Shown: positions 1 through 64,000 of the stretch, in pieces
Position numbering within the stretch: the stretch's first letter is position 1
Layout: each line of letters begins with the position of its first letter
From: Eremomyces bilateralis CBS 781.70
Lineage: Eukaryota
Direction: 5' to 3' (one strand)
Length of the DNA stretch: 64,000 nt
Assembly: GCA_010015585.1 (NCBI GenBank)
Contig: ML975160.1
The notes under the pieces: generated by a model
Told to the model about the DNA's origin: nothing
The model's input: only the letters and a program-made list of their open reading frames with translations
The model's database searches: none
Translations under genes and position numbers: made by a program

Positions 1-2181
1 CGAGTCATCCGGATATTGTCACGAAGAACGAAGAACAATCCCGTCCTTATTGGTGAACCGGGCGTGGGAAAAACAACAGTCGTGGAAGGCCTGGCTCTCC
101 GGATCGACAAGAAAGATGTTCCAGCAAACTTGGCGAACTGCAGACTGCTCTCATTGGACGTCGGTGCCTTGGTTGCTGGCAGCAAATACCGTGGAGAGTT
201 CGAGGAGCGGATGAAGGGTGTTTTGAAGGAGATTGAAGAGTCAAAGGACGTCATTGTTCTCTTCGTGGACGAAATTCACCTCCTCATGGGTGCCGGTTCG
301 AGCGGAGAGGGCGGCATGGACGCAGCCAACCTGCTCAAGCCCATGCTGGCTCGTGGTCAACTTCACTGCATCGGCGCCACTACCCTTGGCGAATATCGAA
401 AATACATCGAAAAAGACGCGGCCTTCGAACGACGTTTCCAACAAGTTATGGTCAAAGAACCTACCATTCCCGAGACGGTCTCCATTCTGCGTGGGTTAAA
501 AGAGAGGTATGAGAACCACCACGGTGTCACTATCCTGGATGGTGCCATTGTCTCAGCGGCTACATTAGCAGCTCGATACCTCACCCAACGACGACTCCCG
601 GACTCTGCCGTGGATCTCATCGACGAGGCCGCTGCTGCTGTCAGAGTGACCCGCGAGTCGCAACCGGAAGCCATCGACAACCTCGAGCGCAAACTTCGGC
701 AGTTGGAAATCGAGATCCACGCCCTAGGCCGCGAGAAGGATGAAGCGGCGAAAGCTCGTCTGGCTGATGCGAAACTTGAGGCCAAGAACGTGCTCGAAGA
801 GCTCGAACCTCTTCGTGCCAAATACACGAAAGAAAAAGGGCGCGCGGATGAGATCCACCAAGCCAAGTTACGACTCGAAGAGCTGGAACGGAAGATGGAA
901 CGAGCGGAGAACTTGCGCGACCTGGCTCAGGCTTCGGATTTGAAATACGGAGCCATCCCTGACCTCAAGGCCCGGATCGCAACGCTTGAGAATGAGAAGT
1001 TGAAAGCCGAGGCGGAGATGATGAGCCATCGTGGCACAGGAGGAGGGGAGCCACTCCTGGCCGATGCCGTTGGGCCGGAGCAGATCAACGAGATCGTCGC
1101 TCGCTGGACCGGCATCCCCGTCACCCGACTCAAGACGACGGAGAAGGAGAAGCTGCTCCACATGGAACAAGTTCTCGGCCGCATCGTTGTCGGCCAGCCC
1201 GAAGCCGTCAAATCAGTTTCGAACGCCATCCGACTGCAGCGATCCGGCCTCGCTAACCCGAACCAACCCCCCTCTTTCCTCTTCTGCGGCCCCTCCGGAA
1301 CCGGTAAGACGCTCCTCACCAAAGCTCTCGCCGAATTCCTCTTCGACGATCCCAAGTCCATGATCCGCTTCGACATGTCCGAGTACCAAGAACGGCACTC
1401 CCTGTCCCGCATGATCGGCGCGCCCCCTGGCTACGTCGGCCACGACGCCGGCGGCCAACTCACGGAAGCCCTCCGCCGCCGCCCCTTCTCCATCCTCCTC
1501 TTCGACGAGGTCGAGAAAGCCGCCAAGGAAGTCCTCACCGTCCTCCTCCAGCTCATGGACGACGGTCGCATCACCGACGGTCAAGGCCGCGTCGTCGACG
1601 CCAAGAACTGCATCGTCGTCATGACCTCCAACCTCGGCGCCGAGTTCCTCGCTCGCCCCAGCCGCCCTGACGGGAAAATCGACCCCACCACCAAAGAGCT
1701 CGTCATGGGCGCCCTGCGGAACTACTTCCTCCCGGAGTTTCTCAACCGCATCTCTAGCACCGTCATCTTCAACCGCCTCACGAAGCGCGAGATCCGCAAG
1801 ATCGTCGACGTCCGCCTCGTCGAAATCCAGAAGCGCCTCGCGGCGAATGGCCGCAACGTGCAGATCGACCTCAACACCGAGGTGCGCGACTACCTCGGGT
1901 CCGCGGGCTACTCACCCGCGTACGGCGCGCGGCCACTGGCGCGGCTGATCGAGAAGGAGATCCTGAACCGGCTTGCGGTGCTGATCCTGCGCGGAAGCAT
2001 CCGCGACGGGGAGACAGCGCAGGTGGTCTTGGAGAATGGGCACATTCACGTGGTACCGAACCATGGGATGGGGGAGAGCGATGTGGATTCAGATATGATT
2101 GATGAGGATGAGGCGATGGATGAGTTGGAGGCGGAGGCGGAGGATGGGGATGGGGATAAGGGGATGGAACTTTATGATTAG
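1..2181 (+). CDS. HSP104: Hsp104/ClpB AAA+ disaggregase, 5' part outside the window
   Basis: Two AAA+ modules: GEPGVGKT with FVDEIH, and GPSGTGKT with LLFDEVEKA. Also GSKYRGEFEER, a middle coiled-coil domain, PPGYVG, and an acidic C-terminal tail (GMELYD) typical of cytosolic fungal Hsp104. Confidence 0.95.
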   Translation, partial: RVIRILSRRTKNNPVLIGEPGVGKTTVVEGLALRIDKKDVPANLANCRLLSLDVGALVAGSKYRGEFEERMKGVLKEIEESKDVIVLFVDEIHLLMGAGSSGEGGMDAANLLKPMLARGQLHCIGATTLGEYRKYIEKDAAFERRFQQVMVKEPTIPETVSILRGLKERYENHHGVTILDGAIVSAATLAARYLTQRRLPDSAVDLIDEAAAAVRVTRESQPEAIDNLERKLRQLEIEIHALGREKDEAAKARLADAKLEAKNVLEELEPLRAKYTKEKGRADEIHQAKLRLEELERKMERAENLRDLAQASDLKYGAIPDLKARIATLENEKLKAEAEMMSHRGTGGGEPLLADAVGPEQINEIVARWTGIPVTRLKTTEKEKLLHMEQVLGRIVVGQPEAVKSVSNAIRLQRSGLANPNQPPSFLFCGPSGTGKTLLTKALAEFLFDDPKSMIRFDMSEYQERHSLSRMIGAPPGYVGHDAGGQLTEALRRRPFSILLFDEVEKAAKEVLTVLLQLMDDGRITDGQGRVVDAKNCIVVMTSNLGAEFLARPSRPDGKIDPTTKELVMGALRNYFLPEFLNRISSTVIFNRLTKREIRKIVDVRLVEIQKRLAANGRNVQIDLNTEVRDYLGSAGYSPAYGARPLARLIEKEILNRLAVLILRGSIRDGETAQVVLENGHIHVVPNHGMGESDVDSDMIDEDEAMDELEAEAEDGDGDKGMELYD

Positions 2182-3874
2182 ATGCGGGGATGGATGGATA
2201 TAGCGGACTACGATTGATGATGATACAGCAAAAGTATATATGGGCGTTGGGAATTGGGTAGAGCGGCAGAGTTTTCAGTTTGTGGATTTTAGCGGTCTAG
2301 ATGGACGAATATCAATGCAATGTTAGTTTTCAGTCATGATTTCCTTTCTTCGTTGCTATGATCTAGGTTCCTCACCCATCAACCTCCTCCACATTCCGTA
2401 ACATACCTAAGAACAGTTTGATAACGATGCTACACCCTCCATAACCTCACCACTCCGACCTCCATGCGAGGGTTACCTTGAGCCCCATTAGTCCTGGTCA
2501 ATTTACTTCCACTCACCGGACGCATAGCTAAATTTAATGACTGGTAGAAAGTGTGTCACTACTGCCGTAACCAGCGGGTCCTTTAGGTAAGATGAAGGGG
2601 GTAGGGAGATAGACCACCTGAATTACCGGGAAATGAGCACGGATTCTCTGTGGCAGTGTGAAGTTCTAAGCCGACCGAGAGACTCAATGACTTGTCCGCT
2701 GAAGTCGTAGATTTCCGGCCCCAATACCTGGGTTTCACAAGGATAAGGCCGTGGCGAGGGCAGCGGCAACACGCTCCTGCAGGTCTTTTCAATCGAAATT
2801 CCGGCACATGATGAAAATTAGATAATCGGAAACCGTAGAGTACGAAAATTATGCTTAATAAGGGAGATACCTATACTCTTTGATGTGCAACGAACAACGG
2901 GGCCCGAAGAAGCGCAGTTCGCTGCTGAGTCCACCCAGATTGCATGTTTATATCTTTAGCACATGTCCTTGATGCGAAGAATTGAATGCTAATAGGATTT
3001 TTAAGGGTCGAAAATAGTAGATCCTCTTGAAATAACGCTCATCTTTCAAAAAAGTCCCATCAGAAGAAGTCGGACCGAGGCTCAAACAAACATTGGAACG
3101 GCCAGGGAGACAAAGACAATGTCCTCAGGGGTTTTATATCTGCTTCACACTTAAGAAATGCTTGTTGTTTCCATAAAGATGACTCAGGATTGGATCAATG
3201 GCAAGGTTAGACAATCATGAGGGCAACAATTGAGATATGAGCAGCTGATTTCATTGGAATTGACGATTGCTTTTGGTTGACACCTAGAATTACCACAACC
3301 TCCCCTTGATTGCTTGCACTAACAAATTAGTTTCACCATTCTCTTAAGCGGCTACCATGGCACTCTCAATGGGATCCATAATAGCAGCTTCTTAAATTTC
3401 CAGTCATCGCAGAGGTACAGTGCTGATGAAAGAGATCAAAGTGTTTGAGCTGGAAACCATCGTGGACGTTGGAATAAAGCTCGGATAAAGCTCGGAATGA
3501 TAGACATCTCCACAACCAACGCCACGAGTGACGGGCGGCCTAAAAGCACCCGCAACCGCCGACGCGCTATGATGCAACGCGTCGAAACCACCCGCGGCTT
3601 CGGACCCTGGAAACTCGTGAAGCCGAGACCAGCATCTCCTGCCATGTCCTGGTTGTTCTGGAATGGCCACAACGCCACGTCGGTCTTTCGGCGCATGACA
3701 GCCTCTCGGCATGTGAACAATCCGGGAAATTGATATTTAGATGAACCGCACGAGTCGCTCTTTTGTTGCTCGGTTCGAAGGCAAGTTTGCATTGATACCT
3801 TTGCGCAATCGTCATCCATCCCATTCAGCAGCAGTTCTTTGTTTTCTAGCTTCCTGAATTATCATTCATCGACC

Positions 3875-5299
3875 ATGGCGCCGAAAAAGTCGACAAACTG
3901 CTATGTGTTGGGGGTGGGGATGACGAAGTTCATCAAGCCGCGGGGTGAGGTCGAGTATACCGAGATGGCGCTGGAGGCAGGTGTGAAGGCCATGCTTGAT
4001 GCGGGCATCAACTACGACGAGGTCGAGCAAGGCGTTGCCTGTTACGTGTACGGCGATTCGACCTGCGGTCAACGGGTGTTCTACCAATTCGGCATGACCA
4101 AGATCCCGATCTACAACGTCAACAACAACTGCTCGACCGGCAGCACCGGCCTTTACATGGGACGATCGTTCGTGACCTCCGGCGCATCGGACTGCGTCCT
4201 CGTCGTCGGCTTTGAGAAGATGGCCCCCGGGTCGCTGTCGAGCAAGTGGGACGATCGCGAGAGCCCCATGCAGGGATCCGTCATGATGATGATGGAAACC
4301 CGGGGGTTCGAGACCGGGCCGCCGACGTGCCAGCTGTTCGGGAATGCGGGTCGAGAGCACATGGAGAAGTACGGCAGCACGGCGGACGATTATGCCGAGA
4401 TTGCCCGGGTCAACCATGAGCATAGCACACGGAATCCGTACGCGCAGTTCCGGAAGGAATATACCTTGGAGGAGGTGAAGAGCAGTGGGATGATGCATGA
4501 TCCCCTTACAAAATTGCAGTGTTGCCCGGTGCGTTGAAATCTTCCACAATCGCAGAGGAAAGGACTAACTGAAATATAGACTTCGGATGGTGCTGGAGCG
4601 GCCGTTTTGGTGTCCGAGGAATTCCTCAACCAACGACCCCATTTGAGGTCTCACGCCGTCCTGATCGCCGGCCAATGCCTTGCGACCGACGAACCTTCCC
4701 TCTACAACCGAAGCGCCATCGACCTCATGGGATACGGAATGGTCGATTATGCCGCCAAGACCGCATTCGCGGAGGCCAATGCGAGCCCGAAGGACGTCAC
4801 CGTCTGCGAACTCCACGACTGCTTCAGCGCGAACGAGATGATCTCCTTGGAAGCATTGGGTCTGGCTGAGAAGGGTAAGGCCCACGAGATGGTCCGCAAG
4901 GGAGACATCACATACGGCGGACGGGTCGTGGTGAACCCATCCGGAGGCTTGATTTCGAAGGGTCATCCGCTCGGCGCAACGGGCCTGGCGCAATGCACAG
5001 AGCTCGTCTGGCAGCTGCGAGGTTGGGCGGGAGATCGTCTCGTGCCTGATACCACTACTGCTCTGCAGCATAACATCGGATTGGGTGGAGCAGTCGTCGT
5101 GACTGTATACAAACGATCTGATGGAAAGGCCTGCGTTAAGGTTAGCGATGAAGAGGCTGCAAAGGCGTCGGGTCTCGGTTATAATCCCGCTGTCCAGGCA
5201 AAGGGATTCACCAAAGAGCAGTTCGAGAAGGTCAGGAGTAAGCACTTCAGTGACTGGGCGCTTGGTGAGACGTTAGATAAGATCACAGCTCGTCTTTAA
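3875..5299 (+). CDS. Peroxisomal SCP-x-type thiolase (non-specific lipid-transfer protein family)
   Basis: Motifs NVNNNCSTGSTG, ELHDCFS, SGGLISKGHPLGATG and LQHNIGLGG. Intron 4529-4579 (GT...ACTAAC...TAG) joins CCP to TSDG. C-terminal ARL is a PTS1 signal. Confidence 0.93.
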
Positions 5300-7037
5300 G
5301 GGCGGTCATGTATTTGTCGGATGTACTATTTGAATGTTAGAAGCATTTTTTGGTTGCAACCCGTTGTTGGTCTCTGTCCTGCATCATGGCATCGATACCC
5401 CGTTTTCTAATGCTTGGCCGCTCTTGTCACGACTGCTCTTCATTCCGTTTATACACCTGTGTCAGCAACAGTACTATCTAAATGCCTCCTGTAGGTACAC
5501 TTTCAGTGTGACAGGAATCTCACTTCGTGCAATCCCTAAAGAGAAAGATCCTAAAACTTCTATATATATTCATCAACCTGGCCGCCCCTTTCTTTTTTTT
5601 TTTAAGTGTCTTTGGAGAGACCCTCATTTTCCACCGAACGCCGCTTCATCATAAGTTAGGTCGATTTCTAAAGTTTCCATGCCTTCCGAATTCAAACAAG
5701 CTATCTTACCACGCTTTAGCTCAGTCCATTCAGGTCCTCGTTCATATTTCGCCCGCGGCGCTCCATCCGAATACAACTCAACTGCCCGTGAGCTCGATTC
5801 AGTTCTTCACGAATTTCCATTCTCCGTTAATAGTAAGATTCTCCGTTACCCATAATGGAGCCGCGAGATTTGTTACGCGAACACCACTTGAATACTCCAG
5901 TTGGTTCAGGCCCTAATTCAGTCCGCGTCTACCAGGAACGGGACTCTACAGTCAATCCGATCATGGCACAACCCACTATGGGCCAGTCGGAGTCCGGATC
6001 GTCGATCAGTGACGATCCCGGCAGTCGTTCAAGTCCTTCTTACGGATGTTGATCGGCTTTCATTGCCTTCGGTGAGTTTTTTCTGACCGGATCGCAGTGG
6101 CCAACTTCCCAAAGTAGCCCGAGGATCTGCTGGATCAGAAGTGTATGGAACGTGAGAAGAATGGTCAGAGAAATGGAAAAGATCACGCTCTGTTGCAACT
6201 CCAAGCAAATATCATATCTGGTACGGAGTCTAGACACCACCCGCGGGAAGAGACATCAACTCATAGAGGGAACGCGAGAAGCTCAACATGCTGCTCATCA
6301 ATAGAAGCGGAACCGGGTTCACGCTCAGGGCCATTGAGCTGAGGGGCAGGTAAGAACAACAGCGAGCAGGACAGTACTGTTCAGTTAATTACACTATGAT
6401 TTCCGGAGTTGCGCATGCTGAAATAGAGTTAAAGATAGACTATTAACTTGAACGGTTCGGTGGCAATGGTAAGTTAAGCGGCATAAGACTGTGATATATG
6501 AGAATTCAAGGAAATCTCCCAGATGATCAAGCAATACCAAGCCAGGACAACAAGTGAAACGTATTCGCTGGCTGGGACGCATAATCACAAAGGGTGTGTG
6601 AATTGCAGTTGTAACATATAAACTCAGATTTAACAAATCATATCAGCGGAAATAATCTAGCTGAGTGGCGTGGTTATAACCATTCGTTTGGCACCCCACT
6701 AGTACGAAAGTACTAGGAATACGTTGAAAAAACTCCAAGGGGTTACCTAGGGCCTCGGGCTTATAGTTTTGCTCTTTTGCGGGACAACGCTGTGCCTAGC
6801 TCATTCTCTTTTCACTTCGGTACCTGCAGAAGCTTGGAAAGGAGTCACAAAGGCGTTCAGGGGTTCGTTTTGTGGTGGGTTCGAGTCCGAGTGTGCCAGT
6901 TTATATTTCACCACAGCACCGTCCAGTTGCACACCAGGCTCGGTTTTCGCTGAGAGAAATTGCAATTTGTGACCGTGCTATATTATCTATCTTCCACCAT
7001 CGCTGATTAACTCAACATTTTATACAACTCCTCATCC

Positions 7038-8145
7038 TTAGCTAGCTATCAGGCGCACGGGGTTGGTTGAATACCAGTTCTCTCGAGGGTCCCCCAAGCA
7101 CTCGCCGACCGTGACAACCTTCAAGTTATGTTGGCGAGCTTTTTCAAGCATGTATTTGGCCAAGCTGTGCACTGTCTGATCTAACGTGTCGTGGGATAGG
7201 ACGATCCCTTTTGCATGGAGGGCATCATCGAAACGCTCCTTTGCGAAATGGATCTCGTCCGGGGTGAGATACAGGAAATCTTTCGTGTCAACATCGGTTC
7301 CAATCTACGACACCTGTCAGTGCATCTGTACTACTTTGCAGGCGATACTTCCATGTCTCGACTTACGACGCGGTAGCCAAGACTTTGCATGTCGCTCAGG
7401 CACGCATCATTACACTCGAGGAAAGGAGGCCTCATATAAGTCGGATAGAATCCGAGTATACCCAAAAGTGCACCTTCGACTTGTATCATTTCAGTCTTTC
7501 GTCCCTCTTGGGAAAGCGTGTTGAGGTCCGGGTGGGTCCACGTATGAGAGGCAATCTGGTGTCCAGCTTGATGGACTCGTTGGATCAGGGCCGGCCATTG
7601 CGACGAGGGGTTATCCATCGGTCCCTGTGGTTGATTGTCCCCAGTGAGGAAGAAGGTGGCCTTCGCGTTGTACGAGTCCAAGATATTCAGCAGATCGGCG
7701 GTCCAAATATTCGGGCCATCGTCAAAGGTAAGGGCAAGCGTGTTTTCTTGTGTACAAGTGGTGATCCAACCATAAGGTACAGCCCGTGCCAAATTTCGAT
7801 GATCGGTAGAATGGAACTCTGGGCGTGCGTTCTTGTCGCAGGCCCGGCCATCACCAAACTGGCATTGAGGGACGTCGCAGTGGCTACGACTCTGCCCACA
7901 GAAACCCTGTTGCGCTATGTCACACCTGTGTTCGGAGCTGGACCAGTGGAGTAACTCACACTTTGAGAGCAGCAGAACCCTGCAGGGCACACTGCCCGTC
8001 CATTTTGAGATCCACAACGCTGATCCTCTGGTCCGGTGCCATGGTGCAGACTCGGATACCGCAAAGGCTCGGCGACACTGGAGGATAGGAATAGCCCGAC
8101 CGCAGCGAGCACAGTAAGCCTTTGAGTTGCGAAGGAGAGCATCAT
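7038..8145 (-). CDS. Secreted polysaccharide (chitin) deacetylase, CE4/NodB domain with N-terminal hevein-like CBM18
   Basis: Signal peptide MMLSFATQRLTVLAAVGLFLSSSVA. Cys-rich CGSQNGRAVCPAGFCCSQ-GFCG module. CE4 motifs TFDDGP, HTWTHPDL, RPPF, DTKDF and IVLSHD. Two introns near 7915-7957 and 7312-7366 (approximate). Stop at 7038-7040. Confidence 0.9.
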
Positions 8146-9635
8146 CGTGTTCGAATTTCGACTTGAAAGACTTGGTTGTAATTGCCTAATACTCGAACAT
8201 CGTCGCGAAACGGCAGAGATATAAATGTTTCTCTCAGCATGACTTGTAGCAATACGAAAATCCAACTCGCTTCTCAATATGATTTGATTCCCAACCCATG
8301 GAGGCAAAAATATTGAAATGACGATCCGGGTCCGTAACGCCAGGTCCGACAACTATCGAAATTGTGCGTTACATTCACTTCACACCTTTACCGGGTGCGG
8401 TGGGTAGGAGTTACCTCCGACTGAGGAGCGGCTCTTGGCCTTCCGATGCTGCGAAACTCTGCCTATCTCCATGCTGAGGGTCATTCACAAAGTCGATCTC
8501 CAGTACAGCATACCGAACTATGGAATGCTAGAGAGATGAATACGGCGTCGAATATATGTTGTACAGTCGACGTGTCGTCCAGCGGTGGAATACGATCTGC
8601 GCGTGCAAGACAGCACACGTCACCGCATCTCAGACATTTCAATGGTGCACCGTCAGGCCGAAAGATGCTGGGGCTCTCCCCAACCTTGTACCATGAACTG
8701 TGATCATGTTGATGTAACGGAGTAGAAGACTTGCATTTCGAATCTTTGCGTCATCCATCGGAAGAACTGTAGTCGTGTGCAATATTAGTTGTCGTTCTAA
8801 AGATGGCAGGATCAGATCTACCACCCCTGCATGGCGGTTTCCTAGTCGGTCATCGGGTTAGTCTCTGCGGGCCGGGGCGACGCTTCCGATTCACACTGCA
8901 AGTCTGCAACCTTCCTGGAAATCCAACTTCACTCCAAACTCTTAACTCCCGGTTCACTGCTCCCATAATTCATCATCTGCTCGTATCCCCTGCGGTAGCA
9001 CTCGAGAATACCCGACATGTACAGGATTCAGGAATCACACAGGGAAGCATGGATATCCTGACACATGCGATGTGTTCGTTGCGTAACCATGCTAGAGCAC
9101 AACTCTACCGCGTGCCTGGCATGTCGACCCCCATCGCTGAGAACTCAATGGTTCCTCGGATGGAGCTGAGCCCATCATGGAGCCTTACTTCACTTATGCA
9201 GCTCCTTCATTGTGATCGTCACTTTCTCACCAGCCTTGCGTTCGTATTTTTACAAGCACGATGTGTAGAAATTCGTCCTGAAATCAGGGGCAGCTCCGAC
9301 GATTCCTGGTCGGAGCTGAGTCGGGATGTGTTGCAATAACCCAAGCCGCTGGTTTCTTTGTGGAGAGGCCAAATCTGTCCAATGGGACTGAGAGAAGGTC
9401 ATTTTCACAGACGGCTATTTCCCTCATAATGCGGGAGGTTCAGTTATCGTCAGACACCTCCTTCGCAATGCTCACTTCCCAGTGTATTAGGAGAACAGAA
9501 CGTCTGAGATCGAAATAGCTATGATCTGTGGTCTATATCAAGGGGCAGCTGTACCCGGGCCCTCTAAGCTCTTAAACTGTTTTGTGTATTTCGTTGCATG
9601 GCCTTTGGCAGTCTAGTTTTTACCTATTATTCGCC

Positions 9636-11145
9636 ATGAAGATTGCTCTGAAACAGCCAATTCATCAAGCGTTACCGACTACTCAGCTCGATAAGCCAGG
9701 TGATTTCGATCATCTTGTGACAGAACAGCCACGGGCATATCGACGGTATCCCAGTGTTTCCTACCATGGAAACCTCCAAATTGGAAGACTCCTCGAGCCG
9801 GACAGTCAATTAGGGGTCAAAGACTTGCAAAATATGATCACCACGCCAACCGCGGCTGAAATTCCGGCCATCGCTTCGGTACCCAGTCTACCTGGTAACC
9901 CTTCGATTGTCGCGATAATCGGCACCGGGTACGTCGGGTATAACCTAGTCAAGTGCTTTGCGCCTCATTACGAAGTCCTGGCCTTTGACGTTAATGAAAA
10001 AAGAGTTGAGCAACTTTGCGCTGAGTTTGAATCCCCTCGGATTCATCCAACGAACAGCCCAGTTGACCTATCTCGGGCAACCCACTTTCTAATTTCGGTC
10101 CCGACAAATGTTCTTCCCGACAAGTCGATCGATACGTCCTGCTTACAGAAAGCAATTCAAACAGTGGGAGGATGTGCTCGTCCAGGCTCAACTGTGGTAA
10201 TCGAAAGTTCGGTTGCTGTTGGAATGACTAGACGACTCCTTGGGCCGTTGATGCGACTTCGTGGACTTAAAGCAGGCATGTCACCAGAGGTACGCAAGTA
10301 ATCTTCCCTTCAGCAACTAGCATGTTCATGAAAGGCAGCGCGTCGACCCAGGTCGGACGTCGCCTACGCTGGTAGACACTCCGAAAATCATCAGTGGTAT
10401 TACTCCAGAGTCTCTCGAAAGCATCAAAGAACTTTACGGCCCGGTGTTCAACCAATTGGTTCCCGTTTCACGACCAGAGGTGGCGGAAATGGCGAAGCTA
10501 TACGAGAACTGCCAAAGAATGGTTTGTATAGCTTACGCAAATGAGCTGGCAGACGCATGCATCGAGCATGACATTTCCGCCTTTGAAGTTTGCTCAGCTG
10601 CTGCGAGCAAACCATTTGGTTATTCACCTTTCACGCCGAGCCTTGGAGTCGGAGGCCACTGCATTCCAGTGAATCCATTCTATCTCTTCGCCAGCTCTTC
10701 CCGTCCGGATTCGTTTCCAATACTACGATCCGCAACCGAAAGGAATTGGGGACGGCCTGCTGCCGTTGGTGACTATCTCATGTCGTCTCTATTCAAGTCT
10801 TCCCAATACCGCGACGGAATCGCAAAAGGGCCCCCGAGGATTCTTATTGTCGGCGCAGGATTCAAACGCGGACAAAGTGTTCTCAGCAACAGCCCGGGGG
10901 TGGCATTGATGAAGCACCTCAAGGATGCATGGGAGCTTAAAGTTATTGAGTTTGCCGACCCCATGGTCAGACAAGAGCAGCTTCCAGAATTCCGCAGAAT
11001 TGATGAATCCTTGGAGTGGAATGTGGAGAATCTGAGGAAATATTGTCTAATTATCATCGCAATTAGGCAGGACGGACTTGACTTCAGCGTTCTAGACACT
11101 GCGGCGCAGGGCACATATACCAGAGTCGAATACTATTGCCCATGA
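9636..11145 (+). CDS. UDP-glucose/GDP-mannose dehydrogenase family protein, UDP-N-acetylhexosamine 6-dehydrogenase-like (WbpA/WecC/TviB type)
   Basis: Rossmann GTGYVG, ISVPT and ESSVAVG. Intron 10290-10338 creates MSPERVDPG. Also AEMAKLYEN and catalytic GVGGHCIP (not the GFGGSCF of UDP-glucose dehydrogenases). Confidence 0.88.
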
Positions 11146-12902
11146 GGAGACTGGTTGCTGGCATGGCGGACACATGACGTTTTCAAGCCACTGTTCGAAG
11201 GCCTTGACAACGGGCGGAAATAATAGAACATACACAGTCCTTAGTGATTCAGTTACATTCAGTGGTTCCATAAAGTCATTGTGCACTGAACATCCTACCT
11301 CCCACTGACCAATCCCGCAAACTGCTACCGTTGCACGGTCCGACAGCTATGGATGACCAGTCCTATCGGTGTCCTCCACCGTCGTGCAAAACCATCTCCC
11401 CAGGTTGGTCCCAGTATGATCTTCCGGGAGGCACCTTCATGGCGTTCCTGGAATCAGTCCAGTCGCTGGGAGTTCGCTTAATGCACGATCGGGAAAAAAT
11501 CAGGAATACATTCCACCAGATCCACGGATCTGGGATTGGAACATTACCCAGCGGTTCTCGAAAACGATGACATACAGAACATCACTGATCAGCTGTCCCC
11601 GACTCTGCCCCCGAGATCCTACCACTTGTTCCTGGTCCATGTACGATATATCGCCTTTAATTTTAAGATCGCGCCAATCGGGAGACATATTCGGCATAAT
11701 TGGGGGGAAGTCCGTGGTAGCTACATGAACTGCACTGGATACGAGATTATATTCCAGAGCCGGAAATATCAAAGTCCTCAGATCGTCTAGTGACCTCGAA
11801 CATGCAAGATCCGAAAATGTACCTGAGCCCCTCTCGGGAGATATCAACCGGCTGCAGGATCGAGAGGCTTCACGCCAATTTCTAGGGGGCGATCGGAAGT
11901 AGGTAAGACGCTACAACAGTTAAGGGCCAGAAGCTTCCATATTGAAATATTCCAACGCTCCCTTTCTAGCTCGCTGTTCCTGAAACGCTCCATCCATGCG
12001 GTGACACAGCGTGCCAATAGTCCGATGTAAGCCAAGTAGTATAGGCAGAGCTTTGTGATTCAGTTGACCGCTCGACAGGGTTTCCATGGCTGCTTGTTGG
12101 GTACTATGGCAGTTCAGCAACGTGGCCGTGCTTCCCATCTTACCTCTTTTCTTAGAGTGTGCATTTTCGTTTTACATGTGAATCATTCCCGCTCATTTTG
12201 TCAGCGCCGGTAATCAAAGGGCAGCAGTTTGTGGCTCGCTTGAGTCATTAACAGCTTGCATATACGGGTCACATCCGCTACGCACCTGCTTCTAATGGCT
12301 CGCAGGTATGAATAGTGCCGCGAGGCGTTTCGAGGAGATTGCAATTGGGTTCGTTCAGTCTCTCCACTGGACTAACTTCGATGTCGGCCTATGGATGCCA
12401 TCATTTTACGTCTACAGCATGCTGTGGGACCCAGATCACGGTTCCATTAAGTCGGATACGCCGATATCTCAATAATTGAAGTTTTCGAACTGAACGGGGG
12501 ATTATGGGTCATGCATTGAAGCTCTGACCTTGCGGATTTCAACGTTAAGTATCGATTAGCGTCAAGAGTCCCGGGTTCGCAATCTACCAAAGGTCAGCTA
12601 GAACCGCCGTAGTCCGATGTCAATGCTTTAAGAACCAAGTACTGAAGCTATAGGGCATAAGTAGTTTAACATGGGCAACAAAGTCGACATCCTGAGTCTT
12701 CGGTTAATTGATTATTGTCTCGTCGTATTCGAGTATTTGATGGCTTTTAATCCTGCCTAGCCATACTTCAGCACTACATCACTACCTGGCTCCTTGAGAG
12801 GAGATACGCCGTTCGTTGAAGCTTCTCCTTTCCAAACGCATATACGCCCACATCTCGGCATCCCTTCACTTATTCGATTTCGAACCAGTTGGAACGCCCC
12901 TC

Positions 12903-15211
12903 ATGGCGGGTGAACCGATATCAGTCGCTCCATCAACAGGCATGCCAAGCCAAGGAGCTCCTGAATGTGATGACCTTGGCCTGGCGTACATGCCGGAGGT
13001 TTGTTAAACTAGACATCAAAAGAAAGACGCTCAATTGACAGATGCTTAATATTAGCCCCTTCGCTATACTCGCTTTGAAGCTGCGTCGGAGCAAAGCTCT
13101 GTACGGTTTTCACCTTCGGATTCGGAATCGACTTCACAAACGCACACACCGGCACCTCCAGAATCACCCACTGGTGGGGTGGTTGACGGGACACCACTTC
13201 CTTATCCCCTACAATCCGAAGATCAGATTCAGCATATATATCCAAACATAACGGGAAGCTCTACTCACCCTAGTACCTCATCCTTCCAAAGCTGCATCAC
13301 GCAAGAGGAAGCGAGGCTAAGATGGAATTCCGAAGAAGAACTTCAACGCGTCTCGAAGGATATTCTGCGACTGCAAAAGTACGCGCTGATGATAGGCCTT
13401 TTAGGGGTCAACGGCGCCTTGATTTATATTGCTTGGAAGTACAAGCAATCCCATTACATCTTCCTGGTTCTCCTCGCGATGAATACATTTCTCCAGGCGG
13501 TCATGATCATGTGTTTGATCATCCACTACATCTTCACGAGGCTCCTCTGCTGCTGCCTGAGACGGAAAGAGAAGATCCCCGATCGGCCGGAACGCATTTG
13601 TATGGTGATTCCGTGCTATAATGAGACGAGACATGAGCTGGAGAGGTCCCTCGATTCTCTTGTCAGACAACAGGACCTGGATGGCCATGCACGGATGGCA
13701 CTGATTATCGTGGACGGAAATGTGAAGGGCAAGGGAATGGAAAAGACAACGCAAGAACATCTCCTGGATGACATATTGCTGAAAAGTAATCGGACGTACT
13801 TCCGCAATGGATATCGAGCACGAGATGGTCTCTTCATGGCATGTACCGTCCAAGACGGCTACTACAAAGGATTACCATATATCCTTATAGGAAAGAGATA
13901 CAACCAAGGGAAACGAGACTCACTATGTTTCATACGCTCCTTTTTGTACCATTTCTGCAACCGCTCCCAAGGAATCGAAACGATCTTCAATCCGAAGCTG
14001 TTCGATCACCTCGCAAATCTCCTCATCATCCATGGCTTGAACGAGGTCGACTACCTAGTCGGGATCGATGCGGATACCGTCCTTGCGGACGATTGCGTTT
14101 CAGAGATGGTGAAGGTTATAAGGACGGATCCAAAGCTTGTTGGCGTTTGCGGTCACGTCTGTGTTGACTTCGGAAACAGGCCATTCGGTTTCTGGGAGCT
14201 GTATCAGTAAGTGAGCTTTCCAGGTGCTGTTCGGAAGTGTTTGACTCACAGGATCCTTAATGCAGATACGTAGAGTACTCGCTCACCCAAGGCCTAAGGA
14301 GGATGTTCCAATCAAGGATAACAGGAAGAGTCAATTGCTTGCCAGGTACCTCAAACTACGACGTCGTTGGTCTATTGTATCTCCGCTAACTAACTTGAAG
14401 GTTGCTGTCAGCTCCTTCGTGTTGACCAGGCTACGTTCGGTGATAAGGTCCTTCGGGAAAAGTTTGGATACGTCCCGAAGCCCAACGATGGCATGACCAA
14501 GCATATCATGGGCAACTATTCAGAAGACTCGATACATGCATCGGTGATATTCTCTTGTTTTCCAAGCAAACGAACAGCCCAAGCACTCAAAGCGAAAGCC
14601 TATACGGTAGTCCCCGATAACTGGCGTGTCTTCCTCTCGCAACGGAAGCGCTGGAGTTTGGGATCGATTAGCAACGAGTTCGTCATGGCATGGCGTCCAG
14701 GTATCCTCCTAATTGAGCGGATCTGTTCCATCATCACATGCATAACCTGGTGAGTGTCTCCCATACCGTACTGGACAAGCTCGGTTCGCGGGCTTTCGCT
14801 GATGATGCTTCGAGGTTCATAATGCCGTTCATAATTGCTGCCTTTGCCGAACTGATATGGCTTCTCGTCCGGAAGGGCCCGAAGATCATCGATGATCATG
14901 TTTTCATCGGACTCTTAAGCGTGCTTGTGGTTCGATATATTTACTCGTTCTTAATCCTGGTCAGTCAAGTGGAAATTCCGAAAATCGTGACCTTGATTTC
15001 TGATCCTCGTTCACAGGCCTGGCTGCCATCCGGCTTCTTCGAACGGCTTCAGTTCTTCGTTGGGTTCTTCATACATCTCTTAGCTTCGCCTTTCATGAAC
15101 ATTATTATCATCGTTTATTCTCTCTTCTATAGCGACGATTTTAAATGGGGCAAAACAAGAGAAGTCGTTGAAGAGGAGGACACGATGGAGGAGAAGCGCC
15201 CAATGGTATAA
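12903..15211 (+). CDS. Divergent chitin-synthase-like GT2 glycosyltransferase, multi-exon
   Basis: Motifs IPCYNE, IIVDG, GKRDS, GIDADT, VNCLPG-C, SED (catalytic ED) and QRKRW. TM segments at both ends. Several short GT-AG introns. No myosin or cytochrome b5 domain. Confidence 0.87.
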
Positions 15212-15292
15212 ATCTCAAAAAGAAAAACTTTGTGTATCAATCCGAGAGTGAGCGAAAGGATAATCTGCATATGACATTGTAAAAAGATCAAG

Positions 15293-15373
15293 TCCTTGTT
15301 GGTGTAGTGGTAACATCTGAGCTTGTCATATGACAAGTCGCTCGAGCCCGGGGTTCAATTCCCCGACGAGGAG
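15293..15373 (+). tRNA. tRNA-Asp(GTC) with 10-nt intron
   Basis: Acceptor stem TCCTTGT/ACGAGGA plus discriminator G. D-loop TAGTGGTA. Anticodon arm TGAGC-TT-GTC-A[intron 15329-15338]C-GCTCG. T-arm CGGGG-TTCAATT-CCCCG. Confidence 0.95.
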
Positions 15374-15374
15374 G

Positions 15375-15382
15375 TTTTTTTT
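15375..15382 (+). terminator. RNA polymerase III oligo-T terminator of tRNA-Asp
   Basis: T8 run immediately after the tRNA 3' end. Confidence 0.8.
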
Positions 15383-18300
15383 CATCTTTTTCTTTTTGAC
15401 CGATATCAGTCGACATTAGAACTAAACCAGTCGGTATTGAGCAGTCTATGGGCCGTGGGGTAACTAACGTCTATACAGAATTTCTACCGGAGCAATACCA
15501 GTTACTACATAAGGAGGGAGATAGATGTGAAAGAGTAATAGAATAATGCTGTCTCAACTCCCACAGGGTTACCCAGGAATTAGCATACACATGATTTTTT
15601 AAAGCGATTATTCATATGGCTTGTCTGGTCGTGTATCCTAGTCCCTAGGGAATGCCACCCACCACCAGGTCCTGGGCGCCCGCCCCGACGGCCCTTACGT
15701 TTGGATACCGGCCACCGGGGCAAGTCGCCTAGGACAGGGTCTAACCGCCTGCAATGGGGCATGAGCGCCCCTAGTAGTAGCAGATATTTACAACACCTGC
15801 CTAACGTGGACAAGCTGAAGACCCAAAAGCTCCTCCCTTCTCTTATCTCTACAGCTGCTTTTTCAACATTGATTTTGGAGAAGTCATGAGTCGAAATAAT
15901 AGCAGTGGTATATGGGCGTTTGGCAAATGTTCTGTGTAGGAATAGAGACACCCAGCATGAGTAGCGATGAGCAGAGTTGACATTATGACACCCCGTAATA
16001 GCATTGACAGATCACCTCACTAAATACACACCCCGCTCAAACTTCTCGAAAATTCGAAATTCGAAACCACCAATTCCCTTCGGCAAGGGCAACGCGCCTT
16101 TGCTCCACCCGGCCGGTTGCTAGTAACAACATGAAAATGAAATCCCCACGCATGTGAGAAGCCACCGTCAAACCCAATCCAACATGCCAAAACACCAGTA
16201 GATTGTTTCCCAGGCCTTCAGAGTAAACATTCTCACGATGATTTACCTGTTTCATACGCAATCTGCTTCCATCCAGCAACCTTGGCTTCACAATAGTAAT
16301 TTGTTGTAGGCGTCCCTTTATGGCATTTCTCTTCCCTAAATCGTTGCTGAGAACCTTTCTATGGTTGTGCGCGCTTGGATTGACATTTCTCAATCATTCC
16401 ACACTGATTGGGGCCTTAATTAAGATCCGGATGGGCTTAATAGCATTGGAATGGAGTGTGTAGGTAGTAACCCAACACCCATTCATAGCCATCTAGAGTT
16501 CTCTCGGCTTGCATGTCATTGACGTTGGACCAAATTTAAGGATGGAAACATCTGCTGACATGAAATTCGATGGATTTCTGTCATGACTTACCAACAAGCG
16601 ATTCCCCAGTGGCTAGGATGGCAGTAGAATGGCTTTTGAATCAAGGTGGTCTGTTTGCTCTGCGGCTAATCTTCATAAGGCTCTAATGAAATCTGATCAG
16701 CAGGGCGCAAGATATGGATTCTTTTACCGTTAAGTAGCCAGGTCCTTGCTTCAACGGTCAGATTTTCCTTGAACAGTCTTCTAACGGTTTTTGAACGGTT
16801 GATTAACTGTTCATAGACGGTCTTGCTGTTTTCGACGCTTGTTGAAGGAAGGAACGACTGCATAACGAGTGCAAGAAATGGGGCCTGCGCCCTGCTGATG
16901 TAATGAAATATATATTTAAGGCATTACGGCATAAACATTTATTTGATTACTAATCTGGTCGTTCATATCGTCATGTTTCTATGCTCCCCTTCTCTCACCT
17001 TCTCCCACCGCCGCTATGGTGCCCATCTATCTGGTTATGGAACTAGGTCTTCAATTTTTTTTTGTTGTTGCGGACGAGTCTGGTGTTAAACTGTCAATTA
17101 TGGAGGACACCGAATATCGATTTGTTGAACTAGAGTCAACTGAAGAGGTAGGAACACTTGGTAGGGTTTGAGATACGTGAACCCACGGTGTCATGATGGG
17201 GAGAAGGTCGACGACGGTCTCTTATTGTTATTGCTGTCGCCAATAATAATCCGGACACAATGCCTCTTTGTCAACCGCAATCAAACTGACGAACTACCAG
17301 ACCGCGACCCGTTCACGTCCATGATGCTCAGCTACACCAATATCCAAACCATGGCATATCGGTGCGGCGACAGCAGGAGTTGATCCGAACTGTATGGTTT
17401 GGCGTAAGTTTCAGGACAAGGACAAGCGATTGCCCCTCAATGCTACCGTCCATCAGGTATAAAAGATGGCCCATCAACATCAGCGACCTTGAGGACCGAG
17501 TCATATATCAGCAATTATTATTTCATCTGATAAACTGGATGGCTGTTCGAGGTCTACAGTGCCCAGCTGTTTCGCTGCGGTTTCTGAGCAGATTTCATGG
17601 GAGGCATAGACAAGGCGGTCGCTATTACATCCCAACAACTTTTCGGATTTTCGATCCGGGATTCGTAGAGAGGTGTCTATCTTAATAGATATCTGTTATG
17701 GACATGGTTGCTCTTGCACTGTTGCACATCTGTATGGACTGCGGCCATTGGGCATTGAGAGATGTCGTTAATCTTAGATCACGATCCCCTCAGGGATCTC
17801 GATATGCCTGGGCGCCGGGCGGGCGTGGCTTCATTTGAGGGAAATCTAATTTAGATGTCGACCACAACTATCTTCGAGCGAAACGAAATCTCACAACTCA
17901 GAGGTCGGTTTACTTTCAAATCCTCGCTCTGATCTCGTGATGAGCTGCGAGGATCGAGATCCTGTGTGTCGTACCCATCACGATATTCTTCTATTAATCC
18001 ATCAACAGCAATCTCTCGGCGCCTTTTCATATCGCGATATATGATAGATCCGATGGGTCGCTTGATCTTTCTTTTCAGGCTCCTCTTACGGTCTTACCCC
18101 TCCTACTAGCGCCAAGGGTACGACTTTCCGATCCGAACGCGATGGAGATTGGTCAATCCCGGTCCCATAAATTAGAGGTTCATATAAAGGGTTGTATCTC
18201 AATCAATTTTCTTCGTCCATGGGACACAACTTCGCAGGCTCTTTGACTAACCTCATTTTCAATGGTAGCTCACGACTCGTCCTTTTCATGAAAGCAATGT

Positions 18301-18450
18301 CAGGCCAAATTGGGCGCAAAACTCGGCACGCATGGTGCCTTATGAATTCGAGACGTTTATAGTTCTTCCTTGTCTCGTTATCAGCACGCGTTTCTTTGGA
18401 ATTGCTCTTCAAGCTTGTCTTCTGTCCGTCGTTACAGAGTCACTGAAACC

Positions 18451-20096
18451 ATGCGTTCGTTCAACTCTTCTCCAGCTGGAGCTTTGCTTTCATTGTCGCT
18501 CTCTCAGATCTTTTCTATTGCGCTTGCTCAATCTTCACCCCCTGTAGTTGAGCCAGTAGTAACCCCGACGGCAGCTCCAGTTCCTAGCTCAACCACAACC
18601 TCTGAATGGGTAGACACGCTCACAGCTCCTCCGGCCTTTCCCTCGTTTCCCACATTTGAATCCCAAGGTGGTGGCGGGTTAGGCGACTTTGCCGGCGAGA
18701 GGGGTGGCCTTGGCGGTGCTATCCTTCCAATCCCGTACGGCGAACCCGCCAATATCTCTACAATCACCGGCCAAGGTTGGTTGCGGTTTCTAAGGGTGAT
18801 AGCTCGAAGCTTGCTGATATGAGGAAGGAAATCCGTCCATATACGTTTGTTATAACTCGCATCTAGGTAAGACGGACATGGCCAACAGTAAATAGTTCAA
18901 CTCCAGTAGAACACTCACGTTGCTTAGCATACACGTCCAGCCGCCAGTCGTACATTTCGAACAAAATCCCTCTCAAATATAACACTACGACTATTCCGTA
19001 TTCTACGTGGGTAACAGCATTTCAAAATACCTCAGTCATCCCAACCACTCTCTGCGATGGCTATCCACGATTCCTGGACGAGACTGTCACGCCCGTCACT
19101 CTGACCTTTTCGGACAATGTGATGCGTGAGATCACTCAAACCGAGCCGGGGCCACTCCCGACGTGCACCATTGAAGAAACCTCTTGTACCTGGGCAATTG
19201 CCGCTTACGCGACAGCAACGTATTCATATCTGTCCAGCGTCTATAGCACGCACTTTGCCCAGACCGCAACCGGTCTTCCCAAGCAAATCGCCTTCAACTA
19301 TGTCCGGCCGCCGTGTTATACCGATCCGTCTTGTCCTGCGCCGTCCGCAAAGGCACACTGCAGTGCGGATTCGGAAGAGGGTACTGTTCTCTACTGGCCC
19401 GTGACAACTGGGGGAAATTTCTGCAACGGAAGCTCCATCGTGCCTGGCACGCCAACCGTGGCCGGTGCGCCAAACACCGCCGTCTTCCGCGGAGCCACTG
19501 TTACTTCGCCCACCGCGCTGGTTATTCTGCGGAAGGCAACCCTTTCTGCCGCATCGACGACCACCCGGCCAAATCAAGGATTGAACTGGCAACCGTGCGG
19601 TCATCCTGCCGATGTGACATTGTCTCTCGCCCCGGAAGAGCTCTCGACCTTCCGAACCGAGTACAGCGTCTCCTTCACAGATGAGGATTACACTTACTGG
19701 GAGACGTCTACCGTACTTGCACCGCTGCAGTTCCAGGACCTGAATCGTGGCGCCGTGCCATACAACGAGTACGCCAATGTACGGGGATGCAATATCAACG
19801 AGACACGATCCGACTACAGGCGATGCCCGAGCTCAATTTTGCCGGACTACACCCCATCATTGGTCTACCCGAAGCAGGCTATTGCTCAGGTCACTGACGC
19901 GAGCTTTGCGAACTTCTCGTGCTCAACCGGCAAAGTCAGGAAGAAACCCACATTCGTTCCAATCACTGCAGCAGCAATGGAAATGCCATCGGCGACGCAT
20001 TACGGGGCAGAGGTATCCGTGGGCCCAAGAACTAGCACGTTGAAACAAGAAGAGGTCGAGGAGGTGATGACTTTCGATGAGGCTAGAGTCTTCTAA
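18451..20096 (+). CDS. Secreted Ser/Thr/Pro- and Cys-rich protein of unknown function, multi-exon
   Basis: Signal peptide MRSFNSSPAGALLSLSLSQIFSIALA and Pro/Thr-rich linker. GT-AG introns around 18776-18930 (approximate). Long last exon with Cys pairs and a VLYWP motif. Confidence 0.65.
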
Positions 20097-20899
20097 CCAA
20101 ACATGAGATAGTCTTCTTATCGTATAAAGTTTTAGTCCAAGTTGGCTTCCATACTCCGTGATAGAGTGAACCGTTCACATCTAAATATCTAGATTTTCTA
20201 CCCAGCACTAGGGTTCTGAGACGGCTGAATCTTCTGAAGGAAACGAAAAAGGGGATAAGACGAGAATAATAGCAAATAGCCACTGTTTTGTGTAACTGGC
20301 AGCCTAGGATTTGACGATATCCCAGTTGGGCCCGTATAGGGAATCCAATTTGGCGAACAAATCGTGGGAGGTGGTACACTGCCGTGGGTGTCTTAAGAGG
20401 TGGTCCGGGGTCCATCCTCAAGCGCATATGGGCAACTAACACCTCGTCGTCTGCAGGCCTTTCAACTCCTTTGATCTCTTCAAGCGGGTTTTCGATAAAG
20501 GTGTGTAGTTTTACAATGACTAATTCTGTGGCCACGTAAGTTTTCCAGGACTCGAAGTTGTCTCGGTCTTGTAAGTGAGGGATCGAAGGGATCTCTCAGT
20601 CGGTCTTCCCCTTCTTCGACCTCAGACCTGTCAAGCCTACGCACTGTCGAGAGAAATTGAGAAGTTTGTATATGCTCCACCCTCTAAATGGGTATCTCCT
20701 GTCGAATCACTGTCAAGAATTCATTTCACAATCTTACCACAAACCTCTTCGCAAGCGCTCGAATTCCTCTCCTTGCATCCCCCCCAAGTACCTTTTGGGG
20801 TGCTTCTACTTCCACTGTCCGGTTTGAGCTCTCTGCAACGTCTCCTAGCAAGGATTAGTCGATATCATAGAGGTAGACTATCAGATGATACCTTCCAAA

Positions 20900-23337
20900 G
20901 GACCAAGTGATGACAATTCGTGCCCGATCCTTCGGCATTGATGACAAGACGGCCCAAGAAGAGCTTGGAAGCCCGTAAAAGCGCGCTTGTACATCGTTTC
21001 CGCCATAGATATCTTCGCTTAGGCAGCAAACAAGTCTCCGAGATTCCACAGAGTGTTAAGCGCTGGACTGTATCTCGCAACGACCTCTGTTCCCATCGCC
21101 TCTTCGTATCCATGCAGCGTTTGCATGTACATATTCTCTGCCTTACCCTGACTACCTTGGTTTGCGTAGAGCAGGCCCAGGTTGTTGATCGTACCGAGCG
21201 TCGAGATGTGCTTCGGTCCAAGTGCCTCCTCCTTTCCTTGCAACGCTCGCATGTACATCTTCTCAGCCTCACCCAGCTTGCCTTGCTTGGCATAGAGGTT
21301 GTCTAGGTTGTTGACCGTGTCAAGCGTCGATGTGTGCTTTGGCCCAAGTGCCTCCTCAGTTCCGTGCAGCGCTCGCATGTACATCTCTTCTACCTCCTTC
21401 AGTTTCCCTTGGTCGGCGTAGAGCAGGCCCAGGTTGTGAACTGCCCATTCAATACCATTCTGTGAAATGCCGCATTTTGATATCATAGATAAACACCTTG
21501 CTACATGCTGGAGGAGTCGTTGCCGTATAACCCACCATTCTTTTATATTATTTCCGGGAACGTGTAACCCGATAAACTTTAGAGTTAGCCTCACAATGTC
21601 ATTATTCCACTCTGGATTTAGAACATGCATCGTCCATGAGTGTACACAGCTATGCATTCTGTACCCTCCTGACTCCACTGAATCCCGTGAGAACGAGTTT
21701 GCTTCCACCAGTCCGTGGTTACACAACACTCGAACCGCTGCAACGAAGTTTTTTTGGTCTTCTGTGAGTTTTCGGATCCATTCTGGATCACTTGAATCGT
21801 TATGACAGGGAAGCTCGAACCAGAGGTCCTGGTTGTCAAAATAAGCCCACAACTGAAGGAACTGAGCCGAAAGTCGGTTCTGTTGTTCCACATGCTTGTA
21901 CGAGATGTTCCATGTGGTGTAGAGCGTTCGATCTTCGTACGAGTTCAGCTCAGGACTTTTCTCTTTCAGTTTCAACCATGATTCTTTATATTGATGAAGG
22001 TACTCAGCCAAACCGGTCGATACTTGATCAAGATATGCTCCGGCGGTCGCAAGTGCAAGAGGGAGCCCGTCTTATTCATTGACGAGCTTGATAGCATCGG
22101 GATCTGTCATCCTAGTTAGTATCCTCTCTATAGGGTCAAAATAATCCTCACCATTGTTCAATCCTTCGCGTCTTGACACGTTCGACAGGATCTTAAGGCA
22201 ATCCTGCACATTCTCCAGCTTTTGGACTGGAATGCCATGGCCGATTTTGACCTGCGACGACCGCGTGGTGATGATGATTGATCCTTGATAAGATTCCAGC
22301 AGGTACTTCTTAATGTCCAATGCCGTCGGATCCGTGTTACCTGGTACCTTGGAATTGTCGTAGTTTTCGTATATGGCCAGCCATCTTACGTTATTTCGGA
22401 GACTCAGCCACTCTTTGACGGCTTCTACCACTTCATCCAAGCTTCCATTCAAATCCACGGCGTTAAGACACTGGGCAGACGGATGCTCTTGGCGTATTCT
22501 CCGGGCAGCGTTCGCAAAGCTTTGCTTCAGAGAGACTTCATCTTTGATATTCAGCCACAAGATCGCTGAGTATCTATCTCTATATCGCTTCGCGTATGCA
22601 ACTGCCAATTGAGTTTTACCAATTCCCCCAAGGCCATGAAGAATAGCAACGCAACGGCTGCCATCGCCTCTGAGCGCCTTGTGTATTTCCATGAGCTCTC
22701 TTTCTCTTGCAACGAAGTGCTCGGTTTCAGCAACATCGGAAAGACTGAAAGGTATCGCGAAGTCTTCGAAGTGACGACCTATACCGGTCAGTACCCCCCC
22801 CACGGTTTCATAATGGAGAACGCCTTACGATTCGATGTATTTTCGATCTCAGCATGAAGCCGTCGAAACACATTATCTCTCCCCTCACCATAGATCGGTG
22901 AAATACTCACGCCAAAAATTCCCAACAACGAATAGACTTTGTCTTCCTCTTTGGTAGTCTCACGGTCCTCGGTCCACGATATTCGTTCCGTGACGCCGAA
23001 TTGAGAGAGGAGCTTTCTTCGAAGTGCCTCGACTGGGATTTCTACAACCTCGCGAATTTGTCGCTCTAGAGATTTCTTGCTCCCAAGCTTCCTACAATCG
23101 TTGGAGAAAAACTCCACCGATTCTGGGGCGATCAGCTCTTGCAGAGTCTAGCCTCGAGTGAACCATCGACTTTTTCGAAACTCGACTTTCCAATATTGGA
23201 AATGCGAGTTGTTAGGGTCCAAAATCGGTCCTGCGACATCCGAGAGGTAGACATAGCATCGTTCTGCATCGCGATACCACCGAAACATGGAGTTGATGGC
23301 TTCTGAGAGCTCGACAAGATTGGTCTTATCGATGCAG
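20900..23337 (-). pseudogene. HET-NB-ARC-TPR NLR, 3' portion, disrupted
   Basis: HET core CIDKTNLVELSEAINSMFRWYRDAERCYVYLSDV and SRWFTRG*TLQELIAP (TGG to TAG at 23148-23150). P-loop HGLGGIGKT, IIITTR, and NE*DGLPLAL (stop at 22072-22074). TPRs of the form NLGLLYADQGKL...ALGPKHTSTL. The 3' end is approximate. Confidence 0.92.
21130..21440 (-). repeat. Tandem 126-bp (42-aa) TPR-coding repeats
   Basis: CCAAGTGCCTCCTC and GCTCGCATGTACATCT recur at 126-nt spacing. Confidence 0.8.
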
Positions 23338-23658
23338 ATGGGATCAATCTAGGCGAACATACCCAGTACGTTCTCCTAATGGGTTAATCCCTGGGACCCC
23401 CTCACCAACCGAGCTCCATTCCCTTTGCGCAATACTACGATTTGCCGCCAGACAAAAGTAGAAGAATAATAATAAAAGCATAGCCATTTCTCAGGGCATT
23501 CCGTATGGATATATATAAGACTAGTTATAACTTGTGGTCGAGTCAATCTGGCCGTCGTCCCAAACAGGCCTCTGGCCTAAATGGGCTCCGCTCTCCATAC
23601 TGACCGAGCCCAATCAGGCTCCTTAACCCAAATAGCCATTTATCGCAGTCCAGTATCC
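23338..23658 (+). repeat. Conserved element left end, copy 1
   Basis: Closely similar to 36460-36791 and 57150-57430, e.g. CAATCTGGCCGTCGTCCCAAACAGGCCTCTGGCCTAAATGGGC is in all three copies. Confidence 0.95.
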
Positions 23659-23714
23659 GTGCCCCATGACCGCCCCTCCCTTGCGCTTTTGCGGTTTACC
23701 AACTAATTAATACC

Positions 23715-23915
23715 ACATCGCCGAGTCCTATTACATATCTACCTCCTCACTTGGAACGCCTTCTCCGATGCCTGCTATCAAACCAAACCGGATTGACGTG
23801 AATGCTGACTTCACCCGGATGGCGACTATCGCCGCTGAGCTGGTCTCAGTAAGGTTCTCAGATAGACAGGCGATGACGACATTATGTTGGTTGACTTGTC
23901 TGAGCGCGTAAATAT
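23715..23915 (-). pseudogene. PNP_UDP (nucleoside phosphorylase) NLR effector-domain fragment
   Basis: NIYAL-QVNQHNVVIACL...SAAIVA...FTSIRFGLIAGIGEGVPS matches the usual HNVVIACLP...FPSIRFGLMVGIGGGVP pattern, but is degenerate and truncated. Confidence 0.75.
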
Positions 23916-24414
23916 TTGGGATTGAATGGGCTGCGAGAAAGCCTGGGATATCTTGCGGCTTCCACACATCTAACTTAGAATAGCTGGCTTGGGAAAACAG
24001 GAGGGTCGAACGGTATGGACTTTACAACGAATGATACGTATTGCATTACCATGCTTAAGTTGTGTGTTGACTTTGCTCTTTGAATTGCTGCGTCAAGAAA
24101 TTCAGAATAGAGAAACACTGAAGAGAAAAGCTGAAGAAGGTGACGATTCATCACGTGCCATCTCCTGGCTGAGATTGGCAGATAACCTGGCCTTGCGGAC
24201 TGCATTTGGCGCCGATAATGGTCTGTCCTTAAACCTCAGTCAATCTCTCAAGACACACAGCTCGTAGCCATGATTTTGTTGTGATACGTGGCCTATCTGC
24301 CTATCTTCCTAGCGATGTGCCCTTCCCCAGATCACCAGTCGGTCAGGTTCACCAATGAAGGAGGAGTAGGTGGAGTCCAGGCTAGTCAGAACAACGTGTA
24401 TTGTGGGCTTTCCG

Positions 24415-24615
24415 GTACCATACCTGCCCAGCCACTTAGCCAGAAGATATGCCGCTTGTCTTCTCCATCGACCCATTTCCTGATATCGTTAAGGACGTTG
24501 ACTCGAGTGCCAGGGATGCAGAGAGGGTCATCTCCTTTCTCCGATGCGTTGAATGTAGCGTTGGGCGCGTAAGGGAGGGAGTTTCGCGGATTGCGATCGT
24601 GTGCAGTCCCGCTAT
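24415..24615 (-). pseudogene. NACHT N-terminal fragment, HET-E-like NLR
   Basis: LPYAPNATFNA...PLCIPGTRVNVLNDIRKWV...IFWLSGWAG breaks off just before the Walker A GKS. Preceded by a CTAAC...TAG intron end. Confidence 0.75.
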
Positions 24616-24640
24616 AGACAATCACGCCGTGTTAGTAAGC

Positions 24641-27116
24641 TTAAAGAGAGATGGTAGACCGAACTTACTACACGTTGAAGTCCCCATCCCATACACGGTC
24701 CATCTGGTTCATTCCTTTTTAGCGCCGGGAGAGGCTTGGTGGCGCCAAGTTAGCGTACTAATAGACTCCAATCACAACGCGGTACGAAAATTACAGCTTT
24801 TGGGCCTTTTTTTCCCGCTCCATTGCTCATGGCAACTCTAATCTGAACAATCGAAGCGATCAACTATGCTTTCGATGCTCCCATCAGCTTCAGACGCCAC
24901 CGCTTCCGATGACGAGGTATCTGAGGATGAGCTCACCACTGAATTTGTATGGAGAGTGCCGTCTGATGCTACCACCGCTGCGGAAGCGGATCCGGAGTCC
25001 CAATTACAGCAACCTCAGGTTGAGCCTGCAACATCCTCCGCTGGATCTCTCCCTACGCCAATTGGACAACCTGGGGATGTCTCCTACATAGCTATTGATC
25101 CTGCTACTAAGAGGCCTTTAGGGCAGCCTGGGACGTACTTTAAAAAGATGCAAGGATACGTCTCATACTATCACTACCCCGAAGCGTTGCTTGATCTCTT
25201 CATTGGCGTCTAAGGCCCTCTCTGCGCTACCGACACCCAGAGTGTATCCTGTGGGACTCCAGGTTGTACTGGCTGCGGGATTTTCCATGGCAATGGTCAG
25301 TCCCTAGACCCAATGCTTCACGATCGCCCTCCCGCTTCCTTCGAAGAACTTGCTGAGCGATGGGATCTTCCGCTTGTTCTTTTCTCCCAGCTATTTGATG
25401 AAGGCATTTATAAGACGATCGCAGAGCACTCCAACCGGTACGCCCAGAGGCATGAAATCTCGATTAGGCCTGTTACCGCCGGCCATATCCGGATATGGCT
25501 GGGCCTTGTCCTTTACATGGGTACCCTTAATATCGCTTCTCGAGGGGATCTCTGGAGTAGGAATGGCCAGCGGCCTCTTCACTGTATCTCTAGGTTTATG
25601 TCCTTTCGAAGATGGAAGCAGATCAAACGGATTATCCACCTCTCTGATCCCGATACAGAGCCGCAGCCGACCTCCGTCCTCGACAAAGTACAACCAATTG
25701 CCTCGCTTTTAGGTGCTCGCTTCAGCCAAGTATATCTCCCCTCAAACTACGTCTCAATCGACGAGATTATGGTCAAGTTTACGGGTCGATCAAAGGAGAT
25801 TGTCTCTATTAAAAGCAAGCCTATCCCTGTTGGCTATAAAATCCTTGCCCTCGCCGATAGAGGCTATGTTTATAGCTTTCTCTTTACCTCAGGAGGAAGC
25901 TTTGATACCGGAGGAAGGAAGGATGCATCATCAATCCATGGTGTAAACTATCAGCCCCCCCATGGATACGAGAATCTTGAGCTTACGGCTACCTCAAAGG
26001 CGGTTATTACCTTGGCAGCCTCTCTTCCTGTCAGTCTCCGCAAGTTTGTTATCTTTATGGATAACTACTTTACCAATATTCGCCTGCTCTCAGTCCTTCG
26101 AAAAATGAGGATTGGGGCCTGTGGGACGACTAGGACGTCGTATAAAGAGTACCCGTTACAGCACTTCAAAGAGGTAAAGGACAATTGCAGATGGCCGCTT
26201 CAAAAGCAGGACTTCCTCTGCGTTCGCGATGTTGCCAGCCTCTTATGGAAGGATCGGGTACTCGTACGTTTCCTCCATACCATTTTTGAGCCAGAAGAGA
26301 ATGATTGGGCACCTCGGAGGCGTCCCGCGACTAGTACAGCTGCGTACCAGCGAGAACTTGATCAAATCTACCCTCCTGGGGTCCACGACATACCGGTTCT
26401 ACAACCCAAAGCTGCCAGACTATACAATAGCTTTATGGGAGGCGTCGATATCGCGGATCAACGCCGAGCTTACTTCACATCGCACCTAATTAGCCAGAAA
26501 ACATGGCATCCTATTCTCTTCTGGATACTCGATACGACTGCTTCGAACGCTCATATCCTCGGTACATGCCAGTTTCGAAAGCAGAATATTAGATACCTAC
26601 AGAGCCTTAAGGATTTCCGTCTACAGCTTGCCTGGAATATGGTCATCAAAGGTATCTCAGATGGTCATGGTCCCCGAGTAGTACAGGGCTTCAATGAGCA
26701 GGAAGGTCCTCAATTCGAGGCAACCGAGGGATCAGGAGATCCGGTAACTCGTACGTACGGCCAAATACGGAGTTCCCGTATCATACTACTCTTAGAAGTG
26801 GTGTTCATCGCCTGGCACGAATTTCAAGAGGGATGCGACGATGGTGTTGGTTGTGTAGGTGGAAAAAGCTAAGGGATAACCAAATCAAGGACCGAAGGAC
26901 CTTCTTTTGCTGTGAGATCTGTGGAGAAGGATTTCCTCTCTGTACTAGTTGTATAGAACCATTCCACAGTCAAAGACCTAGCTAGATACTATTAGATTCC
27001 TCTAACTATGGTAATTGTGTCTATTTACTTTATATGAGGATTGCATACAAATCAAATGGGACACCTTTTTTTTATATATATTTTTTTAAATCCTACTCCA
27101 TTTCAGCTGGCTTTAA
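24641..27116 (+). mobile_element. piggyBac-like DNA transposon, defective
   Basis: Contains a piggyBac-type transposase pseudogene. Candidate TTAA sites at 24641-24644 and 27113-27116, both read inward as TTAAAG. TIR similarity beyond that is weak, so the ends are tentative. Confidence 0.7.
24866..26985 (+). pseudogene. piggyBac transposase (DDD) with C-terminal Cys-rich domain
   Basis: Motifs SIDEIMVKFTGR, KPIPVGYK, FMDNYFT and YNSFMGGVDIADQ. A frameshift near 26755 separates the WCWLC...CCEIC...LCTSC-H domain. The N-terminal part is also interrupted. Confidence 0.85.
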
Positions 27117-27329
27117 GAGCCGCTATGCTGGGTATTTCTATTTTACAGGCGGGCAGCCTCACCGTCTCCGGTGGGTTAGAACTAGATATGGGCAGGGCGG
27201 ACAGTGCGGGGGCCATCGGCCCCGCCTCATCTATACCCAAGGGAGTGCTAAGACTCCCGAACTGGATAGCATCAAACAATTAGGAAAAAACCCTCGGAAA
27301 GACCATAGACAATGGTAGGGGTTCTACAA

Positions 27330-28520
27330 GGAGAAAAGATTAAAGCAGTATAACTCCCGCCTGGGATGCTTTATTATTAGGCTTTGTTTGTTTCGGGACG
27401 TTGGTACTATCCGTCTTCACACGGTGTCGGTGGAGACTTACTGTTGATGTTGATCGGAGATACAACATCGGTGGTAGGTTAGGTGAGTTGGGTGGCGGTC
27501 TTCAGTTGCCTGAATTGGCTTAGAAGACCTGTTTGGACCAATAGTTTTGTTGCTTTTGGGGCGTTTGCGGCGGTTCCTAGGAGGATCCGAAGGTCTGTAG
27601 GCTGGCCGTCAGGCCAGAGTGTGTCACGTAACTGGTTAAAGTTCGGGCATTCCGTAAGGATGTGCCTTGGGGTCTGGTCTGTACCGCAAGTACAGAGGGA
27701 CGAATCGGCTGCGTTGATGCGGGAGAGGTAGCTGGCCAGGGCCACCTTCCCGGAGCGAAGTTGTGTCAGAACTGATGATTGGGCCTTGTTCAGAGATCGA
27801 TGGATCTTGAGTAACGCGCGCGATGGTTTCGGGGCTAAGCGGAAGAGTGTTCGCCTGTTCGGCCTCTTTCGCCGCGTTCCCATTCGGTCGCCCACTCGGT
27901 GGCGGTGCAGTCGCGCGTGTCTCTTCTCGTAGCAGAGAGGAGTGTTAAGTGGTCCTCCGGTAGGGAGGCCCTAGGCCCATCGCAGCTTATCCCCATCCAT
28001 CCTGTAGCTCGTTTTGCTAGTTCGTCAGTTTGCTCGTTGCCCAGGATGCCGGAGTGGGAAGGGATCCAGTGGAAGTGCACCATGTATCCCGCGCTCATGA
28101 AGAGTTGGTGGCGGAGGAGGATGTCTATCACGTAGTATTGTCCTGAGTGGATTTGGGGGCTTAGGAGCGCTTTGAGGGCTCCCTGGCTGTCGGCGAAGAT
28201 GTAGATGTGGGTGGCCTCTGATGGAAGTGGGATTCGGCGTTGGGGGATCAAGGCAACCGTCCTTCTCTTGATTTCCGAGTGCTGGTCTGCCATGTCCAGC
28301 GCTAATTGGATCCCACGAAGTTCGGCTGCGTAGATGTTGCTCACGGACCGGGGGCCCATGTAGTTCATCCGCTCTTGACGTCTGGTTGGGAAGTAGGCAG
28401 CGGCTCCTACTTGTCCGTTTAGATCACTTCCATCGGTGTAAAACACGAGTTCGGTGCCGTAGGCCTTCTCATTGTGTTCCCTGGTTGCCATCTCATCAGA
28501 GTGGGCGATACGGGCATCCG
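27330..28520 (-). mobile_element. 5'-truncated LINE (Tad1-like) remnant with RNase H and C-terminal CCHC
   Basis: Motifs VFYTDGS, YAAELRGI, IFADSQ, HWIPSHSGILGNEQTDELAK, LTQLRSG and CTCG-QTPRHILTEC. Frameshift near 27880. The ends are approximate. Confidence 0.85.
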
Positions 28521-28844
28521 GCTTGAGTGTTCATGGCGGCCAGTTCGCCGATCAAATGTGACATCTTGATAAGTAAGAACTCGTAATTCTTCCAAACTAG
28601 GCTAAGTGCTTCAGGGGGTGGTGCTAGCGCGGCCATGCCAAGTGGCATGAAAACCTAGTAAGGGATGCATGCATCAAATCTGTAATAACAACTGGCGTGA
28701 TCAATCTTGGCAAGCCCCCTCCTTTTCCAGATACTGGTTCCCTCGCAGCACTTTATAAGACCGGCCAGAAATCCCCACTCCATGTTTCGTAAATATCACT
28801 GCCGATGCCGGAGTGACAGTCCATTACGAAGATCGTGCAAAACA

Positions 28845-31800
28845 ATGAAGTGGCGATTTCTGAAGCTCGGCAAGCAAGGCCAAGACAGGAGCAAGGTCGA
28901 GGAAGATTCCACTAGTGGCAGCTTGGCGCGCTCCCCGCCCAAACGATTCGGCCTCTTCAAGCTCCCCACCGATGAGAGCGTGGCCGATACGAACAATCAT
29001 GAGCACTACTACCCAGTCAACATCATTGCAGTACATGGCCTGAATGGTGGTGCGTACACCACATGGACCCATGATAATGGGACGTTTTGGCTTCAAGACT
29101 TCTTGCCAAAGCTTCTGCCTGGATGTCGCGTTTATACCTATGGATACCCTTCTCAGTTTGCCTTCAGCAAGTCATTAGCAGAGGTACAGGAGTACTCGCG
29201 ACTACTTTTGAGCTCAATAAGAGACGAATACGAAAATTGGGATCTGGTACTTTCAATCACATTGTCCGGTACCCGTTAGAAGAGCATATTAATCTGATGT
29301 TATCGAAGGGCTCTCGTACTATCATCTTTGTCTGCCATAGCCTCGGAGGCATTGTTTTTAAACAGGTTGGTTTATCACCTCCTGATATCGACTCCTTACC
29401 CAGTGCTGACTGCTGTAGGCTCTAGTGATTGCTCATGAAGATGACGTGGTGTATGGGGAAATTCTTAAATCCATTGCTGGTGTTGTCTTCCTCGGAACAC
29501 CACACAATGGCAGCGGCGTTGCGAATTTTGCAAATACCGTTGGCAAAATAATCAATGCCATCATAACAACAGCATCTTCTGGAGTTCAAACTAGAGCCAT
29601 CAGAACCGACCTGTTCAACTACCTCAAATACGATTCTAAAGCTCTCAAGGACCTCGATGTTTCAGTTCGAAATCGATTCCATGATTTAACTGTGGTCTCA
29701 TTTTGCGAAACTGAGCAGGAGTCTCCGTTCCCTTTCCCGGTGAGGCTCAACTCTGGCTTTATTTGGTCATGTTACCTTAGACCGACTGGAGGAACCACTG
29801 ACACTTTAGCAGATTGTCGATAAATACTCGTCAACTTTGGGCATACCAGGAGAGGAGATCATTCCTCTAGGGGAGAACCATCGGAGCATATGTCGATTCG
29901 GTGGTGAGACAGAGAGCTACAAAAACGTTTCCCGATCCCTGCGAAGAATCGCAAGAAACGCTCTAGCCAGAGAGCAGGCGTTCAAGCGAACAAGCATCCC
30001 TTCCTCTGACAGGAGTGAGTCGTTCTGGTTGCGAACCAACGTCCCAAGTGCCTAACACCTGCTAAGCTCTCGATGATTCCGAAAAGACCTGTTTCAAACA
30101 ACTCGGAGTCTTTGACGTGGCGGACGTCAAAAGGATATCACCCTCACCAGCCAAGGGCACCTGCCAATGGATTCTAGGCCATCCTAGGTTCGTTTGCTGG
30201 CTTGATCAAACGGAAAATACCCTTCTGTGGCTTACAGGCCGTCCCGGCTGTGGTAAGACGATAATGTCGCTATTCTTGGCTAAACAGTTAGAAGAAGCTC
30301 GGTCAAATCGAGCTCCGAGCAATGTTTGCGTATTCTTCTGCAATGACAGACTCAGCGCAGAAGACATCTTGAATGGATTAATATTTCAGATCATCAGTCG
30401 TCATCGTTCACTCATCCGACATGTGAAGAGAGAGTTCGAGATTCAAGGCCAACACATGTTTCGGTCATTCACAACACTTTGGAATCTACTGGTCAAGATT
30501 GCAACAGATCCAAAATCTGCCACAACTTCTATCATAATTGATGCATTGGATGAGTGTAAGAAAATCACTCGCGATAATCTTTTGCTCTCGATTCGAGACT
30601 TCACGAACACATCAAGCGATTCAACGGGAAGCAAACAGCATGTCAAATTTATTTTGACTGGCCGCCCTGAGCTAGTTCATCTCGAGAAGAGCGTCGGCAA
30701 CGTCGCTGAGCACGAAATTGTAATTGACGAAGGTCAAACAGGCTATGACAGAGACCTACGGATCTTCATCCAACAGAGACTGGACGAAATTTGTCAAAGA
30801 CACAATTTGTCCCACGAGACGATGGAATTGCTTCGTCAATCACTCTACTCCAAAGCCGGCCAAACCTTCCTGTGGGTACATATGGTGCTCGAGTCATTAG
30901 AGAGCAGCCTGCTTGCGTCAAAGAAGGACATTCAAAACATCATTACGCAGATTCCACCGGCCCTGGAGAAGACGTATTTGTGCTTCTTATCCGAAATACC
31001 TTCTAAGTACATAAGCAAAGCTCTGATGCTCCTCAAGCTTATAGTGGGAAGCCTAAGACCTTTAACGTTAGATGAGATCAACATCGCCTTCGCAATAGAT
31101 GCGACTCATCGCACGTTAGGAGAAGTTACATCGAACTGTCAACCTGCTATTTTACTCACCATCCAAGGTATATTGGGGCCCCTGGCCAGAGTATCGGACA
31201 ATAAAGTGATGCTAGTCCACCCATCGGCCAAAGAATTCCTTTTACAACGTAAGAGCGCCGGTGGCGACTTTCCCGCGATATACGCGATTAGCGAGGAGGA
31301 ATCTGCGGCTCTCACTGCATCCGCATGTATGCACTACTTGCTGCTCAAGGACTTCTCTGTGGATCTTTTCGAACTTGAAACTTCGCCTACCGAGTCTAAT
31401 TCCGACTACTCTGATATGATCGAGGGCTCGGTGGTTTCCATACCATACGGCAGCTTTTGGAACGAAGGCACAGACGACCTCGATGCCTTTGGCTTGTTCA
31501 AAGACCCTGGTCTCCTTGATGCGGAGATATGCCAAGCCCTCGTTTCAAAATACGCTCTCTACCAGTATGCATCTCTACATTGGACTGAACATTTCGCCCT
31601 CTGCGAAACTACTGCACCTGTGGAGCTAAGAGAAACTGCCAAGAAATTACTTGATACAGAAACTCTTAACTGTTCCAACTGGCTGCGTGTCTTTTCCGCG
31701 GAGTTCGATGCAATTGGCCGCAGCATCCCTAACAAGCCTGATAAAGTCACTCTGGCGGCTTACTTCGGCCTCCACGAGACTCTTAACGATTTGGTCAGTA

Positions 31801-32876
31801 GTGACAAATCAATTCCCCCCGTACAGAGGGACCAGGCCTTGTTCTGGGCTGCCCATGAGGGCCATGTTAGGAATGTTAGCATACTCCTTGGAGTAGATGC
31901 AGATCCGAATGCTCGGAGTTCTAACAGGGAGACGGCACTCATCGCTGCTGCTCGGAACAACCATCTTAACTGTGTAGTCACCCTTTTGGCAGACCAACAG
32001 ACTCATCTGAACATTCGAGGCCCGAAGGGGCGGACAGCGTTGGCATTTTCATGTAGCAGTGGACACGACCAGGTTGTCAAAGAACTGCTAAGTCGAAATG
32101 ATTGCATGACTGAAGAGGAGGACGATAGTGGGGCCACTGCGCTATTTTGGGCCATTGGAGGTAGCTACATCTCAATCGTCTCCGAGTTGGCGAATCTTCC
32201 GACAGTTGATATAAACCATCGTGACAAGAAAGGCCGCACGCCCTTGTCCTGGGCAGCGGGAGATGGAATGGAGGAAGTCGTGAAGGTATTGCTCAATATG
32301 CGCGATATCGACTCCAACCTGGAAGACTCCAACGGACGATCACCTCTCTCCTGGGCAGCTGGTAACGGCTGCACAGCGGCAGTCAGAGTTCTCCTTCGAA
32401 ACAATGAGGTGGACAAGGCAAGTCTTGACAAAGACCAGAGGAATGCAATCTCCTGGGCGAGTGCAGGTGGCCACTCGGATACACTGCGGATGCTTCTCAA
32501 TCGCGGATGTCCGGGAGTCGATATCAAGGATGTGGATGGCTGGACTCCTCTGGCATGGGCAATTCAAAATGATTCTCCGGGCACTGTGGAAGTACTCCTT
32601 TCGAGCGGGTCAGTCAACCTAGAACAATCGGATCATAGTGGAAGAACACCACTATTTTGGGCGGTTGAATACGGCCATATTGAGGTTATCAGGATACTTT
32701 TGCGCGAAGGCGCTGACCCAGAAAGACAAAGCCATAAGGGCGAAACGCCACTCATTAGGGCAGAGAAAGTCGGACGAGCTGATATCTCAGACGAACTTCT
32801 CAACCATGTGAGGCAAGGAGGCAGCATGACGCATTTCGAGCAACGAAGTCAGGTACCAAGTGCGATGCGTAGGTGA
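28845..32876 (+). CDS. NLR-like protein: SesB-type alpha/beta hydrolase, NACHT, ankyrin repeats; apparently intact
   Basis: Hydrolase motifs IIAVHGLNG, FVCHSLGG and FLGTPHNGS. NACHT motifs GRPGCGKT, IIIDALDEC and FLWV. About ten ankyrin repeats (GRTPLSWAA). Four GT-AG introns between about 29247 and 30066. Confidence 0.9.
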
Positions 32877-32924
32877 CTTGGTCTCAAGGTGGGGTTAATT
32901 GCGGTTAAACTATTGTTAAATTCG

Positions 32925-33037
32925 CGGGTAGAATTACGATCTCCGTGCCGAGAATAAACAGTAGTCCTATAGATGGTTTCCGCAACCGCTGGCACCAATG
33001 TCCCGCATAGGGCTAGTAAAGACGCTTTTAAGAACAT
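32925..33037 (-). pseudogene. N-terminal fragment of a secreted histidine acid phosphatase
   Basis: Signal peptide MFLKASLLALCGTLVPAVA followed by VYSRHGDR (RHGxR motif), after which similarity is lost. Confidence 0.55.
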
Positions 33038-33847
33038 GATGAATACTCCGTAGCTTTAATACTATAAAACTCGAACCAATAAATTCGATCCGAGGAGTAG
33101 GGCATATTTCCTATTAGACCATGATAATTTCCTGTAGATAGCCCTGCTAATGAAAAGATCACAAGCCAACGATTAACGCATTTAACTGAGTGTACCTATG
33201 CTTCTATCTGGACTTCTAGCTCCTCAAACTTCTGGCGTAGCGTAATCAAACCCGGATGTGAGGGTTCACGATTAGTGGAATCGGAACAGTTTGAACGTTA
33301 TCGAATTGCTAGAGAAAAGAAGAAGAAGAGGAAAGAACCTCTCTCCTGGCGGCGTATCTACTTCCGCACCTTTGCAATAACACAGACATTAGCCTGAGGC
33401 CATACTATATAGCATAGTAACATGAACAAAGGCAAACTCCTCCAGGCCGCCAGGGCAACAACTAACAGTCTGGGCGCATAGCCCTTATCTCAGCTGGGAC
33501 TCAGCCGGCAGATGATTCCCCCTGCTAATGTGGCGTTCCGCTATACCCGTAAAGGCCCAGCCGCTTCTCTTAGCTCTATCCACCAAAATTCGACCAATCA
33601 TATCCCATAAAAGCAGTGGGAACCACTGCCGTCTAAGAACCTTCTGCATCGTTTGTGTGAACGTGTGGTTTGAAAACCGACTTTTGTTATATACGCAGAG
33701 AGTGACTCCCAATACAATTTGTTTTATACGCGTTCTTGACATTTTCCCTTCCTAGGCACGTTCTCCACGCCGAATATAATATATAGTCCAACTTTGGGAC
33801 CTATCCGAGCTTTCCACATTGCAAGACCGTGTCATCTTGTTTTCAAT

Positions 33848-36245
33848 ATGTCCCTCGCATTATCACTCTCAAGCGAATTATCAGACATACCGACGAGCGA
33901 CGTATCTTCCGTACCATCTTCGCCTATCGAATCTCTTCCATCGTTACCAACAACTCCACAAGCCCGTCGAACTTCTCCTACGCGATCTCCGACCCCATAT
34001 CGGAAGTTTAAACAGTACCGGTATGTGGGAAAGCAGAATGATGGCGGTCAGTTCAATAAGGTGCGCGAAACATTGGTACTTTGGCGCAGGCTCCGCATCA
34101 ATTTCAAGAGTTTTCTTCGGCTTTGGTTGCTATCTAAGAAGTCCCACGGCAACTTGAGCAGAGATATAAGGACTGAGCAGTTCCGCGAGGTCTTTGCAGA
34201 GCAGGACGTACGCTGTATTCTCGGCGAGATGCCCTCTAGTTCCTATGATTGGAAACAGATCTTCACCGAACTTGAGGGGCTATCAGACCATAGATATTTC
34301 AATACATTTATGTCTGAAAATGCCCATGAGTGGTGTATTGATCTAGATGAGGTTCGAGGCATTATCCAGGAACAGGCACCAGAATGGTTCAAGTTCCTAG
34401 ACCTACTGCTTCGAAACCGTCGGAGTACAGAACCCTTAGTACGAGAGCAACTACCGAAAGGCATCATTGGGCAGATGTATATGATAACCGCGGTGGTATG
34501 TCGTAGTCGGCAGCGCAAGACCTCAAACGCGTTCGCAAAGCATCTTGGGCTTTACCTACTCTCTAGTGGGACCAAACGCAGAGTTATTGAAACGTTTGCA
34601 GGTATGGGACTCTGTGATACATACCATCATATCAATCTTGAAACATCAGGTATGGCGGAACACGCGAAGGCATCTAAATATACAGTCTTCCATCCTTCCA
34701 AGGTTGCTAATTATATTATAGAAACATCTCCCCCGCCTGGCTAGGGATCCGCAGACAGTCATTGTTTATGACAATTTCAATTTCAAAGATACCGTACGAG
34801 AGCAAGTTGTCGGCTCGAACCATGTTATGCGAAACATGACAACATGACTGTTGGTAAAGAATCCACATCTACCGCGTAGAGGCCGGTTAAGATCACAGTT
34901 CAGACCTGATAACCAACTCCGTCTTGAGGACATATGCAATGCGCCTGGGCTTGATCGTGGCAGGATTAGCACTCAGATGCATACCTTCTTGGTCTATGAG
35001 GCCATTAGACACGTACACCAAGAAAAGGTCGATGCGGCGTTCAAGAAAGATCTATCTTTGGTTCCCTGCTACCCGGAAATTAAGCGATTACAGGCGAAGG
35101 GATATGCCACCGAACTCCACCATCTCCAGGCTGCTCCATTTGACGAAGGAACAATTGACGGAACATATCAAGTTCATACTAATATATGGCTTGACCGGCT
35201 CCGCTTCAAAAGCAATCCTCCAAGTACCGACTTCGACGAGCGACTCTGGTTAGTCTGGAGCGACCAAAAAACAGCACAACATATTCGAAGCTTAAAATCT
35301 GCTCAACGGAATGCAACCTTACCCTTCGACCGGCGAGAATGTATGCTAGGTCCATGCGCGCTTTTCCACGTCCTCCAGAACCTGGTCTTGACAATTATTC
35401 GAACACATTTCGAAGGGGAAAAGGGCACGTCCGATGCAACGCTTCTATCAGACATTCTCTATTTGGGTCGGAAAGGATACTCGCGTGAATCCCCCAAATT
35501 TTATCTGTTTGATCCGTTGCTAAAACAATCGTTCTCGGCACGGATTCTTATGGTATAGTATCATGTGCTTACCAAACGGGGCCATTTACAGAGGGCAGGT
35601 ATGAACGTCACTATTGGAAGTGAGGTTCTAGATGCTGTCATTGAAAGATTAGGTCCGGTTGAGCTGGCCTCATCTATCCAAGAAGTCGTAACATTGACTT
35701 TCTCTCACGATGCGTGGACAGAGAACAGATATGGTGTCGAGTTTAAGAATATGAGCCGCCTCCTTCCGTTGATCGGGATCTTTCTTACCCTTCGGCGAGC
35801 GGTTAAGACGGGAGATATTGGATGGATTAACAGGCTGATTGATCCTTTAGCCATCATATTCTATGCTACTGGTCAACATAAATATGGTGACGAAATGCTT
35901 CATCTTCGCTGGATGTTGTTAGATCGTGTTTCGGACGAGGCACTTCGGATCGTAATTCTATCGTCTAGCCTTGTGAACATTCAAGGTAAAACGGATCAAT
36001 TTAAACCGATTGATATTGCCCCTGAACACGTCAATTGCGCATACAAGATTGATATCAAGATGTTTAAGAACTCTACACACGATGCGGATAAAACCTTTGG
36101 AAGAGTGGCACTACTCAGCCATTCCTTTACCAAGATTCGCGCAGCCTGGGAAACCTCAGTTGGCATCGCCCCTACCGATCGACATACGAATAAAGATGAT
36201 CGTCAAGATGTCTTCAGCCGTGCACTCTACCTCTACCTGAAATAT
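33848..36245 (+). pseudogene. DUF6589-like, TE-associated gene with internal stops, truncated at the 3' end
   Basis: Motifs GLYLLSSGTKRRVIETF, VYDNFNF, WSDQKT, ALFHVLQN, GDIG, GQHKYGDEML and LVNIQG...DIAPEHVN. Stops at about 34742, 34846 and 35556. Family call is from memory of motifs. Confidence 0.6.
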
Positions 36246-36459
36246 GTATTGCAAAAGTTTGTCACTACCAGGCGTCCTGGATATCACTCAGGAGTTAAAG
36301 TTTGGTACGTGTTTAGCTCGGAAAATACACATTACATTGAGTAACCGGCCACAATATTTTCCGCGCGCCAAAAGAGGATCCTGATCTGGCTCCTTCACAT
36401 AAATCAAAGACAGCAGTTTTCTGCTGTCCTTGATGCTAGATCGACCGGAATAGATGCAG

Positions 36460-36876
36460 ATGGGATCAACCTAGGCGAACATACTCAGTACGTTCTCCTG
36501 ATGGGTTAAACCCCTGGGACCCCCTCACCCACCGAGCTCCATTCTCTTTGCGCAATAATACTACGATTTGCCGCTAGGCAAAAGTAGAAAAATAATAAAA
36601 GCATAGCCATTTCTCGGGGCATTCCGTAACTATGGATATATATATAATGCTAAGTAGTTATAACTTGTGGTCGAGTCAATCTGGCCGTCGTCCCAAACAG
36701 GCCTCTGGCCTAAATGGGCACCGCTCCCCATGCTGACCGAGCCCAATCAGGCTCCTTAACCCAAATAGCCATTTATCGCAGTCCAGTATCCATACTGTTC
36801 TAGCCTCACGAAACAGACCCAGGCAACTTGTCGCAAGATGCCCCTGTTGATTTCAATGCCAATGAACAATCCTATC
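36460..36876 (+). repeat. Conserved element left end, copy 2
   Basis: Matches copy 1 to about 36791 and copy 3 further, through CCCCTGTTGATTTCAATGCC...CAATCCTAT. Confidence 0.95.
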
Positions 36877-37381
36877 GGCCACCACTGCAGGTGTCCTTTC
36901 TAGTCCCGCCTCCACACAGGACAACCGACAAATCATATTTTGAGCGCAGTGACCATGGTAGGCGTTTCATCCGCAGTTAGCAGTTTTGATGGACTGAGGT
37001 TAGCTCTCCGGACTCATCAGCACAGTGAATATAATGCTTCATCGTCGTCTAGATAGTGGCTCGGGAAGCGGCCTGCTATTACCCAAGAAGGAGGAATATT
37101 GTCATCTTTAGGCCATTCTCCGGCACAAATAAATCTGTAGGGAAAATGTCCTGGAATTTCGCAGGTCTCTTGAAGGGGTTTTACAGGTTATTTTCCCTCA
37201 GCTGGGACCTACGTGACCAGAAACCTCTCACTTGTTTGAAGCCTCAAGCTTCAGTTTGAACTGGTATTTCGAGCTCTTGCACTTTTCACCTTTCATGAAC
37301 GACCCTCTTGCCAATTATAACTTGAAGCTTGCGCCTGCCACCTGCTATCCTTATGCGACGTCTACATCTTAAGCGCTCATT

Positions 37382-38476
37382 ATGTCGTCGTCCCCGAAAA
37401 CGTCCGCGACGCCCTCCAGAACCCCCGATCCTCTGAATCCGCTACAAGGTTCTACAATGCCTTCACGCAATCGGTCACTAGGTCGCGACGTCCATATCTA
37501 CGATGCTAACGACCGCACTACTGTTCTCGGTGGCTTAATCCTTACAAATGGCGTCACGAATGCCAACTTCTACTCAATGGTGGAGATTATCGTCTTGTTC
37601 ATAACTGATTTCGAACTACAAAACGAAGAGAGCACCAAGATCCAAAAGACTGACGATCCGCTTCGGCCGGGGAATTACTACATTCATGCCGCTGGTAAGT
37701 GTCTACAGCCATCTTATCATACCTAGGCTAATCTTTGCTCCGAATATAGGTTCTTTCTCGGTTAACAACGAGTCGTGGCTAGTCCGTACAATATCTCATG
37801 CCAGTGGAACTCGTACCCAGTGTTTCCGCGATGCTGTACGCTCACGAGATCGTCGGTGCGTTATATCTGGGGAGGTGGCAATCTCGGCGCAATTCGACCG
37901 CTGGGACGGCTTTGAGGCCGCGCACATATTTCCAATAGCCTACGAAGGTCATTGGAAGGATCATGGCTACGACCGCTGGATTACTATTCAACCAGACAAC
38001 GGCGGAGCAATCAACTCAGTACAAAACGGGTTATTGCTTGATTCTTCCGTACACCAACTCTTTGACAATTACATCTTCTCTATTAATCCAGACGTATGTA
38101 TGTTATACTCTTGTAGCGGTATTCTGGCTAACTAACATTATTCCAGGACGATTATAAGATTGTGTTCTTTGACCTTGATAGAAAAAGTCTTGCCGGCAAG
38201 AATCTCGACCGACAGCTACTTGATGATCCTCAACGGCCTATTGATCAGCTACTACGATGGCATTTCAGGCAGGCTGTTCTAGCAAATATGAGAGGCGCTG
38301 GCGAGCCTTACTTTGAGCATGACTTCCCTCCTGGCTCCGACATAGTTGGCGATATACTAAGTGGCTCGAAGGCTGCTGAAAGGATGGAGTTTGAGTTATT
38401 CAATCGCCTGGCAGCTCAAGTTCCAGTGCACGGCATATCTCAAAGTCAACAGAAGGCTGGGCAAGACTCCGGGTGA
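37382..38476 (+). CDS. Fungal HNH (HNH_2-type) endonuclease
   Basis: Motifs RDRRCVISG, FEAAHIFP, NSVQNGLLL, HQLFD and LLRWHFRQAVLANMRGAGE. Two GT-AG introns at about 37695-37750 and 38093-38147. Confidence 0.85.
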
Positions 38477-38550
38477 GGGCTTGGCGGCGCTAAACCCGAA
38501 ATGAGGGAGACTAAACCGGAAGAGGGAAGTTACCAGCTCCTCAGTCTCCC
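38451..38550 (+). repeat. ~105-bp dispersed repeat, copy 1
   Basis: GGGCAAGACTCCGGGTGAGGGCTTGGCGGCGCTAAACC...CCGGAAGAGGGAAGTTACCAGCTCCTC. Related copies at 49394-49497 (inverted) and 55834-55939. Confidence 0.85.
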
Positions 38551-38965
38551 TACTTAACTAAAGATGCTGGTAGAACGTCCTGAGAATTCTCAGGTTCCTA
38601 GAGGGGGTTTTGCAGGATATTTTCTCTCAGCGCTTTCATCCTTGTGCCAAGACACCCATAGTATTGATGTCTGTGTTACTAGTAGTCGACCAATCAATCC
38701 CTTCCCTGTGACGCCCGATATCTTAGGGGCACCTCTGCCTCCTTGTTGGGACTTTTGTGTCATTGATACGTCCTTTGCTGCCGCCCAAATCTTTGAGGAG
38801 ACAATCCAATCGGTTACCGGTCCTAAAAGCAAGGCACAGCCAGAATGGCGACTTCTTCTGCTGTTGATGTTCTGGACTACGGACTGGAACTGGGCTCCTA
38901 CTACAACACTTCTCTAGGAAGAAGCTGACCGCGCTCCTACACCTTCATTTTCCCGCAATTACATT

Positions 38966-41298
38966 ATGGAAGATGTTGACCTGTTAGGACTGAACGCATT
39001 TGAAGAACAAGTCCAAAAACTAGGAGATGTGAACAGTCGAGGGGAGACAGCAACTCGCTTGAACTACGCATCAGTGATGAATAAATGGAAGCGGTAAGCT
39101 CTGTTATGGGCACGGCAATGAGCACCAGCCGACTAACGGAATCCCCAAGGTTCTGCAAGTATCGAGAATATTCCGAATCCCCAGAGGAACGGATGAAGAT
39201 GGCAACAAGCATCGACGTCATTGTTTTCTTGGTGTACATTATAGAGACCGGTCGGATCGGGACGCCCGTATCATTGAAAAACTATTACACTCGGTTCAGT
39301 GCGATTCGACATCAGAAGTTCTCGGACGCAGTTCCGTGGACTAAGACGCAACGAAAGTCCATAACCACTGTAGGTGCATATGCGACGGCCTTCCGTGTAA
39401 CTGAGCTGAACTGGCTAGTACATCTTCGATATATTCGCGCAAAAGTACAGGTTAAGCAACCTTCGCGAGCCTGCTTCAGTGATTGACTTCAAGGATCTGT
39501 GTACGATCTTGGAAACGCACTGGGAGCGGTTGGACTTGTTCTTCAAGAACGGCTGTATGCGTCTACAGTTCGCTTTAGCGATCTTGATCCACGCTTATAC
39601 TGCGACTCGGCCAGGCGCTATCCTGTACGGCCTACCTCATGTGCCAGATGAAGAACCGGAGCCGTAGTACACGGAATTCAACCTTACCGAACTAAGCAAG
39701 CTACGCTGCCTATGCTACAAGCACATCACGATCAAGCTGGTAAAGTATGAGGATCCTACCATGAGGGATCTGTTCTATGTCGACATCGATCTTAAATGGA
39801 CTAAAGGAATCAAGCGGCACGGTAACCGGTGAGGAGACTTGCAAGTTTATATCTCTGCATGGCTTGAGGCTAATCTGCGAGCTGTCCAGGAATATTTTCA
39901 TTCTTACAAAGAGTGCTGTTCCAATGTTGTGTCCCGTGCTCCATATCCTGGCTCTTGCAATCATCGATGGCGCGCTGGAAGTCGAACCGTTCTCGGATTC
40001 AGCAGCTGCACCGCGACGACTTTTTCGTACGAGGGTCGGAAATGTTGTTGAGACTAGGACTATACACATTAAAGACTTATGTCGTGAATGGCCCATTTTC
40101 CGGGCCCCTGAGGATGATGTTCTTCCGCTTTCCCGGGGCGCTTACAACGGCCAGCAGCAACGATTGGGATTACATGCTGGGTATCCCCAACTGCTGCGAT
40201 CATACGACTTTCGACGAGGCGCTGGCGAGGTAGTCAATAGTAAGCTGTTGGTTTCTCTCCTGTCATTATCTGGCTGACCGTGTTTATGAAGGAGTTGCGA
40301 GCCAAGGAACGCTCCAGCAAGTAATGGGCCGTCGCGATGGTGGGATTTACCAACACTACATCAATCCGCGAGTAACCCTAGACGTTTAAGCCGCCTTCCT
40401 TCACGTTCCTTCCAATAAATCTTTATTCCAGACAGTGACGCACTTGAGGACCCGTCGCGACCCCCGCGCCCCAGCCCGTCTCTCAGCTAACGCGAAACTC
40501 GAGGTGAAGGAGACGCCGGAGTTTCGAGAGAAATGCCGGGTGCGAGATCGATTTTGCACAGAGATTCGTAAGACGTATGGTACCATCTTAAACGCAAAGG
40601 CCACCAACCCTGATAAGCCTTTACTGAAGCAATATTCGGAGGCGTTAAAAACAGTCAATAGCCTTCGCCAAAAGCTAGAGAGGGAAGCCTTGAATGCACT
40701 TCGAGCTAACTACTTTCGAAACAGAGACACAGTCGAGATCAACGCCGAGTTCCAGGGCGGTCCTAGAGAGCAACAGGAAGAGTTTAGCACTAAAGATGCG
40801 CCTACTGGCCACCCACAAGTGATTGCCACAGGCAAGCTAATCATCAAAGGCTTTTCTCATCCTGAAATCAGTGGGGATATCCAGACGGGAGAGCGAATCC
40901 ATGTTCTTGAGTAAATGGCCCGATTGGGCAGGGTGACGGAATGCTCGAGACGAGAGCGGAGACTGATCCCGAGTGGACAAGAGACCGAGGTTAAGGTTGA
41001 TGCTATGTTAGAAGAAGACGTTAAGTCAGAGAGTGATGGGCCAACGCCGTTGTTGCTATCGCAATGCATCTTCTGCCGACATGATCAGACTCTCCCTCCC
41101 AGTATCCGGATCTATGAGTTCTGTGCTGCCTACAAAATGAGGGAGCACGTCGAGAAGATACACCTACGCGCTGAGGGTGCCATATCATGTCCAGATCCGT
41201 GCTGTCATGACTTGGAGTTCGACAGCCGGATGCACTTCAAGAATCATGTGGCTACAGTACATAGTATCCGCCTTCATGGTACGTGCTTCTTCAGATAA
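38966..41298 (+). pseudogene. DUF3435 tyrosine recombinase (Starship captain-like) with C-terminal zinc finger, inactivated
   Basis: AYTATRPGAIL (catalytic R), LCYKHI, LKWTKG, CPVLHILALA, WPIFR, SYDFRRGAG, QVMGR (expected MGH), IYQHYI, RDPRAP, CIFC and CPDPCC...HFKNHVATVH. In-frame stops at about 39665, 40387 and 40912. Several introns. Confidence 0.85.
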
Positions 41299-42353
41299 TC
41301 GGCGGTGTTTCTGCTAACAAATAGCGAAGTTGACAAAACGATGCAGTACGCTCAGGTTTCATGGGCGATGAAATGACGAATAAGTCTTTCGAAGCATAGT
41401 TCTAACTAGTTTCATTTTATGGATAGGCTACCGTACTAGATCTTCCTTTCCATTCCCTTTACCTTAGGTCACGTCGAATGGACATCTGGATTTCCTAGAG
41501 TATCCGCTAGTAGTAATTAGTGGTTGAATTCCCTCTGCTACCTTGCCTGCCCACTGAATAAGGGTTCGTAGCACGCGATATAGAAAGTGATATCGCTATA
41601 ATTGGGTGGTAGTTTATTGTCGTAATTGAGGGTTTGGTTAGTTCCCTGGTTTGGTTTAGTGCTGCCCGACTGGGTAGGTCTAATTATCTGTTGGAAATCA
41701 GTGTTTATTACTTGGTCATCACACAAGATTCCTTACCTTATTCTGTATCTTACGTAATCCTGGGTATATCTACATTGCAAGGTTTTCTACCTTTGACAAA
41801 TACAAGTAATTAATGGAACTTGGTAATCGCAGACCTTGCGCATCCAGACCGTGTCAATATTATTCATATTATTCGTATTCGTTTCGGACCTCTAGGATCC
41901 TCATGCTTTACCAGCTTGATTGTAATGTGCTTGTAGCATAGGCAGCATAGCTCACTTAGCTTATTCAGTCTCCAGAGCCCCCGGTTGTGTATATAGTCTG
42001 GGTAATTCTCGTCTTCAGTAAGTGTTTGGATAAGCTTTCTCTATCTCGTCCGGCCGTCACTACCCATCTTCCTCCTTAGGGCTTGGAGGTTGATTTTCTC
42101 AGCACCAGATTGAGAAGAAGGCAATATTTAATGAACGGCCAATGGCGCACCGCTCGCACTGAAAGACGGAGGAGGCAATGTTCCAGGACTTGGAGACCGG
42201 ACGGTGGGCTCGTGTTGCTGAGTGGCACTGTGATGCTACACAGCTGCCAGCTTATTCTCGTACTTCAGTGCGATCCCCTTCACGCTGCGTCAGTGACCAT
42301 TGGATCTTAGTTGTACTTCACACCGTGTACATGGATTGCAGCATCATCGGCTA

Positions 42354-42552
42354 CCTACATGGGCCTCGCAGAGAGGCCTGACGGGCGTATGAATATCAAT
42401 TAATCAATCTCCTGATTCCTTAAGGATCAGTCTCGTCTTAAACGCAGTGTGCAACCAATACAGAATTCACTATTCACTTGCGATTCGTCTACGAATCGCA
42501 AGAGACACACCATTTTGTATCACGCTAGCTCACCCAACGCGTGCTGTGACAT
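42354..42552 (+). repeat. ~200-bp inverted repeat, left arm (partner at 49493-49701)
   Basis: CATGGGCCTCGCAGAGAGGCCTGAC...TCTCGTCTTAAACGCAGTG...CCATTTTGTATCAC-CTAGCTCACCCAACGCG matches the reverse complement of 49493-49701 with scattered differences. Confidence 0.9.
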
Positions 42553-42734
42553 GCGGATCTGGGAAAATACCGTAGAATGGGGCGCAATCTAGCGGCCAAT
42601 ACTAGAGTAGGAATTCGTTGCTGAATCCACCTCCTATTTCCAACATTGACAACGTACGACGCCTTGAATAATTAACAATGAAGGACCCGAGCACTATGGT
42701 ACCGCATCACTTCAGCACTAGCCGCCTCATATCC

Positions 42735-45700
42735 TCATATTCTTATCGCCCTAACTTTCCACTTCTCCGTCACTTCGAATTTCAAACGCCTATCCCGGAA
42801 GCGCCACGGATCAATAAAGAATCTGACACCAATCTGCCCGCTCAGGAGATTATACACGCGGACGATGCAGTAGACTCGATTAGCGTCAGGGGGACTGGGA
42901 GTGGTCTCATTTTGTTGAGTTTGAATTTGAATTTGTCCAAGTTTAACTTTCCTGAGAGATCGCATCTAATGACAATGAAGGCGGGGATTGGTTAGTAGGG
43001 GCTTTTCGTACGGAAATAGCGTAGTAATCGTAGGGATCAGGGATTAGGGGATAGGAAACTCTGGTGTGGTATGGTGTGGTGAAGATAAAGATTAAGGCTT
43101 ACCAAATCGTACTGATCCTGGCTCATAATGAAGTCCGTCTCACATGGCCCGATGGAGGTTTTGACTTCGAATAACCATTCAAGGCAATCCTGAGATGCAT
43201 AAGTACTTGCTCGGACACAGTATCTTGAGGACTGAGAGGAAGCAGTTCTGTATTGAATTAAGTTCTCCGTACCTGGTCCTCGTCTTCTCCCAGATCTGCA
43301 AGCGAGTCCGGCCACCAATCTTGAAACTCGTCGCCGATGATCTTCGACTGCAAAGTCCTGCCGAGCAAGTTCCTTTGGTCTTTGTACACGATGTCTGCGG
43401 TCTCGCGCTTGTCCCATATCGATACGTACTTGTACTCGTTGTGGGCTTGAACCAAGTGTCTTATCCTGCTCTGCCAGTGTTGAAGGTCGAGGGTGTTGGA
43501 TGTTAAATGTCGCAGCAGTTCGTATACCTGCATCATAAGGTGTTAGCAAATGTTGCTTAGGCATACGAGATCGGGAAGACTTACAAACAGCTCGCCGGCG
43601 GCGCCGATTCGGCGTTTGCTGAGCCAAAAGTCGGCACCAAAGAGGCTTGGATAATCAGAAGGGTCGAATCTTGTGCTGTGAACGGTCAAAGAGGCGAAAT
43701 ACCGTGTGAAATCGTCTGTTGCTGGGCTTGAAACGTCCCGGAAGTCGCTTCCTGCTGATTCGGCTTGCTTGTGTACATGCTCCAGGACTTTCCAATAGTC
43801 TGGTGCTTCAACTGCGTGATTGGGTATCTCAGGTAGAGCATGTCTTGGTGGGCCTTCAGTCTTTCCGTTGACGAGGTTGGATGACCGTCTGGTCAAGGAT
43901 TGTGGCTGTGGCGGTGTCTCAGTCTTAGATTCCAAAGCAGGTGCCGAACGAGATGTTTCGGCCAGCCATTCCACCCGCGAAATCTCTTCTTCGAGCAGGA
44001 TTTCCTCTGTGCCAGACTCAAGCTCGTTGATGATTCGGTCGATCTGCCTTTCACCTCGGGAATCATAGATGTGCAAGAGCCCTGACAGGTATCCGGGAAG
44101 CTGGCTGCGCATGCTTTGCTTTCTCTCCGTTCTGGCCAATGGTAGAGTGATAAGTAGCCCAGCTTCATCTCGTTTCATGATTAGTGATGGTTTATCCCAC
44201 TCAACTTTGACTGCAGTGTCATCTTTTCCGACCACGAGTTTAACAGACATGTCGGCCGAGGTATGGACAGTGGCAGTCGCGAGATCGTTGTACATCTGCT
44301 TGTTTTGGTTTGAAAACATAGGGCTTCGGTGCGAGATGGCACAGCTACAAGAGCATTAGAGTGTTCTACTACCAATGAAAGTTGAATGTAAGCCTTACCA
44401 TGATATAGCATACGCACATTGACGAAATTCGCGTGTGAGTGCGTTGTCCACGGTCGATGTCTCGGCTGAAGTCTCACGACGTACATGTCTTGCGAGGTAG
44501 CGGTCGTCGAGGCGAAGGATTCTGAACAGTTCGTGCAAGAAAATCAAGTGCTCGTATGCGAAGTCGAGCATGACCAACTTGCCACTGAATTTCTCTGCAT
44601 AGTACTTGTTATCCGCGATGAAGAAAGTTTCTTCCATCGAGCGAAACATGTCTTGACCTGAAGGTGATTTGCAAGGCAGATATTTGCTCTGCTGCAAGAT
44701 CTCTATGCTTGTTCCGAATTGAGAGCTTTGGCTGCTGACGTCAAGCAATTCTGACGCCGACAACATGAGTCTTTTGATCTCATCAGGGTTCTTGAATGAC
44801 TTAGCCGCTACGGCAGCCAGTTGCTTCATCATGAAGACATCAGTGACAGTGCTGACGCCAAGGACGTTGACAAAAAACTCCTTCAATTTCGGGTACATGG
44901 CGGCAATCGGTACGTGATTTCCGATCTCGATAGTCATATGCCAGATGCAAGAAGAGGATTTCAGCCATTTATTGCTGTTGCTGTTGCTGTTGTAGATAAG
45001 GGCATTTTCCTTAAAGATAGAACTGCAGTTGTCAGTATGTACACATGCTGATACGATAGTCTTGCTTACCGGAGCGACTGCTTGCCCTTAGTAGTGTCGG
45101 CCATATCTTTGAGCAAGGCATAGATGGCCAACGCACGATCGATAAGTGTCTCGCCAGCTCCATATGATGGAGCATCCTTTATGAACTGGAGCTCGTCGAT
45201 TAAACAATCAATTGTAGCGTCGCCGGTCTTTAGGTATATGTGGAACAAGCCAGAAATCGCAGATTGGTCGTACTTCGATGTCAAGATAAACTTACACATT
45301 AATGGAATATGACTTTTCCAAACACATTCATCGAGAGTGCGCCATTTGCTGCTAGCCGGGTCCCAAACGAGGGTCCCTTCTTTAAATTCATCCTGGGAGC
45401 TGTTAGCAACGTTTGTACGAAGGATCTCCTCGTACCTTGAGAGCTGGCTTGTCTTTGAGAGTAACTCGATCGCCTATATCCTTGTATAGCCAGCCCATCT
45501 CTGTGACACCAATGGCTGGTGGTTCTCCTGCAATAGAGAGCAGGGAAAGAGCTTGCCTGTAGAAAGATAGGTCAGGAGCTGAACCGACTCCTAACTCGGT
45601 CAAAGAAGGCCATTGCGATATTAGGTGGTCGTCTGTGGACTCTGGCAGGGCGAGAATCGGTAATCTCTTCTCAACACCGTATTTCCGTGCAGTTTTGACG

Positions 45701-48186
45701 ATCAGAGGGGTGGGAAACCAAGTCTTTCCGAGCTCTTCGAATCCACCGTGTTGGCAAAGCACCTTGCACTTTATGAGCGCTTGTTTGATATTGCTGTTGA
45801 ATCGGCAAGTGTTGCTGTACTCCTGCACCCAATGATGCTGGATCATAGGAACAAAAGCTGCCGAGTTTTTGTCCCGAATGGTTTCAATCATCCAGTGCAG
45901 CTTATTTCCATCCGTTGAATCTGAGAGGGTTGGATACCATCTAACACCAGCCGTGTCGCACAGCCATTGCTCCCAGGTCTTGCCACCACGAGATCTGGTC
46001 GAGACTGGGGATGCTTGGTACTTTTCGTCCAAGAAATATGTGTTGTACTCCGAATTTTCAGCCAGCCTCAGAAGACATTCCGCATGATATGGTTGATCGG
46101 AACGCATAAACAATCCATTGGAGTTTGCAAAGGTTCCACCAGAGGTGCCTGCAACCAAATTGGACCGTGCTTTGATTGAGAGTTCGCGAGAGAACCAGAA
46201 CAGTAGTTCGAAGTAACTCAGAAAGTTGCGGATGAGCTTGTCTTCGGATGTCGTCTGGGCCATCTCTATAGCATCGCAGAGAGTATCCGGTGGGCAACTG
46301 CGCACCCCGAGCAATTGATACACTTCTCGCCGGGAAGAATCTTTTGCGGCATCCGGATGTAGAACGACAAGATCGATGCCCCTCGGCATTTCAATTTCAA
46401 TTCGCTCGAGCCCGGTCCCCTCGTCAACGACAGTTGGTAAGTAGACATTTGGCCCTGGTTGCCGCCATTCCAGCTTATTTTTTACACGAACGGGCAATAT
46501 GGGCATCTGGTCAATCTTGTCTTTCCATATACTCTTGGTGCCGTGGCTTAGAGCATACTGAATGAATGCCAGGAATGAGTTGTGCCACCGATCTTCCAGT
46601 GGCTGTTTCTGAGTGATCGAGCTGCTGCTTGATATATCATCGTTTACAAGTTCCAAAGCCTCGTTGTATGCCAAGCCTTTGACTCCTAAGGACTTTAAAG
46701 TCGAGATTTGAGAACTGCTGTACTTGGCCGATAAAAATCGCCACAACCCACTCAATTTTGGCAGTAGAGGATCCTTATGATGCTCGAACTGTTTTGGTAG
46801 AATTCGTAGCATGCTTGATTGATGCAGAGTTCCAGCTCGCGAGTAGAATAGTTCTTGGGTTGACAAGTGCTGATGGATGAGGTCCTGCAATGGTTGCCAG
46901 AAGCCATTCATGGGTTGTGGGATGTAAGCGAGCCATTCATATGACAGTTTATTGTCCTTTGACACGATATCCTTCACTGCAGAAGCAAAAAGGGCCGCAA
47001 TTTCGTCCCTTAACTTCCTGTTCCACGGGTTGTTTTTAACACTTTGCCGGTTTCCGGGCAACAAGAAGTCTGCTTGTATAAGGAAGGGCAATTGCGCCAT
47101 TTGCATGACCGGTAAATAAGCAAAAACAAATTGGCCATTCGGCTCAATTGTTGGTGAGCCATTAGCCTGCGCTGTTACTGGAAATCCGATCTTGATGATG
47201 GACACAGACTGGGAGCGTTCGATTTGTTTCGGCATATCTGTGACTTTCTCTTCGAAAGTCAGATAGAAGTGATCCGGTTCCTCGCCTGCCACGGAGGAAG
47301 TAATCCTCGTAATTTTTTTGTCTTCAGATAATGACTTTTCGAGGGTGATTATACGGCTTAGTCCCTCAACGGTCAAGTTGATAGAGATCTTTCTGAGCTT
47401 GCGCAAGGCAAAGAGGAGGCTTGGATGCAGAGCCACCAATTGCGTCGAGATGTGTCTGAATTTCTCCAAGCTGTCCTCTTCTGACATTGAATATCTGAGT
47501 CTAAACCGAGTTTGGACGCCGTGAGGTAGTGGCTTGCGTTGTTCCCATATAGGTGTAATCATGCCTAGGCCATCCTGGTGGCGCTGGTGCTCGAAGCGGA
47601 ATGACCAGAGACAAGACTGGACATGTACTTGATCTGCAACACCGAAAACAGCCTTAAACCCAAATCCTTTCTCCCCGGTTGATTCCTCGTCAAGCTTTTT
47701 AGAACTTTGACCCGTGTCACAGATAGACAGGACGTCCGTTAAGTGAAATCCGATCTCATTAATACCGACATGGAGTTCTTCGGGGAAGACTGTGAAAGTC
47801 ATCGTAGGCATGTCTTCGTTCTGGGCGTACGTTGCGTCGTCGGCGTTTTGGATGAGCTCGAAGAAGAATCGAAACTGGTCGTCATAGAGCTCGTTGGACA
47901 TGCTTCAAGGTCTTAGTGACGACTGAATCGTGTTTTGGGTTAAGTGCTAGGCTTACGCTTTCGTGAATCGAGCCAAATTTTCGCGAGAATTGCTCGCAAT
48001 CATTCTCATCTTTTTCTGGACGGTCGAATTCATCTTCTGCAGCTCCGTTTCATCGTCGCCGTCGAAGACGCAATGCTGCACTCTAATACAGCTGAGAATA
48101 TTCACCACATCCTCTTCGTTCTTTGGCTCGGCCAAGGACCGACCATAAAGCTCATAGTAAAAGTCTGAGAGCTTGCTGTTCGCCAT
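42735..48186 (-). CDS. Large sacsin/NO VEIN-like protein: N-terminal GHKL ATPase and C-terminal NOV/DUF3883-type PD-(D/E)XK domain, multi-exon
   Basis: GHKL motifs FFFELIQNADDA, NEIGF, ICDTGQSSK, TGEKGFGFKAVF and FLIQADF. C-terminal IGAAGELFV, ADI, FEVKTS, FIMSQDQY and CIVRVYNL. The gaps between ORFs have GT-AG ends. Confidence 0.82.
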
Positions 48187-48709
48187 AACAGTATTGTTGT
48201 CTACTATTGCCGTTGAAAGGCTGACGGGGGGGCAGGCGACAGGAAGGCGGGCGACCTAATCCATCTTATGCGCAGCTAGATGGAGACTGCTGACCGCCTC
48301 CTTGTTAACACCATCAGCACAGCGGAAGTTTCGATACCGAGTCACCAGGCCTAGCAAGCGAGGCAGACTTCTGTTTCGCCCTGGCCGAAGGTTTATGCAT
48401 GACGCCCTTTCGTCAACGCCTTTCACGTAGTACACAGGCCGCTTTGATAGCCGGGAGTTGGTGACATGTTTTGCAACCCTGCTCCAGAGTGCATTAGTGG
48501 AATGGGGCGCATAAGCATTAATGAACCTGCATACACCTGAGCCTGCTGTGCCGCAATCTTGACTGGAAGCCGCCAATCAGTAATTAAATCGTGCTAGGGA
48601 TGTAGCCTCCTGCCCTTTAATCTTTGGATGAATGTTACCTTAGTTTACGGTCTAATACGAAGATTGTTTCGAATTGGTTGAACTAGCAGGCGGATGGACC
48701 GATTCAAAT

Positions 48710-49259
48710 CTATACAATAGGTTGACCATTTGGAAATGTACCTGGGCATGAGGGTAGTTGCTGTCCCGCAATGAGATGTATCGTTGCCAGGGTGCGCCAC
48801 CAACTTGGGGTTGAACCTTCACAAGTCCAAGCCTGTGGGTACACCTTAATAGATTTGGAGTCCTGTGGCAATATGGCATGACAATGGATTTCGCATGTAT
48901 ATATATTGACGTTTTTTTCTTTTCCCTCTTTCATTCTCTTCTTCATCTTTCGTTTAGTCCGATACTAGCTAGGTAGCAATAGTCTCCCTCGAGACAGATC
49001 TTACTTCTTCGTACTGTAACAAATGCTTCAAGTTATTTAGCAACTTCAGGAGACACGTCTGCCCCAATGATATGGGTTTCGCTGAATTGTTAATTGAGAG
49101 CGTTGTCTTGCCGGATTTGCTTGCCGGATTATTATGTAGCTCCTCGAGTTGCCCTGCTGGGACCAGGCCATTAAAGATAGGCTCGAGTGTGTTAAAGAAG
49201 ACCGTAGATTCCGTATCCAGATCATGTTCCAGGATTTTAAGCTTAGTATTATACTTCAT
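48710..49259 (-). CDS. Possible small two-exon hypothetical protein
   Basis: ATG-started ORF ending in a GTAAG donor, with a candidate downstream exon at 48710-48960. No recognisable domain. Confidence 0.3.
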
Positions 49260-49393
49260 AGCTCTTCTAACTCTCTACACTAGGTCGACCTAGTGTTCGA
49301 TGGCTGAGATGACGAGCGGGAGCAAAGCGAAACACGACTCTAACAAACTTGAAACCTGAGATTCGGCGAAAAGCGGCCCGAGCCGAGGAAAGT

Positions 49394-49497
49394 GGAGGTA
49401 GAGCTGGTAAGTTCCCTATTCTGGTTCAGCCATCCCTGTTTTAGGTTTAGCACCTCCGAGCTCTCACCCCGAGCATTGCCGAGCCTTCTTCGATGTC
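49394..49497 (-). repeat. ~105-bp dispersed repeat, copy 2 (inverted)
   Basis: Reverse complement reads GACATCGAAGAAGGCTCGGCAATGCTCGGGGTGAGAGCTCGGAGGTGCTAAACC...GGGAACTTACCAGCTC. Confidence 0.8.
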
Positions 49498-49701
49498 ACA
49501 GGCTCACAGCCCGCGTTGGGTGAGCTAGTGTGATACAAAATGGTGTCTCTTGTGATTCGCAGACCAGTCGCAAGTGAATATTAAATTGTGTATTGGTTGC
49601 GCACTGCGTTTAAGACGAGACTGACCCTTAAGGAATCAGGAGAGAAAGAGAGAGAGAGAGATTCATACGCCTGTCAGGCCTCTCGGCGAGGCCCATGTGG
49701 G
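49493..49701 (-). repeat. ~200-bp inverted repeat, right arm
   Basis: Reverse-complement match to 42354-42552, with a GA microsatellite in place of part of the left arm. Confidence 0.9.
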
Positions 49702-49745
49702 AAGTCCAGGGTGGCTATTTAGGCAAATACAAGCCATTCCGGCTT

Positions 49746-51053
49746 GGCTGGTGAGATTTTACATCCCCGCTAGTAATGGTGGAAATTACTCGCTTAACTG
49801 GGCCTCGCGCGCAATGTCATATCTTCTTCTGCGAACAACCTCAATATTTCAATGTATTCCTTATTAAGCCTATCTTCTTTCTACTGACGTCGCTGTCTCT
49901 TGCGCGGGCTAAGTCCTTTCCAAGCATTTGAAGCCGTCTCTGCTGCAGCGCGCTTAGGACGCTATCTATGCACATCCCCAGACCCAAAAAGGGGATTTTG
50001 AGCATTGACTTGTGCAAATTTTTCAGCGTAGAAGGCTTCTATATCTCCAAAGTGATAGTTCCATGCCATTGTTGGAGTGCAGGAAGCATACACTCCCCTT
50101 ATAGCGAGAGCCATATTCCGTGCTTCGATCAGTTCTGCCGAGTCATTTTCTTGTCCTGTCTCGGTCAAAAAATTGGTCACTGTGCCAAAGTCACTGCAGT
50201 TATGCAGAACAGGCTGAAGCCGTCGACGCTCGATGTCAGCAAAGAACTCTTCCAACGACGGAGGTTGCCAAGTAGGCTGAAGAGGGGAAGGTATCGGGAC
50301 AGGTGTATGGGTCAACATAGACTGGTTATCTAGTGATGTCTTAATTGAACTCCTCCTATTCAAGTGCTTCTCTCTGATTGCCTTCCTCTCGCTGCGGATA
50401 TCGGTGGCAGAGACTAGCGTTTCCGGGTCCTCCTTTTGAATAGCAGCCATTATCTGCATCGGCCGTACCCCCGCATGTGTCATTGATTTAATTATGTCTT
50501 TCTATACTGATATACGCCTGCGATAGACATTATGCGCACTAGGGTTAAGTGATCGGGGGTGGTTATGATGCTTGTGTATAATCTCTAGCTTCCACTGGTC
50601 GTCGCTTTTGTTCTTGAATACAACAAGCCTAAAGATACACCCTATTGTGCGTGTGCTTGTACTTAGAATCCTTGCTCTTGACTGATAGTTTCTGGATCGA
50701 TCACAGTGATAGTAATATTGCGTCTTTATATCAGAATGTTGAGGTTTGCTCCGGTTGAGTATGAAGCCGTAACATGCTGCATGCCATGGATCTTGAGAGC
50801 ATTATAGGCTTCTTCATAGGACCCGTGAAGACTATCTGGAGGAGGGGCGAAATCCTCTATGCTGAGGTCTATAAGAGAAGGAATAGATTGAACATTGATA
50901 ACTAATTGAAGTTGTCCCTAGGCGAAGACGATTAGACAAAGGAAATTGCGCGCTAGGCCCAGTTAAGTGATTAATTTCCACCATTACTAGCGGGGATGTA
51001 AAATCTCACGGGGATGTAAAATCTCAAAAACGGGATGTAAAATCTCACCAGCC
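49746..51053 (-). mobile_element. Non-autonomous MULE (Mutator-like) element with TIRs, internally deleted
   Basis: TIR GGCTGGTGAGATTTTACATCCCCGCTAGTAATGGTGGAAATTA at 49746, and its reverse complement ending at 51053. Interior encodes a decayed FAR1-like N-terminus (YYYHCDRS...GCIF...HKHHNHP...AGVRPMQI). No DDE core and no clear TSD. Confidence 0.8.
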
Positions 51054-51432
51054 TTGTTGTTGTCCAAGTTACCAAGTAGGCAAGTAGGGCTTGGCAGCGC
51101 ACGGATCCCTTTTCTGGTGGTGGAAGTCAGGGTGGCGCATCCGCAGCCTTCGGCGTCGCGATAACCACTGACGGTGAAGTCCTGGGGCATATGCTCATTT
51201 GCTATGGGCGGAGGGCCTTTGAGTGGAAAGCTTCTGGGAAGAAGGAGTATCAAAATGAGGACCGCTTATGAGCAGAGATACGGAGTGTTGATAATTATCT
51301 CGTTATACCAGACGTGCCAAGCCCTCGATGATTACTAAGGAATAAATTCGCAGTAAGGTTTCAGGGCTTCAGCCCGTCTGGCTACTTTTTGTACAGAACG
51401 TGCAACGATTTGTATGCAACAATAAATAAGGA

Positions 51433-52447
51433 TTATTTGTCAAAATCCAGAGGCTCTAAAGTGACAAAAACTTCCTCATCTGTTTCCTGGGGATCATTAT
51501 CATCCTCGTTATCATCTGTATCATCCCCATACTCGTTTTCGCCATCTGATGTAGTGAATATTCCCTCTGGCTGTCTCTCCGGTCGTCGTTGTATCGGTGA
51601 TACAACATCACTTTGGTCAATCGTTCTGATTGTGTCAACAGTATCTGCTCGCTTCCTCCGTCTTACTTTCCTTTTCGTTTCTTCCATCTCCAGTAGTTTC
51701 CGTGTCGTTCCGTCTTGCTCGCGCGAATACACCAAGAGCAGACATTGACGATGAAGGCGGGCCCTTGGTTGTGGCCGTTTGGCAAGAAGAGCTCGAGTCT
51801 GGAGCAATTCCGGGTGATGATTCGGCGGCCGACGCCGCTCTAACCNNNNNNNNNNAAAGGCTCGAAATCGGACTGCGTATGCTGCGCCATCGTCCATGTC
51901 CCGGAGAGTCTCCTCCAACTCTTGTCCTCGAGATCCTCTCCCCCATTTTACCTCAGACGTGCTTAGGAGCGGAGCATAAGGATGTCGAGCCAACTCGACT
52001 CGAATTTCATCTGGGAGCAGCCATTATCCAGGCGGCTTGAAAGACCAAACTTTCGGTTCCATCTTTCGTATGAAAAATATACGCGCCAGTTCGGTCCACT
52101 AACAATCGAGTCAACAAAGCGTGGATAAAGAGCTCCCGGCACGAGAAGATATGCTCTATGGCTTGTTCATCCGCTGCCCGTAGCCGTGAAATGAATTGAA
52201 ACAGCTTGGTGGTAATATGAGGTAAGTCCATGCTAACAGTCGTCTCCAGGGATCGAATATTTTGTCTAATCAAGGGCTCCGTATCATCCAGATACCCGCT
52301 TGATGCGACAGTCGGAGGCTCGCATGTTAGGATGTCCATTTGGGCGACGCGTGTTGGATTTTGGCTTCTAGTTGACTGGTGTTGATGGTCTGATGGCGAT
52401 TCCGAGCGCCTCGAAGGGAGAATTTCTGACGAGTGACCCCACTCCAC
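51433..52447 (-). other. Unassigned ORF fragments spanning an assembly gap (10 N at 51846-51855)
   Basis: Coding-like fragments with a basic/acidic C-terminal tail and no recognisable domain. The gap is directly visible. Confidence 0.3.
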
Positions 52448-55400
52448 TCCACCACAATGTGATCTGAGGTGGAAAAAATATTATGAGAAGGATAATGTGC
52501 ATCAGCAGAATGTATTTGATAGATTTTTTAGCATACTAGGCTACTTGTTGTGAGTGTTGAGCTGCTTCTGCACGACACGCCGAACGCCCATACAAATCGT
52601 TTCGGTCCTTTTACCCCAACATTATGAGTTCATTTCGATATGTCTGTGAGTAAAACTAGGTTCAAAAGATGGCCAGTAACCAAGATATATTGTCGAACAC
52701 AAGCGTACTTTTGCTGAAGCCTCACGTTGGGAGTAGAGACCGAATTGGACACTTTTTTTTGGGAAAAGGTATCATATCTTTCAACTTTTTAACACATTTT
52801 CCCCAGACGTTGTATGAAGACTTGTCTTGTATACGCCTTACCCGAAGGGGCTAAGGCGCTGATGTAAGCAAGCAAGTCGTAATCTAACGTCTGGCATTGT
52901 GAGATAAGTTGATAAGAGGAATGGTGTCGCAGTCACGTGACCCACAGCGGGAACCACTTTTCCTCCACGATGTATACTAGTTTTAGTATCATCAGACAGA
53001 TCAATACATGGTGACAGACGACCATGTCTTGTCTCAGTTTCTCAAATGGCTTCTATGACCTACAAAGAGGATGTCCAAGGCGACGAAGTCAACTTATCAG
53101 AACATGTTCATGCATTTCAACAGCAAGTACTCTAGAGTCACATGATTTGTTCCGTAACGCTAGGGAAGCAGAGTTCGGGCACATGGAAATTAGGAAAGAT
53201 AAAGATACGTGGCGCGCAATGAGAGCTCGGCCAGCCACTGTACGAGCACTTGCTCACGAGAATTTGGTTGTAGGCCATCGCAGGTTAATCAATCAAGGCC
53301 TAAGCCAGACTCTGTTAGATTATCATCTGGTTTGCAATCACAAAGAAAACTTACTCTCTTCGCCTGTTATTGCCTCCTAACTTCTTGCACAGCGCTGTCA
53401 GCTCTGGTTCGTAGGCTAACAGTATGACAGTGCAGCTTGAGCTCAAAAGTGGTATCGCTAACGTGGAACAGATTCTCGGTGCGCCGATTTCGGTAGGATG
53501 GCTGTAAAGCTTTGGAGAGGATTTTCGAAAGTTCGAATCCTAAATTTAAGGTATCAGTTGCTTGATTTCGCTCATCAGAACATGAGATATCAACACCACG
53601 ATTCGTAGACTTTGTTGAAGCGGTCCGGTGGTAATGAAGCGAAGGAGAATCGCCTCCTGAGAGGAGTCTACCAATGGCACCGTTGGTAGGAGAACGCGTA
53701 GAAAGTGCAACAGGATCTGATCTGATGGTTTTATCGGGATACATTTTACGTCATGCGAGTTACACTAAATGAAAGCAGCCAGAATAAGCTGGTTGGAGGA
53801 GAGACAATCGCCATTTCAACCACGCCCGTCTTTTGCCCCGAGACTCATTCCCAAAGTCCGACTTTGAAAGGCAGCGCTGCCACGTAGCCCCCTTGTACTT
53901 GCACTCTGCTTTTTATGCGTGACAAGGTGCCAGCGACTCTTCAACGTAACCGGGTTTCGATCAGTCGGCTTTTGCCGATTCAATTCTCTTGTGACAGTCT
54001 CCCAGTGGCATTTTATGCTTCTCGGCGAGGCGAAGAAGCAGGCTATCTTCAGCATGACTGAAGGGAATCCTCGTTCGCCGCTACTTCGCCCGGTTCGTCT
54101 CCTGCTTCCCTGGCTGATCCCTCTGGTCACTCTGACCCTTCGGATTCTGGATCTGGATCCGCAACGACTGGGTTGCTGCCGGTGCTAGCGCGGGAGCCTG
54201 TGCCCGTCCATTGTCATCAGACACGCTCAGCCCACCCTCATTTGGCGGCGAGGAGGTGGCAGGGGTCCTGTGACCTTCCACCCTAGCTGTTCCCAGGTCC
54301 CCCCGCAGCTCAACGAACCCGTCGAGCATCTCACGTGCCAGGTCGTTCGAAACCTGCTGCGATGCAAGTAATTCCGCGAGCAAGCGGTTCGTTTGATGGG
54401 AGCCGTCCGCAATCTCAGCCAGGCACTGGTTCCGAGCACCGGGAAGCACCAGGGGCCGAGCCACTGAACGCGGTTCGAATGATGAAGGAGGAGTCGGCAG
54501 TGGTGGAGGAGCAGGTGGGCGGTACGGAGCCAGCGGTGGTGACTGGCTATGCGTTCCATGTTGTTGTTGCCGCTAGGAGTGCGAAGGAAGGTCAGATCAG
54601 AAACGGCCCCAGGACACGGGAGAGGGAGAGAGGCGTGGGGGAGTGAGAGCAAGAAAGGAGAGAGAAGGAAAACGGCGCATCTGAGTAGTGCAGGTGGTAC
54701 CGAGCGCAGTAGACGTACCGCCTGAAAGCTGACATGGAGCCGTTGCATCAAAGATGGACCCTGTAACGTGCTCACAATGATCTCGTGCTCCCCTAGTGGG
54801 CCCAAATCTCCAAGGAGGCACTCCCTGAGTTCCTCCTCGTTCTCGCCCCGTACTTCCAGGATCTTGACGGCGCCAAAATCATACAGCTCCGCCTCGAAGA
54901 GCTTGCCCGGAAACCGATCTTGAAGGTGGCGTAAGGCGTCATGTGCCAGGCTGCCGTCGGCCCCAATCGCTCCAGAGGCTTCGGTTAATCTCGGATCCAG
55001 TAACAAGTCCGGCACAGCCCGGGGGAGAAAGGTAGGGGGAAGGTAGCGGCAGCAGCTGGAGCTGGAGCAGCAGTAGAAGGATAAGGATGAGGAGGAGTTG
55101 ATGGTGAAGGAGGTATCGTCAGCGGCGTCGTGGCAAGTTCGTCCGCGATGTCGAAGCCGATGCCGGGCTCCGCTAGGGAGTCCCATGTTGTGTTGTCGTC
55201 GGGTTCATCGGGTAACATCATCGTCGTGAGAGAGATCTCAAGCTGCTAGGAAAATGAGGTTGGAGGAGTTACAGCCGACGAGAGCGAAGCGGTAGGAGAA
55301 AGCAGAGGTGAGCCGGCAGTGAAAGGGGATTAATTAAAACGGTCATCATCGTCTCCTTTTAACAGTCGAACCGATCGATCGCCGCATTAGTGGGGACCGC

Positions 55401-55833
55401 CCTTCCTAACAGTCCTCGCAATACCCTCCTCTTTCTGTTTCGCTGCAATTGGTCGCAACCGTGTAGGTTGGAGAGCAGAGAGAGGTGCACCGCCGGTCGC
55501 AGGCGGGAGCCGAAGGGCTTGGGGAACCCCCAATCCAGTCTGATTTCGAGGAGAAGCAGGGCTGCGAGGGGGGAAACGCAGCGTGAATCGTTCCATTGCG
55601 AGGAGGAAGAGAGCGGTCGATTGGGCGAGGTCGGTTTGGGAGAGAATTCGTTGGGAAACAGGACACGAGGTGAAGCGGCCACCGATACCGAATTCGGACG
55701 GGGAGAAGGAGAAGAGATTTCGAAGGCGGTGGAGAATGAGAGGGCGAGTGGGATAGGGGGGATGGGGACGGGACGGAGAGGATTTTGTATTTCTGAAGAA
55801 GGATTGGAAAGATATCGACGATATGGAGGATTC

Positions 55834-55939
55834 GACATCGACGAGGCCGGGCAAAACTCCGGGTGAGAGCTTGGCGGCGCTAAACCTGAAAGAGCGGAGC
55901 TAAACCGGAAGAGGGAAATCGACCAGCTCCTCAATCTCC
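55834..55939 (+). repeat. ~105-bp dispersed repeat, copy 3
   Basis: GACATCGACGAGGCCGGGCAAAACTCCGGGTGAGAGCTTGGCGGCGCTAAACC...CCGGAAGAGGGAAATCGACCAGCTCCTC. Confidence 0.85.
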
Positions 55940-56369
55940 TCAGTTCTGGAATCCCTACTCCGTACCTGCATGAATTCTACCTTTTTCATAGTCGCATGAA
56001 CCAGCCAATGGCTTCTAATCTATTAGTGTCTCGTCCTGAGACTTGAGGCCATATTACGTCATGGTGCTTAGCATTGCCGTGGGAGCCTTTAGCTGCGCTG
56101 GTTTGCGATTCTTCCTTAAGCAAGAGGATAGCCATGAGTAGAGCGTATCCCCAAATGGGCTCTAGAGGCTATTTCGAGTTGGAAGCCCAAGCGGGCTTGA
56201 CGGTCGAATTGTCCCTATGCATCTGTGACTTAATCAGAAAGAAGAAGGATTGCGGGAATCTGGACGCCTAGCTGGCTGACCGTAGAACCCATGCTACTAT
56301 GGGACGCAGAACCCAGGGCCATTTCGGGCTCCAAGAAGACGGATTAAGATCCTTGTCTGGTAATCGACC

Positions 56370-56585
56370 TGCTCACCTATTGCTCACTGCCTCACCCAGC
56401 GCTCTCACTGCCTCACTCTCTACCCACCCAGTGCTCACTCTCTACCCACCCACGGGGCTCACCCAGTGCTCACCCACTGCTCACCCACTGCTCATCCAAT
56501 GCTCACCTATAATTTGCTCAGTGCTCTCACTACCCCTCGACTTCACCACTGCTCGCCTTAGGACTCACTGCCAAAGATCCCACTA
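56370..56585 (+). repeat. Degenerate minisatellite (TGCTCACCCAC / CTCACTGC-like units)
   Basis: Many imperfect copies of a GCTCAC(C/T) core in close succession. Confidence 0.65.
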
Positions 56586-56924
56586 AGCTGGCAAGCAAAT
56601 CACCAGTGAGCTATGCCACCCCTTATCGGTGACGCCAGCATAAGCGATACTCGCGCAGTTTCAAAGCAAGGATGCGTAGTCATGTTAATGCGAAGAACAG
56701 GCAAGGCGACGCGAAGGCAGCATTGCCAGATTCAGGTGGAAAGCGATGTACTAATAGATTTCCATTTTCAAAACGAGGAGCGTAAGTTTTCCCGATTCGG
56801 CAAGCTAAACTCTAAACGAAATTCTCCCGGACGCCGTTTGCTTCTTATGAAGGAGTAAAGTGTAAATGCTGCAATCTTAAGCTTCAGTTACTTTATCTAG
56901 TTACAAGTATTAAAGACATAGTCT

Positions 56925-57142
56925 ATAGTTATGAGTTATCTAACTAGTTAACTATAACTACAATTAGTTAATAGAATGTCAAAAAATCTTGTTAATTAAA
57001 TATTTTGGTTTCCCTCGGAAGATATTAAGTGCTACTGAACCTGTATGGATCAAAATATTTCCGTTGTCCAGAGCCAAATCCTCACAAACTTGAGGTTCAA
57101 TCCTCAGCTTTCTGCAGCATCTGCTCCAAGATCGATACGTTA
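56925..57142 (+). repeat. Element right end of unit B
   Basis: AT-rich TAGT-type tract followed by a conserved terminus. 57083-57142 matches 63849-63908 at 58 of 60 nt. Confidence 0.9.
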
Positions 57143-57149
57143 GATGCAG

Positions 57150-57537
57150 ATGGGATCAACCTAGGCGAACATACCCAGCAAGTTCTCCTGATGGGTTAAA
57201 CCCTCTCACCAACCGAACTCCATTCTCTTTGCGCAATACTACGATTTGCCGCCAGACAAAAGTAGAAGAATAATAAAAGCATAGCCATTTCTCGGGGCAT
57301 TCCGTATGCATATAAGGCTAGTTATAACTTGTGGTCGGGTCAATCTGGCCGTCGTCCCAAACAGGCCTCTGGCCTAAATGGGCTCCGCTCCCCATGCTGA
57401 CCGAGCCCAATCAGGCTCCTTAACCCAACTAGCCTTCCATCCCAGTCTAGAACTAGCCTCACGAAATAGACCCAGGCTCCCAGGCAATATGTAGCAAGGT
57501 GCCCCCTGTTGATTTCAATGCCATGGAGCAATCCTAT
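57150..57537 (+). repeat. Conserved element left end, copy 3
   Basis: Starts ATGGGATCAACCTAGGCGAACATACCCAG and aligns with copies 1 and 2 with small indels. Confidence 0.95.
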
Positions 57538-59199
57538 GCCCATAACAATGGTGGACAAATCTCAAATGCTGATCCCCATGCTTAGAATATGCCTACTTTG
57601 CACTTACGAAATCTTTCCTACTATCTCCATCTTTGAATGATATCATCTATTGCCGACCTCTGGTTATCCTGGTCTATCGAATGGGAAAGACCGTCTTAGG
57701 TTGCCTAGTGCACTTGCCTAGTGCACTTGCCTAGCAGTATTAGGCTCCGCGGTCGTTCTCCCCAAACATTCCCACGCACCGCAGCAATAGAGCATTCCAG
57801 CAGCAACTCTCCAGTCCACGTTTCTCCAGCATTTAAATCGTGGAGTATGGCATTCCAGCGTCGAAGTCCCAACGTTAACGAGCTCGACCATCGCTGAATG
57901 CCGATAACCCCCTCGAAGTTGCAGAAGCCCACAGCTGTGCGATAGGGTATGCTCTCTCATCTGCTTGTCCTCTAGCAGAACTCTTTTATCGAGTTCAACA
58001 AAAACGGTGCGCTTCCCATTCAGGACTGTCATATCTTGCTACGTGAGGCTGCGCTAGGGTCCTGTACGATCCCAATTTGGAGAACGAGCAATACTCCAAA
58101 CTTGAAGAGGCACGATACTGATCAGCACTACCGGGAGACGATAGAGCACAATCCGATAACGAACGAAGACCCAAGGAGAAGGTTTCACGGGAGAAGCGAA
58201 GGACAATAGAATGTTCTCTTTGATGGCGTGAGGGAGTTGGTGAAAAGAGCTCACTTGCTGATTTTTAGATACAGCCTAACAATCAAAACAGCCCATGAAT
58301 ACACGCAACTAACGTTACTGATTAAAGGCCTTCGCTCTGTTAGATAAGTGTCATTTCTCTAAATGGAAAGACGTCTAAAATTGGAAGTCCAAGGATCCCA
58401 AAAACGAAGAGAGTTTGGTGCTGAACATTCCGATATATGCGCTCTGGAAGGCCATACCCCTTTCTCCGATCGAGGATTTGAACATCCCATCCACGATTCC
58501 TTCCATACTTTCCTGCATCAAACACCACTATCGCAACATCCTCGCCCCCCCCCAACATCTGCATCAGCTGAAGGCCTGGGTTAAGCCGTACCTTGGACCG
58601 GAAGAGTATGAAAGGCGGCAAACAGTCAATTCCGCCTATACTCTCCTACAGTGCTGGAGGAAACTTATCGCCAAAGCCGACGTTACGATACTCTAGAAAG
58701 GTAGAGATCACGTACTAGCTACACTCGTGATGTTTTGGGGTAGAAAGGTTACCTTTATGCACCACAGGCCTATTTTAGGATGTGTAGTCGCATGTGTTGA
58801 GAGATAAAGTAGCAAACAAACCACTACTGGGGGATACACATGTGGATTAGATACCTCTTTCGTTCCTGCTTTCCTTTTCTTTTTCTTCATCTTTTTTTCG
58901 TTGTATACAAGCTGTTTTACTATGGTGAACCATCTCCATGGTCCTCCAAACTAGTACTGAGACATTTTCTGTGGCATTGGCATTTAAGGGTTCCCTGGCT
59001 GTACGCATTTTGAACCGAAGACGTCCCTAGGTATAGTTGGATCACCATTTCAACCAACTAGCTCTTGCTTTTGGGATTGTTGAGCAACGCTCTGTATAGA
59101 GTGCAATATGTGTAACTAAAGGGGTTGATGGTCTATTGGCGAAAACTGAGTAAAGTACAATATTCCTGCCTAGCTAAGAGAAACGCCTCATACATCAAC

Positions 59200-60259
59200 C
59201 TATGCTGCTAGGCGATTGAACAACTCGAATTCCATCCTTTCGGCCGCCTTTGGACCATGAAGAATGTCACCAACCATATCTGAGCCGGGCGGGAAGTCAT
59301 GCTCGAACCGAGGCTCGCCAGCACCCCTCATATTTGCTAGGACAGCCTGTCTGAAGTGCCATCGCAAAACCTGATCGACAGGTCGTTGAAGGTTATCTCG
59401 AAACTTTTGGTCAAGACACTTGCCGGCTAGACCGTTCGCATCGCGGGTGAAGAAAACAATCTTATAGTTGTCCTAAAATAATCGTTAGCCACTGCATCTC
59501 CAATTGAAATACAGAGTATCCTTACGTCGGGGTTAATTGAGAGGTTAAACATATCGAACAACTCGTGTATATCAGTTCGAAGCAACAATCCATTTTGTAC
59601 AGAGTTAATGGCTTCACCCTTCTCCGGCAGAATTGTAATCCAGCGATCGTAGCCGTTCTTCGTCCAATGGTCGTGGTAGGCTAGTGGGAAGACATGAGTA
59701 GCGTGAAACCCCGTCCAGTCGTCAAGGTCGGAATTGATTGCCTCTACTCCAGATATGACGCATCGACGATCTCGCGCACGTACAGCTGCACAGAACGGTT
59801 TGACCCGAGTTCCAGTGGTGTGAGATATCGTACGGAGAAGCCACGGCTCATTGTTGACCGAGAAAGGATCTAGTTAAAAAGCCTAGTTAGTCAAGCACAA
59901 CGAGGCAATTACATAGAAACTTACCAGCAGCAGTTATATAGTACTTCCCCGGCTGAAGCTTGCTGTCATTCCTTTCAATTTAGAAGGATATTTTTTAAAA
60001 TATTCTATTAGATTTTGGTATCGTCCTCATATCGTAATTCAAAGCTACTTGTGAACAAGACAAGAATCTCTACCATCGACAAGAAGTTGGCGTTTGTGAT
60101 ACTGTTTGTGAGGATTAGACCGCCAAGTACTGTATTCCGATCGCTGGCATCATAGATATGAACGTCTCGCCCTCGTGAGCGATCTCTTGGGGTCATAGTT
60201 TGAGTCGGATTAGAGGAGTTGGAGGGGCAGTTTGATACCGGAGAGGATAGAGACGACAT
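59200..60259 (-). pseudogene. HNH endonuclease paralog of 37382-38476, interrupted
   Basis: Shares RDVHIYDA, VLGGLILTN, RDRRCVISG, NSVQNGLLL and ERMEFELFNRLAA, and has the same two intron positions. A ~30-bp AT-rich insertion at about 59980-60010 introduces stops. Confidence 0.85.
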
Positions 60260-62009
60260 TGTAAACGTCGTGGACGCCGTAGACGTATCATATTCATGGA
60301 GACTGTAAGAGGGACCGAAGTAGGTACGGTAATTGAAAATGATGGTAAGAGTCTTCGAGAGTGGTATTGAGTATGACGATGGCAGATTGCGGAACAAAGA
60401 ATGGAGAAACCACAGCCAAGTTCACACTAAGCCCAAAGAGGCAACTTACGTACTATTTCCGTGCTGGAGTATACCTCAGCAAGCTCAGGCTATTTGCGTT
60501 CGTGCCTGAGGCAACAAACCACACTATACCTAATCGGTAAATGCAGTTCTCGAACAAATAGCCTGAGGATCCTGTCAATGACGCTCACTGATAGATCGAG
60601 AATTTGTATGTGTCTTTCACGGTTTTGGAAAATCTCACGCGGTTCATTGCCTCAGGCACTACCACAATAGCCTGAGCTTGCTGAACTTATAACCAGGTTT
60701 TTACTGTAACTGATGCCGCCGCTCAAGGCACGCCAGATGGCTATGCTAAACGGATGATGTATTAATTCTTCTCGAATATGCTTCCGTCAAAGGTCGCGGA
60801 TGAGCCCCTCGCAATTGAATGCTTTTGTTTCTCCATCCTTGGACGAACATGCGGCATCCACTGAATTGGGGATATCATCGTCCGCGTTTCCGCCCATGAC
60901 GCCAACTCGAAGCTGGGATACAGTAGGCTCCAGCATTCTGGGGACTCGCGAGTAAACACATTTTGTGCGGAAGGTTTACCATGAATACCGATCACCCTCA
61001 AGGGTGGTGCATGCGAAAATCCTTAGGTCTCGAAGTTTATTGGTTTTGAATTGACGAGTATGTTTATTCAATTCACCTTGGCCCTCCTGCTGTGCTTGCC
61101 TAAGTACCATCCACGAGCAAGATGGCACGTGTGCAGATCCTCTCTTTCTTCGCACCTTCATTAACTATATTTTTCCTAAGAATAGTAGTATGGTGACTTT
61201 GATTCGCATCGTCAAGACACGTCCGTGGACTAATGCTGCCACCTACCCTTGCGTTGGAATTGTCGTATTGAACTTGATATGAACTCTATTCAATAGCCAT
61301 TAGGGTTTCCCAAAACCAAAAATCTATTTCTGCTTAGATCTCAGCTGGGAAGGACTTCCAATGCACCCATCAGAATGCATAGCATCCAATATTCCTGGAT
61401 ATCTACCGCATCTTACCTCCACAGCAAACTCCATCTCCCTTTGCTAAGGCCAGTACCTGCGGTCCTGTCCAATTGTTTCATGTCCCCAATTCTTAATCTG
61501 TAATGACTAGGACCATGAGCGCCGTAAAGTTACGAACAGGCCAGCCTCCAACTATTTTTGGTCACGAAAGTCGATATTACTCAATATGCAAACGCATTTA
61601 TTTTCCGGGACTGCCACTTTCTCGACCCGCCTTCCCTGGATTTACCCCCCGGTCATTCATCAATCTGGCGGTTGCAAAGATATATATGGCTTACGAAATT
61701 GCATGGCCAACAAGAGACTTCAAATGCATGCAAATCGAATGAAGTAATATGGTCTCGACGATGAGCACGCGAATTAAGCTTTCCTGACCTCCATGGCCAA
61801 TGAGTGCGACTCTATCTCGGTATCGATGAACCAAGGGCTCTAATGAGATGTTTAGAACTTAAACCTGCGGTTTCCTTGGAATTTCTGGACATATCCATAT
61901 TGTCTTGAAGTGGCTGTCAATTTAGCTTGGACTATCTGGATTGTTACTTCTAGAAGAGGCGACACTATTTGATGCCAGTGGACATTCACACTGCACCAGT
62001 ATCGAAACA

Positions 62010-63416
62010 ATGTCTTTCTCGTCCCGCTTCGACACATGGCTTTCATGTACCTTGTTTCTCGTTTTCCTAGCTCTGATATCATTCACAGCAGCAGACGTTA
62101 CAATAATCCCCGGAAATCCAGATCCGAGGCCTTACAATGAGGAATTCGACAGGCGAATTAGTTCCATTGATGAGCTATTTCAAACTAGCGCCTTCAATGA
62201 GGCACACTATACTCTCAACGACACCCATATTATCACCTCTTCTGCAGACACTCCAAACGGAACAATCTCCAAAGACACATATGCGTCATCCGACTCCTTC
62301 GTCCGGAGTACCATCCAAGCATGGGGTCAGCACCATCATCTAGTCATTCGTCCAGACGAAGTATGGTTTACCATATTGGCACAAATGAACTTCTACATGA
62401 ATGACCACGCGGAGGATGTACGTGACGTGTTTGTCACATTTGAAGGAAAGCAAGAAATCAGAGTCTTTGACCGGACATGGCATCAAGTGATTGACCAATT
62501 CGCTGAGGAGATACAAAAACGTGTCAAAACTCCCTGGTTACTCGACTGGATGATGCCGGAATTCAGTACCAGTACGGACAATGACGCGACGACGGCAACC
62601 GTGCTCATGATGGGCCTCTTCCAAGCTTACTTCGACTACTTAGGGGGTATCATTTGCGGATTGCCCTCAGTCACCCTCCTAGGTACCAAGGCCGACTGGG
62701 AGCGACTACTCGCTAAACTCGACCATCTGCCAGATTTTGGTGCCGAGCCGACAATGTACCAGGGCCGTTTGAAACCAATCCTCAGTCGGTTTGTGGAATC
62801 TTTTGATAAACCGAGCGACCCCAAAATCCGCGAGTTTTGGAATTCCATTATCAATGCCGAGCCCCAGCACTTGTGCGGAGGTCCGCCCTACCGTATCTCC
62901 GGCTGGCTGACCGGGTTCATATCCTGGGATAAGGACGGGAAATACATGGCGACCGGGACTACGAATGAACTGCTTGACGGGATCTCATATCCGTCTTATG
63001 AAATCGACAAACTTCCAATCGGGTATGCGGGGACACCGATCACGCTGTTGGACTATCCTCGCCCAAGGGCCCCAAAGTTCCCTGCGTACATAATCGCTGG
63101 CAATCTAGGGAAGGAAATCAAACAAACTGTACCAGCTGGCTATCTCGATGCCCTAGCCAGCGTCAATTCAAGCCTGGCAGATATCGAGCGTGCAGGTCTT
63201 GAATCAACCCCCAAGAAGCATTGGACGGTCCAGCCTCTCAATGCCTGGCTGATGTATGGTCCAGTACCGACGAATGAGACCAATCGCCGGGACAGTGGTG
63301 ATACCGAACTGAACAACTTGGTTAGCATGATCAGGACAGGGACCTGCGATGCGTCTCAGGACCCAGGAAAACCGTTTAATATCCTAAATCCGCCACGAAA
63401 AAGGAGGGCCAATTAG
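62010..63416 (+). CDS. DUF4419 family protein with predicted signal peptide, intronless
   Basis: Motifs HHHLVIRPDEVWFTIL, FEGKQEI, PEFSTST, CGLPSVTLLGTKADW and ISGWLTGF. Hydrophobic N-terminus from the ATG at 62010. Confidence 0.8.
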   Translation: MSFSSRFDTWLSCTLFLVFLALISFTAADVTIIPGNPDPRPYNEEFDRRISSIDELFQTSAFNEAHYTLNDTHIITSSADTPNGTISKDTYASSDSFVRSTIQAWGQHHHLVIRPDEVWFTILAQMNFYMNDHAEDVRDVFVTFEGKQEIRVFDRTWHQVIDQFAEEIQKRVKTPWLLDWMMPEFSTSTDNDATTATVLMMGLFQAYFDYLGGIICGLPSVTLLGTKADWERLLAKLDHLPDFGAEPTMYQGRLKPILSRFVESFDKPSDPKIREFWNSIINAEPQHLCGGPPYRISGWLTGFISWDKDGKYMATGTTNELLDGISYPSYEIDKLPIGYAGTPITLLDYPRPRAPKFPAYIIAGNLGKEIKQTVPAGYLDALASVNSSLADIERAGLESTPKKHWTVQPLNAWLMYGPVPTNETNRRDSGDTELNNLVSMIRTGTCDASQDPGKPFNILNPPRKRRAN

Positions 63417-63689
63417 CGCCCGAGGATGGAAGCCGGCTTTTTCCACGGCAAACTAAGGGACTTCCAGTTGGAGGGGGCAGTCTTGGCTCCTCAGATACGG
63501 TTGCTCTAGGTTCATTGGACAGTACTCTACAGTTTGGCTCTGCAAATGGAGCTGCTGGAGCGGCTATTCGGGACGGATCGAATGTTGACGATGCTGCGGC
63601 ATGCCAGTGGCGATTCAAGGCTACGCAAACATTCAACTGTAACATAGGACCGAGAGCAGAGCCAACTACATGAATTTGTTTAAGTTGCA

Positions 63690-63908
63690 GTAGTTAGTTA
63701 ACTTAACTAAGTTAGTTAACTAGTTAGTTATAAGTTAGTTAAGTTAGTTACAATTAATAGAATGCTAAAAAATCGTGATAATTAAATATATATTTTTCCC
63801 TTGGGAGATATTCAGTGAAGTGTTACTGACTGCTACTGAACCTGTATCCACAAACTTGAGGTTCAATGCTCAGCTTTCTGCGGCATCTGCTCCAAGATCG
63901 ATACGTTA
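63690..63908 (+). repeat. Element right end of unit C
   Basis: (TAGT/AGTT)n tract, TTAATAGAATG, GATATT-AGTG, CTACTGAACCTGTAT and the terminal 60 nt are shared with 56925-57142. Confidence 0.9.
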
Positions 63909-64000
63909 GATGTAGCAGGTGTCCACCCAGAAGTGTTCCAATCCATCACGAGCAGCCTGCTCTCCGCAAAATTCGATCTTATTGTAGCCAGCCTTGTTCT
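63909..64000 (-). pseudogene. HET-NB-ARC-TPR NLR, 5' portion (continues beyond the window)
   Basis: Minus-strand translation NKAGYNKIEFCGEQAARDGLEHFWVDTCYI is the HET segment expected immediately before CIDK. Too short to appear in the ORF track. Confidence 0.9.

Follow-up and report, generated by a model that had tools for sequence, protein, structure and literature searches.

Within a 64,000-nucleotide window of contig ML975160.1 from Eremomyces bilateralis CBS 781.70 (the window being the whole stretch of DNA analyzed here), a HET-domain NLR gene is precisely split by 40,571 bp of inserted DNA, which consists of three units, A, B and C, in head-to-tail order. The units have common ends, a single seven-base core lies at each of the four junctions, and the middle unit carries the remnant of a DUF3435 tyrosine recombinase gene. 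The explanation that we favor, with moderate confidence, is that the insertion represents Starship-like, cargo-carrying and site-specific elements in a tandem array that has decayed, two of the elements being captain-less.

A HET-NB-ARC-TPR gene is interrupted within a conserved motif

An earlier note, made from the letters of the window alone, had described HET pieces on the same strand at both sides of the insertion, and re-translation reproduced both with the sequences described:

20868..23337, minus strand: 3′ part of the split NLR pseudogene (HET C-half, NB-ARC, TPR repeats), by translation, phmmer and Pfam
63916..64000, minus strand: end of the 5′ HET exon, which extends past the window, by translation and comparison with protein P0174

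The minus-strand frame beginning at 23336 reads CIDKTNLVELSEAINSMF... and runs downward as the C-half of HET; on the other side, the final bases of the window translate on the minus strand to NKAGYNKIEFCGEQAARDGLEHFWVDTCYI, followed by a stop. In phmmer searches the C-half matched HET proteins with a best E value of 6e-108 and gave 7,679 protein matches at E ≤ 1e-10, with PF06985 listed for most. Pfam matches to NB-ARC in ORF 22072–22803 and to TPR in ORF 21019–22011 complete the architecture, so that HET, an NB-ARC NTPase and TPR repeats are all present in one gene. Against Pfam HET, the C-half alone scored 15.4 bits (cut-off 22.5), its alignment beginning with residue 1 and covering model positions 56–88, and no match was obtained for the N-half alone, as expected for a domain cut midway. 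In the left HET part, an in-frame TAG at 23148–23150 replaces the conserved Trp of WFTRGW, and the host NLR gene is therefore a pseudogene.

The earlier note had joined the two pieces into one gene, a reading under which both halves should find the same best homologs and a continuous 5′ HET exon should exist beyond position 64000. Both expectations were borne out. Among 123 comparators the halves shared their best three relatives (P0021, P0014 and P0018), and their alignments abutted in 116 of the 123; counting against the reading, the scores of the two halves were only weakly rank-correlated overall (Spearman 0.23, p 0.012). At the join point, ...DTC directly precedes CIDK in 109 of the 120 listed relatives. 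Protein P0174 (81 aa), from the same genome, runs from a Met to the junction stop with 100% identity over the 30 aa inside the window, so the 5′ exon continues past 64000 to its Met. These results support a single, precisely split HET-NB-ARC-TPR gene whose two halves belong together. The interruption falls within the codons of WVDTCCIDK, the most conserved HET motif.

Three head-to-tail units have common ends

The inserted DNA resolves into the following units and ends:

23338..36452, plus strand: unit A, 13,115 bp, without recombinase (left end and weaker right end)
36460..57142, plus strand: unit B, 20,683 bp as assembled, a minimum because of the N gap inside (left and right ends)
57150..63908, plus strand: unit C, 6,759 bp, without recombinase (left and right ends)
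23338..23658, plus strand: left end (L) of A, ~90% identical to 36460–36791 and 57150–57450 by blastn
36460..36875, plus strand: left end (L) of B, by sequence comparison between units
57150..57537, plus strand: left end (L) of C, by sequence comparison between units
about 36401–36452, plus strand: weaker right end of A, by sequence comparison
56945..57142, plus strand: right end (R) of B, 74% identical to 63736–63908
63736..63908, plus strand: right end (R) of C, 74% identical to R of B
51846..51855, no strand: assembly gap of 10 N inside unit B

The earlier note had proposed that one insertion with a 7-bp core, a 40.6-kb element entering whole, had precisely split the HET gene. The precise split and the core stand; the single element gives way to three units with common ends and one GATGCAG per internal junction.

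L spans ~330 bp in all three units, its copies being ~95% alike at aligned positions and ~90% by blastn, with 15–21 substitutions per 308–325 aligned columns (5–7% of aligned positions). The window holds exactly three copies of the 18 bases that open L, at 23338, 36460 and 57150, all on the plus strand. The final 60 nt of R are 90–95% alike between B and C, and a 31-nt sequence immediately inward of the R tip has two copies, at 57105 and 63871. Unit A has a right end that resembles those of B and C only weakly, a point against the reading favored here. Besides their ends, the units have in common the HNH genes of B and C alone (69% alike), the cargo being otherwise different. With L at ~90%, the HNH genes at 69% and nothing else in common, the ends have been conserved much more strongly than the cargo.

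The start of L and the end of R gave no inverted match, which argues against a cut-and-paste DDE element, and inside L we found neither inverted repeats nor a piggyBac-like end. Scans of the window with Rfam (gathering thresholds) and for tRNAs yielded 0 matches each; judged by these scans, the element ends are neither a known RNA gene nor a 5S or tRNA target. A 28-nt invariant stretch of L had 0 matches in metagenome scans. Each L contains two copies of a sub-terminal motif, ACCGAGCYCMAT (7 matches versus 1.06 expected).

One core at each junction

The junctions carry the following cores:

23331..23337, plus strand: core at J1, from the HET flank to the left end of unit A, GATGCAG, bridged by an X2 contig
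36453..36459, plus strand: core at internal J2, GATGCAG
57143..57149, plus strand: core at internal J3, GATGCAG
63909..63915, plus strand: core at J4, GATGTAG, with one C-to-T difference

The 7-mer that the earlier note had reported at both outer junctions, GATGCAG at 23331 and GATGTAG at 63909, is present, and exactly one GATGCAG-type core stands at each of the four junctions, the internal ones included. The direct repeats at the outer borders match the target core, as those of Starships do. Reverse-complemented, the 7-mer begins at the third codon position in both outer copies; because of this equal phase, removing 23338–63908 plus one 7-mer keeps the frame. The claim that the gene can be joined through one core copy with no base lost or gained is thus upheld. 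The 7-mer matches the window 21 times versus 10.3 expected and, being common by itself, derives its weight from its position at the junctions.

Two short HET proteins, P0175 and P0186, were considered as truncations at the same motif and were rejected because both continue past it, with CYIDK or CYINK. The Tyr variant is therefore natural, and GATGTAG at J4 may go back to the target allele itself instead of having mutated later.

Beyond the core, the reconstructed target flanks resemble the R-core-L junction, with 18 of 32 bases alike at ±16 nt, a value reached or exceeded at only 29 of 127,826 window positions, the real junctions among them (empirical p ~2e-4), and 20 of 40 at ±20 nt (98 of 127,826 positions as high); these windows of 16 and 20 nt were chosen after looking, and the empirical fractions at 12 and 30 nt were 0.7% and 1.7%.

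A broken recombinase in unit B and cargo that differs between units

The genes and nested elements that we identified in the units are as follows:

25214..26982, plus strand: piggyBac-type transposase gene of unit A, DDE_Tnp_1_7 (Pfam E 3.3e-48), with a zinc finger in another frame
30066..32876, plus strand: NACHT-ankyrin NLR gene, unit A cargo (Pfam NPHP3_N, NACHT, Ank)
34848..36341, plus strand: DUF6589 gene of unit A in two ORFs (Pfam E 3e-27 and 5.6e-29)
37373..38476, plus strand: DUF7881 and HNH_2 gene of unit B in three frame pieces (Pfam E 4.5e-36 and 5.8e-17)
39419..41280, plus strand: DUF3435 tyrosine recombinase ("captain" type) of unit B, a pseudogene (Pfam and tblastn)
41893..41959, minus strand: inverted 67-nt fragment of the recombinase gene, 91% complementary to 39692–39758 (tblastn match of 27 aa)
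42342..49713, no strand: nested 7.4-kb element between ~200-bp inverted repeats (inverted repeats, blastn)
59170..60421, minus strand: second DUF7881 and HNH_2 gene, in unit C, inverted relative to the unit B copy (Pfam)
61926..63416, plus strand: DUF4419 gene, unit C cargo (Pfam E 2.6e-98)

DUF3435 is the recombinase family of Starship captains, and it matched Pfam in unit B only, with scores of 47.3 and 65.6 bits (cut-off 25.8). By tblastn, relatives of 436–876 aa cover 39419–41280 in three frames, and the alignment passes through the stops at 40387–40389 and 40912–40914; units A and C have no recombinase. A full HMMER scan returned 51 matches, and a word-indexed protein search with the recombinase piece gave 1,411 candidates, 0 of them at E ≤ 1e-5. 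The nearest relatives are only 26–39% identical, which counts against the Starship-like reading. The gene lies on the strand of L but starts ~2.96 kb inside unit B; it is preceded by the HNH_2/DUF7881 gene and does not come first in the unit. The role for a tyrosine recombinase that the earlier note had proposed is thus partly sustained: a gene of the Starship-captain type does lie in the block, but it is broken and confined to the middle unit, and the recombination itself is something we infer.

The DUF7881/HNH_2 genes of B and C are 69% identical at the nucleotide level and 54–76% identical by tblastn, and the HNH piece, looked up in Protein Atlas, fell among Ascomycota HNH_2/DUF7881 clusters only. 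The termini of the nested element (42351–42549 and 49504–49704) share 86% identity by blastn, and its 833-aa ORF (45403–47904) has a weak Sacsin match, under the cut-off. In unit A, the zinc finger of the piggyBac-type gene matched zf-Tnp_2 at E 5e-4 and 21 bits, under the 24-bit cut-off. Variant contigs represent further copies of this gene in the sample, and in one of them the stop at 25211–25213 begins with C instead of T; in metagenome scans its protein had 38 pattern matches, 0 of which were confirmed by tblastn.

Contig support for the locus

The stretch was found in two runs (X1 and X2) of one sample only, which is probably the source of the assembly, so these contigs are not independent of it. 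A 604-nt X2 contig spans 22815–23418 with 0 differences and bridges J1. Another X2 contig, covering 33338–36480, extends 21 nt past the J2 core, too short to count as a bridge, and J2, J3 and J4 are known from the assembly alone. One X1 contig runs from an R(A)-like end into an L (17 differences over 109 nt). Compared with J3, it shows 45 ungapped differences, or 18 differences plus 7 gap columns, and a further R-core-L junction therefore seems to be present elsewhere in that sample. Summed contig depth over 23.7–27.7 kb was 4–9 times that of the flank in X1 and X2, and higher over L; this depth gives no copy number, and we take it as a hint of more copies. Run X3, which bears the same species label, held next to none of the words of the stretch; its contigs yielded TPR-repeat and short HET pieces only, in 4 of 30 bins, and are uninformative on an empty site.

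Proposed repeated site-specific entry and its alternatives

In the model that we propose, the elements would belong to a small-Starship-like family with asymmetric ends, ~330-bp L and R being conserved in the last ~60 bp, and the seven-base stretch GATGCAG at the element tip would match the target. A tyrosine recombinase of the DUF3435 type, working either in cis or in trans, would recombine R-core-L with the target core, leaving one core per side and no base lost or gained. Each new junction would then consist of the core and one element arm, so that relatives could integrate there again, and repeated, presumably serial, entry would produce HET′-core-A-core-B-core-C-core-′HET. Units A and C, as captain-less relatives, would have relied on enzyme made elsewhere and been mobilized in trans. 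Judged by its nested transposons, nonsense changes and dead host gene, the array is old.

Alternatively, the units may have been pre-joined elsewhere, as a composite or tandem array, with the whole 40.6-kb block inserted once via the outer L(A) and R(C); entry of the block as a whole is the view taken in the earlier note. The outer ends are indeed a proper L and R with core, and an R-core-L joint, as it seems to be present elsewhere in the sample, is not unique to this locus. Nevertheless, we regard entry in one step as unlikely: the units differ in cargo and right ends, which fits separate members, and every internal junction is itself a complete substrate. The window holds nothing that separates one-step from serial entry.

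A decidedly improbable alternative is a transposase with strict preference for a 7-base target, which it duplicates, either an unknown DDE enzyme or the multi-copy piggyBac-type enzyme encoded next to L in unit A, with DUF3435 as cargo or a nested relic. One 7-mer per junction would likewise result if elements inserted into the 7-mer next to a resident copy, the recombinase does lie away from the 5′ tip of B, and the L-proximal 4 kb of A has variant contigs as well as the raised summed contig depth (4–9 times the flank's, again no copy number). Members of the piggyBac superfamily duplicate a TTAA target and have terminal inverted repeats; here the core is GATGCAG, and the L and R tips have no terminal inverted repeats. 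Moreover, B and C have the same ends without a piggyBac-type gene, and the target resembles the joined ends past the 7-mer.

We consider it very improbable that unrelated pieces were joined across the N gap or the repeated L, such that no 40.6-kb split exists. The 10-N gap at 51846–51855, the three copies of L and the lack of an independent bridging contig at J2, J3 and J4 leave room for such an artefact, but a random mis-join would not give gene halves with the same orientation, phase and best relatives; J1 is bridged by a contig, and the L copies, 5–7% different at aligned positions, differ enough to be told apart. Least credible of all are rolling-circle, Helitron-like elements, which have a Rep/helicase gene, 5′-TC and 3′-CTRR ends and no target duplication, and of which head-to-tail arrays are known: units that follow one another head to tail, ends that are asymmetric and short hairpins close to the right end (judged by eye) would fit them, but no Rep/helicase match appeared in the scanned ORFs (those of ≥120 aa and 85 stop-to-stop ORFs of ≥85 aa), the ends are other than 5′-TC and 3′-CTRR, and a 7-base repeat at the outer borders would be unexpected.

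Comparison with known mobile elements

The Starship-like array that we favor has its closest counterparts in Pezizomycotina, where Starships include Hephaestus and Voyager, the latter targeting 5S rDNA. Passages of the Starship literature describe repeats that arise from a DNA match between element tips and target, footprint-free excision and a captain that acts in trans (PMC10104507); a captain at the 5′ end, repeats of 2–6 nt or more, and insertions both nested and in tandem (PMC11162782); and degraded Starships without a captain (PMC9156397). The locus agrees with these descriptions in its short direct repeats matching the target core, its clean join with no base lost or gained, and its tandem, nested and degraded captain-less forms (PMC11162782, PMC9156397, PMC10104507). 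It likewise has a DUF3435 gene reading inward from the left end and cargo with an NLR.

Unlike in Starships, the recombinase is broken and not the first gene, and two units without one have the same ends; the long conserved ~330-bp left end and a target in a protein-coding HET motif are further differences. The units are also small, at 6.8, 13.1 and 20.7 kb, whereas the curated Starships compared from Table S1 span 14.6–464 kb, 14.6 kb being the smallest of these. Of the Starship-associated gene families, only the NLR was found among the scanned ORFs; DUF3723, ferric reductase (FRE) and patatin (PLP) had no match in long ORFs (≥120 aa) or in 85 stop-to-stop ORFs (≥85 aa). Neither GATGCAG, CTGCATC nor the L-start string occurs in the covered portion of the Starfish paper supplement, outside of which lie Tables S11–S13 with the curated repeats.

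Cryptons measure a few kilobases and are not known to carry cargo. They have a tyrosine recombinase and no terminal inverted repeats. Their short direct repeats are attributed to recombination between circle and target (mentioned in PMC10104507). The locus resembles fungal CryptonF in its tyrosine recombinase, short direct repeats and absence of terminal inverted repeats, but its units carry unrelated genes and its recombinase matches Pfam DUF3435.

Bacterial ICEs, IMEs and genomic islands accrete head to tail at one att site with the core kept, and some of them are integrase-less. As in such accretion, different elements with related ends are stacked here with a core at each junction; by contrast, the host is eukaryotic, the recombinase lineage is unrelated, the target lies in a gene that codes for a protein, not for a tRNA, and transfer genes are absent. 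A likening of Starship nesting to ICEs appears in one Starship paper (PMC9156397).

Discussion

Core-matched insertion, tandem or nested arrangement and degraded copies are already published for Starships, so what the locus contributes is one more case together with a testable idea on target sites, not a new principle. A full-text literature search found no description of non-autonomous Starships, which is weak evidence of absence. If our reading is true, the locus would be a compact example of site choice by fungal recombinase-driven cargo elements, in which a fixed 7-base core and flanking similarity select the site and elements stack there, and captain-less relatives that keep only the ends would be a signature of mobilization in trans. 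The locus also records the loss of a HET-type NLR through mobile DNA.

A bolder proposal, which we hold to be rather unlikely, is that a small Starship-like lineage has specialized on the WVDTCCIDK coding sequence, with autonomous and captain-less members, which have a long left end in common, accreting in tandem and each entry knocking out a cell-death gene. Such a lineage would parallel the Starships specialized on 5S rDNA and the islands at bacterial tRNA genes, and its target would recur in many HET genes of a fungal genome. It would constitute a eukaryotic partnership of autonomous and non-autonomous members among recombinase-driven cargo elements, and a case of a mobile element disarming allorecognition or immune receptors.

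The HET gene is split in frame at a 7-bp core

On the plus strand, the left border of the insertion reads ...CTTATC GATGCAG ATGGGATC..., with the 7-mer at 23331-23337, and the right border reads ...CGTTA GATGTAG CAGGTGTCC..., with the 7-mer at 63909-63915. Between the HET halves lie 40,571 bp (23338-63908). The minus-strand translation of the C-terminal half, in the frame from 23336, begins CIDKTNLVELSEAINSMF..., and the final bases of the window translate as NKAGYNKIEFCGEQAARDGLEHFWVDTCYI and then a stop codon. Each copy of the 7-mer, read as its reverse complement, starts on a third codon position, so the frame is kept when 23338-63908 and one 7-mer are removed. The earlier note's claim of a precise split, with the 7-mer at both borders, is upheld. 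The 7-mer occurs 21 times in the window against 10.3 expected, and its evidential weight lies in its placement alone.

We then asked whether the two halves belong together. Of 8,000 candidates scored in a search with the C-half (P0002, with X at its in-frame TAG), 7,679 reached E ≤ 1e-10, with identities of up to 68% among the best 120 listed; this protein search found no ortholog near enough to act as an empty site. In 109 of these 120 matches, ...DTC stands directly before the residue aligned to the first Cys, so the join restores the HET family motif. Extending the N-terminal piece beyond its stop, with the stop as X, retrieved P0174, an 81-aa protein of the same genome whose gene is on a 701,702-bp contig. 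Since P0174 starts with a Met and ends at the junction's stop codon, the continuous 5′ HET exon past 64000 that the earlier note had asked for does exist. Residues 1-79 of P0174 and the C-half were each compared by blastp with 133 collected HET proteins, 123 of which were usable. Both halves have the same top three: P0021, P0014 and P0018, all from Eremomyces bilateralis CBS 781.70, with identities of 67-71% to the N-half and 62-68% to the C-half. The two alignments abut in 116 of the 123 comparators; the overall rank correlation between halves is weak (rho 0.23, p 0.012). The Pfam HET model scores the C-half alone at a sub-threshold 15.4 bits (model positions 56-88, starting at residue 1), does not match the N-half alone, and covers the intact relative P0021 at model positions 1-90 (residues 27-114), consistent with a break in the domain near model position 55. 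Downstream of the C-half come NB-ARC and TPR domains.

The split gene is dead: a TAG at 23148-23150, a plus-strand CpA-to-TpA change, replaces the Trp of WFTRGW, and its ORFs are scattered over several frames. Apparent changes of the same type occur at the stop at 25211-25213 and as a C-to-T at 63913 in the right 7-mer, and the three look like a signature of repeat-induced point mutation. GATGTAG may instead be the original allele, since the resulting Tyr occurs naturally in other HET proteins (P0175, P0186). Separately, the TPR repeats are encoded by three tandem 126-bp units (21091-21468, 61-75% alike), where summed contig depth, which is not copy number, is ~28 times that of the flank; this repeat type is thus very common in the sample.

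The insertion consists of three head-to-tail units with shared ends

The earlier note had read the block as a single element. Repeat searches and alignments instead delimited three units, head to tail, with a shared left end (L) and a core at each internal junction; gene content was assigned by Pfam.

Units of the block and their right ends (R), plus-strand coordinates
23338-36452: unit A, 13,115 bp; piggyBac-type transposase gene, RNase H fragment, NACHT-ankyrin NLR, DUF6589 gene
36460-57142: unit B, 20,683 bp as assembled; HNH gene, DUF3435 recombinase, 7.4-kb element, 1.26-kb element, 10-N gap
57150-63908: unit C, 6,759 bp; HNH gene, DUF4419 gene
56945-57142: R(B)
63736-63908: R(C)

The 18 bases that follow the left 7-mer are found at 23338, 36460 and 57150, on the plus strand in each case, and nowhere else in the window. 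L spans ~330 bp and is ~90% identical by blastn among the three copies (15-21 substitutions per 308-325 aligned columns, transitions predominating); a further ~85 bp is common to units B and C. One GATGCAG stands directly ahead of the second L (36453) and of the third (57143), each preceded by a right end; the 7-mer is found twice over the outer borders and once at each inner border. R(B) and R(C) are 74% alike, rising to 90-95% over the final 60 bp, and a 31-nt stretch recurs at exactly 57105 and 63871; R(A) is weaker, having only short blocks in common with the other right ends. Outside the ends, the sole content common between units is the HNH_2/DUF7881 gene of B and C, 69% identical and inverted. 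Conservation is thus far higher at the ends than in the interiors, as expected for cis-acting ends of one mobile family. No inverted match was found between L and R, and the ends are asymmetric.

The motif ACCGAGCYCMAT occurs twice per L, ~190 bp apart (23408-23419, 23603-23614 and equivalents in the other two). The window holds 7 matches where 1.06 would be expected; these copies may be sub-terminal binding sites.

Unit B carries a decayed recombinase and nested elements

Genes and elements in and beside the block
1-20 kb: left flank of ordinary core genes (ClpB/Hsp104-type ATPase, thiolase, polysaccharide deacetylase, UDP-glucose dehydrogenase, chitin-synthase-like transferase)
37373-38476: DUF7881 + HNH_2 gene, unit B
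42342-49713: nested 7.4-kb element, unit B; ~200-bp inverted repeats, 86% alike
49751-51009: 1.26-kb element, unit B; 68-nt inverted repeats, 94%
59170-60421: DUF7881 + HNH_2 gene, unit C

Homology to the DUF3435 recombinase extends over 39419-41280, is spread across three frames and reads through two in-frame stops; the genome's annotated model (P0123, 298 aa) represents it in spliced, truncated form. Its nearest relatives are 26-39% identical, with 51 matches at E ≤ 1e-3 among 1.84 billion representatives. Apart from a 27-aa inverted fragment, the window holds no further recombinase remnants.

The DUF7881 + HNH_2 protein falls in Ascomycota-only HNH clusters of the protein Atlas, and its genes in B and C have opposite orientations relative to L. 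The 7.4-kb element contains an intact 833-aa ORF (45403-47904, minus strand) with a sub-threshold Sacsin-domain match. The ORF of the 1.26-kb element weakly matches the FAR1 DNA-binding domain (23.6 bits against a Pfam cut-off of 28.1 bits), and this element may be a small Mutator-like relic. Three copies of a 96-nt sequence are present: two direct ones (38454-38549 and 55844-55939, 89%) flank 17.4 kb of unit B that includes the recombinase, and an inverted copy (49401-49497, 79%) lies just within the right repeat of the 7.4-kb element.

Sequencing contigs bridge the left junction and reveal further copies

The stretch is present in two runs only (X1 and X2), both of one sample; the assembly was probably built from them, so they test how it was put together rather than the biology. 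A 604-nt contig spans 22815-23418 with 0 differences and bridges the HET/A junction; a 3.2-kb contig stops 21 nt beyond the A/B core, too short for a bridge. In an 875-nt contig, an R(A)-like end runs into an L (17 differences over 109 nt). This contig is not the B/C junction: without gaps the two show 45 differences, and with gaps 18 differences and 7 gap columns. At least one further R-core-L joint therefore seems present in the genome.

Variant contigs show that the L-proximal part of unit A exists in additional copies: one has C in place of the T of the stop at 25211-25213, ahead of the piggyBac-type ORF, and others lack 27034-28550 and with it the RNase H fragment. Over 23671-28615, beside L and including the piggyBac-type transposase gene, summed contig depth (again not copy number) was 4-9 times the flank's in both runs. 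A multi-copy element seems to begin directly after or with L in unit A.

Discussion

We favour recombination by a DUF3435 enzyme as the origin of the array. In Hephaestus, as described by Urquhart et al. (PMC10104507), repeats come from matching DNA at element tip and target, excision is footprint-free, site requirements reach past the repeat, and the captain acts in trans. The asymmetric ends, the 7-mer pattern and the extended target likeness here agree with that description. Beyond the 7-mer, the reconstructed target and the R-core-L joint are alike at 18 of 32 bases within ±16 nt, a score found at 29 of 127,826 window positions (both strands, real junctions counted in), and at 20 of 40 within ±20 nt (98 positions); the fractions are 0.7% at ±12 nt and 1.7% at ±30 nt. 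Window sizes were picked post hoc. Such an enzyme would recombine element ends into the target, with A and C relying on enzyme made elsewhere, and repeated entry would have taken place at junctions that retain the core and one element arm. A strictly site-specific transposase duplicating 7 bases would give an identical junction pattern, and a pre-formed array may instead have entered once, whole.

The array fits the Starship frame. The starfish paper (PMC11162782) describes captains at the 5′ end, repeats often of 2-6 nt, and tandem and nested insertions, and in part 1 of its Table S1 repeat lengths span 4-15 nt and element sizes 14.6-464 kb; Gluck-Thaler et al. 2022 (PMC9156397) describe degraded captain-less regions. 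The array departs from this frame in four ways: its units are small (6,759-20,683 bp), its captain gene is disrupted and does not come first, units A and C lack a captain but share the same long left end, and the target lies inside a conserved protein-coding motif. A full-text literature search, itself weak evidence, found no paper on non-autonomous Starships. A bolder idea, drawn from this one site, is that a lineage may have specialised on the HET motif, accreting like bacterial islands.

Follow-up and report, generated by a model that had tools for sequence, protein, structure and literature searches.

A three-unit head-to-tail array in a split HET gene of Eremomyces bilateralis points to a giant-transposon family homing to a conserved HET motif

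Introduction

In bacteria, ICEs and recombinase-less cis-mobilizable elements can be stacked by tandem accretion at one att site, as in the ICESt1/ICESt3 family of Streptococcus thermophilus. Integrons pair a platform integrase and its neighbouring attI with promoterless cassettes, every cassette closing with an attC. Cryptons span a few kb, with little or no cargo besides the recombinase gene; PiggyBac elements target TTAA and duplicate 4 bp on insertion; and Helitrons, which encode a Rep/helicase protein and have 5'-TC and 3'-CTRR ends and a hairpin, insert between A and T without duplication. Solo LTRs and MITEs are found in unrelated contexts, with a separate target duplication for each copy. 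In Starships the DUF3435 tyrosine recombinase, or captain, is the 5'-most gene and points inward, and terminal inverted repeats are common without being universal. For the Starships, the parts of PMC10104507 drawn on here describe direct repeats that arise because the termini match the target, as well as a captain recombinase able to act in trans, and a circular intermediate is reported in the portion used here of a preprint (10.64898/2026.09.21.753150). The survey of Gluck-Thaler and Vogan (2024; PMC11162782), in the text and tables drawn on here, mentions tandem and nested Starship insertions, gives 15,020 bp as the size of the smallest reported Starship, and lists 15 Starship-type recombinases and no delimited element for Eremomyces bilateralis; the array boundaries described below would therefore be the first for this species.

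Results

The window, that is, the whole stretch of 64,000 nucleotides that was analysed, contains a locus found in one sample only; a further run, X3, labelled as another organism, yielded next to none of the stretch, which speaks neither for nor against an empty site. A preliminary description had proposed that its insert is a head-to-tail array of three cassettes, with GATGCAG followed by the same 320-420 bp of left end (LE) at 23331, 36453 and 57143, and with a common right end (RE) upstream of both 57143 and 63909. Exact matching and blastn of the window against itself, on which the LE coordinates below are based, bore out this layout.

23331..23337: core copy 1, GATGCAG; read on the minus strand, it supplies the final base of a codon, followed by the Cys and Ile codons of the HET motif
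23338..23658, plus strand: LE1, left end of unit 1
36400..36452, plus strand: RE1, right end of unit 1, of which only ~45 nt can be aligned to RE2 and RE3
36453..36459: core copy 2, GATGCAG, between RE1 and LE2
36460..36875, plus strand: LE2, left end of unit 2
56968..57142, plus strand: RE2, right end of unit 2
57143..57149: core copy 3, GATGCAG, between RE2 and LE3
57150..57537, plus strand: LE3, left end of unit 3
63754..63908, plus strand: RE3, right end of unit 3, ~97% identical to RE2 over the final 60 nt
63909..63915: core copy 4, GATGTAG, reading C-Y-I and not C-C-I

The 25-nt LE terminus (ATGGGATCAAYCTAGGCGAACATAC) has three exact copies in the 64-kb window (23338, 36460 and 57150), all on the plus strand, with no match in 100 shuffles, and GATGCAG lies directly upstream of all three. 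The right-most core, GATGTAG, is a single transition away from the remaining three cores. The units, given earlier as 13.1, 20.7 and 6.8 kb, measure 13,122, 20,690 and 6,766 bp and stand head to tail in one orientation, for an insert of 40.6 kb. An LE lies at the left flank and an RE at the right flank, and the internal junctions read RE-core-LE. Campbell integration would give just this circular permutation, whereas a split small repeat would give the opposite order. The direct repeats at the two boundaries match the target (GATGCAG on the left, GATGTAG on the right), the same core is found at both internal junctions, and one core copy is part of the restored HET reading frame.

The divergence of the ends by substitutions and indels, also claimed earlier, was seen in every LE pair: blastn identity was 91.0% over 345 nt for LE2 and LE1, 89.7% over 320 nt for LE3 and LE1, and 83.9% over 434 nt for LE3 and LE2, the longer alignment of the last pair indicating ~90 nt common to LE2 and LE3 and not shared with LE1. 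With indels left out, the LE pairs are 93.5-95% identical. Identity is 96.9% between the 64-nt stretches that end at 57146 and 63912, and a second RE block (56968-57031 versus 63754-63817) matches at 83%. Terminal inverted repeats are weak, the best being 10-11 of 18 (p ~0.02-0.07; equalled by random stretches of the window in 83-368 of 5,000 trials). Beyond the core, LE resembles the host sequence on its own side (9 of 15 in register, p ~0.003), and RE2 and RE3 are similar to the opposite host flank (10 of 20 in register, p ~0.017), a pattern in keeping with binding sites for a recombinase on either side of the crossover. RE1 has no in-register similarity to the flank, and shuffle tests based on local alignment gave no significant match between ends and flanks, only the in-register test giving p ~0.003-0.02. 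The view that ~100 bp of the ends derive from HET was abandoned because of these non-significant tests. One tblastn alignment of a HET homolog extends 17 residues into RE3, which is suggestive only. In metagenome scans of a mostly non-fungal collection, neither the 31-nt invariant LE block nor the 22-nt core plus LE terminus had a match.

The insert interrupts, cleanly and in frame, a minus-strand NLR gene of HET-NB-ARC-TPR architecture. The break point lies within the codons of the conserved HET motif WVDTC|CIDK, the site reading C|TGC|ATC on the minus strand.

63916..64000, minus strand: host NLR gene, N-terminal portion of its HET domain, running off the window end and reading ...GYNKIEFCGEQAARDGLEHFWVDTC
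20950..23330, minus strand: remainder of the host NLR gene (Pfam HET, NB-ARC and TPR matches)
22791-23330, minus strand: C-terminal part of the HET domain
22075-22824, minus strand: NB-ARC domain
21022-22071, minus strand: TPR domain

When four HET-NB-ARC-TPR homologs were compared with the window by tblastn, residues ~54-81 aligned to 63992-63909 on the minus strand with 74-86% identity and residues 82-840 aligned to 20950..23330, the match running up to ...WVDTCCI at 63909 and resuming with DK... from 23330 downward. Deletion of 23338-63915 in silico restores an open frame, GLEHFWVDTCCIDKTNLVELSEAINSMF, free of stops over the 90 codons read, and intact paralogs and homologs read through the HET motif. 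The remainder of the gene carries three in-frame stops (23148-50, 22072-74 and 21019-21), and a permissive tblastn search of the window with the pieces of the host HET gene turned up no additional HET fragment. The 7 bp had been called an att-like core, and one core does occur at all joints; its membership in a conserved HET-domain motif, which is the most informative feature of the locus, had been missed.

The sole recombinase of the array lies in unit 2.

39419..41298, plus strand: DUF3435 tyrosine-recombinase ('captain') pseudogene (Pfam DUF3435, tblastn)

Pfam DUF3435 matches this region in pieces between 39419 and 40911 (E 7e-4 to 5e-18), and all seven full-length recombinase homologs align between 39419 and 41268 in tblastn. 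The gene has three in-frame stops (39665-67, 40387-89 and 40912-14) and an Arg in place of a conserved His, and its N-terminal 90-120 residues or more were not detected by tblastn of the homologs or in the translations. A frameshift or mini-intron at 39665 was ruled out, since the translation shows an in-frame TAG. The gene model P0001, which is 99% identical to the unit 2 recombinase, is listed as 'tyr', fam01 (Starship YR), in tables S3 and S4 of PMC11162782, and family number 1 is Phoenix according to Table 1 of the same survey. The recombinase homology begins 2,960 bp past the start of LE2, on the plus strand and pointing inward, with a DUF7881+HNH_2 gene in between; the distance to LE2 becomes ~1.5 kb if a 1,484-bp HNH stretch, absent from another copy, is removed. 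In tblastn of the homologs, units 1 and 3 showed no trace of a recombinase at E<0.01. A word-index search of the recombinase piece against longer proteins gave no match, and a HMMER search with the recombinase gave 51 matches, two of them at E<=1e-10.

The remaining content of the units is as follows.

24842..26982, plus strand: PiggyBac-like transposase of unit 1 (DDE_Tnp_1_7 + zf-Tnp_2), with a stop at 25211-13
30066..32873, plus strand: NACHT/NPHP3_N-ankyrin NLR gene, unit 1 cargo, an open 936-codon frame, single-copy by depth
33740..36341, plus strand: DUF6589 gene, unit 1 cargo, with an in-frame stop at 35556-58
37373..38132, plus strand: DUF7881+HNH_2 gene of unit 2, within the 1,484-bp stretch 37199-38682
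42351..49704, no strand assigned: 7.3-kb segment of unit 2 with ~200-nt inverted repeats (86-87% identical) and a sacsin-like ORF
49751..51009, no strand assigned: 1.26-kb segment with 65-68-nt inverted repeats (94-95% identical) and a FAR1-domain ORF
59430..60421, minus strand: DUF7881+HNH_2 gene of unit 3, an inverted paralog of the unit 2 gene
61926..63413, plus strand: DUF4419 gene, unit 3 cargo, an open 496-codon frame

The 7.3-kb segment is probably a nested transposon and the 1.26-kb segment probably a nested Mutator-like relic, so that ~10 kb of the 20.7-kb unit 2 consists of probable nested transposons. The units had been described as differing in cargo, which holds insofar as the window compared with itself by blastn showed no other similarity among them beyond the ends. 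The exception, overlooked in the preliminary description, is the DUF7881+HNH_2 pair of units 2 and 3 (72.6% identical over ~670 nt in blastn, in opposite orientation). Around the PiggyBac-like gene we found no convincing inverted repeats or TTAA ends. Domain scans of 129 ORF translations (30 with 150 codons or more, from the whole window, and another 99 with 75 codons or more, from the insert) found no reverse transcriptase and no Rep/helicase domain, and Rfam and tRNA scans of the window found no RNA genes, neither 5S nor tRNA. Overall, the array looks old and decayed.

To place the ends in a wider context, contigs of runs X1 and X2, the public run probably being that of the source genome, were matched to the window at a likeness of at least 80%. 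The LE is multi-copy by depth: in X1, the summed contig depth, which is not equal to copy number, was ~255 in single-copy stretches and ~1,170-1,600 in LE-containing bins. The region of the PiggyBac-like gene (23336-28004) likewise had several times single-copy depth. Another copy in the run is without 37199-38682, the joint running from 37198 to 38683. Among the matches listed, one contig (depth 199 in X1 and 187 in X2) has flank-like sequence up to 23313 joined to 36453, with 17 different letters in between that read D-K-S-S-S-A on the minus strand. Since this is the usual continuation of the HET motif, this one contig junction, among the matches listed, suggests that another HET paralog carries an LE at this very codon.

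Discussion

We favour, with moderate confidence, the reading that the 40.6-kb insert is a three-member head-to-tail array of a Starship-like tyrosine-recombinase family, integrated at the 7-bp site GATGCAG of a HET motif. A circular form of each element would carry an RE-core-LE junction, and a recombinase would exchange strands between the core of the circle and the identical 7 bp in the HET gene in a Campbell-type reaction, leaving one core at each end and the HET gene split. Because each integration would regenerate usable cores, more family members could enter at the same place and in the same orientation; alternatively, circles may have fused before integrating. Since the sole recombinase lies in unit 2 and is now dead, units 1 and 3, which kept only an LE of ~330 bp and an RE of ~45-175 bp, would have moved in trans, or in cis within the array. 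Several observations count against this reading. The recombinase is a pseudogene, and no enzyme in the window is demonstrably the one that acted. The same end repeat would also result from a site-specific DDE transposase that duplicates 7 bp of its target. With the locus present in one sample, no empty site of another strain, excised circle or change in unit number was seen. Moreover, the inverted repeats are weak and the likeness of ends and flanks is partial, RE1 lacking it and the local-alignment tests being non-significant. Phoenix, the published family, is reported in the passages of PMC11162782 drawn on here to have most of its insertions in AT-rich sequence and not in genes.

The array had been proposed to have grown by one integration after another. 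That the units belong to one family and are joined at one core agrees with the anatomy, the in-frame split, the Starship-type recombinase and the second HET paralog, but the stepwise order is not distinguished from arrival in one step, as nothing in the window sets the order of events. A pre-formed multimer or cointegrate circle of the same family and target, or amplification by unequal crossing-over followed by cargo replacement, would agree with the common orientation and core of all three units, with the ~97% identity of the last 64 nt of RE2 and RE3, and with the HNH_2 paralog common to units 2 and 3. We consider this rather unlikely. The LE and RE copies differ by indels, as diverged family members should, and because blastn finds nothing alike beyond the ends and the HNH gene, amplification would need near-total replacement of cargo while an LE of ~330 bp stayed 93-95% identical.

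Less likely again is that the units are site-specific cut-and-paste (DDE) transposons, the 7 bp a target-site duplication and the recombinase mere cargo. The 7-bp direct repeat with weak terminal inverted repeats would suit such elements, as would the PiggyBac-like transposase of unit 1, with a likely start ~110 bp past LE1 and a region of elevated depth, and a DUF6589 gene (role unknown) adjoins RE1. However, PiggyBac inserts at TTAA with a 4-bp duplication and no TTAA-flanked inverted repeats surround the PiggyBac-like gene, domain scans found no such transposase in units 2 and 3, and the recombinase may occupy the position typical of a captain.

It is very improbable that the DUF7881+HNH_2 nuclease cuts the HET motif and repair copies the element in via short HET-like ends. 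Two of the three units carry the HNH_2 gene, in a region of ~5 times single-copy depth, and the ends weakly resemble HET sequence. Nevertheless, unit 1 is without an HNH gene, the two genes differ in position and orientation, and the copy elsewhere that lacks the HNH stretch suggests that HNH behaves as a passenger; homing would also not duplicate a 7-bp core, and it would need far longer homology than the 15-20 similar bases observed.

We give equally little credence to LE being an independent short repeat (a solo LTR, MITE or promoter module) or to a Helitron-like rolling-circle array, with the boundary position incidental. LE is non-coding and multi-copy by depth, and Helitron-like elements can form near-tandem arrays, according to the part used here of a preprint (10.1101/2025.11.13.688278). 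However, all three LE copies of the window have the same core upstream and two of them follow an RE, the final RE closes the array at the other half of the gene, the 129 ORF translations scanned yielded neither a reverse transcriptase nor a Rep/helicase domain, and rolling-circle copying should give identical cargo. The first three of these findings, together with the missing reverse transcriptase, led us to reject a solo LTR or MITE origin of LE on the copies in the window; a Helitron was rejected because no Rep or helicase domain was seen in the ORFs scanned, the ends do not fit and the units have a 7-bp core in common. A DIRS-like element was set aside for want of a reverse transcriptase or Rep domain in the scans, a Crypton because units of 6.8-20.7 kb hold several unrelated genes each, and an integron because the only recombinase, of DUF3435 type, lies inside unit 2 and the units are multi-gene with two different ends.

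Taken together with the reading as a stacked Starship-like array, the locus points to a giant-transposon family homing to a conserved HET motif. We can only tentatively propose the wider view, which may well prove wrong, that a Starship lineage homes to the DNA encoding WxDTCCIDK in HET-domain genes of cell death and allorecognition, with paralogs as landing pads, the genes knocked out, and arrays of recombinase-less cassettes moved by captains. If so, HET paralogs would serve this lineage as 5S rDNA does other Starships, and each insertion would knock out an incompatibility-type gene. Since HET/NLR genes police cell fusion, an element disabling them could ease its own horizontal spread. Known Starship targets are 5S rDNA, AT-rich DNA and a few short motifs, so a HET codon motif would be a new 'safe haven' and a direct link between giant transposons and the genes with which fungi recognise non-self. 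Captain-less stacked units with well-kept ends would show Starship-type recombination assembling, and perhaps co-mobilising, modular arrays, which bears on how cargo is gathered and exchanged, and would be a eukaryotic counterpart of bacterial accretion with cis- or trans-mobilisation by a neighbouring or distant captain.

The novelty claimed at first for an att-delimited tandem array in fungi was too strong: with tandem Starship insertions already in print (PMC11162782, in the text drawn on here), the array as such is not categorically new. A HET-motif target and recombinase-less units with conserved ends appear undescribed, and the literature searched contained no report of a HET-motif target for Starships.

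Among known systems, integron cassette arrays also have head-to-tail units of different cargo with recombination sites between them, but the likeness drawn earlier to such bacterial cassettes is loose, because each unit here has its own two ends and the sole recombinase sits inside one unit. The array is without a platform integrase and attI, and each multi-gene, transposon-containing unit has two distinct ends of 45-420 bp. Like Cryptons, it combines a tyrosine recombinase and a presumed circle with short direct repeats that arise as the element recombines with its target, and with inverted repeats that are weak or lacking; unlike theirs, its recombinase is classified as a Starship YR in the tables of PMC11162782 cited above. 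Tandemly accreted bacterial ICEs may be its analogue in organisation, with att-type-delimited units stacked at one site, some of them recombinase-less and dependent on a neighbour, whereas the array is eukaryotic, uses another recombinase family and has an intragenic target that is not restored. With Starships it shares a DUF3435 recombinase that points inward and may have the captain's place near the 5' end, a short direct repeat common to termini and target, variable cargo including NLR genes, probable nested transposons and tandem insertions. It differs from them in that its units are small (6.8-20.7 kb), two of the three lack a recombinase yet have conserved ends, the recombinase is dead, and the target is a protein-coding HET motif, in place of 5S rDNA, AT-rich DNA or some short and degenerate motif. 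The Starships of 5S rDNA (Voyager, the Enterprise family and the Arwing family) follow the same strategy, disrupting one copy of a conserved, multi-copy and individually dispensable target, with longer direct repeats, reported as 6-16 bp, that compare with 7 bp here; in contrast to these, the array's target is no RNA gene but a motif at codon level in a family of protein paralogs.

Three units share a left end, a right end and a 7-bp core

The window contains exactly three copies of the 25-nt sequence that opens the left end, at 23338, 36460 and 57150 (left ends LE1, LE2 and LE3 of units 1, 2 and 3), each on the plus strand and immediately preceded by the core GATGCAG, and none of 100 shuffles of the window gave a match. 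These exact starts bear out the preliminary description, which had placed the core and a common left end at 23331, 36453 and 57143. In self-blastn of the window, LE2 was 91.0% identical to LE1 over 345 nt, LE3 was 89.7% identical to LE1 over 320 nt and LE3 was 83.9% identical to LE2 over 434 nt; with indels left out, pairwise identity rose to 93.5-95%, in keeping with the earlier statement that the ends have diverged by both substitutions and indels. The right end said to be common to the junctions at 57143 and 63909 (GATGTAG) was also recovered: the 64 nt ending at 57146 and the 64 nt ending at 63912 (right ends RE2 and RE3) are 96.9% identical, with 83% identity in a second, more internal block. 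RE1, which ends at 36452, has only ~45 nt in common with RE2 and RE3. The terminal inverted repeats are weak (10-11 of 18 positions). In RE2 and RE3, short repeats of TTAG/TTAAC type form an AT-rich tract ~150-220 nt from the end (56900-56960 and 63690-63760), which could serve as recombinase arm sites or be no more than low-complexity DNA. The units are 13,122, 20,690 and 6,766 bp long, in agreement with the 13.1, 20.7 and 6.8 kb first given, and their cargo differs as described, except for one gene with DUF7881 and HNH_2 domains that provides the sole other blastn likeness between units (72.6% identity, inverted):

37199-38682, unit 2: DUF7881+HNH_2 gene region
59203-60421, unit 3: DUF7881+HNH_2 gene region, in the opposite orientation

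The core consists of codons of the HET motif

The two flanks of the insert are halves of one minus-strand gene, whose larger part is as follows:

Left of 23331, minus strand: C-terminal part of HET, NB-ARC and TPR repeats (Pfam)

The final 85 nt of the window code for ...GLEHFWVDTC. With the NB-ARC piece as query, many Pezizomycotina yielded HET-NB-ARC-TPR proteins ~1,000 residues long, and in tblastn residues ~54-81 of four such homologs aligned to 63992-63909, while their next residues (DK...) resumed at 23330 and reached ~20950. When 23338-63915 (the insert plus one core copy) is removed, an open frame reading GLEHFWVDTCCIDKTNLVELSEAINSMF is obtained. Since the homologs span the split and the frame reopens on this removal, the core is part of the most conserved HET motif, in which it supplies the final base of a codon and the whole Cys and Ile codons after it. 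The "att-like core" of the preliminary description stands as one 7-bp sequence at all boundaries, with a single transition in the right-most copy, and its identity is revised to that of HET motif codons. The host NLR gene has three in-frame stops, which indicates that it lost its function some time ago. No 5S rRNA or tRNA gene was found within the window. The region 1-15300 holds housekeeping-type genes (a ClpB/Hsp104-type AAA ATPase, a thiolase, a polysaccharide deacetylase, a UDP-glucose dehydrogenase and a chitin-synthase-like glycosyltransferase), so that the array adjoins core genome and not a repeat desert.

Boundary order fits a proposed crossover of circular elements at the core

The outer boundaries of the array read gene-core-LE and RE-core-gene, and the two inner boundaries read RE-core-LE. 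This order excludes the RE and LE together being one small repeat scattered in the region, and it is circularly permuted in the way that a Campbell-type crossover of a circle (RE-core-LE) with the target would bring about. Beyond the 7 bp, LE resembles the host on the LE side at 9 of 15 positions in register (p ~0.003), and on the RE side RE2 and RE3 agree with the host at 10 of 20 (p ~0.017); RE1 showed no resemblance to the host flank in the in-register test, and local-alignment shuffles of ends against flanks were not significant. One homolog's tblastn alignment extends 17 residues into RE3. We read this likeness as the limited similarity that would be expected around a recombinase crossover; it does not prove that target sequence has been captured.

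The best-supported reading is that a captain-type tyrosine recombinase (DUF3435) would integrate circular Starship-like elements site-specifically at the core in the HET motif, with more family members entering at the regenerated cores; alternatively, circles may fuse and then integrate. One-step integration, or local amplification, in place of stepwise accretion is less likely and, like the three alternatives considered with the cargo, explains the whole anatomy less well than recombinase integration.

Unit 2 carries a decayed recombinase

DUF3435 matches in pieces at 39419-40911 in unit 2, and all seven full-length recombinase homologs align within 39419-41268, with no other match in the window at E<0.01; by these alignments, units 1 and 3 are without a recombinase. 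The gene is 3 kb away from LE2 and oriented inward. Its frame is stopped at 39665-67, 40387-89 and 40912-14, the latter two stops being crossed by homolog alignments, the conserved His of the "MGH" stretch is replaced by Arg, and at least the N-terminal 90-120 residues of the homologs are unmatched. Judged by its reading frame, the unit 2 recombinase is a pseudogene. A 67-nt piece of its coding sequence (39692-39758) recurs inverted 2.1 kb downstream at 41893-41959 with 91% identity, which points either to a rearrangement or to part of another recombinase copy in inverted orientation. A 298-residue gene model (P0001), annotated in Eremomyces bilateralis CBS 781.70 as a hypothetical protein, is 99% identical to the unit 2 recombinase. 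Supplementary tables in Gluck-Thaler & Vogan 2024 (PMC11162782) class the P0001 gene as a Starship-type recombinase of "fam01" and record 15 Starship-type recombinases and 0 delimited elements for this strain. Table 1 of the same paper gives Phoenix as family number 1; we take "fam01" to be family number 1, hence Phoenix.

The left end is repeated in the genome

Two public sequencing runs of one sample (X1 and X2) contain ~80% of the query words and are probably the source, and a third run with another organism label contains almost none. Run contigs were matched to 20001-40000 at a likeness of at least 80%. Summed depth was ~255 (X1) over single-copy stretches such as 28672-36008, ~1,170-1,600 in the bins with LE1 and LE2, ~870-1,900 over 23336-28004, which includes a PiggyBac-like gene, and ~430-530 over 38677-40000, where a second recombinase contig is ~88% identical. 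Summed contig depth is not copy number, and LE is therefore called several-fold repeated in the genome and no more. Among the joints listed, one contig (depth 199 in X1 and 187 in X2) runs from flank-like sequence, which stops at 23313, across 17 other letters to 36453; on the minus strand these letters read in frame D-K-S-S-S-A and lead into ELSEA.... Since D-K-S-S-S-A, the usual HET-motif continuation, differs from the DKTNLV of the host gene, the contig appears to join a different HET paralog to LE via the same core and the same codon. A further contig runs back from 36509 to 23396; the simplest account is that it represents the junction of units 2 and 3 in the window, so that it does not count as independent. 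Paralog P0054 of E. bilateralis, located on a different contig, has no HET call in Pfam, and its gene model is without exactly the 21 residues around the motif, which is a hint of a further case; in two other paralogs (P0056 and P0063) the motif is uninterrupted.

Cargo genes and decay

Unit 1 has a transposase gene whose apparent start is ~110 bp past LE1:

23769-26982: PiggyBac-like transposase gene with DDE_Tnp_1_7 and zf-Tnp_2, stop at 25211-13

Although this gene supplies a DDE enzyme, no TTAA-flanked inverted repeats were found around it, and a DDE transposase making a 7-bp duplication is an improbable source of the boundaries. Upstream of the PiggyBac domain, a short NACHT-type N-terminal fragment (DPLCIPGTR...WLSGWAG; 24416-24529, minus strand) contains a further GATGCAG; the fragment is probably a relic and its GATGCAG a chance match. 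At the stop 25211-13, an other-copy contig of twice single-copy depth has C where the window has T. All eight premature stops checked (21019-23150, 25211, 35556 and 39665-40914; the host gene and the recombinase have three each, the PiggyBac-like and DUF6589 genes one each) are TAA or TAG, with no TGA, a spectrum that would agree with mild repeat-induced point mutation (RIP) on repeated sequences, or simply with age. The NACHT-ankyrin and DUF4419 cargo genes still have open frames.

The DUF7881+HNH_2 genes occupy different positions in units 2 and 3. That of unit 2 lies between LE2 and the recombinase, within a 1,484-bp stretch missing from another copy, which has 33 other letters instead, and the region reaches ~5x single-copy depth in the run. 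This stretch has the behaviour of a small module that is mobile or often exchanged, and homing driven by the HNH gene is a very improbable origin of the array. Just as improbable is an incidental short repeat, or rolling-circle copying, despite the several-fold repetition of LE.

Comparison with known systems

The preliminary description named no fungal precedent for an att-delimited tandem cassette array; tandem as well as nested Starship insertions are already mentioned in PMC11162782. In the passages of the Starship and Crypton literature compared, there was no report of a HET-motif or other protein-coding-motif target, or of naturally occurring units that lack a captain yet keep conserved ends and stand together at a single site; a GATGCAG-type repeat might stand in direct-repeat table S13 (PMC11162782) or in a bioRxiv supplement. 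HET-motif targeting by a Starship-like family would rest on one decayed locus and one contig junction. Long direct repeats accompany conserved multi-copy targets such as 5S rDNA, and one Starship family has an over-represented 10-bp target motif of unknown nature (10.1101/2024.06.28.601215); a circular Starship intermediate is reported (10.64898/2026.09.21.753150), Starship direct repeats arise from the matching of termini with the target, and a captain can act in trans (PMC10104507).

Follow-up and report, generated by a model that had tools for sequence, protein, structure and literature searches.

The window, as we call the whole 64,000-nt stretch of Eremomyces bilateralis CBS 781.70 DNA analysed here, holds a HET gene whose two parts are separated by 40.6 kb of non-HET DNA. 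The locus raises two questions: what was inserted into this gene, and whether the insertion point, among the codons that the HET domain conserves best, was a target or an accident.

The split HET gene and its repeated core

Both parts of the host gene are read from the minus strand (Table 1). The insert adjoins the HET C-terminal part at GATGCAG, positions 23331-23337 (CTGCATC when read in the coding direction, on the minus strand). Across this copy the minus strand reads ..DPICI/DKTNLVELSEAINSMFRWYRDAERCYVYLSDV.. (the slash marks the start of HET homology, which lies at the core), and the residues upstream of the core (..stop-IDPI) are derived from the insert. The missing HET N-terminal part (..FWVDTCYI) picks up at 63916, beyond the fourth copy of the core, where the minus-strand reading of 63916-64000 is NKAGYNKIEFCGEQAARDGLEHFWVDTCYI, followed by a stop. 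In this fourth copy a CpA to TpA transition has changed TGC to TAC, and so Cys to Tyr.

The full HET-NB-ARC-TPR homologue P0061 was aligned to the window by tblastn. Residues 54-81 map to 63992-63909 with 86% identity, and the next alignment places residues 76-252 at 23348-22818, continuing from D82 at 23330 with zero residues lost. Since the two HET halves join in P0061 in this way, the break falls exactly at WVDTC-C-I / DK and carries a 7-bp direct repeat. Taking out the insert together with a single core restores the host gene exactly, the direct repeats matching the target core. Note that the 7-mer by itself is not rare (21 copies of GATGCAG in the window versus 10.3 expected); the significance comes from the copies at the four junctions and from the flanks these have in common. 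Rfam gave zero RNA families across the entire window, and the target is therefore not a 5S or tRNA gene. Two other readings of the junction were dropped: for a Helitron, the Rep/helicase gene and the CTRR end are absent and a 7-bp repeat is present, and for an intron, GT is absent at the junction.

Both HET halves are 62-87% identical to PF06985-bearing HET-NB-ARC-TPR proteins, which identifies the split domain as a HET domain of HET-E type, and 7621 of 8000 scored candidates reached E ≤ 1e-10. The HET C-terminal fragment alone gave zero Pfam matches at E ≤ 0.01. The C-terminal part of the host gene, 62-68% identical to P0061 and P0067 by tblastn, is a pseudogene with one frame change near 22818 and three in-frame stops; in the tblastn alignments, residues 76-252 lie in frame -3 with one stop and residues 249-837 in frame -2 with two.

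Tandem units and the captain pseudogene

The 40.6-kb insert is not a single element. It consists of three related units of 13.1, 20.7 and 6.8 kb (E1, E2 and E3), arranged head to tail and bounded by four junctions, each of which (4/4) carries GATGCAG or GATGTAG. The 5' ends of the units are 84-91% identical across 320-434 bp. At the other end the units have 45-65 bp in common: positions 57083-57146 of E2 match 63849-63912 of E3 with 97% identity across 64 bp, and the E1 counterpart (∼36395-36452) is similar to the others across its last ∼45 nt. The interiors carry unrelated cargo ORFs in all three units (Pfam) and are themselves unrelated, except for an HNH_2 gene segment found in opposite orientations in E2 and E3; E2 also holds FAR1-like remnants. 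Unrelated cargo between homologous ends, a shared core at every junction and a single orientation together form the pattern of tandem accretion.

Further signals at the unit ends were scored against randomized sequence. The score of an imperfect terminal inverted repeat of 25-29 nt was reached by 26 of 2000 shuffles for E3 and by 201 of 2000 for E2; the repeat of E1 matches at 8/9 nt (632 of 2000 shuffles), and significance is thus confined to E3. The weakness of the terminal inverted repeats counts against the reading preferred below, although such repeats occur in some Starships only. When the attB and attP arms were compared, 20 of 40 positions agreed at the E2/E3 junction (reached by 31 of 20,000 permutations), in favour of that reading, and 14 of 40 at the E1/E2 junction (2266 of 20,000, not significant), which speaks against it.

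A tyrosine-recombinase (“captain”) gene lies in E2. Two E2 ORFs match PF11917 (E values of 1.9e-12 and 5.2e-18), which identifies the DUF3435 domain of Starship captains, and all seven full-length captain homologues (7/7) align by tblastn to 39419-41268. The captain limits in Table 1, near 39050 and 41330, are by-eye estimates from frame translations, the homologue alignments spanning 39419-41268 only. At least two in-frame stops (..EPEP-stop-YTEF.. and ..TLDV-stop-AAFL..) fall inside the aligned regions, a point that counts against the reading preferred below. The same seven homologues gave no captain match in the window outside E2, and E1 and E3 are therefore without one. The captain reads inward and starts ∼2.6 kb from the E2 5' end, behind the DUF7881+HNH_2 gene, and so is not the first gene of the unit. 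A second captain copy, ∼88% identical, also exists. Because a HMMER scan returned 51 matches only, the best non-self match having 36% identity, the captain is not assignable to a named Starship family; the captain fragment compared with longer proteins gave zero matches.

The initial annotation had placed the target at the Cys-Cys-Ile codons of HET, with CTGCATC as the core, and the seamless abutment of the two HET halves in P0061 bears this out; it had also set the element beside known Starship targets, and the DUF3435 matches found by Pfam agree with a Starship-like element. Its statement that one locus was visible was too modest, given four junctions bounding three units, and its picture of one element has to be replaced by a tandem array of three units whose sole captain gene is a pseudogene.

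We consider it fairly probable that a DUF3435 recombinase inserts small Starship-like elements site-specifically at CTGCATC in HET, and that three of them have accumulated in one HET-NB-ARC-TPR gene. Under this proposal, a DUF3435 tyrosine recombinase would mobilise a lineage of such elements and would integrate them in a single orientation at the 7-bp CTGCATC, which in HET-E-type HET domains corresponds to the codons ending WVDTC-C-I. Three diverged members would have piled up head to tail at one site of this NLR gene. Every integration would recreate the core on both sides, so that later arrivals would be able to use the identical site. The E2 captain is by now dead, and the captain-less E1 and E3 were probably mobilised in trans. 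Because GATGCAG is common, the recombinase probably recognises bases beyond the core; the likeliest additional signal would be a stretch of ∼15 bp towards FWVD, in which 9/15 positions are the same in the target and at the element 5' end.

Table 1. Features of the split HET gene and of the three inserted units (positions in the window).
Feature	Positions	Strand	Basis or remark
Host gene, C-terminal part: rest of HET from ..DKTNLVELSEAINSMFRWY, NB-ARC, TPR	20953..23330	-	tblastn, Pfam, translation
TPR	21022-22071	-	Pfam
NB-ARC	22075-22824	-	Pfam
Core (direct repeat) copy 1, GATGCAG	23331..23337	+	Junction of HET C-terminal half and E1
Unit E1, 13,115 bp, without captain	23338..36452	+	Pfam, shared ends
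E1 conserved 5' terminal region	23338..23658	+	91% identical to that of E2, 90% to that of E3
E1 piggyBac-like DDE_Tnp_1_7 ORF	25214-26869		Pfam
E1 RNase H ORF			Pfam
E1 intact NACHT-ankyrin NLR ORF	30066-32873		Pfam
E1 DUF6589	34848-36341		Pfam
Core copy 2, GATGCAG	36453..36459	+	E1/E2 junction
Unit E2, 20,683 bp, with captain pseudogene	36460..57142	+	Pfam, shared ends, tblastn
E2 DUF7881+HNH_2 gene	37373-38132		Pfam
DUF3435 tyrosine-recombinase (captain) pseudogene, C-terminal C2H2-like zinc-finger region	39050..41330	+	Pfam, tblastn
E2 sacsin-like ORF	45406-47904		Inside 7-kb segment between 197-nt inverted repeats
E2 conserved 3' terminal region	57083..57142	+	E3 and E1 counterparts alike
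Core copy 3, GATGCAG	57143..57149	+	E2/E3 junction
Unit E3, 6,759 bp, without captain	57150..63908	+	Pfam, shared ends, tblastn
E3 HNH_2/DUF7881 gene, inverted orientation	59430-60421	-	Pfam
E3 DUF4419 ORF	61926-63413		Pfam
Core copy 4, GATGTAG (mutated)	63909..63915	+	Junction of E3 and HET N-terminal half
Host gene, N-terminal HET part (..NKAGYNKIEFCGEQAARDGLEHFWVDT-), continuing past the window edge	63916..64000	-	tblastn, P0061 residues 54-81

HET sites beyond the window

Runs X1 and X2 represent one sample. As this is probably the source sample, their contigs lack independence from the assembly. One single-copy X1/X2 contig matches HET up to 23313, continues with 17 differing letters, and then has the core and the unit 5' end from 36453. 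The 17 letters stay in frame and encode DKSSSA; the contig thus represents a second HET gene (CIDKSSSA..) with the identical site and orientation, read from a single contig junction. Three further contigs with HET paralogues are uninterrupted, having the consensus ..TCCIDKSYN and GATACAG instead of the core. The depth of the unit 5' end is 4-5 times single-copy. The locus was present in the probable source sample only; no empty allele of it was seen, and run X3 yielded six short pieces and next to no cover. Indirect evidence of insertion polymorphism comes from the pairs of broken and intact forms of other HET genes in public data, described below.

The second paralogue bears on whether HET is merely incidental, that is, whether one element landed here by chance and its relatives then used the resident ends, as any site-specific element is able to, the true target being a short motif present in many settings. 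We think this unlikely. The frequency of the 7-mer in the window would suit it, as would the weak similarity of the E1 arms to HET, and, of the four 5'-end junctions observed, three belong to one array and may not be independent choices of HET. Against this, a clearly different HET paralogue has the identical junction and orientation. By our own estimate HET accounts for ∼1-2% of some 10^4 GATGCAG sites in a 36-Mb genome, so two independent chance landings in HET would have odds near 10^-4. Public HET fragments, moreover, break at this codon far oftener than at its neighbours.

For this last comparison, 191 short relatives (44-142 aa) of a HET N-terminus were ranked and the best 120 used. Among these 120 best fragments, 32 leave HET right after WVDTCC(I): eight end ..CCI, like the window's HET N-terminal frame, nine end CCT, CCTI or CCM, 11 run into a common non-HET tail, (T/I/S)IQ(T/S)HHRRQ.PTKRV.YAAENGG, and four carry other tails. 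Four clusters at 90% identity pair a broken with an intact form (P0244/P0293, P0223/P0294, P0180/P0296 and P0230/P0297). The PF06985 profile spans the site in intact P0293 and stops at position 62-67 of 146 in broken P0244 and P0246. The common tail looks mobile, the tails being more alike (78% identical) than the HET parts (64%; 21 pairs, 7 sequences). It has no similarity to the window, including the unit ends; a search of the ESM Atlas with the tail alone placed it nearest to HET-named clusters at scores of 0.82-0.84, below the tool's interpretable level.

The public hot spot could have another cause, such as assembly or gene-caller breaks at a conserved motif, an unrelated transposon family, or a rearrangement process, in which case the evidence on the element would be reduced to this genome's two loci. 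Contigs of ∼0.5-2 kb are the source of many fragments, and for those ending CCI or CCT the contig ends may be responsible; the motif is common to many paralogues (WVDTCCIDK is present in 71 matches among 120 long HET homologues); and the conserved tail is unrelated to the window's ends. Another 14 fragments, ending ..INSMFR, form a second truncation peak, which is accounted for simply by mutation of the TGG codon to a stop. At the WVDTCC(I) break, however, the next codon (GAY or AAY) cannot become a stop by a single base change. A cut at a contig end would give I, not T, M or a common tail of 25 residues, and the tails are without a GT-type intron start, as far as can be judged from their residues. 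At least eight of the 32 broken forms sit on contigs between 56 kb and 1.7 Mb long (P0196, P0224, P0239, P0245, P0247 from Amniculicola lignicola, KAF2007874.1, P0223, P0285 and P0202 are examples), and four have the near-identical intact partners listed above. We regard such other causes as quite unlikely.

Two models without the motif region, P0062 and P0088, were rejected as insertions, since they are better explained by short introns that the gene prediction placed so as to bypass a defect; the odd residues of P0088 are a shifted reading of DGLQYFW, and neither model was accepted as evidence. In JGI metagenome contigs, two exact-pattern scans found the unit 5' end at 0 loci, and a search of viral contigs found nothing. 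Fungal contigs in three prokaryote bins (L001-L012) have HET copies intact at the site, and the common tail is absent from them. Two of five intact HET sites in unrelated contigs have the exact core and are unoccupied, which counts against site-specific integration.

The public hot spot at the identical codon may reflect the same kind of element as that in the window, to judge from the protein sequences. That several recombinase-driven lineages with unrelated ends home to the WVDTC-C-I codons of Pezizomycotina HET genes, the window family among them, is a tentative proposal to which we give somewhat less than even credence. The family-level targeting suggested by the initial annotation gained a second HET paralogue, the 32 of 120 public breaks and the four intact partners, and is set back by the unrelatedness of the commonest tail. 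Its proposed search for HET genes broken at DTC/CID found the 32 fragments, and that for the element's ends in JGI metagenome contigs came back empty.

Very improbable is a history without transposition, in which HET paralogues recombined ectopically at the conserved motif or repeats were misassembled: the genome does have HET paralogues at ≥ 80% identity and three repeated 5' ends that could mislead an assembler, but paralogue recombination would give a chimeric HET and not halves that fit one homologue seamlessly and are parted by non-HET DNA with conserved ends, and contigs bridge both the E1/E2 junction (record 4, from X1, spanning 33338-36480 with 0 differences) and an E2/E3-type junction (record 8).

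Relation to known mobile elements

According to passages in PMC11162782 and bioRxiv 10.1101/2021.12.13.472469, Starships of the Voyager, Enterprise and Arwing families target 5S rDNA; they carry a DUF3435 captain, and their direct repeats, 6-16 bp long, correspond to a motif in a conserved, multi-copy gene whose copies are individually dispensable; their strand-specific insertion breaks the gene copy, and tandem and nested insertions are known. The same passages describe the targeting of a single 5S variant in Macrophomina. The window elements likewise split a multi-copy gene at a repeated core, in one orientation and in tandem, and resemble the Macrophomina case in that occupied sites read GATGCAG and uninterrupted paralogues GATACAG. 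They differ from 5S Starships in that the target is a protein-coding motif of an immune/cell-death family, not an RNA gene, and in that the units are small (6.8-20.7 kb), the captain is dead and not the first gene, and two units are captain-less.

Passages in bioRxiv 10.1101/2024.06.28.601215 describe Hephaestus as a generalist with the target TTAC(N7)A, and Tardis as having a 9-11 bp repeat, CTACGGAGTA, with the genomic feature behind the motif not identified there. In both, as in the window elements, the direct repeat mirrors the target core, and bases beyond the repeat are also needed, as they probably would be here. Tardis shows that a long repeat may stand for a genomic motif, other than 5S, that is over-represented; here that motif is formed by HET codons. 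Starships seem to choose niches in the genome, and those described in passages of PMC11162782 comprise 5S rDNA, AT-rich or transposon DNA, and short motifs used by generalists. Full-text searches of the Starship literature returned no description of HET as a Starship target, HET and NLR genes appearing in the text returned only as cargo, and neither GATGCAG, CTGCATC nor the first bases of the units occur in the PMC11162782 supplement up to table S10. The HET site is best read as a novel target niche of Starship-like tyrosine-recombinase elements.

If several lineages do home to HET, this would be the first protein-coding family to serve as a dedicated landing site for Starship-type elements, and the HET family would be a multi-copy safe harbour comparable to 5S rDNA. 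Each landing would also disable an allorecognition or immune effector able to oppose spread via hyphal fusion. A niche in the most conserved HET codons would link the elements directly to the fungal non-self/cell-death machinery and would help to account for part of the HET/NLR pseudogene load; whether mobile elements disarm barriers to their own horizontal spread would become a directly testable question.

Bacterial integrative elements and genomic islands pile up in tandem at a single tRNA or tmRNA attachment site. The window array is similar in its tyrosine recombinase, its short core regenerated on both sides, its unrelated cargo and its captain-less members, which would have moved in trans. 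Bacterial islands usually restore the 3' end of the target gene, whereas the split here falls mid-domain and inactivates the gene.

Cryptons are fungal tyrosine-recombinase transposons and named relatives of Starships (passages of PMC11162782). The window units are like them in size (a few kb to ∼20 kb), tyrosine recombinase and short direct repeats; unlike them, the recombinase here matches Pfam DUF3435, the Starship captain domain. In passages of the same source, typical Starships measure tens to hundreds of kb, and starfish is described as discarding elements < 15 kb. If the HET site is such a niche, HET halves split at WVDTCC/I would be a sequence signature for small elements and for those without a captain, both of which are dropped by current pipelines. 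In the window, E2 (20.7 kb) lies above the 15-kb floor of starfish, and E1 (13.1 kb) and E3 (6.8 kb) lie below it.

The host gene and the tandem array

The core GATGCAG occupies 23331-23337 on the + strand and reads CTGCATC on the minus strand. Minus-strand translation across it gives ..DPICI DKTNLVELSEAINSMFRWYRDAERCYVYLSDV..WFTRG*TLQEL.., which covers the centre and C-terminus of a HET domain of HET-E type; the residues directly before CI (..*IDPI) derive from the insert and not from HET. The N-terminal half of the gene was located at the far end of the window, where the minus strand from 64000 to 63909 reads NKAGYNKIEFCGEQAARDGLEHFWVDTCYI and then stops. Residues 54-81 of P0061, a full-length HET-NB-ARC homologue, align with 63992-63909 and residue 82 resumes at 23330. 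No residue is missing, and the host gene is therefore split exactly between WVDTC-C-I and DK. CTGCATC is found on both sides of the insert, the right-hand copy now being GATGTAG (Cys to Tyr). Placement of an insertion at the HET Cys-Cys-Ile codons by the initial annotation is borne out by this exact split and the flanking copies of the core, but the inserted structure is richer than the one then pictured, consisting of three related mobile units (E1, E2 and E3) in tandem.

Three copies of one 5' end are present in the window (at 23331, 36453 and 57143), each opening GATGCAG ATGGGATCAAYCTAGGCGAACATAC and sharing 84-91% identity over 320-434 bp. Among the 3' ends, 57083-57146 and 63849-63912 are 97% identical, and that of E1 is like the others over approximately its last 45 nt (..CAGYTTTCTGC..AGATCGA..TA). 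From these related ends at the junctions, the order is therefore HET C-half, core, E1 (13,115 bp), core, E2 (20,683 bp), core, E3 (6,759 bp), core and HET N-half. All three units share a single orientation, and their interiors are unrelated with the sole exception of a DUF7881+HNH_2 gene, carried by E2 and E3 in opposite orientations. Contigs from two public sequencing runs (X1 and X2) bridge the E1/E2 junction with 0 differences, and an E2/E3-type junction is bridged too. Note that X1 and X2 are probably the source sample of the assembly, and bridging should therefore be considered a check of the assembly and not independent evidence. Depth of the unit 5' end in both runs is ∼4-5 times single-copy. 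Bacterial integrative elements accrete at one attachment site, and the build-up of E1, E2 and E3 resembles this.

Decay of the host HET gene goes beyond the split: it has one frame change and three in-frame stops. Changes include TGG to TAG at 23147-23149 (WFTRG*TLQEL) and, at 63912 in the right-hand core, TGC to TAC, both TpG to TpA, of the kind made by repeat-induced point mutation. Differences among copies in the X1/X2 contig comparison are in the main transitions. To the left of the HET gene lie housekeeping genes (ClpB/Hsp104-like, thiolase, polysaccharide deacetylase, UDP-glucose dehydrogenase and chitin-synthase-like).

Captain, cargo and repeats of the units

The only recombinase gene of the array is the captain (the DUF3435 tyrosine recombinase of Starships) in E2, where two ORFs match Pfam DUF3435 (E 1.9e-12 and 5.2e-18). 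All seven full-length DUF3435 homologues (7/7) align to 39419-41268 on the + strand, reading away from the E2 5' end. Due to stops inside conserved stretches of the alignment (..EPEP*YTEF.. and ..TLDV*AAFL..), the E2 captain gene is dead. The C-terminus has a C2H2-like zinc-finger pattern common to some homologues. Relatives amount to 51 matches at E ≤ 1e-3 among 1.84 billion representatives, the best non-self match having 36% identity; judged by sequence similarity, the lineage is an isolated one. A second captain copy, ∼88% identical, lies elsewhere in the genome (X1/X2 contigs). Comparison of full-length DUF3435 homologues with the window found no captain in E1 or E3, which retain the unit ends; these would be non-autonomous relatives mobilised in trans. 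Relative to the Starship plan in excerpts of PMC11162782, E2 is alike in having a DUF3435 gene, direct repeats and cargo, but unlike in its small size, its captain ∼2.6 kb in and behind another gene, and its weak inverted terminal repeats.

By Pfam and ORF content, E1 carries a piggyBac-like transposase, RNase H, a NACHT-ankyrin NLR and DUF6589; in E2, 197-nt inverted repeats enclose a sacsin-like ORF; and E3 carries DUF4419. One NLR, intact and of NACHT-ankyrin type, thus arrives with E1, and another, the HET-NB-ARC-TPR host gene, is destroyed by the array. The E2 and E3 copies of the DUF7881+HNH_2 gene are 73% identical over 674 nt, and depth of this region in X1 and X2 is ∼4.4 times single-copy, like that of the unit 5' end; the gene may be a regular passenger or helper of the element family. 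Behind the conserved 5' end of E1, 23660-27500 has a depth of 2.5-4.5 times single-copy; here E1 probably contains a separate, multi-copy transposon as a nested insertion. The 7-kb E2 segment between the 197-nt repeats may likewise be a nested element. Both short direct repeats of the 5' region are largely kept across the three units and could be candidate subterminal protein-binding sites.

Features of the host gene and of units E1 to E3
Feature	Coordinates	Strand	Remarks
TPR repeats	21022-22071	minus	Pfam; same strand as HET C-half
NB-ARC	22075-22824	minus	Pfam; same strand as HET C-half
piggyBac-like DDE_Tnp_1_7 ORF with zinc-finger tail	25214-26869		within multi-copy stretch of E1
NPHP3_N/NACHT + ankyrin-repeat ORF	30066-32873	+	E1; 936 aa, uninterrupted; single-copy depth
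Direct repeats, conserved 5' region	36531-36542 / 36736-36747		ACCGAGCYCMAT
Direct repeats, conserved 5' region	36603-36616 / 36765-36778		ATAGCCATTTMTCG
DUF7881+HNH_2 (PF25324+PF13391) gene	37373-38132	+	near E2 5' end
Inverted repeat pair, 67 nt, 91%	39692-39758 / 41893-41959		E2; one arm within captain coding region
Inverted repeat pair, 197-nt, 87%	42357-42549 / 49504-49698		E2; flanks 7 kb with sacsin-like 833-aa ORF
DUF7881+HNH_2 (PF25324+PF13391) gene	59430-60421	-	E3; inverted relative to E2 copy

A further public run (X3), filed under another organism code and almost devoid of the rest of the locus, includes a 102-kb contig that matches 36422-36458 (the last 31 nt of E1 and 6 core nt) apart from 2 differences. 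Another fungus may thus have a related element in which this 3' terminus is conserved.

Likely recognition of the HET site

Of 21 copies of GATGCAG in the window (10.3 expected), just those at the junctions are used, and the target must therefore consist of more than this core. Of the first 15 bases beside it, 9 are common to the element 5' end and the HET N-side (in codons, *-V/I-D-P-I-C-I in the element versus W-V-D-T-C-C-I in the target), and the tblastn alignment of HET runs on into element sequence. With 20 bases taken on each side, the E2/E3 junction agrees with the reconstructed target at 20/40 positions, a value reached in 31 of 20,000 permutations; agreement for the E1/E2 junction (14/40) was not significant by permutation. 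The similarity of the arms hints at recognition by a tyrosine recombinase whose half-sites would flank a 7-bp crossover region, with conservation higher on the FWVD side.

To look for other occupied sites, X1 and X2 contigs were compared with 21500-41499 at 80% likeness. In one contig, present in single copy, the match to the HET gene runs to 23313; 17 letters unlike the 17 of the window follow, after which the contig joins 36453, entering the core and then a unit 5' end. Spacing is preserved, and the coding strand of this stretch translates as ..C I D K S S S A (E L S E A I N S M..), which makes the contig another HET gene, entered at an identical core and with orientation unchanged. The site is uninterrupted in three more paralogue contigs (consensus ..T C C I D K S Y N..), where GATACAG replaces the GATGCAG of the occupied sites (consensus agreement 0.79, a pointer only). 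All four visible 5'-end junctions lie in a HET site (two loci) or behind another array unit. On the best-supported reading, HET is probably a preferred landing site and no accident. Safe harbour, attack on allorecognition, or both are candidate reasons for the choice, and arrival of an NLR in E1 while a host NLR is destroyed fits either.

Niches described in excerpts of the Starship literature (PMC11162782, 10.1101/2021.12.13.472469, 10.1101/2024.06.28.601215, PMC13562431, 10.1101/2025.11.25.690456) are 5S rDNA, AT-rich or transposon DNA, TTAC(N7)A-type motifs and, for Tardis, an over-represented 10-mer without explanation; HET/NLR was found there in a cargo role only and not as a target. The core was not found in the PMC11162782 supplement up to table S10. 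Voyager-type 5S rDNA targeting, as it appears in those excerpts, is the closest parallel: in both cases the gene hit is conserved, multi-copy and individually dispensable, insertion is strand-specific at a motif within it, and a resistant variant of the gene also exists.

HET genes broken at Cys-Cys-Ile in public proteins

HET genes broken at Cys-Cys-Ile, as envisaged by the initial annotation, were sought in a protein collection (sequences of 44-142 aa) using the first 81 residues of P0061, ending ..FWVDTCCI. Exit points were scored in the best 120 of 191 matches: I-(D/N/Q)-(K/Q/R) follows the motif in 85, the motif is missing in 3, and 32 break exactly at WVDTCC(I). Eight of the 32 end at ..WVDTCCI, as does the HET N-half of the window because the E2/E3-type 3' end supplies TAA; seven end at ..CCT, one at ..CCTI and one at ..CCM. 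Eleven share the non-HET tail (T/I/S)IQ(T/S)HHRRQ(C/R)PTKRV(A/V)YAAENGG.., and four have other non-HET tails. Remaining end points are sparse, except that 14 of the best 120 are short HET fragments ending at ..INSMFR. The codon after ..INSMFR is TGG (Trp), which a G-to-A change converts to a stop; a stop directly after CCI is unreachable by any single base change.

The source contigs of at least eight broken forms measure 56 kb to 1.7 Mb (one form is from Amniculicola lignicola CBS 123094), and contig ends are therefore no explanation for them. A broken form clusters with an intact one at 90% identity in four cases (P0244/P0293, identical at 76/77 residues before the break, P0230/P0297, P0180/P0296 and P0223/P0294). 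In broken forms, Pfam matches HET no further than profile position 62-67 of 146; in the intact one the match spans the site. For seven tail-bearing sequences (21 pairs), mean identity is 78% in the tails versus 64% in the HET parts, the tail being the less similar in 3/21 pairs; such a contrast is expected if diverged HET genes each acquired the same mobile sequence independently. No similarity to this tail was found anywhere in the window. The family-level targeting suggested initially has gained a second HET gene hit in this genome and a public hot spot that is real at the protein level; the cause of the hot spot and its link to DUF3435 elements we infer.

Typical ascomycete HET-E-type domains are also encoded by L005 (G001:C52), L007 (G001:C244), L003/L006 (G003:C1) and L002 (G002:C50), contigs from three prokaryote bins labelled Deltaproteobacteria, Methanobacteriaceae and Verrucomicrobiae (one HET contig is 425-kb); these bins contain fungal DNA. 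The shared tail was not found in them, and their HET copies are intact. Among the HET sites of their fungal contigs, 2/5 have the exact core.
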